A stretch of DNA of 40,250 nt from an uncultured Caulobacteraceae bacterium (GTDB lineage: Bacteria; Pseudomonadota; Alphaproteobacteria; Caulobacterales; Caulobacteraceae): the NCBI GenBank assembly GCA_964249945.1, contig CAXUEN010000001.1, positions 309-40,558 of the forward strand. The letters run 5' to 3'. How positions within the stretch are numbered: position 1 is the first letter of the stretch; the number at the start of each line of letters is the position of its first letter. The position numbers and the translations under genes are program-made. The notes beneath the pieces were generated by a model that worked only from the letters and a program-made list of their open reading frames with translations, did not search any database and was not told where the DNA came from. Shown piece after piece: positions 1-40,250 of this stretch.

Positions 1-50
1 CGGAGGGCCTGGCCGCCCACATGGTCACCAAGGCCGTCCACCTGATGTAG
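1..50 (+). CDS. 3' end of probable NAD-dependent aldehyde dehydrogenase (partial)
   Basis: Frame from base 3 reads EGLAAHMVTKAVHLM*, which resembles the ALDH C-terminal EGLxxYxxxK motif. Only 15 codons are visible. Confidence 0.55.
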   Translation, partial: EGLAAHMVTKAVHLM

Positions 51-161
51 CCAGCCGGTATGGGCGGGTCCGCGTTCGGCATCGGAGCCCGCGCGGACCC
101 GCCTCCTATAGACGCCGGACGCCTTGGAGGCTCCGGCCCACGAAGGTCCGAAGGAAAACGC

Positions 162-1847
162 ATGGCTGAAGGTTCAAGGGGGATCCAGGCGCGCACGGCG
201 GCGCGCATTCTGGTGGACCAGCTGGTCGTCCAGGGGGTGGAGCGGGCGACCTGCGTGCCGGGGGAGAGCTATCTCTCCGTGCTCGACGCGCTGATCGACA
301 GCGGTGTCGACCTGCTCACCTGCCGGGCCGAGGGCGGCGCGGCGATGATGGCGGAGGCCTACGGCAAGCTGACCGGGCGGCCGGGGGTGTGCTTCGTCAC
401 CCGTGGCCCAGGCGCCACCAACGCCTCGCCCGGCCTGCACATCGCCATGCAGGACTCCACGCCCCTGATCCTGTTCGTTGGCCAGGTGGAGCGCGGCATG
501 CGCGGCCGCGAGGCCTTCCAGGAGCTGGACTATCCCCAGGCCTTCGCGGGTGTCTCGAAATGGTCGGTGGAGATCGACCGGGCCGAGCGCGTGCCCGAGA
601 TCGTGGCGCGGGCCTTCCGCGTCGCCCTGCAGAGCCGCCCCGGACCGGTGGTGGTCGCCCTGCCCGAGGACATGCTGGACGAGGTGGCGAGCGTGGCCGA
701 CGCGCCGCGGGTGCAGGCCTCGGCGCCCGCGCCCGCGGCGTCTGACATGGAGAGGCTGCAGGCGCTGCTGGCTGGCGCGTCGCGGCCGCTTGCTATCGTC
801 GGCGGCTCGCGCTGGTCGGCTGAGTCCTGTGCGGCCATGGCGGCGTTCGCCAAGCGTCTGGACCTGCCCGTGGCCGCAGCCTTCCGCAGGGGGCACCTGT
901 TCGCAGCCACCGACGAGCGTTTCGTAGGCGACCTCGGCATCGGCCCCAACCCCGAGCTGGCCGAGTACGTCCGCGGCGCCGACCTCGTGCTGCTGCTGGG
1001 CGGGCGGATGTCGGAGGTCGCGTCCTCCGCCTACACCCTGCTCGACATCCCAGCACCCCGCCCGGCTCTGGTCCACGTCCATCCCGATCCGCTGGAACTT
1101 GGACGGGTCTACCAGCCGGCGCTGGCCATCGAGGCCACGCCCGCGACCTTCCTGGCCGCCGCCGCCGGCCTGGAGGTCCAGGGCGGCTGGGGAGGGGAGC
1201 GGGCGCGGCTGCGGCGGAGCTACCGCGCCTGGTCCGACACGCCCGCGCCCCTGCCGGGCGCGTTCCAGTACGGCGAGGTGGTGGCGTGGCTCCGCGAGCG
1301 GCTGCCGGCCGACGCGATCCTCTGCAACGGCGCAGGCAACTTCGCCGGCTGGATCCACCGCTACTACCGCTTTCGGGCCTTTGCGACCCAGCTCGCCCCC
1401 ACCAGCGGCTCCATGGGCTACGGCGTGCCGGCCGGGGTGATGGCCAAACGCCAGCACCCGGAACGGATCGTGGTGACCGTGGCCGGCGACGGCGACTTCC
1501 TGATGAACGGCCAGGAGTTCGCCACCGCCGTCCACCACCAAATCCCCTTCGTCGCCGTGGTGATCGACAACGGCATCTACGGCACCATCCGCATGCACCA
1601 GGAGCAGCGCTTTCCCGGCCGTGTGTCGGCGACCACTCTGACCAGCCCGGACTTCGCAGCCCTGGCCCGCGCCTACGGCGGCTACGGCGAGACGGTGCGC
1701 AGAACCGAAGAGTTCGCGCCGGCTTTCGAGCGGGCCCTCGCCGCCGGCCGCCCGGCGCTGGTGCACTGCCACCTCGATCCCCAGGCCATCACCCCCACCG
1801 CCACCCTCGACGGCCTCCGGGCCAAGGCCGGCCGGAGACCTTCGTGA
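162..1847 (+). CDS. Thiamine pyrophosphate-binding protein (acetolactate synthase-like)
   Basis: Motifs CVPGESYL, EGGAAMMAEA, TRGPGATN, GSMGYG and the TPP motif GDGDF...DNG. ATG at 162 follows AAGGAAAA, so the ORF-track start at 60 is probably too long. Confidence 0.92.
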   Translation: MAEGSRGIQARTAARILVDQLVVQGVERATCVPGESYLSVLDALIDSGVDLLTCRAEGGAAMMAEAYGKLTGRPGVCFVTRGPGATNASPGLHIAMQDSTPLILFVGQVERGMRGREAFQELDYPQAFAGVSKWSVEIDRAERVPEIVARAFRVALQSRPGPVVVALPEDMLDEVASVADAPRVQASAPAPAASDMERLQALLAGASRPLAIVGGSRWSAESCAAMAAFAKRLDLPVAAAFRRGHLFAATDERFVGDLGIGPNPELAEYVRGADLVLLLGGRMSEVASSAYTLLDIPAPRPALVHVHPDPLELGRVYQPALAIEATPATFLAAAAGLEVQGGWGGERARLRRSYRAWSDTPAPLPGAFQYGEVVAWLRERLPADAILCNGAGNFAGWIHRYYRFRAFATQLAPTSGSMGYGVPAGVMAKRQHPERIVVTVAGDGDFLMNGQEFATAVHHQIPFVAVVIDNGIYGTIRMHQEQRFPGRVSATTLTSPDFAALARAYGGYGETVRRTEEFAPAFERALAAGRPALVHCHLDPQAITPTATLDGLRAKAGRRPS

Positions 1848-2010
1848 GGGTCGGGAAGCGGCTGGACGGCAAGGTCGTCGCCGGCGCGGGCGCAGGCCTC
1901 GGGCGCGCCATCGCCGTGCTCGCCGCCGACCAGGGCGCCCAGGGGGCGGTCGACGACACCGGTGCGTCCGTCAGCGGCGAAGGCGGCTCGGCCACGCCTG
2001 CGGAGGCGAC
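1844..2010 (+). pseudogene. Degenerate N-terminal fragment of an SDR oxidoreductase
   Basis: GTG overlapping the upstream stop reads VRVGKRLDGKVVAGAGAGLGRAIAVLAADQGAQGAVDDTGASVSGEGGSATPAE. This is an SDR Rossmann start missing the LVT before GAGxGxG, with no catalytic part. Confidence 0.65.
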
Positions 2011-2077
2011 GGCGACGACCCTTCGTACGACGGACGGGGCGCGCGTCCGTGGGAAAGCTGCCGAGGAGGTCCGCAGC

Positions 2078-2968
2078 ATGTCTTCCGTCTCTTCAATGCG
2101 GGCACGCCTGAGCGGCTCCCCGTGGCTGCCCGTCGCCACGCTCGTGGCCGCCATGCTGTCGTTTCAGTTCGGTGCGTCCATGGCGAAGCGCCTGTTCCCG
2201 AGTGTTGGAGCCGAGGGAGCGACTGCGCTCCGGATCAGCTGGGCCGCACTGATGCTCGCTCCAATTTTCCGACCGTGGCGAGTCCAGGTGACACGCCGGA
2301 CGCTGCCGCCACTCCTCGGGTACGGCGTCTCGCTCGGTTGCATGAACCTCCTCTTCTACATGGCGCTTCGAACCGTGCCGCTGGGCATGGCCGTGGCGTT
2401 GGAATTCATCGGGCCCCTGGCTGTCGCCGTGGCGGGATCGCGGCGTTGGCGTGAGTTCGCTTGCGTAGGGCTGGCCCTCGTAGGTCTGTCACTGCTCCTG
2501 CCCATTGGGCGCGCAGCCGCCGCAGTCGATACGAAGGGCGCTCTCTTCGCACTTGGGGCCGGCGGCTGTTGGGCGCTCTACATAGTCTTCGGCCAAATGG
2601 CCGGGCGAGCGCACGGGCCGGCGACGGCTGCATTCGGGATGGTGATCGCTACGCTTGTCGTCCTGCCTGTCGGGATCCTACACGCCGGACCGGCCCTCTT
2701 CGCCCCAGGCCTGGTCGCGACGGGAATCCTGGTCGCCGGCTTTTCCAGTGCTTTGCCATACTCGCTGGAGATGGTGACCCTGACCCGTCTGCCCGCTCGA
2801 ACCTATGGCGTGCTGACTAGCATGGAGCCTGCAAGCGGAGCGCTGATGGGTCTGATCTTCTTGCATGAACGGCTAGGTGCACGCCAGCTTCTGGCTGTGC
2901 TCGCCGTGATGCTCGCCTCGATCTGGGCTACGCTTTCCACGCGTCGAAGCTTTGTCCCACCCGAATAG
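2078..2968 (+). CDS. rhtA: EamA/DMT transporter, RhtA-like threonine/homoserine exporter
   Basis: Motifs QFGASMAKRLFP, MNLLFYMAL, PLGMAVALEFIGPL, SSALPYSLEM and SMEPA; about 10 hydrophobic segments; GAGGAGG RBS before ATG 2078. Confidence 0.88.
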   Translation: MSSVSSMRARLSGSPWLPVATLVAAMLSFQFGASMAKRLFPSVGAEGATALRISWAALMLAPIFRPWRVQVTRRTLPPLLGYGVSLGCMNLLFYMALRTVPLGMAVALEFIGPLAVAVAGSRRWREFACVGLALVGLSLLLPIGRAAAAVDTKGALFALGAGGCWALYIVFGQMAGRAHGPATAAFGMVIATLVVLPVGILHAGPALFAPGLVATGILVAGFSSALPYSLEMVTLTRLPARTYGVLTSMEPASGALMGLIFLHERLGARQLLAVLAVMLASIWATLSTRRSFVPPE

Positions 2969-3019
2969 CCATGCCGGCAGTTTGGTCCGACCCCGCGAAG
3001 TGCGCTTCGGTCATGACGG

Positions 3020-3268
3020 TCAGACCTCGTCCCATGGCGGCGGGAGCCGTCCCGACTTGAACAGCACGGCCGGGTTCTCGTCGTAATCGCCCATCTCCGT
3101 ATCCGCCGAAACACTGTAGGCGATCACGCCTTCGCGGGCCGGCGCCAGCCGTTCGGCCTTGCGGGCGGCCTCGGCGGCGTCCTTGCACCCGATCGGCTGC
3201 TCCGCCTTCAGGCCCTTTCCCCGTCCCACGACGTAGGCCTGTACGATGTGGACGGTCTCACGGGGCAT
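3020..3268 (-). CDS. Small hypothetical protein (MPRETVHIVQAY...)
   Basis: Compact ORF with natural composition and high-GC3 codons; ATG at 3268. Confidence 0.7.
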   Translation of the reverse strand: MPRETVHIVQAYVVGRGKGLKAEQPIGCKDAAEAARKAERLAPAREGVIAYSVSADTEMGDYDENPAVLFKSGRLPPPWDEV

Positions 3269-3506
3269 GGGCGGGCTTGTAGCCGCCCGGCGCAACAGGG
3301 GATACGCCGCTGTAAAGCGCTCGTGCGAAATCGCCGTCTTGGGGGGCGACCGCCGTGCGGGCCCGGTCGGGTCGCGCGCGGGTTGACTGGGGAAATGCGA
3401 CGGTCACGTCTTCGGCCGGCCCTTCAAGCGGCGTGAACAGTCGCAAGGCCGTTTCCCTATGCACAGGCGTCAGGCGTTCGCCTAAGTTGCGCAAGGTTGG
3501 CCGTCT

Positions 3507-3917
3507 TCAGGGAACGGGGGTCTCCCTAGGTGCGCCGCCGTTTATGGATCCCGGATTGAGCGGCGAATTCATCTGAGGTTGGCTGAGGCCGATGGCGGAG
3601 GGCTTGGTCAGACTCCAGGCCGTCTTCTTCTCATTCCAGCACTCGGCGAACCCGGGGTCCGGCTGCGTCGAGGGCTCGTCGGCATAGCTGCGGCAGGGCG
3701 GCTGCAGGTCGGCGACGCCCAGGTCGGCGCCATCCGCTTCAACGGTCCGCCCGCCGTCCAGACGGAGATCGGGGAAGCCGATCGGTTGCGCCGGCTCCAC
3801 CGGGCCCGTTACAGGCGGCAGATCGCGGCCGCCGGACGGGGGCGTGGTCACTGGCCCGGGGAGCGCGACGGCAAGAGCAGCTGCGGCCGATAGGAACACT
3901 TGGATATGGAAGCTCAT
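3507..3917 (-). CDS. Hypothetical secreted Pro-rich protein
   Basis: Signal-peptide-like N-terminus, GGAGAGGAG RBS and two Cys. Confidence 0.65.
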   Translation of the reverse strand: MSFHIQVFLSAAAALAVALPGPVTTPPSGGRDLPPVTGPVEPAQPIGFPDLRLDGGRTVEADGADLGVADLQPPCRSYADEPSTQPDPGFAECWNEKKTAWSLTKPSAIGLSQPQMNSPLNPGSINGGAPRETPVP

Positions 3918-3971
3918 CGGTGATCTCCTCTCCAGCAGGGCCTGTTGGTCTGCAGGCCGGTCCTGGCTTCT

Positions 3972-4229
3972 CTAGTCGGGCTTCAAGCCGACGGTCGAGT
4001 CCAAGTCCTCATGGCCGGTCTGACCGGACGATGGTCTCGCGGCCTGGGTGATCGCGCGTTCGACCGACACGCACCGTCCGGGGTTCGAGACCGACCGTGC
4101 AGACGGTGCATCGGCATAGGGCTGACAATGATCGTAGGACTGGGAGCGTTCGGACGCCGCGATCTTTCGCCCGACGGCGCAGCTGCCCGCCGGCTGGCTG
4201 AGCAGGAGGAGCAGGAGGGCCTTCGTCAC
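3972..4229 (-). CDS. Small hypothetical secreted protein
   Basis: GTG start with a Leu-rich N-terminus; shares a CxxYADxPS..C motif with the 3507-3917 protein. Confidence 0.45.
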   Translation of the reverse strand: MTKALLLLLLSQPAGSCAVGRKIAASERSQSYDHCQPYADAPSARSVSNPGRCVSVERAITQAARPSSGQTGHEDLDSTVGLKPD

Positions 4230-4326
4230 GTTTGGCGCCTGTCGATAAAAGGGACACGGCGACAGAAAGAACGGACCGCTTCGCCCTCAAAAGATCAGCA
4301 GGACCGGGAATCTCCACCGCGAGGCC

Positions 4327-5412
4327 CTACCTGTGGTCGCGTGCGGCGAAATGCGGACCGTCAAGGCCGCCCGAAGGCCGGACGGTCTTGTACGGCGCAT
4401 CGGCTACGCCCGGCGGGTGCGCCAGGGCGCTCGCGCCAGCGGCCGGTCCGGCCGGGAACGGCCATCCCACCAGCGGCGCCGAAGCGATTGCAACAGGCAG
4501 GATCGACGCCGGAGCCGGCGCGGGCTCGGCGGCGGCGACCACAGGTGCGGCGGCCTCGATCAGGTCTGGGGACCCGGCTGCGCCCTTATCGAGAAGATGG
4601 GGGACCGCTGGGCCATCCGGGTGCAGCCCGATCGCAACCGGCGCGCCGCCGCCCGACCATCGATAGAAGATGTGGGCGCCGAGGCGGCCCCACTTCGTCA
4701 GCCCCGCGCCCCAGTAAGGCGTGACCCATACCGTATGGTAGTGGGTGGCGTGGCCGATCGCCTTCATCACCTCCCCGTCGAGGGCTGCATCGGCGACCGC
4801 TTGCGCCCTCAGCCAGGGCGCAGGTGAGGGCGGCCGGTCGAGCGAACCGTCGCAGGTGAAGCTGAACTGGCACCCCGTGCGAAGCCCGGAGCCTTCGAAG
4901 ACGACGTCGCAGACCGTCTTGGGAAACCGCCGGTCGCGGACGCGGTTGAGCACGACCTGGGCCACCGCCTTCTGGCCTTCGAGGCTTTCCGACGCCGCTT
5001 CGTAGTAGACCGCCTGGGCCAAGCAATGGCGGGACATGCCCCCGTCCACAGGCGCGGCCGTGGACAGATAGAACGGGCGCGCCGGGGTGTCGGCGATCTT
5101 GGAGTCGGGTATCGCGGCGTTCTTCAGATAGGCGTCCTCAGGCGAAAGCTTCAGGAACTGCAGGACGGGCGCGGGGCGAAGGCTGGCCTGCTCGCCGCCC
5201 GCGGTCGGCGGCGGGGACCCGTGGCCGGGCGCAGAGATCCGGGGGCTACGGCCTGGCGCAGGCGCGGTGTCGCGGGCGAGCTGAACACCCTCGACCAGGG
5301 CGGCTCCGGCGAGCACAGCCGCCAGCAGCGCCGCAAGCAGGCGAGCGGGGGATGGCCGCGACTGCGGAGCGAGCGCAATCCGCTGGTCGATTGTCCGGAA
5401 CGCGACCGGCAT
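4327..5412 (-). CDS. Cell wall hydrolase, SleB/Hydrolase_2 family
   Basis: Motifs CLAQAVYYEA..E...GQKAVAQVVLNRV, CQFSFTCDG, ATHYH...V.PYW and HIFY; N-terminal TM anchor. Confidence 0.92.
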   Translation of the reverse strand: MPVAFRTIDQRIALAPQSRPSPARLLAALLAAVLAGAALVEGVQLARDTAPAPGRSPRISAPGHGSPPPTAGGEQASLRPAPVLQFLKLSPEDAYLKNAAIPDSKIADTPARPFYLSTAAPVDGGMSRHCLAQAVYYEAASESLEGQKAVAQVVLNRVRDRRFPKTVCDVVFEGSGLRTGCQFSFTCDGSLDRPPSPAPWLRAQAVADAALDGEVMKAIGHATHYHTVWVTPYWGAGLTKWGRLGAHIFYRWSGGGAPVAIGLHPDGPAVPHLLDKGAAGSPDLIEAAAPVVAAAEPAPAPASILPVAIASAPLVGWPFPAGPAAGASALAHPPGVADAPYKTVRPSGGLDGPHFAARDHR

Positions 5413-5770
5413 TGCTATCCATCGGCATCGACGCGTCGATATTGCAGCGCGGCTCTATACTCGTGCGCCCGCACGCAGCGTACACCTCCATTTGGTGTCT
5501 CCGATGACGTTCGTGCGGAGTGACGCAATAAAAGTGGAGAGTTTTATTCTATAATTGTCAGAGGATCTCTTTAGTACCAGATGCTCGTCGTGATCGGCAT
5601 CATATCAATCAGCTAGGCAGGACATAACTTTGATGAAGGGCGTGCAATGGCGTTCTTGCGACGGCTCTACGCTTCCATAGAGACTTCGCTACAGCGTTTG
5701 GCTATGCGGCGCCTGGCTGCGACACTGACGGCTTCTAGCGTCCGCTGGAAAGTCGCTGTAGCGTCGCACG

Positions 5771-5968
5771 ATGGACGACGAAGCCCTTCGTACCCATCAC
5801 GTGATTGCAGCCCTCGTCATCGGGGCGGGCTTCGCAGCCATGAGCGTGATCGCATCTCCGGTCAGGCGGTTGCGCCAGGCGCTCTCTAGCGTGAACTTCG
5901 CCGGCGGCCGCTCCGGCCCCGACCATGGCGGGCGAATTCTTCACCGCATGGACGAACCCCTAGCCTGA
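5771..5968 (+). CDS. Small putative membrane protein
   Basis: 65 aa with one hydrophobic helix followed by basic residues, downstream of an AT-rich intergenic region. Confidence 0.35.
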   Translation: MDDEALRTHHVIAALVIGAGFAAMSVIASPVRRLRQALSSVNFAGGRSGPDHGGRILHRMDEPLA

Positions 5969-6050
5969 TCACGCGTCCAGTCCGGTGCGCCAAGGCGATC
6001 ATCTGGTCCTACCGGCGCGTGCGGGCAGCCCCTGGCGCGGGTCCGGCCGA

Positions 6051-7178
6051 TCAGGCGTTGGTGATGCCGATATATCTGATCGTCGTGTCCGCGCCGGTGT
6101 TGGAGGCGGTCAGAGAGCCTAGGCGCGCGCCGGTCGCCGAGCGCACGACCAGGCTGATGTTGTAGTTGCTGCACTCTTCCAGCTGCACCAGATCGGTCAT
6201 GGAGGAGCCAGGGATCGTGTCCCAGACCTCGCCCTTGACCGTCAGCCCCTTGCAGCGGATGGCGCGCAGGAACTGGCCCTGCAGGCGGCCCCGCAGCGTC
6301 AGGCCGGTGAGCGTGACGTTGCTGACGTCGGTCAGATAGGCCGTTGGCCCGGCCAGGGTCGCCGCTCCGAAATCCAGGTCCGCATTGGTGATGGTGATGT
6401 CGTCGATGCTGCACCCCTGCGCCACGCCCACATTCTCCATCATCAGCGGACACCCGGTCGGCCCCTGGGTGATCTTGCCTGTGATGTTGGAGAGCTGGAT
6501 GTTGGTGATCCGCGCCACGCCTGTGGTGGTGCTGGTGTAGAACTTGATGCAGGAGAAGGCGTCGCTGTTCAGCGTCAGCCCGGTCAGGCTGATCCGCTGC
6601 ATCAGCGCGTTGGTGGACTCGCTGTTCTCGCTCGTGAACGACAGCGCGTCGTCCCCGCTAGAGACGTTGATGGAGGAGCCGGTGACCTGTGAGCAGGCGC
6701 CGAAGAAGTGCAGGCCGTCCGCGCCCGGCATGTTGGCGCCGCTGAAGAGTTTCAGGCCGTTCAGCACGCCTCGGGTGGAGTTCTTCACCTCCATGCCGAA
6801 GCCCGTCAGGGGGCCGTCCGTCTCCACCGCATAGACGTTGAAGCCGTCGGTCGCCACCATCCCCAGCCCCTTACGGGTGGCTCCGTTCGGAGCGGAGGCG
6901 GAGCCGACGAAGGCCCCGCCCTGGCCCTCGACGGTCACGTTGCTGAGCCGGCCTGTGGTCCGGTTGGTCAGGCAATACAGCGTGCCGACCAGGGGACCAT
7001 GATCGTTGTACAGGTCGCCCTGAAGATAGATGCGGGCGTTGCTGCTGTAGCCGAGGCCCGTGCTTAGCAGCCTGTAGCCTCCAGGCTTTATGGTCACCGA
7101 TTTCTTGGACGCCGCGGCTGCGTCGAGCAGGGCCTGCAACGCCGCGGTCTGGTCTACCGAACCCATGGGGTAGGTCAT
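6051..7178 (-). CDS. Right-handed beta-helix protein, pectin-lyase fold / GH28-like (copy A)
   Basis: N-terminal D-x-T-A-A-L-Q-A-x-x-D...P-G-G-Y cap; GADG and SGDD acidic motifs; CIK motif; alternating beta-coil pattern. Confidence 0.8.
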   Translation of the reverse strand: MTYPMGSVDQTAALQALLDAAAASKKSVTIKPGGYRLLSTGLGYSSNARIYLQGDLYNDHGPLVGTLYCLTNRTTGRLSNVTVEGQGGAFVGSASAPNGATRKGLGMVATDGFNVYAVETDGPLTGFGMEVKNSTRGVLNGLKLFSGANMPGADGLHFFGACSQVTGSSINVSSGDDALSFTSENSESTNALMQRISLTGLTLNSDAFSCIKFYTSTTTGVARITNIQLSNITGKITQGPTGCPLMMENVGVAQGCSIDDITITNADLDFGAATLAGPTAYLTDVSNVTLTGLTLRGRLQGQFLRAIRCKGLTVKGEVWDTIPGSSMTDLVQLEECSNYNISLVVRSATGARLGSLTASNTGADTTIRYIGITNA

Positions 7179-7337
7179 CGGCTACGCTTTTACTGGCGCC
7201 CGGATAAGACCCGGGCCTGAACAGGGTCGCAGGCCCTTTCGGTAAACCAATGCGACACAAAGCCACCTTATGAATGTTTCCCGCAGCCGCGAGCTTCGGG
7301 CGGGGCGTCATTTGTTGGTGACAAAGTGCGTACAGAC

Positions 7338-8291
7338 ATGATGACGAGCGAAGATCGCCGCATCTTCCTCCGGCTCGTCGCCGGCTTTGCGACGATGGCC
7401 GGCGGAGCATCGCTCGCCGGCTGCAGCGGGCAGCCGATCGCCAGCGCCACGGCCTCTGCACAGGCCACCGCAACCTCGACGTCTACCGCCGTCGTCTCTT
7501 CCGGCGCCGCGGTGAGCGCAGGGGATGCGCCTATCGTGAACTTTGCTTTGAACTTGCAGTATCTCGCCGCCCAGTTCTATGCCCACGCCAGCACCAACGC
7601 CGGCCTTTCGGCTTCCGTGCTCACCGGAGTAGGCGGGCAGGGCGCCTCGACCGCGAACGGCCTTCAGCTGCTGAACGCCGCCCCGGCCGTCGCCCGCTAC
7701 GCGTCGGAGGTCGCGACAGACAAGGCTAGCCGCCTCACCGAGGTCCGCACGGCGCTGTCGAGCGCCGCGGTCGGCCAGCCGGCGCTGGATCTTTCGGCCA
7801 GCGTAGGTGCGGCCACCGCGGGAGGGGCCCAGACAACGGTCGCGGCCATGGTGGGGGCGGCCGCCAGCGCCTTCAGCAGCGACCAAGCCTTCCTATCCGC
7901 CGCCCTGCTGTTTGAAGATGTGAGCGCCGCCACATTCCGGAACGCCCTCGCCCAGGTCACGAGCCCCTCCGCCCAGACCCTCCTGACCGACCTGCTGGCG
8001 GATTCGACCTATCACGCCGGTCTGCTGCGTTCAGCGCTGGTTGCGGAAGGCGCGTCCGACGCGAGCCTGAAGACCCTGTCGACCCTGCGCCAGAGCCTCG
8101 ACGGCGTCGGTCCGCCGGAGACCGACGACGTCACCGACGGGCAGGACATCGTCACCAGCAACGGCTACGCCGTCGCCTTCACCCGCAGCCCGGCCCAGGC
8201 GCTGAACGTCCTCTATCTGAACCCGGCGGCGGCCACGGCGGGAGGTTTCTTCCCGCAAAGCCTGAACGGCGCCATCCGCCTCGCGGCCTGA
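7338..8291 (+). CDS. Ferritin-like domain protein (Ferritin_2 / desiccation-related PCC13-62-like), Tat lipoprotein
   Basis: DRRIFL twin-Arg motif and LAGC lipobox; family motifs NFALNLQYL..QFY, FEDV, YHAG, F.R.P.Q.LN..Y and GGFFP..LNG.I. Confidence 0.82.
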   Translation: MMTSEDRRIFLRLVAGFATMAGGASLAGCSGQPIASATASAQATATSTSTAVVSSGAAVSAGDAPIVNFALNLQYLAAQFYAHASTNAGLSASVLTGVGGQGASTANGLQLLNAAPAVARYASEVATDKASRLTEVRTALSSAAVGQPALDLSASVGAATAGGAQTTVAAMVGAAASAFSSDQAFLSAALLFEDVSAATFRNALAQVTSPSAQTLLTDLLADSTYHAGLLRSALVAEGASDASLKTLSTLRQSLDGVGPPETDDVTDGQDIVTSNGYAVAFTRSPAQALNVLYLNPAAATAGGFFPQSLNGAIRLAA

Positions 8292-8392
8292 CCCCGCCGC
8301 TTTGGCGGACCGCCGGCCGGAGGAGAGGCGGCGAGCCTCAGGCGCCATCATTTGTGATGCTGGGGCTGATCCGGGCATGCGCATAGGTCGTC

Positions 8393-9520
8393 ATGACCTA
8401 CGCCATGGGCATGACCGACAGCGTGGCCACCATACAGGCCGCCCTGGACGCCGCCGCGGCCAAGGGCGCCGTCTTCACGCTTCCCGCGGGGGGTTACCGG
8501 CTGGCGAGCACGGGCCTGGGCTATGGGAACAACGCCAGGATCGTCATGGTCGGCGACCTCTACAACGATCACGGTCCCCAGGTCGGCACCCTCTACTGCC
8601 TGACCAACCGCTCCCGCGGCCGGCTGTCCAACCTGGCGATCTCGGGCCGGGGCGGAGCGTTCGTCGGCGCTTCCTCCTCGCCCAACGGCGCGACGCGCAA
8701 GGGCCTGGGCGTCGTCGATACCGACGGATTTGCGATCAAGGACGTGCGCACGCGCGGACCCCTGACCGGGTTCGGCCTGGAGGTGAAGAACGCCACCCAC
8801 GGTTCGCTAGAGCGGCTGCAGCTCATGTCGGGCGCCAACGTGCCGGGCGCCGACGGCCTGCATTTCTTCGGGGCCTGTTCGAAGATCATGGGCGCGGGAA
8901 TCGAGATATCCAGCGGTGACGACGCCGTTTCGTTCACCTGCGAGAACCAGGAGTCGCTCAACGCGACCATGCGGGGGATAAGCCTGCAGGCCCTGACCCT
9001 GAACAGCGCCGCCTTCTCCTGCATCAAGCTGTTCACCAGCAAAACCACAGGACGCGCCAGGATCAGCGGCATACGCCTGGCCCACATCAAGGGCCGCATC
9101 ACCCAGGGGCCGACCGGCTGCCCGTTGATGATGCAGAACACCGGCGCGGCCCAGGGCTGCGTGATCGAGGACGTCGCCATCGACGACGCCGACCTGGACT
9201 TCGGCGCAGCGACCCTTGATGGGCCGACCGCCTATCTGACCGACATCGCCAACGTCCGGCTGACCGGGATGACGCTGCGGGGCCGCCGCAACGGCCAGTT
9301 CTTCCGCGCCGTGCGGTGTCGGGGGCTGGTCCTCCGGGGCGAGGCCTGGGAGACGATCCCGGGATCGTCGGCCGGCGACATGGTGCAGCTGGAGCGATGC
9401 GGCGATTACATCATCGACCTGGTCGTGCGATCGGCGACGGGCGCGCGAATCGGCTCGATCCGCGCGTCCAGCATCGGCACGGACCAGGGGACGCGGTATC
9501 TCGGACTTACCGGCGCCTGA
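8393..9520 (+). CDS. Right-handed beta-helix protein, pectin-lyase fold / GH28-like (copy B)
   Basis: Same length (375 aa) as 6051-7178 and colinear with it; same GADG, SGDD and CIK motifs. Confidence 0.8.
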   Translation: MTYAMGMTDSVATIQAALDAAAAKGAVFTLPAGGYRLASTGLGYGNNARIVMVGDLYNDHGPQVGTLYCLTNRSRGRLSNLAISGRGGAFVGASSSPNGATRKGLGVVDTDGFAIKDVRTRGPLTGFGLEVKNATHGSLERLQLMSGANVPGADGLHFFGACSKIMGAGIEISSGDDAVSFTCENQESLNATMRGISLQALTLNSAAFSCIKLFTSKTTGRARISGIRLAHIKGRITQGPTGCPLMMQNTGAAQGCVIEDVAIDDADLDFGAATLDGPTAYLTDIANVRLTGMTLRGRRNGQFFRAVRCRGLVLRGEAWETIPGSSAGDMVQLERCGDYIIDLVVRSATGARIGSIRASSIGTDQGTRYLGLTGA

Positions 9521-9664
9521 GCGGGCGATGCGTCGGAACCGCCGGCGTCAGACCACGACGGCGCGAAAGCGCGGCTTGGGCGCTGGCGAGCAGGCTCCTC
9601 AGCGGCGGAAACCCGCTGCAGCCTCGAACCGCCGTCGCAAACCCAGGCCCATGGGCTCAGCCGT

Positions 9665-10387
9665 TCAACCGGCCGGCCGATCGCCGTCGATCCATACGCC
9701 AGAGAGGACCAGGCCGTGGACGATGCGCCAGCGGCCCGAGCAGCGCGGCCATGGTTCCGGTTCACCGGCCTCTCGGCTCGGGTCGACCGTAAACGCCCCG
9801 CCTTGCGGTGTCTGGACTCGCGCAAAGGATACGGTCGCGGCGTCGAAGTTCAGGAAGCGCCGGGTCAGAGGGTACTGGCACTTGTAGAAGGCTTCCTTGA
9901 TGCTGAAGATCACCTTGGGCCACGCGACCGCCTGCAGGCCCGTCCCGTCGGCGAAGGCCGGGTAGTCGGCCGCACTGCAGACCAGACGCTCGACGCCAGG
10001 CGTCAGGGGCTCGGCGGACTCCGCATCCAGGCCCAGGCGCTTGGAGCGAAGCCAAAGTTGGAGTGCCAACACGGCGGCGCAGAAGTCGTCGGTGTGGGTG
10101 ATGCTGCCCACGAACCCCTCCGGCCAGACCGGCGCGCGACCGGGGCCGACCGGCAGGGCCACCGCCGGTCCGCCGAGCTTGCTCAGGGCATGGCGCGCGC
10201 TGGCGCGTCCGGCGGCGAACTCGCTGCGCCGCGCAGCCCGGGCCTTCGCGACGGCGTCCCACTCCTCGGGGAACAGCGGGGCCTCGTGCATCGTGTCGTC
10301 GGCGACGCAGGCGGACACCGGCATGGGGAAGAGGCCGGCTATGTCGGCCGCCTTGACCCCCACGGCGGTCGAAAGCGCGGTCAGCAA
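9665..10387 (-). CDS. 4'-phosphopantetheinyl transferase, EntD-like
   Basis: Motifs RRSEFAAGR, RAPVWPEGFVGSITH, GLDAE and FSIKEAFYK. The TTG start overlaps the stop of the upstream Crp gene. Confidence 0.92.
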   Translation of the reverse strand: MLTALSTAVGVKAADIAGLFPMPVSACVADDTMHEAPLFPEEWDAVAKARAARRSEFAAGRASARHALSKLGGPAVALPVGPGRAPVWPEGFVGSITHTDDFCAAVLALQLWLRSKRLGLDAESAEPLTPGVERLVCSAADYPAFADGTGLQAVAWPKVIFSIKEAFYKCQYPLTRRFLNFDAATVSFARVQTPQGGAFTVDPSREAGEPEPWPRCSGRWRIVHGLVLSGVWIDGDRPAG

Positions 10388-11175
10388 AGCGTCGCCACCC
10401 AGGGCGCGCGCTTCGGTGCGTCTTCAGGAGAGGCGTCCATGTCGGGCAGTGGCACGAACTCGGTGATCATCTTCAGCCGTTCAGGCTCCATGATGGTGAC
10501 GAAGCCGCCCTTCACGTCCGCCAGGCGCTCGCGCCGCAGTTGCTGGATGATTCGGTTGACATGGACGATGCTCATGCCCAGCACGTCGCTCAGCAACTCC
10601 TGCGTGAGCGGCATCGGAAATCGATCGCCCTCGGATACGCCGGCCATGCCCAGGCGGTGCTGCAGGTCCAGCAGCCAATGGCCCAGGCGTTCCACCGCGG
10701 TCCGCCGGCCCAGACGCACCACCTGTTCGGCCAGCTGCGCCTCTTCGATATGCCCAGCCAGCGTCAAGGCCTTGCGCAGCTGCACGTGACCGCCGGTATT
10801 CCGATCCAGCGCTTCCAGAAGAGGCGTCAGGTCGCAGAGCTGCGAGCTGACGAGCGCGACCGTCGTCTTGGCGATGAAGGGGTTCGGGTGGGCCCCGACC
10901 AGCTCGCCTGGCACCATGGTGCTGATCACCTGGCGCCTGCCGTCGGCGAAGAGATTGAGACGGCCTACCCAGCCTGAGACGACGAAACTGCGCCTGGACC
11001 GCTTCTGGTCCGGCAGCGGGACCCCGCCGGGAATCTCGCGGGTTCTGGAGGGGGACGTCGATTGGATCAGGTCGAAATCGTCTCCGTCCAACTTGGCCAG
11101 ACTCGAAAGTTTGTGACTTAGGACTCTTGTGCTGAGACTAGGCTTGCTTCGAAGATTCTCACTGCATGACAGCAT
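10381..11175 (-). CDS. Crp/Fnr family transcriptional regulator
   Basis: cNMP-like domain (DGRRQVI...PGE), LGRRTAVERLGH helix and HTH PLTQELLSDVLGMSIVHVNRIIQQLR; no Fnr Cys cluster. Confidence 0.9.
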   Translation of the reverse strand: MLSCSENLRSKPSLSTRVLSHKLSSLAKLDGDDFDLIQSTSPSRTREIPGGVPLPDQKRSRRSFVVSGWVGRLNLFADGRRQVISTMVPGELVGAHPNPFIAKTTVALVSSQLCDLTPLLEALDRNTGGHVQLRKALTLAGHIEEAQLAEQVVRLGRRTAVERLGHWLLDLQHRLGMAGVSEGDRFPMPLTQELLSDVLGMSIVHVNRIIQQLRRERLADVKGGFVTIMEPERLKMITEFVPLPDMDASPEDAPKRAPWVATLC

Positions 11176-11224
11176 ACGCCACCCACCTCATGCTCCGAGG
11201 GTGGCGCAATCTGATAGAAAGGAT

Positions 11225-11239
11225 ATAACCTAGGTTTAC
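11225..11239. promoter_or_regulatory. Degenerate CtrA-like box / palindrome upstream of the crp-PPTase unit
   Basis: ATAA-CCTAGGT-TTAC versus consensus TTAA-N7-TTAA (2 mismatches); contains the palindrome AACCTAGGTT. Confidence 0.25.
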
Positions 11240-11356
11240 ATACGTCACATTTCGAAGCCAAAGGCGCCCCCGAGGGAGTGATCCGATGAGGGCGCCGTCC
11301 CTGCATTGCTGATCTTTTTCTTTTCGGATCAGCCGCCACTCGCCCCGGCAGCGCCA

Positions 11357-12532
11357 TCACGCCAGGCTTCCGATCTCGGTGAGCAGATGGGTGGCGGCTG
11401 CACGCCAGGTGAACCGCGCCGCTCGGCGATAGCCCGCCAACCTCTTGAATTGTCTAAGCTCCGGCAGAGTCTTCAGCGACATGATCTGCTCCACCCAGTC
11501 TTCTGGGGAGAAGATATCCGCATACAGGATCGCATCGCGGCAGACTTCCGGGATGGCGCCGGCGGGGGCGGCTACGACAGGGCAGCCGCAGAGCATCGCC
11601 TCGACGGGCGGCAGGCCGAAGCCTTCCGTGCGGGACGGGAACAGCAGGCAGAGGGCGGATTCGTAAAGGGCGCGCAGTTCGCAGTCATCGACGGCGCCTG
11701 CGAAGATGGCGGCCACCGGCGGCCGCAGGCCCGCCGCCTCCAGGCTCGCCCGCGTCGCCCCCAGCACCACCAGCTGCACAGCCGGAAGGGCCCGCTCGAA
11801 GGCTTGGAACACCACCTGGACGTTCTTGTAGACGGCGCCGGAGCCGAACACCAAGGCGTAGGATCGATCGCTGAGGCCGAGGCGATCCAGCACGCCGGCG
11901 TCCGGCTTCACGTCGAGGATGTGATCGGCTCCATTGTAGATCACCACGGTCTTGTCGTGCTGCGACACCTTGAATGCGGCCAGGCTGTCGCGCGCATATT
12001 CAGAGACAGTCAGCACCCGGTGACTGGTCGAGGCGATCAAGGGGGTCAGGAGCTTGTAGCCGAGCTGGAAACGGCGCGGAAACGACTCTGGAGAGATCAG
12101 GAACTGGGCGTCATGAATCATCGACAGTTTCCGTCGATGCGCCAGCGGCGCCAAATTGGCGAGATTGACCAGCACCCCGCCGGCGGCCCGCCAGGGCAGC
12201 ACCACTTGCTCCCAAGCCTGGTGATGGCCAAACCGCTGTCCAACCTTGCGGATGCGGGCAAGTGGAGGCGCCCAGTTGAGCCTGCGCGGAAGCAGCAGCC
12301 GCAGGTCGAGATGGGGAAACTCGTCGGTGGCCGCCAGGATGTCCAACGCCTGCACGAGCCTGTCCGCGGTGCGGTGGACGCCATTCAGCACGCCGATGTA
12401 GAACTTGCCGTTGATGTAGATGGTGCGCTTGCGCGAGGTCGGCGCGTGCGCGGCGATGGTGATGCCGGCGACCGGCTCGCCAGGCCTGTGCCGAACGAGC
12501 AATTCAGGTCTTGCGACCAGTTCCGACGACAT
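11357..12532 (-). CDS. Glycosyltransferase family 4 (MtfB/WbpY-like)
   Basis: Motifs IHDAQF, TVSEYAR, YKN and FPSRTEGFGLPPVEAMLCGCPV. Confidence 0.92.
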   Translation of the reverse strand: MSSELVARPELLVRHRPGEPVAGITIAAHAPTSRKRTIYINGKFYIGVLNGVHRTADRLVQALDILAATDEFPHLDLRLLLPRRLNWAPPLARIRKVGQRFGHHQAWEQVVLPWRAAGGVLVNLANLAPLAHRRKLSMIHDAQFLISPESFPRRFQLGYKLLTPLIASTSHRVLTVSEYARDSLAAFKVSQHDKTVVIYNGADHILDVKPDAGVLDRLGLSDRSYALVFGSGAVYKNVQVVFQAFERALPAVQLVVLGATRASLEAAGLRPPVAAIFAGAVDDCELRALYESALCLLFPSRTEGFGLPPVEAMLCGCPVVAAPAGAIPEVCRDAILYADIFSPEDWVEQIMSLKTLPELRQFKRLAGYRRAARFTWRAAATHLLTEIGSLA

Positions 12533-12683
12533 AGATGATCACCTGACGTGAAGCTTTCGCTTCGATGGTCCCGTATCGCCTGAACACTGTCCGTAAACGG
12601 CAACAATTGTGGGGGTAAAATGCGGTTGATCGGGAACGCAAAACCTAACAATTCATGCCGTTGCAACATGGGGCCTTAAAGAT

Positions 12684-15245
<2,562 letters not shown>

Positions 15246-15320
15246 CGCGAGCGATCGAGCCTGGGCCGTCAGCAACGCCTTGCTGGTTTGAGCGGGTCTG
15301 CTGGGCCTCGTGCACGCGGG

Positions 15321-15456
15321 ATCGTGATGCGCGTGAACCGCATCCTGCAGGCGCTGCGGAAAAAGCGGTTGGTCAGCTTCAAGGGCCGGCGACCCTGATC
15401 CCGAACTTCGAGCGGTGGAAGGAGAAGGCCGGGTTCAATGCGAAGGACTTGCACCC
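15321..15456 (+). pseudogene. Relic of the C-terminal HTH region of a second Crp/Fnr regulator
   Basis: Reads IVMRVNRILQALRKKRLVSFKGRR, then after a frameshift TLIPNFERWKEKAGFNAKDLHP. This matches the Crp tail pattern VHVNRxLQxLR..LI...G..LTI.D.E.L...AGF...YLH. Confidence 0.65.
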
Positions 15457-16748
15457 GGGTTCGCCGCTATGAGGTGGAGGCTGGAACGTTTCATCGGTTG
15501 GGGTCGCGCGGTTCGGGGACCCACGTCCAGGCTCCAAAGCTCGGAGGTGGTGTCGAGGATGCGGCGTCCATGAAGGCCGGGATCGAGGAAGCTGCGAACG
15601 GCGTGCGCTGCGGTGGGCGGGGTCTGGAGGCGGGCGTCCGGCGCTCGCAGCAGGCCTTCAAGCGCCGCGTCGAGGGCGTGGGGCTGACCGGGGTCGAACA
15701 CCGCGCCCCCTCCGAAACGCGCGACCAGCTCCGACGCGCCGGCGCGGCTGGACACCAGCACCGGCCTGCCCTGGGCCATGGCCTCGGCCACCACGAGGCC
15801 CCAGGTCTCCGGCCAGCGGGACGGGAGAGCCACGACCCGGCAATGCTGCATGAGGGCGAGCGCCTCTGCGTGCCCGGCCCAGTCGATCACCGCGCCGGGG
15901 CCGAGCCTCTCGACGATCGATGCTTCAAGCGAGCCGCTGCCCACGAAGACGGCGCGCCGCCCGCTCCGCTGGACGGCCTCGCAGAGGTCCATGACGCCCT
16001 TCTCCGGCTCCAGCCGGCCGAAATAGCCGACGTCGTACACGGGGGCCCGTTCAGCCTGGATGAGCCCGGTGAGAAGGGCGTCCGGAAGGGGATTGTGGAC
16101 CAGACGGTGGGTCTCTTCGGGCAGCAGCTCGCGCGCCATCGTCCGGCTGACTTCGGAGATGTGCAGGAAGGCGCGTCGCGACGGTGGACCGCTCATCATC
16201 AGGCTCTTCACAGCCTGCCGCGCCACGCGCCCCAGCTTGTGGGCGTAGCCCGAACGATCGCAGGCGCAAGCTATACAGCCCATCCCCATGGGCTTTAAGT
16301 CGCAGGGCTGCTGCGTGCGAAAGTTATAATAGGCTCCGTTCGGACAGAACCAAAAGTAATCGTGCATGTATATCAGCAGCTTGAAAGGCGAGAGCAGGGC
16401 GATGACCGACGGCGACAGCCAACGTGTCCACTGATGCAGCACGATGACGGTGGTGGCCGGATCGAGATCGTTCAGCAGGGGAGCGAGCGCCCGCCGGGCG
16501 GCGGGATTGTAGATCGCCTTCAGCCCGGCGCCCTTGACGCCCGAACGGAGGTCCTCGCCGTCCATCAGGGTCACGTCAGGCCGCTGAGCGACGTCGTTCG
16601 GAGTGAAGTAGCCGCTGACCAGCTGTACACGGGCGCCCATGCCGGCCAGGATTTCGAAGCTGTTCAGCGCGGCGATCCCGGCCCCGCCCGTCGCCGCCCC
16701 GCCCGCGCCGAAGTAATCCGACAGGAAGACGAGGCGGCCCTGCCTCAT
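15435..16748 (-). CDS. Glycosyltransferase family 4
   Basis: Motifs HDY..CP, GRLEPEKG and PSRWPETWGLVVAEAMAQGRPV. Confidence 0.9.
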   Translation of the reverse strand: MRQGRLVFLSDYFGAGGAATGGAGIAALNSFEILAGMGARVQLVSGYFTPNDVAQRPDVTLMDGEDLRSGVKGAGLKAIYNPAARRALAPLLNDLDPATTVIVLHQWTRWLSPSVIALLSPFKLLIYMHDYFWFCPNGAYYNFRTQQPCDLKPMGMGCIACACDRSGYAHKLGRVARQAVKSLMMSGPPSRRAFLHISEVSRTMARELLPEETHRLVHNPLPDALLTGLIQAERAPVYDVGYFGRLEPEKGVMDLCEAVQRSGRRAVFVGSGSLEASIVERLGPGAVIDWAGHAEALALMQHCRVVALPSRWPETWGLVVAEAMAQGRPVLVSSRAGASELVARFGGGAVFDPGQPHALDAALEGLLRAPDARLQTPPTAAHAVRSFLDPGLHGRRILDTTSELWSLDVGPRTARPQPMKRSSLHLIAANPGASPSH

Positions 16749-17896
16749 CAGCCCTGCGGCGCCAAGGGGCGCGCCATCGCCTGCTCGACCTGGATGTCGG
16801 CGGACGCCGCGGCCGGCTGGCGCTTGCGGAAGAGCTGGGAGTAGAGGCTCAGCAGCGAGTCGTTCATCCGTTTGGCCATGAAGCCGGCCAGATAACGCTC
16901 ACGGCCTTTCTCGCCCATCGCCCGGAGCGTCTGGGCGTCGTCCGTCAGCAGGGCGGCCCTGAGCGCCTCCGCCGAGTCCGGAGGAACCAGCCGGCCGGTA
17001 ACGCCGTCCTCCACGAGTTCGCGGAGCCCGCCCACGCAGGAGGCGATGACCGGCTTGCCGGCGCGCATGGCCTCCGCGGCGACCAAGCCAAAGCCTTCCC
17101 AGCGCGAGGGCACGACCACGACGTCGGCCGCCTGGAGTTGGGCGGCGGTGGCTGTGGGAGGGTCGAGCCAGCCTAGCATCTCCACGTTCGGCGGATGCTT
17201 GATGGCCAGACTGTCGGCCACCGACGCCCCCGCTACCCGCACGCAGACCCGGTCCTGAAGCGGGGCGACGGCGGCGAGCAGCACGTCGACGCCCTTCTGC
17301 CGGTCGAGCCGCCCCACGAACAGCACCTTCAGCCGCGTGTCGTCCCAGGACGCGGGCGCCGTGGGCGGCGCCTCGGGTATGCCGCTGGTCACCAGGCGCA
17401 CCTTACGCGGCTCGATGCCGATCCTATGCGCCTCCTCAGCCTCGAAGCGTGAGATGGCGATGACGCAGTCGCAGGCGCTGGCCATGGCCCGCTCCGCCAT
17501 GGCCATCGCGCTCATCTTCCAGGCCGCCGCCTCGACGTTGAAGGACCAGCCATGCGGGCAGTAGACGATGGCGGGTCGCTTGCGCCGCATTCCATACATG
17601 GCGCGCACCACCAGCCCGGCGAAAGTGGAGTGGGTGTGGATCACCTCGGGCTGGAAGCTCTCCACTTCCCGGGCGACCGCCTGGGCCATCGCCCTCAGGC
17701 TGGCCACGGTGCGGCCAGGCCGGTCGAAGGTCGCCACGACGCCATCGGGCAGGGGACCGATCTGGTCGCGGTGCTGGGCCGGCGCGACCAGCCTCACATT
17801 GGATCGTCCGAGCGCCGACACCTGGTAGGGCAGAGAGTAGGCCAGGTAGCTGCCGACGCCGCCCTTGGCCGACTCTGCGACGTGCAATATCCTCAT
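16748..17896 (-). CDS. Glycosyltransferase family 4
   Basis: Starts MRILHVAESAKGGV; motifs VGRLDRQKG and PSRWEGFGLVAAEAMRAGKPV; its stop overlaps the next ATG. Confidence 0.92.
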   Translation of the reverse strand: MRILHVAESAKGGVGSYLAYSLPYQVSALGRSNVRLVAPAQHRDQIGPLPDGVVATFDRPGRTVASLRAMAQAVAREVESFQPEVIHTHSTFAGLVVRAMYGMRRKRPAIVYCPHGWSFNVEAAAWKMSAMAMAERAMASACDCVIAISRFEAEEAHRIGIEPRKVRLVTSGIPEAPPTAPASWDDTRLKVLFVGRLDRQKGVDVLLAAVAPLQDRVCVRVAGASVADSLAIKHPPNVEMLGWLDPPTATAAQLQAADVVVVPSRWEGFGLVAAEAMRAGKPVIASCVGGLRELVEDGVTGRLVPPDSAEALRAALLTDDAQTLRAMGEKGRERYLAGFMAKRMNDSLLSLYSQLFRKRQPAAASADIQVEQAMARPLAPQG

Positions 17897-17978
17897 AATA
17901 GTTCCAGGCCTGACGCGGGTCACTCATCCATAATGTGCGCCTTCCCCGGCCACGCCGCCATTTCAGTTGGTCCAGTCA

Positions 17979-17993
17979 TTTACGCACTGTTAA
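17979..17993. promoter_or_regulatory. CtrA-like binding site in the divergent GT4/acyltransferase promoter
   Basis: TTTA-CGCACTG-TTAA (minus strand TTAACAGTGCGTAAA): one mismatch to TTAA-N7-TTAA, in a GC-rich genome. Confidence 0.4.
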
Positions 17994-18069
17994 GGATGCA
18001 CCATCGGAAGCTTCGTTTGAGACCTTCAAATGACGTTGGCGGCTAGACTATTTACGTCTGAATAGGTTG

Positions 18070-19251
18070 ATGGCGGCGGCGACAGCGAACCCCAAATCCG
18101 CGGTCCGGATCGACATGGTGCAGGTGCTGCGCTCGGTCGCGGCGTCCATGGTGGTGTTCAGCCACAGCCAGGCTGCGGTCGCCGGGCTGGAGCGCGCCCG
18201 GCACGGGTCGTTCGTCCGCTTCACCCTGCTGCCCTGGGGCGGCAGCGTGGACCTGTTCTTCGTCATCTCCGGCTTCATAATGGTCTACGCCTCGCAGCGG
18301 CTGTTCGCGGCGCCGGGCGGCACGGTGGAGTTCCTGCGCCGCCGGCTGGTGCGGGTGGCGCCGCTCTACTGGGTGTGCATGAGCGCCTATCTGGCCATCA
18401 TCCTGCTCGCCCACGCCAAGGGCGACCCGAAGACCTTCAGCCTGCCGGCTATCGCGGCCTCCTACGTTTTCCTGCCGTTCAGAAGTCTCGGGGCTCACGG
18501 CGGCACCTTCCCGCTGTTCGACCTCGGCTGGACCCTGAACTACGAGATGTTCTTCTACGTGCTGTTCGCCCTGACCATGGGACTGCGCCGGGGCAGAGCG
18601 GTCGTGGCGGTACTGGCGATGCTTGTGGCCATGACCCTCGTAGGCGTCGTCCTGAAGCCCACGGGAGCGGCGCTGCAGTTCTGGACCCAGCCCATCGTGC
18701 TGGACTTCGGGCTGGGCGTGCTGGTGGCGAACCTGCGGTGTTCGGGCGTGCGCTGGCCGACGGCTCTGCGCTGGACCCTGGCGATCCTGGGCGTGGCGGC
18801 CTTCTGTGTGGATCCGCTGAAGCTGTTCTCCGGACCCATCGGGACTACCGCATCCAACGGCTTGCCGCGGATACTGACGTCCGGGCTGCCCGTGGCGGCG
18901 GTGATCGCCGCCGTCGTGCTCGGGCGAGACGTGGTGTGGCGGCCTCTCGCGCCGCTGGTGGCGCTCGGCAACGCGTCCTACTCGCTCTACCTCGTGCATC
19001 CCTTCGTGCTGATCCTGGTCGAGAAGGTGGCGATCAAGACCGGCCTGGTCGCCCATGTCGGACCGTGGCCGATCGCAGCCGCCGCGCTCGTGCTCAGCGT
19101 CGCCGCGGCCTTCGCCTCCTTCCATCTGCTGGAGGAGCCGCTCACCCGGGTCGCTCTGCGGGTCACCCGGCGGCCCGGACGAAGCGATCCCACGCCCGTG
19201 GTCGCCTCGCCGGCCGCGCCGTTCCCGTCTCCGCTCAAGGCCGCCCCATGA
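18070..19251 (+). CDS. Membrane acyltransferase family 3, ExoZ-like
   Basis: Motifs QVLRSVAA..VV..H, VDLFFVISGFIM, FLRRRLVRVAPLYW, GWTLNYEMFFY and LGNASYSLYLVH. Confidence 0.92.
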   Translation: MAAATANPKSAVRIDMVQVLRSVAASMVVFSHSQAAVAGLERARHGSFVRFTLLPWGGSVDLFFVISGFIMVYASQRLFAAPGGTVEFLRRRLVRVAPLYWVCMSAYLAIILLAHAKGDPKTFSLPAIAASYVFLPFRSLGAHGGTFPLFDLGWTLNYEMFFYVLFALTMGLRRGRAVVAVLAMLVAMTLVGVVLKPTGAALQFWTQPIVLDFGLGVLVANLRCSGVRWPTALRWTLAILGVAAFCVDPLKLFSGPIGTTASNGLPRILTSGLPVAAVIAAVVLGRDVVWRPLAPLVALGNASYSLYLVHPFVLILVEKVAIKTGLVAHVGPWPIAAAALVLSVAAAFASFHLLEEPLTRVALRVTRRPGRSDPTPVVASPAAPFPSPLKAAP

Positions 19252-19946
19252 AGACCGCCGTCCGTGACCTGCTCGGCCCCCGCAGCCCAGACGCCGCCTT
19301 ACTGGCCGTGCCCGGCCTGGAGAGCAGCTATCGCCACCTGTTCCTGCGCGAGCTGGAGCGGCTGGAGCTGGAGGACGATTACTTCCCCGTGGGCGGTGCG
19401 GCCAATTACAGCCTGCTCTACCTGATCCAGCGGATCGCTCTCAGCTTCAGGCCGAAGCGCGTGCTGGACGTCGGCTGCGGCCAGACCACCCGGCTATGGG
19501 ACCGGCTGCGCGGCAAGGGCTTGGTCGAAGACATCGTCACATTGGAGAACGACGCCGGCTGGGCGCAGCAGATCGGCTCAGGCGTCGACCACGACATCCT
19601 GGTGTCCAAGCTAGAACCCGCCGTGATCGCGGGCGGGGTGGTGGAGACCTACGACTGGGGCATGGCGCGCGCCTTGGGCCCGTTCGACGTCATCGGCGTG
19701 GACGGGCCGCTGGGCACCCCGCGCCGCTCGCGCGCCGGGGTGCTGTCGCTGCTGGACGAGCAGCTGCCGCAGGATTTCATCCTGTTCATGGACGACTGCG
19801 AACGCCCAGGCGAGCAGGAAACCCTGGGCCTGATCCACGACCGCCTCACCGCCATGGGCCGCGACTACGCCGCCGGGGCTATCCAGGCCGCCAAGAGCCA
19901 GGTGGTGTTCGCCGCCGGCGCCTACCGCGGTGCGGTCTACTTCTAA
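19248..19946 (+). CDS. Class I SAM-dependent methyltransferase-like protein
   Basis: ATGA overlap with the acyltransferase stop; motifs RVLDVGCGQTT, TLEND.GW, DVIGVDGP and FMDDCERPGE. Confidence 0.72.
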   Translation: MKTAVRDLLGPRSPDAALLAVPGLESSYRHLFLRELERLELEDDYFPVGGAANYSLLYLIQRIALSFRPKRVLDVGCGQTTRLWDRLRGKGLVEDIVTLENDAGWAQQIGSGVDHDILVSKLEPAVIAGGVVETYDWGMARALGPFDVIGVDGPLGTPRRSRAGVLSLLDEQLPQDFILFMDDCERPGEQETLGLIHDRLTAMGRDYAAGAIQAAKSQVVFAAGAYRGAVYF

Positions 19947-19970
19947 ATAGACGGCATGACCAAAACCGTC

Positions 19971-20092
19971 CCGCTGATCCCGCCGAATGCCGGGACCCAG
20001 ATCGTCAGGCTCAGTGTTCAAAAAATCGGGCGCGCTTCGTTTCAATCGTCACGCCGTATGATCTGGATCCCGGCATTCGCCGGGATGAGCGG
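19971..20092. repeat. REP/MITE-like palindromic element (35-bp inverted arms)
   Basis: Arm 19971-20005 CCGCTGATCCCGCCGAATGCCGGGACCCAGATCGT matches the reverse complement of 20058-20092 at 31/35 positions. Each arm is itself a hairpin. It lies between convergent genes. Confidence 0.8.
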
Positions 20093-20128
20093 ATGGGTGC
20101 GTTAGAGCTGGAATATCGTTGGCATCCC

Positions 20129-21556
20129 TCACGCGATGCTTTCGGCTGACGGCGCCACGAGCGCCGCCAGGCTTCCGCGCATGTGGCGGAACATGATCGC
20201 GTAAACGCCCAAAACCACGGCCGCGAAGGCGGCGGTGGACATCACCCATCGCGAAGCGTCCGAACTGGCGAGCCGGCCGGCCAGCAGCGCCGCCGCCAGA
20301 CCGGCCGCGGTGGCCAGGGACGCCGGCGCGACCGCCCGGCCGAGGTCGCTCCAGGCGATGGCCGAGCCGCGCACGGTCACCGCCATCATGACCAGGCTCA
20401 TGACGCCTGCGACGACCACATAGGTCCGGATCAGCGGGAACAGGCCGAAGCGCACGGTCACCACGAACGCCGTCACGGTCACGATCGTGTTGGCGAGGCT
20501 GAGCAGAAACTGCACCCGGGGCTTGCCCGAGGCCATCAGCACGGCCCCGCTATACGAGGCAATGGACTGGACCGCGCCCAGCGGGGCCAGCCAGGTGACG
20601 ATCGCCGGCACGCCGCCCCAGCGCGGCGACAGCACCAGATGCACCGGATAGGCCAGCCCGAAGGTCAGATAGATCATGGCGGGAAAGCTCAGGACCGCGG
20701 TGGCGGAGACGACGCTCCGCACCGTCTCGCGGACCCGGCTGGCGTGCAGCGCCTGGCGGCTCAGCATGGCGAACAGAACGCTGCTGGACGGCCAGGTGAT
20801 GGCCATCAGCGGGATCATCATGAACTGGTAGCCCAGGCCGTAGACGCCCACGGCCGCGGCGCCCAGCACGCCCCCGATGAGCAGGTTGTCGGAGTTGCGC
20901 GAGAAGAAGGTCAGCCCGTTGGTGGCCAGCACCCAGCCGCCGAAGGACAGCAGCGGCTTCAGCCCCGTCCAGCCGAACTCCAGCCGCAACGCGCGCCGCG
21001 CCAGCCAGCCGTAGACGACCGCCCGCAACAGCTGGCTGAGCAGGTTGTAACCCACCAGGGCCCAGACGCCTGCGCCCATCAGGGCCGCGACCACCGCAAA
21101 GGCGGCGGAGACGAGCACGGTCCCCGCCTCGATGCTGGCGATGCGGCCGTAGCGGAGCTGGCGCTCCAACAGCGCGCGCGGCACGGTCGAGGCCACGTTC
21201 AGCAGCACCACGCCCGACATCGCCGCCATCACGGGCCCGAGCCCCTGCATACGCACCAGGCCCTGGATCGGCCAAGCGAGGGCGCCGAGGACCAGGGCCA
21301 GCGCCACGCCCAGGGCCAGGGTCAGGGTGAAGGCGCCGGAGGTCTGCCTGTCGCTCAGCCCCTTGCTGCGCACGATGGCGCTGGACAGGCCAAGGTCGGT
21401 CATCAGGCCGAGGAAGGCGAGGAATGGCGCGGTGAAGACCAGCAGCCCGTAGTCCGCCGGCAGGATGAAGCGGGCCATCAAGATGTTCAGCGCGAACTGC
21501 ACCGCGTTGCGGTACAGGCTCAGCGCCGACATCGAAGCCATGTTGCGCGCCAGCAT
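20129..21556 (-). CDS. wzx: Wzx oligosaccharide flippase (WzxC-like)
   Basis: Motifs MARFILPADYGL, DLGLSSAIV and NSDNLLIGGVLGAAAVGVY; 12-14 TM segments. Confidence 0.92.
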   Translation of the reverse strand: MLARNMASMSALSLYRNAVQFALNILMARFILPADYGLLVFTAPFLAFLGLMTDLGLSSAIVRSKGLSDRQTSGAFTLTLALGVALALVLGALAWPIQGLVRMQGLGPVMAAMSGVVLLNVASTVPRALLERQLRYGRIASIEAGTVLVSAAFAVVAALMGAGVWALVGYNLLSQLLRAVVYGWLARRALRLEFGWTGLKPLLSFGGWVLATNGLTFFSRNSDNLLIGGVLGAAAVGVYGLGYQFMMIPLMAITWPSSSVLFAMLSRQALHASRVRETVRSVVSATAVLSFPAMIYLTFGLAYPVHLVLSPRWGGVPAIVTWLAPLGAVQSIASYSGAVLMASGKPRVQFLLSLANTIVTVTAFVVTVRFGLFPLIRTYVVVAGVMSLVMMAVTVRGSAIAWSDLGRAVAPASLATAAGLAAALLAGRLASSDASRWVMSTAAFAAVVLGVYAIMFRHMRGSLAALVAPSAESIA

Positions 21557-21791
21557 GCCGGATCATCCCAAGCAGCGACAGACGCCGAGCTTTACTGCAG
21601 TGCAGTATCGCATGGTGGGCGCGGCCGGAGGCAGTCAAAACATAAGCGCAAAAGTGCTTTTCTCACCTATGTTGCGTGGAGCGAGCCGATCGGCCACTTC
21701 CCCCAATCTTTTATCACGACCCCATTTGATGTCCCAAAGATCGTCAGGTGACGTAAACTCGGACATTCTGCTCAATCACGACGAGGGTGGC

Positions 21792-23276
21792 GTGGATACC
21801 AGCGCGAACACGATGCTGGACTTTGCGCCATCCGCACGAACTTCGGTGCGCCGCACGCTGGAAATCTGCGCCTTCGCCTGCCTGCTGGTGGTCAATTGGA
21901 TCCTTGCGGCGCAGGTCCCCTCCCAGATCTTCTCCTACACGTCGCTGCTGCTGTTCGTCTGGATGGCGCTGCTGCTGATCCGCATCCATCCGCGCGCGGC
22001 GATCCTGGCGCTGCCGCTGCTGATCACCCGCGGCGCCACCCTGATTTCGCTGGTGTTCATCGAGGCGGGCTCGGCCATGCCGGAGATCGGGCGGAGCGGC
22101 GCGGCGGGAGACGCCAGCGCCTCCTTCACCGCCTTCACCACCCTGCTGTTCCTGGTCTTCGCCCTGGTGTTCGCCGCGGGCGAGAGGGCGGTGCTGAGTT
22201 CCGCGCGCTCACCCCTGCTCGACAAGATCGTGGCGCTGCTGCGCTGGCCGGTCATCGGGCTGTGCGCGGCGCTCGGCCTGATGGCCGTGGCGCAGGGGCT
22301 GCACACCGGCTTCCCCGTTTTCGAGCACGTTGACCGCTTCTACTACCGCCGCTTCTACGGCCAGGGGATCGTGCTGGTTCTGCTGGACAACAAGTTCCTG
22401 CTGGGCGCGGCGCTCGGCAGCGTCGCCTTCGGACGCACCTCGCCGATGCTCACCCGGGCCGCCGCCAACTGCACCCTGGGCGGGCTGCTGGGGATATTCT
22501 TCCTGTTCGGCGACAAATTCTTCACCCTGCTGACCATGGGAACGTACTTCCTCATGCCCTACCTGCTGCGCAACGAGCAGGCGCTGCTGAAGACCTTCGC
22601 CAAGGGCTGGCTGATCGCGACGCTGGCGCTCGGCGGCGTGTTCGCGGCCACCCTCTACATCTACTCCGACTATGGCGACGCGCCTCTCTCGGTGGGTATG
22701 ACCAAGCTCGGCGACCGGATAGCGGGCCAGGGCGAGCTGTGGTTCGTGGCGACCCAGGACGACCGGCGCCTGCTCGCCTACGACCCCAACATCGTGCGAA
22801 GTTACGCCACCTCGCTCAATGCCGAGGATCCCGCCACCTCGGACTTCGAGACCGGGGTCGAGACCTTCTTCTTCATCAACCGCTATACGCCCCAGCCGCT
22901 GCGCCAGTCGTTCCACAAGAACCAGGGCTGGGTGCAATTGACCATGGGGTCCGAAGCTTTGGCGCTCGCCGGCTTCGGCTACGCCGGCGTGGCCCTGCTG
23001 ATGGTCGCCGCCGGGGTGATCGCGGCGCTGCCGGCGCTGTATCTGCGGCGCGCCTTCGCCTCGGAGTTCCCGCTCAGCATCGTCATGGCGCTCTGGATGT
23101 CGCTGCAGGCCTACGAGCTGCTGCAGCAAGGTGCGGTGTGGGCGATCTTCGCCCGGGGGCAGCTCCGCCGCTTCCTGGTCTTCGTAATCTTCGAGGTGGC
23201 GCTGTTCGCTCTAAACCGCGCCCAGCGAAGCGGCCGCGCCGTCCAGGGCGAGCCGGCCCGCATCGTCGTGGCCTGA
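21792..23276 (+). CDS. Polytopic membrane protein, probable Wzy polymerase
   Basis: More than 10 TM segments with a large loop (RIAGQGELW...); the only candidate polymerase in a Wzx/Wzc locus. Start is probably GTG 21792 (after GAGGG) or ATG 21813, not 21465. Confidence 0.65.
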   Translation: MDTSANTMLDFAPSARTSVRRTLEICAFACLLVVNWILAAQVPSQIFSYTSLLLFVWMALLLIRIHPRAAILALPLLITRGATLISLVFIEAGSAMPEIGRSGAAGDASASFTAFTTLLFLVFALVFAAGERAVLSSARSPLLDKIVALLRWPVIGLCAALGLMAVAQGLHTGFPVFEHVDRFYYRRFYGQGIVLVLLDNKFLLGAALGSVAFGRTSPMLTRAAANCTLGGLLGIFFLFGDKFFTLLTMGTYFLMPYLLRNEQALLKTFAKGWLIATLALGGVFAATLYIYSDYGDAPLSVGMTKLGDRIAGQGELWFVATQDDRRLLAYDPNIVRSYATSLNAEDPATSDFETGVETFFFINRYTPQPLRQSFHKNQGWVQLTMGSEALALAGFGYAGVALLMVAAGVIAALPALYLRRAFASEFPLSIVMALWMSLQAYELLQQGAVWAIFARGQLRRFLVFVIFEVALFALNRAQRSGRAVQGEPARIVVA

Positions 23277-24532
23277 TGCGCATCCTGCACGTGAGTTCAC
23301 TCTACCCGCCGGGCGTCGTCGGCGGCGCGGAGAAGGTGGTGTCCATGCTGGCCGAAGGGCAGGCGGCGCAGGGCGACACGGTGGGCGTGGTGCACCTCAC
23401 CCGCGCCGGGGGCGACCTGCGCCATCAGGGCGGCGTCGAAGTCCGTCCCCTGCAGAGCCGCAACCTGCTTTGGATCGAGGACGTCCAGGCGCACGCGCGC
23501 CCCGTCACCATGGCCAACAAGCTGCTGCAGCAGGTCAACGTCTGGGCCACGGCCGACATCGCGCGCGAGATCGCCGACTTCGCCCCCGACGTGGTGCACA
23601 CCCACTCCATGGTCGAACTGCCGCCCATGGTCTGGCGCGCGGCGAAACGGCACGGTGCGGCGGTGGTCCACACCCTGCACGACTATGACCTGCTGTGCAG
23701 CCGCGCGACCCTGTTCAAGCACGGCCAGCCCTGCGCCAGCCTGCATCCCTCCTGCGCGGCGCTGAAGGCCTGGAAGGGTGTCTTCGTCAAAGACATCGAC
23801 GCGGTGGTCGCCGTCTCCCAGCCCGTGCTCGACGCGCATCTGGCGCACGGCCTGTTCCAGGACCTCGGTCCCGATCAGCGCCGGGTGATCTGGAACGGCG
23901 TGACGCGGCGGCCCGAAGCGGAGCCGCCCACACGCACCGGCGTCTTCACCTTCGGCTTCCTCGGCCGGCTGGTGCCGGAAAAGGGGCTCGGCGTGTTGCT
24001 GGACGCTTGTCGCCTCTTGGCGCCCGAGGGCTGGCGCTTGCGCATCGCGGGCCGGGCGCCGCTCGGATCGCAGGGCTTCGCGGCGCAGGCGCTAGGCCTG
24101 CCCGTGGAGTTCCTCGGTTTCACCGATCCAGCCGCCTTCCTCGCCTCGGTGGACGTGCTGGTCGCGCCGTCGATCTGGGCGGAGCCGTTCGGCCTGACCA
24201 TCGTGGAGGCCTTCGCTTCGGGCGCCGCGGTGATCGGCTCCGATCGGGGCGCCATCGGCGAGCTGGCCGGTGCGATCGGGCCCGAGTGGGTCGTGCCGGC
24301 CGACGACGCTGGGGCGCTGGCGGCCCGCATGGGCGCGGTGCTGCAAGGTGGCCGCGCGGCCTTGCCGGACCCGGGCGCGTTCGAAGCCATCCTCCAGGCC
24401 GCCTCGCCGGAGCGGATGACGTCGGCTTACCTGGCGCTCTACGCCGAGCTGGACACGCGCCGGATCGCCCGCCCCGCTCCGCACGCCCGCTTCACGCCTT
24501 CGAGGTCCGCCGATGCGTATCCTGCATCTTAG
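23276..24532 (+). CDS. Glycosyltransferase family 4 (ExpE7-like)
   Basis: Starts MRILHVSSLYPP..VGGAE; motifs HTLHDY, GRLVPEKG and PSIWAEPFGLTIVEA; TGATG coupling to the wzy-like gene. Confidence 0.92.
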   Translation: MRILHVSSLYPPGVVGGAEKVVSMLAEGQAAQGDTVGVVHLTRAGGDLRHQGGVEVRPLQSRNLLWIEDVQAHARPVTMANKLLQQVNVWATADIAREIADFAPDVVHTHSMVELPPMVWRAAKRHGAAVVHTLHDYDLLCSRATLFKHGQPCASLHPSCAALKAWKGVFVKDIDAVVAVSQPVLDAHLAHGLFQDLGPDQRRVIWNGVTRRPEAEPPTRTGVFTFGFLGRLVPEKGLGVLLDACRLLAPEGWRLRIAGRAPLGSQGFAAQALGLPVEFLGFTDPAAFLASVDVLVAPSIWAEPFGLTIVEAFASGAAVIGSDRGAIGELAGAIGPEWVVPADDAGALAARMGAVLQGGRAALPDPGAFEAILQAASPERMTSAYLALYAELDTRRIARPAPHARFTPSRSADAYPAS

Positions 24533-25784
24533 CACCCTCTATCCGCCACACATCGTGGGCGGCGCGGAGCGTTCGGTCGCCCTGCTGGCGGAGCAGCAGG
24601 TGAAGCTCGGGCACCATGTCGGCGCAGCCTGCCTGTCGCCTGACGGCGCCTCGCGCTCGGAGCGGAACGGGGTCAGCGTCTACCGCATGGCCCACCACAA
24701 CGACTTCTGGATGGAGGACTGGCCCAAGCACAGCCAGGGCGAGCGGGAACGGGCCAAGTTCAAGCAGCAGTTCAACTTCGCCATCGAACGGAGCTTCGGC
24801 GAGGTGCTCGACGCCTTTCAGCCCGACATCCTGAACACCCACTCGATGGTGGACGTCTCCACCCGCACCTGGCTCGCGGCCCACAGGCGCGGCGTGCCGA
24901 TCGTCCACACCTTAAGGGACTACGACCTGGTCTGCGCGGCGAGTTCCATGTTCCGCGAGAGCGGCCCGTGCGCGCACCGCCACCTGAAGTGCCGCGCGCT
25001 GACCTTCACCAAGGGGCTGGACCAGCGCCGCGTCAGCGCTGTCACCGCCGTGGGCCAGGAGGTCCTGCGCCGCCACCTGGAGCTGGGCTTCTTCCACCAT
25101 GTACCGCAGGCGCTGCGCCGGGTGATCTGGAACACCGCCGAGATCGAGGGCGTGTCTCCCGACTACGTGCGGCCGCAACGGAGCGAGGGACCGTTCGTCT
25201 TCGGCTATCTGGGGCGCATCAGCCCGGAGAAGGGCGTGGAGACCCTGCTGAAGGCCTGCCGCCTGTTGCCGGCTGAAGGCTGGCGGCTGGTGGTGGGGGG
25301 CTCCGCTCCCGGATCGATGGCTCCCATCCACGCGCTCGCCGAGGGCCTGCCGGTGAGCTTCTCCGGCTTCGTGGAGCCCAAGGCGTTCTTCGAGCAGGTC
25401 GACGTGCTGGTGACCCCTTCGCTCTGGGCCGAGCCCCTGGGGCGCACGGTTCTGGAGGCCTATCGGGTCGGGGTCCCGGTGCTCGGCTCAGCCACAGGCG
25501 GCATCGCCGAGCTGATCGACGACGCCGAATGGCTTTCGCCGGCCGGCGATGTCGAGGCGCTGGGGGAGCGTATGTCTTGGGTGCTCGAGCGCGGGCGCGA
25601 GGCGCTCCCCCCGCCGGGGCGCTTCGAGCGGGTGGTGAGCGCTACGGGCCGCCAGGTGGTGGCGGACCGCTTCGTGGACGTCTATTGCGCCACGCTGGAG
25701 GCGACGACCCGTGGAAGCCTTGCTCCCGCCAGGCGCGAGAGGAGGGCGGCCCTGATCGCCGCGAACGGCGCCGGGGTTCAGTAG
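24513..25784 (+). CDS. Glycosyltransferase family 4 (ExpE7-like), paralog of the upstream GT
   Basis: Starts MRILHLSTLYPP..VGGAE; motifs HTLRDY, GRISPEKG and PSLWAEPLGRTVLEA. Confidence 0.92.
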   Translation: MRILHLSTLYPPHIVGGAERSVALLAEQQVKLGHHVGAACLSPDGASRSERNGVSVYRMAHHNDFWMEDWPKHSQGERERAKFKQQFNFAIERSFGEVLDAFQPDILNTHSMVDVSTRTWLAAHRRGVPIVHTLRDYDLVCAASSMFRESGPCAHRHLKCRALTFTKGLDQRRVSAVTAVGQEVLRRHLELGFFHHVPQALRRVIWNTAEIEGVSPDYVRPQRSEGPFVFGYLGRISPEKGVETLLKACRLLPAEGWRLVVGGSAPGSMAPIHALAEGLPVSFSGFVEPKAFFEQVDVLVTPSLWAEPLGRTVLEAYRVGVPVLGSATGGIAELIDDAEWLSPAGDVEALGERMSWVLERGREALPPPGRFERVVSATGRQVVADRFVDVYCATLEATTRGSLAPARRERRAALIAANGAGVQ

Positions 25785-26443
25785 GCGCCGCGGCGGCGCA
25801 GCACCGCCGGCACGGTCATCACCAGCACCTTCATGTACAGCACGTTGTCGCGGCTGCGTGCGTAGAGCACGTCCATGGCGACCCTGCGCCGATAGCTGAC
25901 GGCGCTCCGCCCGCTCACCTGCCACAGCCCGGTGATCCCGGGACGGAGCGAGCAGTAAACCTTGAAGTAACGGCCGTATCGGGCGATCTCCGCCTGGACG
26001 ATCGGCCGGGGACCCACCAGGCTCATCTCGCCGCGCAGGACATTCAACAGCTGCGGAAGTTCGTCCAGGCTCGTCTTCCGCAGGAAGGCGCCGATCCAGG
26101 TGATGCGCGGATCGATACGGAGCTTCTGGGTCAGATCCCACTCGAGGCGCGCCGCCTCGTCCTGCAGGAGATGCGTTGTCAGGTGCTGGCCTGCGTTCAC
26201 GCGCATGCTGCGGAACTTCATGCAGTCGAAGCTTCGCCCGTCGCGCCCAATGCGGGCATGGGCGAACATCGGCGGTCCACCATCCTCAAGCCAGATGCAG
26301 GCCATGATGGCCAGCAGGATAGGCGAGAGGAGCAGAATCGCCAAACCGGAGAAGAAAAGCTCAAATGGATTTCTCCCCTGAACGGCTTGCTCCCGTTGGT
26401 CACCTATTTTCATGTCAATTGATGTCACATCATACTCCGTCAC
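25778..26443 (-). CDS. Priming undecaprenyl-phosphate sugar phosphotransferase (ExoY/WbaP C-terminal type)
   Basis: Motifs KFRSM, DPRIT.IG.FLRKTSLDELPQL.NVL.GEMSLVGPRP and PGITGLWQVSGR; start may be ATG 26413. Confidence 0.95.
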   Translation of the reverse strand: MTEYDVTSIDMKIGDQREQAVQGRNPFELFFSGLAILLLSPILLAIMACIWLEDGGPPMFAHARIGRDGRSFDCMKFRSMRVNAGQHLTTHLLQDEAARLEWDLTQKLRIDPRITWIGAFLRKTSLDELPQLLNVLRGEMSLVGPRPIVQAEIARYGRYFKVYCSLRPGITGLWQVSGRSAVSYRRRVAMDVLYARSRDNVLYMKVLVMTVPAVLRRRGAY

Positions 26444-26694
26444 TAGACGCGGCGATCTCGACGGACGCTAGTCTTAGAGCATCTAACTTAGTCGTGGAGG
26501 CCATGTTCCATCAGCGGTCGGAGAACGACATCGACTAACGACGTCGAACGCAGAAGTCCGCCAAGCTTCCGCCCTCAATTGTTAATGCTTATAATTGCCA
26601 GCGACCTAGGGTTCTGCGCGGCAGGGGAAAAGCAAAACGGAACGATATGCGTTCCGCCGCGGGACTTCCCGTGTCGAAGGATCGGTGCATCTTG

Positions 26695-27264
26695 ATGAGA
26701 TCGCTGTTGACCTTACTTGCCGTGACGGGGCTCGGTCTGGCCTGGACGCCCGGCTATGCGGCCCTAGCGCCGCCGGCTGAGCAAGCCGGCCCGCCCTCCA
26801 CCGCGCTCGACTACCGCCTGGGCGCCGGCGACAAGCTCAGGGTCGCGGTCTACGGCGTCGACACCCTGGGAGGCGAGTTCGAGGTTCCCGGCGGCGGCAG
26901 CATCTCTCTGCCGCTGATCGGCGAGATGCAGGCCGCGGGCCTGACCACCCTCGAGCTGCAGACGCGCATCGAAACGGCGCTGCGCCAGGGCTATGTCAAG
27001 GACCCGCACGTCAGTGTGCAGGTGGAGAACTACCGGCCCTTCTTCATCCTGGGCGAGGTCAACAAGCCGGGCGAATACCCCTTCACAGACCGGTTAACGG
27101 TGCTGAACGCCGTCGCCGAGGCGGGCGGCTTCACCTACCGCGCGCGCACCAGGATATTCCGCCGCCGCCATGGCGACCGGAACGGGGAGGCGCAGGAGAA
27201 GCTGACCGCCGATAGCCTCGTGCAGCCGGGCGACACCATCCGTATCCAGGAGCGCTCGTTCTGA
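26695..27264 (+). CDS. wza: Polysaccharide export protein, short OPX/Wza-like
   Basis: Poly_export motifs YRLGAGDKL, ISLPLIG and GEVNKPG, ending PGDTIRI; signal peptide; no lipobox or C-terminal OM helix. Confidence 0.9.
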   Translation: MRSLLTLLAVTGLGLAWTPGYAALAPPAEQAGPPSTALDYRLGAGDKLRVAVYGVDTLGGEFEVPGGGSISLPLIGEMQAAGLTTLELQTRIETALRQGYVKDPHVSVQVENYRPFFILGEVNKPGEYPFTDRLTVLNAVAEAGGFTYRARTRIFRRRHGDRNGEAQEKLTADSLVQPGDTIRIQERSF

Positions 27265-27269
27265 ACCAC

Positions 27270-28601
27270 GTGAGTCTCGCCAAGGCGCCGATCCGAGGGC
27301 TCGGGGGCGCCGTGGCCCTTCTTTCGGCCGCCGCCGCCTCTCCGAGCCACGCCCAGCTCCAGGCGCAGGTGCTGGCCCCGTCGCCATCGCCGGCGCCGCA
27401 GCCCGCCGCGTCCCTGTTCGCCCGCGACCGCGACACGCCAGTGGCGGAGCGCACCTTCGCGGGCTTCGCCCCCGTCGGCCTGCCGCTCGGAGAGTTCCGC
27501 CTCTTCCCGCAGCTCGGAGTGAGCGCCATCGGGACGAGCAACGTCTTCGAGAATGACGAACGCAGTCACGGCGACTTCCTGGGCGAGCTGACGCCGGGGC
27601 TCGACCTGCAGTTCGACAACTCCCAGCTGGTGCTGGACGCCTACATCAACGCCGAGATCGACCGCTTCGCCCAGTTCCATTCCGAGAACGAGAACCAGGG
27701 CACCGTCGGCGTCAATGTCAGCCGCGCCCTGCCGGGCTACAGCTCCATCTTCGCAGGCGGATCCTTCGGCTACGTGTCCCTCCCGCGCATCTCGCCGGAG
27801 TCGCCGGTGAACGCCGGGGCGCCGCTCCGCTACACCGACAGCCAGGCCGATGTGGGCGGAGCCTACGAGCAGAACCGGGTGCGGATCACCGGCCGTTTCG
27901 ATCTGGAGTCGCTGGCCTTCGATCCGGGCGTCCTGATCGGCGGGGGCGAGCTTCACACCGGCGACCACGACCGCGCCCGCTACACCGGCACGGGCCAGAT
28001 CGCCTATGCCCTCAGCCCCGCGACCGACCTCTATGTCGGCGGATCCTACAACGTCCTCAACTACCGGCTCGACCCGCCGAACGTGGCCTTGAGGCGCGAC
28101 TCCCACGGCTACGAGGCCTTCGTGGGCACGAGCTTCGAGGTGACCGGCGTCGCCCGCGCCGACATCCGCGTCGGCTATCTGGACCAGGACTTCGATGCGA
28201 GCCAGCTCGGCCGCATCTCAGGCGTCGGCGCGAGGGGCCAGCTCGAATACTTCCCGAGCCGGCTGACCACCGTGACCTTCCAGGTCCGCCGATCGGTCGA
28301 GGACTCCGGCATACCCAACACCGGCGGCTTCCTGGAGACCGGCGGCTCCGTCGCCGTGGATCACGAATATCGCCGCTATATCATGCTGAACACCAAGGCC
28401 AGCTACTTCGACGATCAGTACCAGGGCATCGGCCGCCATGACGGCATCCTGTTCTTCACCACGGGTGGAACCTACCTTTCCCACCACGGCTGGAACCTGA
28501 AGCTGGCGTACGAATACTATCACCAGAACTCGCACGGCTGCGACTGCAGCGTGAACTATGACGATCACCGCGCGGTCGCCACGCTGACGTTCAAGTACTG
28601 A
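27270..28601 (+). CDS. Outer-membrane beta-barrel protein of the EPS export locus (BBP2-like)
   Basis: Signal peptide, amphipathic beta-strands and C-terminal beta-signal ATLTFKY; lies between OPX and Wzc. Confidence 0.85.
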   Translation: MSLAKAPIRGLGGAVALLSAAAASPSHAQLQAQVLAPSPSPAPQPAASLFARDRDTPVAERTFAGFAPVGLPLGEFRLFPQLGVSAIGTSNVFENDERSHGDFLGELTPGLDLQFDNSQLVLDAYINAEIDRFAQFHSENENQGTVGVNVSRALPGYSSIFAGGSFGYVSLPRISPESPVNAGAPLRYTDSQADVGGAYEQNRVRITGRFDLESLAFDPGVLIGGGELHTGDHDRARYTGTGQIAYALSPATDLYVGGSYNVLNYRLDPPNVALRRDSHGYEAFVGTSFEVTGVARADIRVGYLDQDFDASQLGRISGVGARGQLEYFPSRLTTVTFQVRRSVEDSGIPNTGGFLETGGSVAVDHEYRRYIMLNTKASYFDDQYQGIGRHDGILFFTTGGTYLSHHGWNLKLAYEYYHQNSHGCDCSVNYDDHRAVATLTFKY

Positions 28602-28648
28602 AGCCTAGATACCAAAGCTCACCTATCGAAGCCCAAGGACAACGCCGC

Positions 28649-30838
28649 ATGGACGCCCCCCTCGCGCTGCCGTATCCCGCCGGCGGCCTCGCTGCGCCTG
28701 CGCCTCCGCGCGACTCCGAAGGGGTGATGAAGGCGATCAACACCTATCGCCGGCACGCGCCTCTGTTCCTGGCCGTGCTGGGGTTGATCGTGCTGCTGGC
28801 GCTGGCCTACAGCCTGCTGCAGACGCCGCGCTACACCGCCACCTCTTCGGTGATGATCGCGCCGCGCAAGGCCGAGGTCGGCGCGGAGAGCACCGCCCCC
28901 ACTGACGGCGTCACCGACGCCAACGTCGACAGCCAGGTGGAGGTGCTGAAGTCCGGCCTGCTGGCCGGCGCTGTGGTGGACGCCCTGCACCTGACCGACG
29001 ACCGCGCCTTCATGGCCAGCCTCGATCCGCCGGGTCCGCTGGCCTTCCTGCACGGCGGGGCGAAACGGCCCCCGGTCTACATCAGCCGGGCCGCCGCGGT
29101 CGACAAGCTGGAGAAGCGCCTGGCCATCCGCCGGGTCGCCCAGACCCTGGTGCTGGAGATCGGCTTCTCCAGCTCCAACGCCGATCTCGCCGCCCGCATC
29201 GCCAACGGCTACGCCAACGCCTTCGTGGCCCAGTCCATGGGCTTCAAGCTGCAGGACAGCCGCTCGTCCAACGGCCTGCTCGCCTCCCAGCTCGACAAGC
29301 TGCGTGCACAGGTTGAGGCGGCCGAGACCGCCGTCAGCCAGTACAAGGTGCAGCACAACCTGCTCAGCGTCGCCGGCTCCACCATGGCGGAGCAGGAGAT
29401 CGTATCCCTCGACCAGGAGGTCGCCGCCAACCGCGCCTCCGCCGCCGAGGCCGCAGCCCGGCTCGGCACCGCCCGCCAGCAGATGGCGCGCGGCTCCCAC
29501 GGCGACGACCTGGGTGAATCGCTTAACTCGCCGGTGATCCAGGAGCTGCGCAAGGAGCGGAGCGAAGCGAGCGGCAAGCTGGCGGACCTGCAGGTCCGTT
29601 TCGGCTCGCGCTTCCCCGACGTGATCTCCACCCAGCAGCAGATCGCCGACATCGACCGCCAGATCGACGCGGAGATCAAGCGCCTGATCTCCAACCTCGA
29701 CGCCCAGAACCAGGTGGCCGCTCGCCGCGTCGGCTCGCTGCAGGGCAGCGTGGGCTCCGCCCGCGGCCAGCTCACCACCGCCAATACCGCGAGCGTGCGG
29801 CTGAACGAGCTGCAGCGCACCGCGGACTCCGAGCGCACCCTCTACGAGGGCGTGCTGAACCGGGTGAAGGAGACCCAGACCCAGGAGGCGACCGCCGAGC
29901 CGGACGCGCGGGTGTCGAACTACGCCGTCACGCCGCCGTATCCGAGTTCGCCCAAGCTCGCCATCAACCTGCTGATCGGCGTGCTGCTCGGGACCGGGGC
30001 GGCCATAGCCCTGGTGGTGCTGCGCGAGGAGACAGACACGGGCCTTCGCACCCTGGAGGACGTGGAGCAGCGGCTGCGCGTGCCCTACTTCGGGGCCTTG
30101 CCGACGCTGAAGTCCTCGGTGCACCGGCCGCGCTCGCGCAGCGCCACCGACTCGCTGCAGCAGCACGCCTCCTCCAGCTTCGCCGAGGCGTTCCGGGGCT
30201 TGGCCGCGGCGCTGGTGAACTCCACGGGCCGGCCCGGCCCGAAGATCGTGGTCTTCACCTCGGCCCTGCCCAAGGAAGGCAAGACCACCGCCGCGGTCTG
30301 CTTGGCCCGCATCACCGCCATGGCGGGGCTGAAGGTGGTGCTGGTCGACTGCGACCTGCGCCGCCCGTCGGTGGCCCAGACCTGCCGGATCACCCCGCGC
30401 ACAGGGCTGCTCGACGTGCTGGACGGCCGCACGAGGCTGGACGAGGCGCTGATCACCGACGAGAAGACCAACCTGGCGATCCTGCCGCTGATGGCGGAGG
30501 TGACCGCCGACCGCTCCCCCGTCACCTCGCCCGAGATGGACCGCCTTCTGGCCGAGCTGAAGTCGCGCTTCGACCTGGTGCTGCTCGACACCTCTCCCGT
30601 GCTTCCCGTCATCGAGAGCCGCCTGCTGAGCCAGAAGGCCGACGCCGTCGTCATGATGGTCCGCTGGCGCAAGACCCCGGAGAAAGCCGCCAGCATGGCC
30701 ATCCACCTGCTGCGCGAGCTGAACGTGAAGATCGCGGGCGTCGCGCTCACTCGTGTGGACCTGAAGGCCCAGGCGCGCTCCGGCTACGGCGACCCCACCT
30801 TCTACTACTCCCGCTACAAAGGGTACTACGTCTCCTGA
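28649..30838 (+). CDS. wzc: Wzc/GumC polysaccharide co-polymerase with BY-kinase domain
   Basis: Two TMs flanking a coiled coil; Walker A SALPKEGKTT, A' VDCDLRRP, B LLDTSP; Tyr tail YGDPTFYYSRYKGYY. Confidence 0.95.
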   Translation: MDAPLALPYPAGGLAAPAPPRDSEGVMKAINTYRRHAPLFLAVLGLIVLLALAYSLLQTPRYTATSSVMIAPRKAEVGAESTAPTDGVTDANVDSQVEVLKSGLLAGAVVDALHLTDDRAFMASLDPPGPLAFLHGGAKRPPVYISRAAAVDKLEKRLAIRRVAQTLVLEIGFSSSNADLAARIANGYANAFVAQSMGFKLQDSRSSNGLLASQLDKLRAQVEAAETAVSQYKVQHNLLSVAGSTMAEQEIVSLDQEVAANRASAAEAAARLGTARQQMARGSHGDDLGESLNSPVIQELRKERSEASGKLADLQVRFGSRFPDVISTQQQIADIDRQIDAEIKRLISNLDAQNQVAARRVGSLQGSVGSARGQLTTANTASVRLNELQRTADSERTLYEGVLNRVKETQTQEATAEPDARVSNYAVTPPYPSSPKLAINLLIGVLLGTGAAIALVVLREETDTGLRTLEDVEQRLRVPYFGALPTLKSSVHRPRSRSATDSLQQHASSSFAEAFRGLAAALVNSTGRPGPKIVVFTSALPKEGKTTAAVCLARITAMAGLKVVLVDCDLRRPSVAQTCRITPRTGLLDVLDGRTRLDEALITDEKTNLAILPLMAEVTADRSPVTSPEMDRLLAELKSRFDLVLLDTSPVLPVIESRLLSQKADAVVMMVRWRKTPEKAASMAIHLLRELNVKIAGVALTRVDLKAQARSGYGDPTFYYSRYKGYYVS

Positions 30839-30857
30839 CGCGCGCGAGGATTGGACA

Positions 30858-31205
30858 ATGAGACGCCTGGCTGTCCTCCTGGGGCTGGCGCTTGTCGTTT
30901 CGACCGCCGCGAAGGCGGAAGACCTCTATAAGCCCTATCGTTTCTGCGTGGCCTCCAGCGCAGCCAGGAAAGAGATATACTACTCTGCCGTATTCAAGCT
31001 GGACTCGGACGAATCGCTCAGCAATGGGTGGCGGCAGCACCTCCTCCTGTACCATTCAGGCGCTGACGCCGGCTCGATGGATTGCAGCCAGGCTTCAGAG
31101 ACGAAAGCCGGGGCTTTGGTCGCCAGGGACTCGGCCGTAAGCCATCTTCGCCGTGGAGGGATGGATCTGCGCGCGGTGGACACGGATTGGACGCCAGGTC
31201 ACTAG
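30858..31205 (+). CDS. Hypothetical secreted protein
   Basis: Signal peptide ending AKA-E and two Cys. Confidence 0.65.
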   Translation: MRRLAVLLGLALVVSTAAKAEDLYKPYRFCVASSAARKEIYYSAVFKLDSDESLSNGWRQHLLLYHSGADAGSMDCSQASETKAGALVARDSAVSHLRRGGMDLRAVDTDWTPGH

Positions 31206-31326
31206 CCGGAGCGCGTGTTCAGCCAAGCGAAGTCTCAAAGAAAACCTGCTATCAGGACGATCCGAAGCCCAGGCGGTGGCGACGTGGGCGCCGCTGGGCG
31301 TTCACGGGCTGGACCGGAGGAGCAAC

Positions 31327-31797
31327 ATGCGCGGGCTGATCACCGGCGCGATCGTGTTGGCCATCATCGCCGCCGATGTCTCGCGGGCGGCGGAGTCGCC
31401 CTTCGCCGATGATCCCCTTGTCCTGCATGGAAGCTGCAGCGCCGACAGCCATACCAGCGAAGGCCCGGCAAACACGGACCTCACGCAACAGCAGATGCGC
31501 TTCTTCTGTGATGCGGCGACGATCATCGAGTACAAGAATGACAAGAACCGCCTGCTGATAGGCTTCTCGAACTACGAGTCTCTACATGATCCTATCGTAT
31601 CCTTCGACGGGGAGCTCAGCGACGCCGATCGACTGGAGGTGACCAGCGTCTCGAAGCCCCATACATCGGGAGAGGTTGACGAAGGCCTCTGCACCATCTT
31701 TCGGAACGGGCGCGGTATCTCTCGCATCTTCTGTGGGGCGACGGTCAAGACCTTCGGGAGGCGAGAGGTCGAAATGATCAACTTCTTTGTGCACTGA
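31327..31797 (+). CDS. Hypothetical secreted protein
   Basis: GGAGGAG RBS before ATG 31327; signal peptide; four Cys. Confidence 0.65.
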   Translation: MRGLITGAIVLAIIAADVSRAAESPFADDPLVLHGSCSADSHTSEGPANTDLTQQQMRFFCDAATIIEYKNDKNRLLIGFSNYESLHDPIVSFDGELSDADRLEVTSVSKPHTSGEVDEGLCTIFRNGRGISRIFCGATVKTFGRREVEMINFFVH

Positions 31798-31896
31798 CCA
31801 TGGGCGGCTGAAACGCTGGCAAAGGCTTTCCAGCGCAGCGCCGCCGCAACGACAATCAAGCCGAGGTGGTTGACTCGCCAAACGTGGAGACGACGG

Positions 31897-32988
31897 ATGG
31901 ACGAGATCGAACGGGCGCAGGCCAACCTGGTCGTCCACACCACCACGCCCCTGAACGCGGAGCCGTCGATGGACCGGCTCGTCGCCAGCTTCGTCACCCC
32001 GCAGAGCCAGCTCTACATCCGCACCCACGGCGAGGTTCAGCACCTGGACGGCGCTGTCCACAGGGTGAGAGTGACCGGCCGCGTGGATCGGGAGATGGAC
32101 TTCAGCCTCGCCGAACTCCGGTCGCGGTTCGCCAGCCGCCAGGTGATGGCGGTGCTGCAGTGCGCCGGCAATCGTCGCGCCGACCTGCAGCAGGTCGCCA
32201 AGACCGCGGGCGATCCCTGGCAGGCCGGCGCGATCGGCAATGTGGAGTGGACGGGCGTCCTGCTCCGCGACGTGCTGGCCGCCGCGGGCGCGCCGGCGAC
32301 AGGCGCCCTGCAGGTCGCCTTCTACACCGCGGACCAGATCGAGGTGGAGGGCGAGAAGGGCCGCTACGGCGTTTCCATCCCGCTGGCCAAGGCCATGCAG
32401 GACGAGGTCCTGCTGGCCTTCGGGGCCAATGGCGAAGCGCTGGCGCCCGAGCACGGCTTTCCCGTGCGCGTGATCGTCCCCGGCTACGCCGGCGTGCGCA
32501 GCGCCAAATGGCTGAGCGAGATCAGGGTGCAGGACGAACCGGCCGACAGCCCCATCCAGCGCCATGACTACAAGTTCTTCCCCGCCAGCGTCGCCAGGGT
32601 GGACGCCGATTGGGACAAGGGCCTCACCATCGACGCCATGCCCATCAACTCCGCCATCTGCACGCCGCGGCAGGGGCAGACGCTGGAGTCCGGGCCGATC
32701 AGGCTGGCGGGTTGGGCCACGGCGTCCGGGCGCTCGATCAGTCGCGTGGACGTATCCATCAATGGCGGCCGCAGCTGGTCCCAGGCCACCCTCGAGCAGA
32801 ACGCCGATGCGCCCAGCGCCTGGACGCTGTGGCGGTTCCAGGCCGAACTCGAGAAGGGGGAGCACGAGCTGGTAGTGCGCGCCTGGGACAATGCCATGCA
32901 GACCCAGCCCGGCGAGCCCGACCAGACCTGGAACTTCGCCGGCTACCTGGCTACTCACCAGCACCGTATCCACGTCAGCGTGGGTTGA
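31897..32988 (+). CDS. Sulfite oxidase family molybdopterin oxidoreductase
   Basis: Motifs PLNAEP, YIRTHG, Moco Cys in LQCAGNRR and HGFPVRVIVPGYAGVRSAKWL; dimer domain with VDVS.NGG.SW, RAWD and QP. Confidence 0.93.
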   Translation: MDEIERAQANLVVHTTTPLNAEPSMDRLVASFVTPQSQLYIRTHGEVQHLDGAVHRVRVTGRVDREMDFSLAELRSRFASRQVMAVLQCAGNRRADLQQVAKTAGDPWQAGAIGNVEWTGVLLRDVLAAAGAPATGALQVAFYTADQIEVEGEKGRYGVSIPLAKAMQDEVLLAFGANGEALAPEHGFPVRVIVPGYAGVRSAKWLSEIRVQDEPADSPIQRHDYKFFPASVARVDADWDKGLTIDAMPINSAICTPRQGQTLESGPIRLAGWATASGRSISRVDVSINGGRSWSQATLEQNADAPSAWTLWRFQAELEKGEHELVVRAWDNAMQTQPGEPDQTWNFAGYLATHQHRIHVSVG

Positions 32989-33285
32989 GGCTTCGTTGAC
33001 CAGGAGGCCCCGACGAGGCGCCAAGCCCCGTGGTCGTGGTCACGGGCCAAGGAGGCGCCCCGCGCGCGATCGATCGGGCGGAGAGGGAAAGGGTCGACCC
33101 CGCCGCCTTCAGGGCCTCGGTGCAGGCGGCTGCGGACGACCAAGGCCCCCAAGCGTCAGGGACGTTGACGGTGGCGGCCAGGGATGTACGCGACGGTTCC
33201 CTTCGGGGCCCTGGAGGTGGAGCAAGGCCGAGGTCGGCTGAGGGCGTGAACTTCCGGCGCCGACGGAGGGTGGGCGAGCCTCCGG

Positions 33286-33780
33286 TCACCAGAACCGGCT
33301 TCCTGGGACGCCCTTGAACGGACCCGCTTCGCGGGAGGTGATCCAGCCGCCATAGAAGCCGCCGGGCTGAGGCGTGATCTGCTCGGCATCGACGGTGCAG
33401 GCGTCAAAGGGCGAGGCGTAGAAGGCGACGTGATGCTGCAGGATCGCGAAGCCGGGCGTAGGCGCGGCATAGCTCCATGCCGCTGCTGGCGCGCGCTCAC
33501 CTGCGAGCTCGACGTCAAAATAGGCGGCCCAGCCCTTCCACTCGCAGAACGAGCGGTGATCGCTCGGGCGAAGAACCGACGGGTTCACGTCGTCGCGGGG
33601 GAAGTAGTAGGTCGGCGGATGGCTCGTCTCCAGGGTGCGAACGCCCTTGAGGGTGTCCGCCACGATCACCCCGCGGTGCACGATCCGCAAGCGCCGGGAG
33701 GTGGCTTCGGCGATTGCGGGCCGCGGATAGGCCCAGACGCTCTCCTGGCCTGGCGCCGCCTTGTCCGGCTGGGGCTTCAT
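33286..33780 (-). CDS. DUF427 (NTP_transf_9) domain protein
   Basis: Motifs ESVWAYPRP, LETSHPPTYYFP, SFCEWKG.A.Y, AAWSY and FYGGWIT; ATG 33780 overlaps the upstream stop. Confidence 0.88.
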   Translation of the reverse strand: MKPQPDKAAPGQESVWAYPRPAIAEATSRRLRIVHRGVIVADTLKGVRTLETSHPPTYYFPRDDVNPSVLRPSDHRSFCEWKGWAAYFDVELAGERAPAAAWSYAAPTPGFAILQHHVAFYASPFDACTVDAEQITPQPGGFYGGWITSREAGPFKGVPGSRFW

Positions 33781-34145
33781 GCACCCTCCCGGGCCGCGTC
33801 CAGCCGACGCACGAGCCGTTGCAGCAAGGGCCGGGCCAGCAGAAAGGCGCCGTAGAGCCGTTCCAGCAGCCGCAGCACCCGCGGCGATCGCGCCATGAGC
33901 CCCAAAGGGCGAAGGACCGGGATGGCGCGCCACATGGCGGCGAAGGCGGCCGCGCCTTCGAGCAGCCGGCCGTCCTCCCGGGCATGGAGCTGCGCCAGCA
34001 TGTCCCCTCTCGGCAGGGGGCAGGCTGCGGCCTCACGCGCGTCCACGAAGGCGATGGCACGGCGGTGGTCCAGCCGGCCCATCAAGGCGATCTCGCGCCG
34101 GCATAGCGGACAGCCTCCATCGAACCAGACCACGACCTCGCTCAT
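33777..34145 (-). CDS. DCC family (DUF393) thiol-disulfide oxidoreductase
   Basis: Motifs WFDGGCPLCRREI and GAAAFAAMW. Confidence 0.88.
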   Translation of the reverse strand: MSEVVVWFDGGCPLCRREIALMGRLDHRRAIAFVDAREAAACPLPRGDMLAQLHAREDGRLLEGAAAFAAMWRAIPVLRPLGLMARSPRVLRLLERLYGAFLLARPLLQRLVRRLDAAREGA

Positions 34146-34638
34146 GGGCTTGCATATAGGAGGGCCGTCCCTTTCTGCGACTGGAGCTGCGCCGCCCGGT
34201 CGAGCAGCTGCTTGGCGACCACCTGGCCCGTCAGGCCGCGCGCGGCGAGGTCAGGCGGCGCCGAGAAGGCCTCGACTACCAGGCCACGGTCCGTCGCCGC
34301 GCTCCACACCATCCAGAGGAAGCCGAGGCCCAGCAGCACGCCCACGGCCACCAGGAAGGCCTGCAGCGCGACGCGCCTGCGTTAGGCCACACGGCGCAGC
34401 TTCGGGTAGTCGAGCTGGACCTCGCGCTGCTCGTGCAGGTGCTCGGTCTGGACGTCGATGAGGTGGGCCTGCTTGTCGAGATAGAGGCCGGCCTTGCGGC
34501 TGAGGTCCGGGTCGAAGCGGGCCGCATTCATGGCGACGCTGGCGGCGATCGGGTCCGCGGCGCGGGCAGGCCCTCGGCCTCGCCCTCCGAAGCGTCTTCC
34601 CCGCCGAACAACCGCTCGACGCGTCCCCCTTCGGCCAT
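34142..34638 (-). pseudogene. Disrupted N-terminal fragment of a membrane-anchored protein (resembles the N-terminus of large TPR proteins)
   Basis: ATG 34638 with GGAGGGG RBS reads MAEGGRVERLFGG; frameshift near 34560 to ADPIAASVA...; in-frame TAA at 34382-34384; then a TM and DRGLVVEAFSAPPDLAARGLTGQVVA; truncated at the DCC gene. Confidence 0.6.
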
Positions 34639-34868
34639 GTCCCCCCTCCCTCGACCGGACCTGCCTGGACGGCGGAGCTGACCATCGCAATACGGCGCGC
34701 CGTCGCGGTCCTGCGACGGCGTCGCCGCGTTCTCTGCGACGTTACAGTCCGATGTGGGCCGTCCAGCGCCGCCGCTCGCCTCCGGTCGCCCGCCCCTGCG
34801 CCGGGACGGGCTCTGGAGCCGTAAGCGGACATGCGGAACGCGGGCGAAAGGGTGGGTAACGGTCCTTC

Positions 34869-35333
34869 CTAAGGGCTTTCTCGAATGCAGCGACCATCAG
34901 CGGGAGGCGAGTGGTTCTGGCCAGCGAATGTGGCTGCGAATGTAGCGTCGCCCGTGATCCGATTCATGGAGAAGGTGAAAGTGCCAATCCCCGCCTTACC
35001 ATCTTCTACATCGTTCACGTAATCAACCGCAACAACACCGAGGGTGCTGTTGGACAATACTGTCATAGGATAGTGCGCTTCTCCCGAAGCGACTAGATCA
35101 TCAGGGAATATGCGATCTAGCTTGCCTGCGGCGATCCGCACTTTAAAGGGGTTCATCTTACTCGGGTGACGCATCGTACACTGCCACTGCTGCTCAGGAG
35201 CATTGGGGGGGATAGGGTCGCCCACAGCAGCATTGTACTCCGGCGGGGGCAAGCCGGGCCCCGGCCATGCCGAATGTAGCGTGACGGCCTGTGCCAGCAG
35301 AACTAACGCAATCATCAGTCTAGCGTAGAACAT
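34869..35333 (-). CDS. Hypothetical secreted protein, lower GC than surroundings
   Basis: Signal peptide, two Cys and atypical codon usage. Confidence 0.6.
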   Translation of the reverse strand: MFYARLMIALVLLAQAVTLHSAWPGPGLPPPEYNAAVGDPIPPNAPEQQWQCTMRHPSKMNPFKVRIAAGKLDRIFPDDLVASGEAHYPMTVLSNSTLGVVAVDYVNDVEDGKAGIGTFTFSMNRITGDATFAATFAGQNHSPPADGRCIRESP

Positions 35334-35520
35334 GCTTCACTTACGTCCAAGAGGCTGAGCCCGAGTAGGGTCGAACTCGGTCGCCCGCACTCTGCCGGAA
35401 ACTCTGCCTGCGCCGCGTTCAGGCGCCGTTTCCATCCGGGGGACAGAGGCTGCCTCGGCGCCAGGGCCAGGCGACGTTTCGGACGTGGCGCGGGCTCACG
35501 ACAGGGAGGTAGGAAAGGCC

Positions 35521-36957
35521 ATGATCGACGCTGCCCGTCATGCCGTCAGGACCGACATTCCGGCCCGCCTGGACCGCTTGCCGTGGAGCCGTTTCCACCT
35601 TCTCGTCGTGGTCGCGCTGGGGATCACCTGGATACTTGACGGGCTGGAGGTGACGCTGGTCGGGGCGATCGGCCCGGTGCTGCAGTCCCGGGCGACGCTC
35701 GGCCTGTCCGCGTCCGACATCGGCGCGGTCGCCTCCTGCTACGTCGCGGGCGCGGTGGCGGGGGCGCTGCTGTTCGGCTGGGTCACCGACCGGTTCGGGC
35801 GGCGCGTGGTCTTCTTCCTCACCCTGGCCATCTACCTGACCGGGGTGATGCTGAGCGCCTGCGCCTGGGACTTCTGGAGCTTCGCGCTGTTCCGCATGCT
35901 GACGGGGGTGGGCATCGGGGGCGAGTACGCCGCGATCAACTCCGCCATCGACGAGCTGATCCCCGCCAGGTTCCGCGGCCGCGTCGACCTGCTGGTCAAC
36001 GGCAGCTTCTGGATCGGCGCGGCGGCGGGGGCGGCGGCCTCGCCCCTGATGCTGGACCCGCACCTCCTGCCGGTGAACCTCGGCTGGCGGCTGGGCTTCG
36101 CCATCGGCGGGGTGCTGGGGCTGAGCGTGCTTTTCCTGCGCAGCATGGTCCCGGAAAGCCCGCGCTGGCTGGTCACCCACGGCCGGCTGGAGGCCGCCGA
36201 GGCGACCGTGGCGGAGGTGGAGGCGCGGGTCGAGGCGGCCACCGGCCGGCCGCTCGCCAAGGCCGAGGCCACGCTGGAGGTCCATCCCCACAAGGTGTTC
36301 GGCTTCGGGCTGATCCTGCGCACCCTGCTTGGCAAGTACCGCGGACGCAGCCTGCTGGCGCTGAGCCTGATGGTCGCCCAGGCCTTCCTCTACAATGCGG
36401 TCTTCTTCACCTACGGCGTCGTGCTGACGAAGTTCGAGCATGTCGCCGACCGGAGCGCGGGCCTCTATCTCCTGCCCCTGACGCTCGGCAACGTGTGCGG
36501 GCCGCTGGTGCTCGGGCCGCTGTTCGACACGGTCGGACGCAAGGCGATGATCGCCGGCGCCTTCGCGCTGTCCGGGCTCCTGCTGGCGGGGACGGCGGTT
36601 CTGTTCGGCATGGGCCTGCTCGACGCCGTCACCCAGACCCTGGCCTGGATGGTCATCTTCTTCTTCGCCTCGGCCGCGGCGAGTTCGGCCTACCTGACGG
36701 CCAGCGAGATCTTCCCGCTCGAGACCCGCGCCCTGGCGATCGCGACTTTCTATGCGCTCGGCACGCTGATCGGCGGCGTGACCTCTCCGCTGCTGTTCGG
36801 GCGGCTGATCGCCACGGGCTCGGCCTGGGCGCTCAGCGGCGGCTATGCGATCGCCGCCGTCCTCATGCTGCTGGCGGCCGCCATGGAGCTGGTCTTTGGG
36901 GTCGATGCGGAGGGCAAATCGCTCGAAAGCCTCGCCGACCCGCTCTCCGCCGCCTGA
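35521..36957 (+). CDS. MFS transporter (sugar/aromatic-acid-like)
   Basis: Motifs RLDRLPWSRFH, DRFGRR, GGEYAAINSAIDE.IP...RG, PESPRWL and SEIFP..TR; 12 TMs. Confidence 0.93.
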   Translation: MIDAARHAVRTDIPARLDRLPWSRFHLLVVVALGITWILDGLEVTLVGAIGPVLQSRATLGLSASDIGAVASCYVAGAVAGALLFGWVTDRFGRRVVFFLTLAIYLTGVMLSACAWDFWSFALFRMLTGVGIGGEYAAINSAIDELIPARFRGRVDLLVNGSFWIGAAAGAAASPLMLDPHLLPVNLGWRLGFAIGGVLGLSVLFLRSMVPESPRWLVTHGRLEAAEATVAEVEARVEAATGRPLAKAEATLEVHPHKVFGFGLILRTLLGKYRGRSLLALSLMVAQAFLYNAVFFTYGVVLTKFEHVADRSAGLYLLPLTLGNVCGPLVLGPLFDTVGRKAMIAGAFALSGLLLAGTAVLFGMGLLDAVTQTLAWMVIFFFASAAASSAYLTASEIFPLETRALAIATFYALGTLIGGVTSPLLFGRLIATGSAWALSGGYAIAAVLMLLAAAMELVFGVDAEGKSLESLADPLSAA

Positions 36958-37122
36958 CGGGGGCGGTCCGCGCGCCACCGGACGTGGCGACGCCGGCGCC
37001 TTCCTGCTATCGGCTCGAACGGCCGTCGTCGCCGGCCCGATAGTGGGGTCGACGGCGGACGAACAGGGATTTCCCATGCTGCAGCGGAACACCGTCATGG
37101 ACGACAGGAAGAGTAGCCTGTG

Positions 37123-38024
37123 ATGTCGTCCAAAGACACCGCCGAGAGGCGATCCATAAACCGCAGCGAACGGATAGCACAGTACTGCCCCTGCTGCCTG
37201 TCCGATCAGCACACCAAGTCTGCGGCGGTGCTCATGCCGTTCGTTTCGCATCGGGCGCTGGGATGGCGTCCGGTCCGGATCGACGAAAGCTGGGGGCTCG
37301 ACACTATCCCCAGCGGCAATGCCTATTCGCTCTGCAATTCCGTTCAATGCAAGGCGTGCGGCGCGCTCTTCCTCGATATTCGATTTTCGGACATCGAGAT
37401 GGGCAGTCTATACCATGAATACAGAGGTGAGGATTTCGCCTGAGAGAACATTACGAGCCGGGTTACCGCGCGCGCGACCGTCAGCTAAAGGCCGGCATTT
37501 CCTATATGGACGTGGTGGAAGGTTTCCTGCGCCCGCACCTCACCCTGCCGGTCGATGTCCTGGACTGGGGTGGGGATACGGGAAATAACACGCCCTTCCG
37601 CGACGCCGCCAAGACCTTCCACATCTATGACATCTCCCGCGTACCGCCAGTGGAGGGTGCATCATCGGTCGATCTGCAGGAGATGGAGAGGCAGGACTAC
37701 GATCTCATCGTATGCAGTAACGTCCTGGAACATGTTCCCCACCCGATCGAATTCCTTTCTACCGTTCGGACCTACGTAAAAAGCCGCACCCTGCTTTATC
37801 TGGAGGCGCCGTTTGAGCCTCTCATGGTCAGGAACCAGAAGAACGCCGATATCCTGGAGCGGAAAAGGCATTGGCACGAGCATATAAACTTCTTCACCCG
37901 GAAATCGCTTGAACGTCTTTGTGAAATCGCCGGCTTCCATATCCTGGAATTGCGGGTTTCGCCGGTCGGCGAGCGACCTGACGATGGTCATATCTTCCAG
38001 GCGCTTTGTCGCTTGGCCGAATAG
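37123..38024 (+). pseudogene. Frameshifted class I SAM methyltransferase with N-terminal Zn-ribbon
   Basis: 5' part has CPCC...CKAC and YRGEDFA. A -1 shift near 37440 continues LREHYEPGYRARDRQLKAGISYMDVVE into VLDWGGDTG, CSNVLEH and HEHINFF. Confidence 0.75.
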
Positions 38025-38105
38025 CGCCGGCTTCAAGATCGGCGGCGTCGGAACCGAAACAGCCCGATGGTGACGCGGCGGGGCATGCGTACGGCGCCAC
38101 AGCGC

Positions 38106-39422
38106 TCAATGCCGGACGACGACGCCGTTCTTGACGACCAGATCGACGTCCCGCACGGCGAGGATGTCGGCGGTCGGATCGCCTCTGACGGCCGTGAGGT
38201 CCGCCAGCAGTCCGGGATGTATGCGGCCGATCCTGTCGCTCTGGCGCAGGATGCGCGCGTCGACCGCGGTGGCGGAGAGCAGCGCCTGGGCGGGCGTCAT
38301 CCCGTCCTTCACCATCCAGGCCAGCTCGCGCCAGTTCTCGCCATGGGGAAAGACGCCCACGTCCGAACCGCAGCCGATGGTGACCCCGAGCTTCAGCGCC
38401 AGGCGGAACGCCCGCTCCGCGTTCTGCATGGCCGGCGTTGGGGCGGAGACGCCGGGGACGTAGTGCTGGAAATAGATGGAGCTCGCCTCCACCGCCGTCA
38501 GCGTCGGCTCATAGGCGATGCCCTTGCCGGCCATCAGGCGGAAGGTCGCCTCCGTGCCGCCGTAGCCGTGCTCGATGGAGTCGACCCCCGCCTCGGCGGC
38601 CCGGCGCATGCCCTCGTCGCTGGCCGCGTGGACGGCGACGGGGTGGGCTTCGGAGTGCGCCGCCTCTACCGCGGCCCTGAGTTCCTCCTCGGTGAAGGTC
38701 GGCTCCGTCGCCCCGCCCGGGCCCACGCGGTAGTCGGCGTAGAGCTTGATCCAGTCCGCCCCGGCCGCCGCCTGCTCCCGCACCGCCTTCATCACCTCCG
38801 CCTCGCCGGTCGCCTCCTGCGCCCCCTGGGGCAGGTCGGAGCCTTGCGCGTAGTTGCGCCGGGCGGGGCCGTAGGCGCCGGTGGCCACGATGGCGCGGCT
38901 GGCGACGAACAGGCGCGGGCCCGGGACGATCCCGTCCTCGATCGCGCGCTTCAGGCCCACATCGGCGTCGCCCGCTCCCTCGGTGCCGAGGTCGCGCAGG
39001 GTGGTGAAGCCGGCCATCAGGGTGGCGGTCGCCTGCCGGCCTGCGCGCAGGGTGCGGTAGGAGAGCTGCTCCTTCAGCACCTGGTCGTCCCACAGCGTCT
39101 CATTGTAGGGATGCAGGAAGAGGTGGGTGTGGATGTCCATCAGCCCGGGCAGCAGGGTGTCGCCCGGCAGCTCAATCACTTGAGCGCCCGCCGGTGCGAC
39201 GACCTCCGCCGCAGGCCCCACGGCGGTGATGCGCTCGCCGGTCACCAGCACCACCCATCCGGGATGGGCCGTCGCGTCGTCGGCGGTGAAGACGCGCGCG
39301 GGGCGCAGCAGGAGGGCGCCGGGTTCGGCCGCCCTTGCGGTCCCGGCGCCTGCGAGCGTCAGGCCCAGCGCCACGGCCCATCCTCGCCACGCCCACGACC
39401 GTCGCATCGCCATCCCCGCCAT
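38106..39422 (-). CDS. Metal-dependent amidohydrolase (Xaa-Pro dipeptidase/Sgx-like subgroup), exported
   Basis: Motifs [25 protein letters not shown] and G..ADL..V.GDP; signal peptide. Confidence 0.9.
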
Positions 39423-39553
39423 CCTCGCGCCGCCTCCTGAAGGGGAGCGGAGTTCGTCCGGACGTGCAAGGGCGCCAGCAGCGCTTCACACGCGCCGCCG
39501 GAGCTATAGGCTTCGGCCGCGGGCCGTGGGGTCCGCCGATGGGGGACGACGGC

Positions 39554-40250
39554 ATGCGCGCTCTGACGACGGCGGGGCTTCTGCTCCTGGGCATATTCGG
39601 TACGGCCCATGCCGCCCTGCCTGGGGAGGCGGCGCGCTGGCGCCGCGAGTCCGCCGCCGTCACCATCACCCGCGACGACTGGGGCATCGCCCACGTCCAT
39701 GGCCGCAGCGACGCCGACACGGTGTTCGGGGCCATCTACGCCCAGGCGGAGGACGACTTCGGCCGCATCGAGTCCAACTATCTCGACGCGCTCGGGCGCC
39801 GCGCGGAGGCGGACGGCGAGACCGCGCTCTGGAGCGACCTGCGCCAGCGCCTGTTCGTCGATCCGCAAGCGCTGAAGGCCGGCTACGCCTCGAGCCCGCC
39901 CTGGCTGAAGACGCTGATGGACGCCTGGGCGGACGGGCTGAACGCCTATCTGGCCGACCACCCCCAGGTCAGGCCCCGCGTGCTGGCCCGCTTCGAGCCC
40001 TGGATGGCGCTGAGCTTCACCGAGGGCAGCATCGGCGGCGACATCGAACAGGTCCCGCTGGAGGACCTGCAGGCCTTCTACGACAAGCCCGGCGCCGCGG
40101 CCCGCAGCGACCCGCCGGCCGAGGCGCCCGCGCGCGACCGCGAACCCACCGGCTCCAATGGCATCGCCATCGCACCGGCGAACACGGCGGGCGGCCACGC
40201 CCTGCTGCTGATCAACCCGCACACCAGCTTCTTCTTCCGCTCCGAGCTGC
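39554..40250 (+). CDS. Penicillin acylase / Ntn-hydrolase family protein (partial, runs off the window)
   Basis: Not in the ORF track. Reads MRALTTAGLLLLG...TITRDDWGIAHV.G.SDAD..FG..YAQAEDD, and later the beta-chain start GSNGIAIAP.NT..GHALLLINPH. Confidence 0.92.
   Translation, partial: MRALTTAGLLLLGIFGTAHAALPGEAARWRRESAAVTITRDDWGIAHVHGRSDADTVFGAIYAQAEDDFGRIESNYLDALGRRAEADGETALWSDLRQRLFVDPQALKAGYASSPPWLKTLMDAWADGLNAYLADHPQVRPRVLARFEPWMALSFTEGSIGGDIEQVPLEDLQAFYDKPGAAARSDPPAEAPARDREPTGSNGIAIAPANTAGGHALLLINPHTSFFFRSEL

What the first reader, a model, noticed from the sequence alone, without database searches (positions are those of the whole stretch)
9665..30838. Candidate thiotemplated aminoacylation (glycylation) system built into a Wzx/Wzy exopolysaccharide locus
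Seen: a C-domain-less A-T-TE gene (12684-15245) sits between GT4 genes inside a complete EPS locus, with an EntD-type PPTase 2.3 kb away. There is no other NRPS module, tailoring oxidase or small-molecule exporter. Known: carrier-dependent aminoacylation of envelope polymers exists (DltA/C/B/D for teichoic acid D-Ala; AlmE/F/G for lipid A Gly), but those systems use separate proteins. Inference: here one fused enzyme activates an amino acid and transfers it to the Und-PP-linked repeat unit or a nucleotide sugar, directly or through the AT3 acyltransferase. The result would be a charge-modified capsule or adhesin. I do not know of a characterised locus with this architecture.
Basis: partly seen in the sequence, partly recalled or inferred. 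Interest (0 to 1): 0.9.

Follow-up and report, generated by a model that had tools for sequence, protein, structure and literature searches.

The report
Glycine-loading enzyme inside polysaccharide gene cluster
A one-protein peptide-synthetase module predicted to load glycine travels, with its activating enzyme, as an optional part of a surface-polysaccharide gene cluster in Caulobacteraceae and Sphingomonas, and likely hangs glycine on the sugar polymer, which would be an unusual job for this kind of enzyme, though no product has been shown.

Summary
An intact A-T-TE gene without a condensation domain lies inside a Wzx/Wzy locus, 2.3 kb from a PPTase. Its substrate code is glycine-type (DILQIGVVWK) and its thioesterase has a Cys-Asp-His triad (GWCRWG). 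It defines a narrow clade in Caulobacteraceae and Sphingomonas: 21 of 26 distinct members (21 of 22 on contigs long enough to judge) lie beside orthologous polysaccharide genes, and the trees match. Three Sphingomonas genomes keep the whole locus, including the AT3 acyltransferase, but lack both A-T-TE and PPTase. So the pair is an optional module, and an AT3 relay is unlikely. Nine of 10 carrier genomes have no condensation domain. Best reading (0.55): the thioesterase transfers glycine directly onto the lipid-linked repeat unit. Main rival (0.25): a small glycine product made by a co-regulated gene. The chemistry is untested, and three literature searches found no characterised example. This scan noted the same idea before on other DNA, with C-containing modules (e1-2800890, e1-9894976).

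The parts
6051..7178 (-). 375-aa protein, likely beta-helix glycan-processing enzyme (paralogue 1); left end of the conserved locus
   Evidence: 66-78% identical copies in the Sphingomonas and Caulobacteraceae loci; only a weak pectate-lyase-like Pfam hit, E 0.011; no PDB relative; the GH28-like motif resemblance is recalled
7326..8291 (+). Ferritin-like (PF13668) protein with a twin-arginine/lipoprotein-like N-terminus
   Evidence: conserved in the loci with and without A-T-TE; N-terminus printed
8393..9520 (+). 375-aa paralogue 2 (67% identical to paralogue 1)
9665..10387 (-). 4'-phosphopantetheinyl transferase, predicted to prime the T domain
   Evidence: lies in the locus in 12 of 14 A-T-TE-bearing genomes checked and is absent from 3 of 3 A-T-TE-less genomes
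10381..11175 (-). CRP/FNR-family regulator
   Evidence: a homologue is conserved in the loci
11357..12532 (-). GT4 glycosyltransferase a, divergent neighbour of the A-T-TE in most loci
12684..15245 (+). C-less A-T-TE protein (853 aa). A domain code DILQIGVVWK (glycine-type); T domain GGYS (Ser579, nt 14418-14420); TE with Cys707 (nt 14802-14804), Asp734, His827, motif GGWCRWG
   Evidence: T-TE model pLDDT 90.3, best fold match AB3403 4ZXH; dN/dS 0.21-0.38
15435..16748 (-). GT4 glycosyltransferase b
16748..17923 (-). GT4 glycosyltransferase c
18067..19251 (+). AT3 (Acyl_transf_3) membrane acyltransferase, likely an O-acyltransferase independent of the A-T-TE
   Evidence: retained in all three A-T-TE-less loci
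19248..19946 (+).
   Evidence: atlas: Methyltransf_24-like clusters, score 0.98, family on 13-16% of members; weak IRX15/GXM hit in 6 of 12 members, best E 0.014; model pLDDT 87.4 folds like COMT-type O-methyltransferases; retained in A-T-TE-less loci
20129..21556 (-). Wzx flippase
21846..23276 (+). Likely Wzy polymerase (DUF6418, about 10 predicted membrane helices); start uncertain, frame open from 21465
23276..24532 (+). GT4 glycosyltransferase d
24513..25784 (+). GT4 glycosyltransferase e
25778..26443 (-). Initiating polyprenyl phosphoglycosyltransferase (Bac_transf)
26647..27264 (+). Wza/OPX export protein
27270..28601 (+). Outer-membrane beta-barrel (BBP2)
28649..30838 (+). Wzc co-polymerase / tyrosine kinase

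Best explanation
This is a conserved Wzx/Wzy polysaccharide locus carrying an optional two-gene module, a C-less A-T-TE protein and a PPTase, that likely attaches glycine to the sugar repeat unit. Steps: (1) the PPTase primes Ser579 of the T domain (inferred from co-gain and co-loss); (2) the A domain adenylates glycine and loads it on T (predicted from the code); (3) glycine passes to Cys707 of the TE (inferred from the conserved triad); (4) the TE acts as a transferase and hands glycine to a sugar hydroxyl, or an amine, of the undecaprenyl-PP-linked repeat unit on the cytoplasmic face, before Wzx flips it (inferred; the weakest step); (5) Wzy, Wzc and Wza polymerise and export a glycylated, more zwitterionic polymer. 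The polymer is predicted to be made without glycine when the module is absent. AT3 and the methyltransferase likely add independent O-acyl and O-methyl groups. Shown here: anatomy, conservation, linkage, co-loss, purifying selection. Not shown: substrate, acceptor, linkage type, phenotype.
For: Linkage: 21 of 26 distinct GWCRW-type loci have an orthologous locus gene (40% identity or more) within 12.5 kb; 4 of the 5 others are on contigs too short to judge. The link survives rearrangement: between GT4a and GT4b here, at the locus end in Sphingomonas, between Wzy and GT4e in L031. In 301 genomes of the window's family, the 5 with the Wzy marker are the same 5 with the clade TE. Trees of the A-T-TE and of six locus proteins largely agree; pairwise identities correlate (r 0.95, 13 loci, pairs not independent); the three module-less loci fall among module-bearing ones, pointing to losses. 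The PPTase sits about 20 kb from the TE, at the far end of the locus, in 7 of 9 Sphingomonas-genus carriers checked, and is missing together with the A-T-TE in G070, G171 and G202. No C domain in 9 of 10 carrier genomes, so ordinary peptide-bond formation in trans is unavailable. The code matches AB3403 at 9 of 10 positions. All locus-linked members with a readable code keep Gln278 and Trp331; the one clearly unlinked member (L042) has lost both. Precedents: type I TEs that transfer intermolecularly (FrsA, Sln9; PMC7794379 passages); Pks13 TE releasing onto trehalose (PMC12933137 passages); glycine added to the lipid-linked repeat unit of VPS and dispensable for assembly (PMC13463779 passages). 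A sister NRPS has a polysaccharide gene nearby in 19 of 30 loci, 4 of them inside a second, different EPS-type locus.
Against: No biochemical, structural-carbohydrate or genetic data exist for any member. Linkage cannot separate chemistry from co-regulation; the A-T-TE is usually transcribed divergently from GT4a and is at the locus edge in Sphingomonas. All five GT4s, Wzx and Wzy are kept in module-less loci, so nothing in the core depends on it. One clade member (L042) has no polysaccharide gene in the 30 kb of contig read, and 3 more paralogues (L030, L044, L048) sit on short contigs of genomes that already have a linked copy. 11 of 30 sister loci show no polysaccharide gene with my queries. 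A review calls the glycine in the AB3403 structure 'a representative substrate' and its pathway uncharacterised (PMC10510592 passages), so the reference for the code is imperfect. No aminotransferase was found in the window's locus, so an amide acceptor is not evident. In G009 the A-T-TE is split by a transposase and frameshifts, along with damage to other locus genes. Kin are not independent: the 21 linked loci may reflect one ancestral association.
Confidence: 0.55

Rival explanations
1. The A-T-TE makes a small glycine product by iterative TE chemistry (Gly-Gly, cyclo-Gly-Gly, or a glycyl amide or ester of a small metabolite or lipid). It stays with the locus because of shared regulation, not shared chemistry.
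For: It descends from a peptide-making family: nearest structure AB3403, sister A-T + P450 + C-A-T-TE cassette. Divergent transcription, a CRP-family regulator and a ferritin-like gene in the locus. The locus is complete without it. An unlinked paralogue exists (L042). A-T-TE dimerising synthetases are known (recalled).
Against: It stays with the locus through several rearrangements, and the PPTase is embedded 20 kb away across the polysaccharide genes. No conserved exporter or tailoring gene follows it: downstream genes differ from locus to locus. No sigma-EcfG-type promoter match (pattern recalled) in the window, against 1.1 expected.
Confidence: 0.25
2. Dlt-like relay: glycyl-T hands glycine to the AT3 membrane acyltransferase, which moves it across the membrane onto the polymer, with the TE only editing.
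For: AT3 lies within 12.5 kb in 14 of the 21 linked loci. AT3 genes also lie beside 6 of 30 sister loci. Carrier-to-membrane-transferase relays are known (AlmF to AlmG, PMC4278540 passages; DltC to DltB, recalled).
Against: AT3 is intact in all three loci lacking A-T-TE and PPTase, so it is not dedicated. The TE triad and its WCRWG motif are invariant in 11 of 11 aligned TEs, more than an editing role would need. AT3 was not detected in L029 (20.7 kb) or L031 (9 kb contig).
Confidence: 0.1
3. VPS-like amidation: the amine of tethered glycine attacks an activated uronic acid of the repeat unit, giving a uronyl-glycine amide, and the TE then releases the product.
For: UDP-glucose dehydrogenase and/or a nucleotidyltransferase adjoin several loci (L034, L043, L051, L061, L065), which suggests a uronic acid. 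VPS carries such an amide.
Against: It needs an activated sugar carboxylate and a condensing catalyst. No C domain in 9 of 10 genomes and no CapK/VpsH-like or ATP-grasp gene in the locus. Activating glycine's own carboxyl would be wasted.
Confidence: 0.07
4. The gene is a decaying hitch-hiker with no current function.
For: Lost in 3 of 8 Sphingomonas-genus genomes with the locus; disrupted in G009.
Against: dN/dS 0.21-0.38 in the 5 A-T-TE or TE comparisons, similar to AT3 (0.32); intact catalytic residues down to about 40% identity; co-maintained PPTase.
Confidence: 0.03

Closest known systems
AB3403 of Acinetobacter baumannii (PDB 4ZXH/4ZXI), C-A-PCP-TE termination module
   Same: Best hit for the A-domain core, the TE profile and the T-TE fold; code DILQLGVVWK against DILQIGVVWK; Cys-type TE (GGWCFGG).
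   Different: AB3403 has a C domain and receives an upstream acyl donor; this protein has none, has WCRWG, and lies in a polysaccharide locus.
AlmE/AlmF/AlmG lipid A glycylation (Vibrio cholerae)
   Same: Glycine is activated and carried on a phosphopantetheine arm, then transferred to an envelope glycoconjugate, adding positive charge (PMC4278540 passages).
   Different: Three separate proteins, a dedicated transferase AlmG and a lipid A acceptor. Here A and carrier are fused to a TE, and the locus is shared with Sphingomonas, which lacks lipid A (recalled).
DltABCD teichoic acid D-alanylation
   Same: Carrier-dependent aminoacylation of an anionic surface polymer (recalled; PMC3783018 seen only as a search listing).
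   Different: D-Ala, free-standing DltA and DltC, MBOAT DltB and DltD. The A domain scores 279.5 against a DltA cut-off of 559.85; no MBOAT in the ORFs scanned.
VpsH glycine modification of Vibrio polysaccharide (VPS)
   Same: Glycine is added to a Wzx/Wzy repeat unit at the lipid-linked stage and is dispensable for assembly (PMC13463779 passages).
   Different: VpsH is a CapK/acyl-CoA-ligase-like enzyme proposed to activate a carboxylate before amide formation; no carrier, PPTase or TE is described.
Transferase-type type I thioesterases: FrsA-TE and Sln9-TE; Pks13-TE
   Same: The TE moves a carrier-bound acyl or aminoacyl group to a separate acceptor: a depsipeptide hydroxyl or the sugar trehalose.
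   Different: Those donors are N-acyl amino acids or mycolates from modules with C or KS domains, and the acceptors are small molecules, not a polysaccharide repeat unit.
Leu-Gly P450 NRPS cassette of Sphingomonadaceae (uncharacterised; A-T + P450 + C-A-T-TE + PPTase)
   Same: Related TE, glycine-type last module in most, Cys nucleophile; a Wzx-like or EPS gene is nearby in 19 of 30 loci.
   Different: Has a C domain, an upstream module with code DAWFLGNVVK (Leu assignment recalled) and a P450; its TE lid is about 20-30 residues longer; product unknown.

Membership tests
Wzx/Wzy-dependent polysaccharide locus | Initiating PGT plus glycosyltransferases | tested here: met
   Bac_transf and five GT4 genes
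Wzx/Wzy-dependent polysaccharide locus | Wzx flippase, Wzc co-polymerase, OPX exporter | tested here: met
   (Wzc exceeds the TIGR01007 cut-off)
Wzx/Wzy-dependent polysaccharide locus | Wzy polymerase | tested here: inconclusive
   DUF6418 only by Pfam; atlas neighbours at 0.99 include Wzy clusters; about 10 predicted helices
NRPS termination module of AB3403 type | Condensation domain | tested here: not met
   none in the protein or in the window's 75%-complete genome
NRPS termination module of AB3403 type | Glycine-type A-domain code | tested here: met
   9 of 10 positions identical; sequence prediction only
NRPS termination module of AB3403 type | Cys-nucleophile TE with Asp and His | tested here: met
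   Cys707, Asp734, His827
AlmEFG system | Separate ligase and carrier proteins | tested here: not met
   A and T are fused in one ORF
AlmEFG system | Dedicated AlmG-type acyltransferase | tested here: not met
   no lipid A acyltransferase family among 46 window ORFs scanned
AlmEFG system | Lipid A acceptor | not testable with these tools
   needs lipid mass spectrometry
DltABCD system | DltA-type D-Ala ligase | tested here: not met
   TIGR01734 279.5 bits against cut-off 559.85; glycine-type code
DltABCD system | MBOAT DltB and DltD | tested here: not met
   no such Pfam hit in the window ORFs; the membrane acyltransferase is AT3
VpsH/CapK-type amino-acid amidation | CapK-like ligase without carrier | tested here: not met
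   the protein is an NRPS A domain above the TIGR01733 cut-off (396.6 against 317.4) with T and TE
A-T-TE alpha-keto-acid dimerising synthetases (RalA, AtrA, EchA; recalled) | A domain lacking the amine-binding Asp235 | tested here: not met
   Asp240 is present and invariant in 17 of 17; the defining feature is recalled
Transferase-type type I TE (FrsA, Sln9, Pks13) | Intermolecular acyl transfer to an external acceptor | not testable with these tools
   needs an in vitro assay; no sequence signature is established in the passages read

The most novel reading that the evidence does not exclude
A single fused A-T-TE protein is a self-contained glycan aminoacyltransferase: its Cys thioesterase glycylates the lipid-linked repeat unit of a Wzx/Wzy polysaccharide. 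It would be the minimal member of a wider NRPS lineage, including the Leu-P450-Gly cassette beside Wzx flippases and a second EPS locus, that decorates polysaccharides with amino acids and dipeptides instead of making free peptides.
Probability: 0.45. Interest if true: 0.82.

Novelty: new variant of a known kind. Interest (0 to 1): 0.66.

Why it matters
If true, it adds a route for amino-acid decoration of bacterial surface glycans distinct from Dlt/Alm-type relays and from VpsH, and a new acceptor class for NRPS thioesterases. It would reassign a class of orphan 'NRPS-like' genes from small-molecule synthesis to envelope chemistry. It is directly testable: cultured Sphingomonas strains carry the locus, natural module-less loci exist, and 9 of 10 carrier genomes checked have no condensation domain to confuse the result. 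A soluble glycan aminoacyltransferase could also be a tool for tuning polysaccharide charge.

Tried and rejected
Plasmid collection, tblastn with the TE at E 1e-15: no match. Class-wide sample with the 375-aa protein: found only in the window's genome, 1 of 351. Sigma-EcfG-type promoter pattern (recalled): 0 matches in the window against 1.1 expected, and 6 scattered matches over 20 related stretches; no support for a shared stress promoter. The idea that the methyltransferase N-methylates glycine (sarcosine or betaine ester) was rejected: it is retained in module-less loci and folds like O-methyltransferases. The idea that the GT4s glycosylate an NRPS product was rejected: all five are kept without the module. 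The GT4a-PPTase fusion in L029 (669 aa) was not taken as evidence: that locus has a partial CRP gene, frameshifts and transposases. My first code extraction was off by one at two positions and was corrected. A PMC id recalled for the AB3403 paper was wrong and returned an unrelated paper; the primary paper was not read. Literature searches for a characterised NRPS in an EPS locus found none; PMC8313283 (passages) concerns unlinked loci and a diffusible product. The library lacks most subscription journals, and no supplements were opened. No complex prediction was run, since I claim no binding. In the large genome samples only 9 candidates per genome were scored, so I rechecked the three module-less genomes with all candidates scored.


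Full report
1. Observation. The ORF list and family scans confirm the anatomy. 12684-15245(+) encodes 853 aa with A, T and TE domains and no condensation domain. Its neighbours are GT4 genes on the opposite strand, with only 151 bp upstream. The PPTase (9665-10387, -) is 2.3 kb away, beyond a CRP-family regulator and GT4a. The rest of the locus is AT3, Wzx, a DUF6418 membrane protein whose atlas neighbours include Wzy polymerases, two more GT4s, a PGT, Wza, a BBP2 barrel and Wzc. It is a class I SAM methyltransferase: atlas score 0.98, weak IRX15/GXM hits in 6 of 12 members, model pLDDT 87.4 folding like COMT-type O-methyltransferases. Comparison also shows that the locus extends left to 6051, taking in two 375-aa paralogues and a ferritin-like gene. 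Same-genus relatives are titled uncultured Caulobacteraceae; the window's genome is 75% complete.

2. The enzyme. The ten-residue code is DILQIGVVWK (correcting). The best PDB match for the A core is AB3403, whose aligned residues read DILQLGVVWK. A review states that AB3403 was solved with AMP and glycine 'as a representative substrate' and that its pathway is uncharacterised (PMC10510592, passages). Glycine is therefore a good prediction, not a fact. The amine-binding Asp is invariant in 17 of 17 aligned proteins, which separates the protein from alpha-keto-acid dimerising A-T-TE enzymes (recalled). The T domain has GGYS (Ser579). The TE has a cysteine nucleophile in GGWCRWG, with Asp734 and His827; all three are invariant in 11 of 11 aligned TEs. 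AB3403 also has a Cys TE. The T-TE model is confident (pLDDT 90.3) and matches AB3403 best. All 27 stored proteins with GWCRWG, of the 267 returned, are 880 aa or shorter and lack a C-domain motif, so the motif marks a C-less clade. Its lid is about 20-30 residues shorter than in the sister C-A-T-TE proteins. That Arg708, Trp709 and the open, basic lid suit an anionic sugar acceptor is my inference; I could not inspect the pocket. dN/dS was 0.21-0.38 in the 5 A-T-TE or TE comparisons, against 0.32 for AT3 and 0.13-0.18 for Wzx and GT4a.

3. Neighbourhood test. Scans with the TE alignment gave 21 genome loci and 9 metagenome loci, from Caulobacteraceae MAGs and Sphingomonadales. With the window and L072, and after merging near-identical TEs, there are 27 groups, 26 with the WCRW motif. 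Twenty-one of the 26 have an orthologous locus gene within 12.5 kb. Four (L030, L044, L048, L052) are on contigs too short to judge. One (L042) is clearly unlinked over the 30 kb read; it is also the one member that has lost Gln278 and Trp331, and its genome has a linked copy too. Gene order differs: mid-locus here, at the end in Sphingomonas, between Wzy and GT4e in L031. In 301 genomes of the window's family, 5 have the Wzy marker and the same 5 have the clade TE; the other 2 TE-positive genomes carry the sister type. In 301 genomes of the Sphingomonas genus sample, 8 have the Wzy marker and 6 the clade TE; 5 share both about 10 kb apart, and the sixth TE (G272) is at a contig edge beside GT4a. 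The 375-aa marker was not found in 350 other genomes across the class.

4. The module is optional and includes the PPTase. G070, G171 and G202 have the locus from GT4a to the 375-aa gene, with AT3 and methyltransferase, but no A-T-TE, and their CRP gene abuts the ferritin-like gene where the PPTase otherwise sits. Whole-genome checks found no T-TE match and only one ACPS-family hit each, likely the housekeeping AcpS. Of 14 carrier genomes checked, 12 have a PPTase in the locus: adjacent in G045, 2.3 kb here, about 20 kb away in seven Sphingomonas-genus genomes, beside GT4a in G009, and beside locus genes on separate contigs in G002 and G003. G158 and G272 have a second PPTase elsewhere. A tree of six concatenated locus proteins (16 loci) and a tree of the A-T-TE (19 loci; frameshifted L029 left out) largely agree, and the module-less loci fall among module-bearing ones, although the nodes placing them are weak (0.54-0.62). 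Nine of 10 carrier genomes have no condensation domain; the family search rang in 4 of 14 control genomes.

5. Sister system. I read 27 of those 29 matches plus three further loci. Most are A-T + P450 + C-A-T-TE + PPTase. Fourteen of 30 have a Wzx-like gene nearby, 4 lie in a different EPS-type locus (GH26, GT2, GT4, Wza), 1 has a GT2, and 11 show no such gene with my queries. This suggests, but does not show, that the lineage is repeatedly tied to glycan genes. An earlier scan note described this cassette with unknown product (e1-5279631). Two notes described C-A-T-TE modules in EPS loci of other soil bacteria (e1-2800890, e1-9894976); I did not check those two.

6. Mechanism. The simplest reading of a primed, glycine-loading, C-less module with a conserved TE triad, embedded in and co-inherited with a polysaccharide locus, is that the TE is the transferase and the repeat unit is the acceptor. 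Type I TEs can transfer intermolecularly (FrsA, Sln9; PMC7794379, passages), and Pks13 releases its product onto trehalose (PMC12933137, passages). Glycine on a lipid-linked Wzx/Wzy repeat unit that is dispensable for assembly is shown for VPS, by a different enzyme (PMC13463779, passages). The protein has no signal peptide by inspection and needs ATP, so transfer would be cytoplasmic, before flipping. With no aminotransferase in the locus, an O-glycyl ester is more likely than an amide. I give this 0.55. A small glycine product from a co-regulated gene gets 0.25, an AT3 relay 0.10, VPS-like amidation 0.07 and a non-functional gene 0.03. Against my reading: there is no experimental product, linkage may reflect one ancient association, the core genes do not need the module, and unlinked relatives exist.

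7. Comparison and novelty. It likely works like AlmEFG (PMC4278540, passages) and Dlt (recalled), but fails membership of both: fused carrier, no AlmG or MBOAT, DltA score below cut-off. It is not an AB3403-type termination module because it lacks C, and it is not VpsH-like. Four full-text searches found no characterised NRPS-type module acting on a Wzx/Wzy polysaccharide; the library omits most subscription journals, and I opened no supplements. I class it as a new variant of a known kind (carrier-dependent aminoacylation of envelope glycans), interest 0.66: real, conserved, unexplained and easy to test, but chemically unproven, and the idea has come up before in this scan on other DNA.

Noticed in passing
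L045:3653-12357, L074-L102: Sister cassette A-T (code DAWFLGNVVK) + P450 + C-A-T-TE (Cys) + PPTase, matched in 26 of 301 Sphingomonas-genus genomes; a lone Wzx-like flippase lies nearby in 14 of 30 loci read, often converging on the PPTase, and 4 loci sit in a GH26/GT2/GT4/Wza locus.
   Followed up: partly
window 6051-7178 and 8393-9520: Two 375-aa paralogues, about 70% identical to Sphingomonas copies (the best-conserved genes of the locus), with no Pfam family over cut-off, no PDB relative and no evident signal peptide; likely beta-helix glycan enzymes.
   Followed up: partly
window 7326-8291: Ferritin-like PF13668 protein with a twin-arginine/lipoprotein-like leader, conserved in the locus; three more paralogues lie on contigs C67 and C19 of the window's genome, near CRP-family genes.
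   Followed up: no
L058:17521-18429 (also L059-L061, L064, L066, L070): Sphingomonas versions of the locus carry a GH99-family glycosidase between Wzy and GT4d that the window lacks.
   Followed up: no
L042:8240-10765 (G045:C8): Unlinked GWCRWG A-T-TE paralogue with a changed substrate code (no Gln278 or Trp331), in a genome that also has the linked copy; it may load another substrate or act in trans.
   Followed up: partly
L029:5057-19239 (G009): The locus appears to be decaying or mis-assembled: transposase within the A-T-TE, an IS66 transposase, frameshifts, and an in-frame GT4a-PPTase fusion of 669 aa that includes a CRP remnant.
   Followed up: partly
L103:372-2909 (G000:C366): A second A-T protein in the window's genome, cut by the contig end and with a different code region; a possible second client of the PPTase.
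   Followed up: partly
L067:17167-19886 and L068:7-1898 (G171:C9): A second, partial copy (375-aa gene, Wzy, ferritin-like gene, AT3) beside ParB and ArdC genes, suggesting that part of the locus moves on a mobile element.
   Followed up: no
L033:12015-17462, L039:12040-17550, L034:6181-8334, L073:6417-11696: A large ORF of about 1,800 aa (an autotransporter in L039) lies in or beside several loci; a possible adhesin partner of the polymer.
   Followed up: no
G000:C83 and C77: The window's genome has at least one further EPS export set (PGT, Wza, BBP2, Wzc on C83; another Wzc on C77).
   Followed up: no
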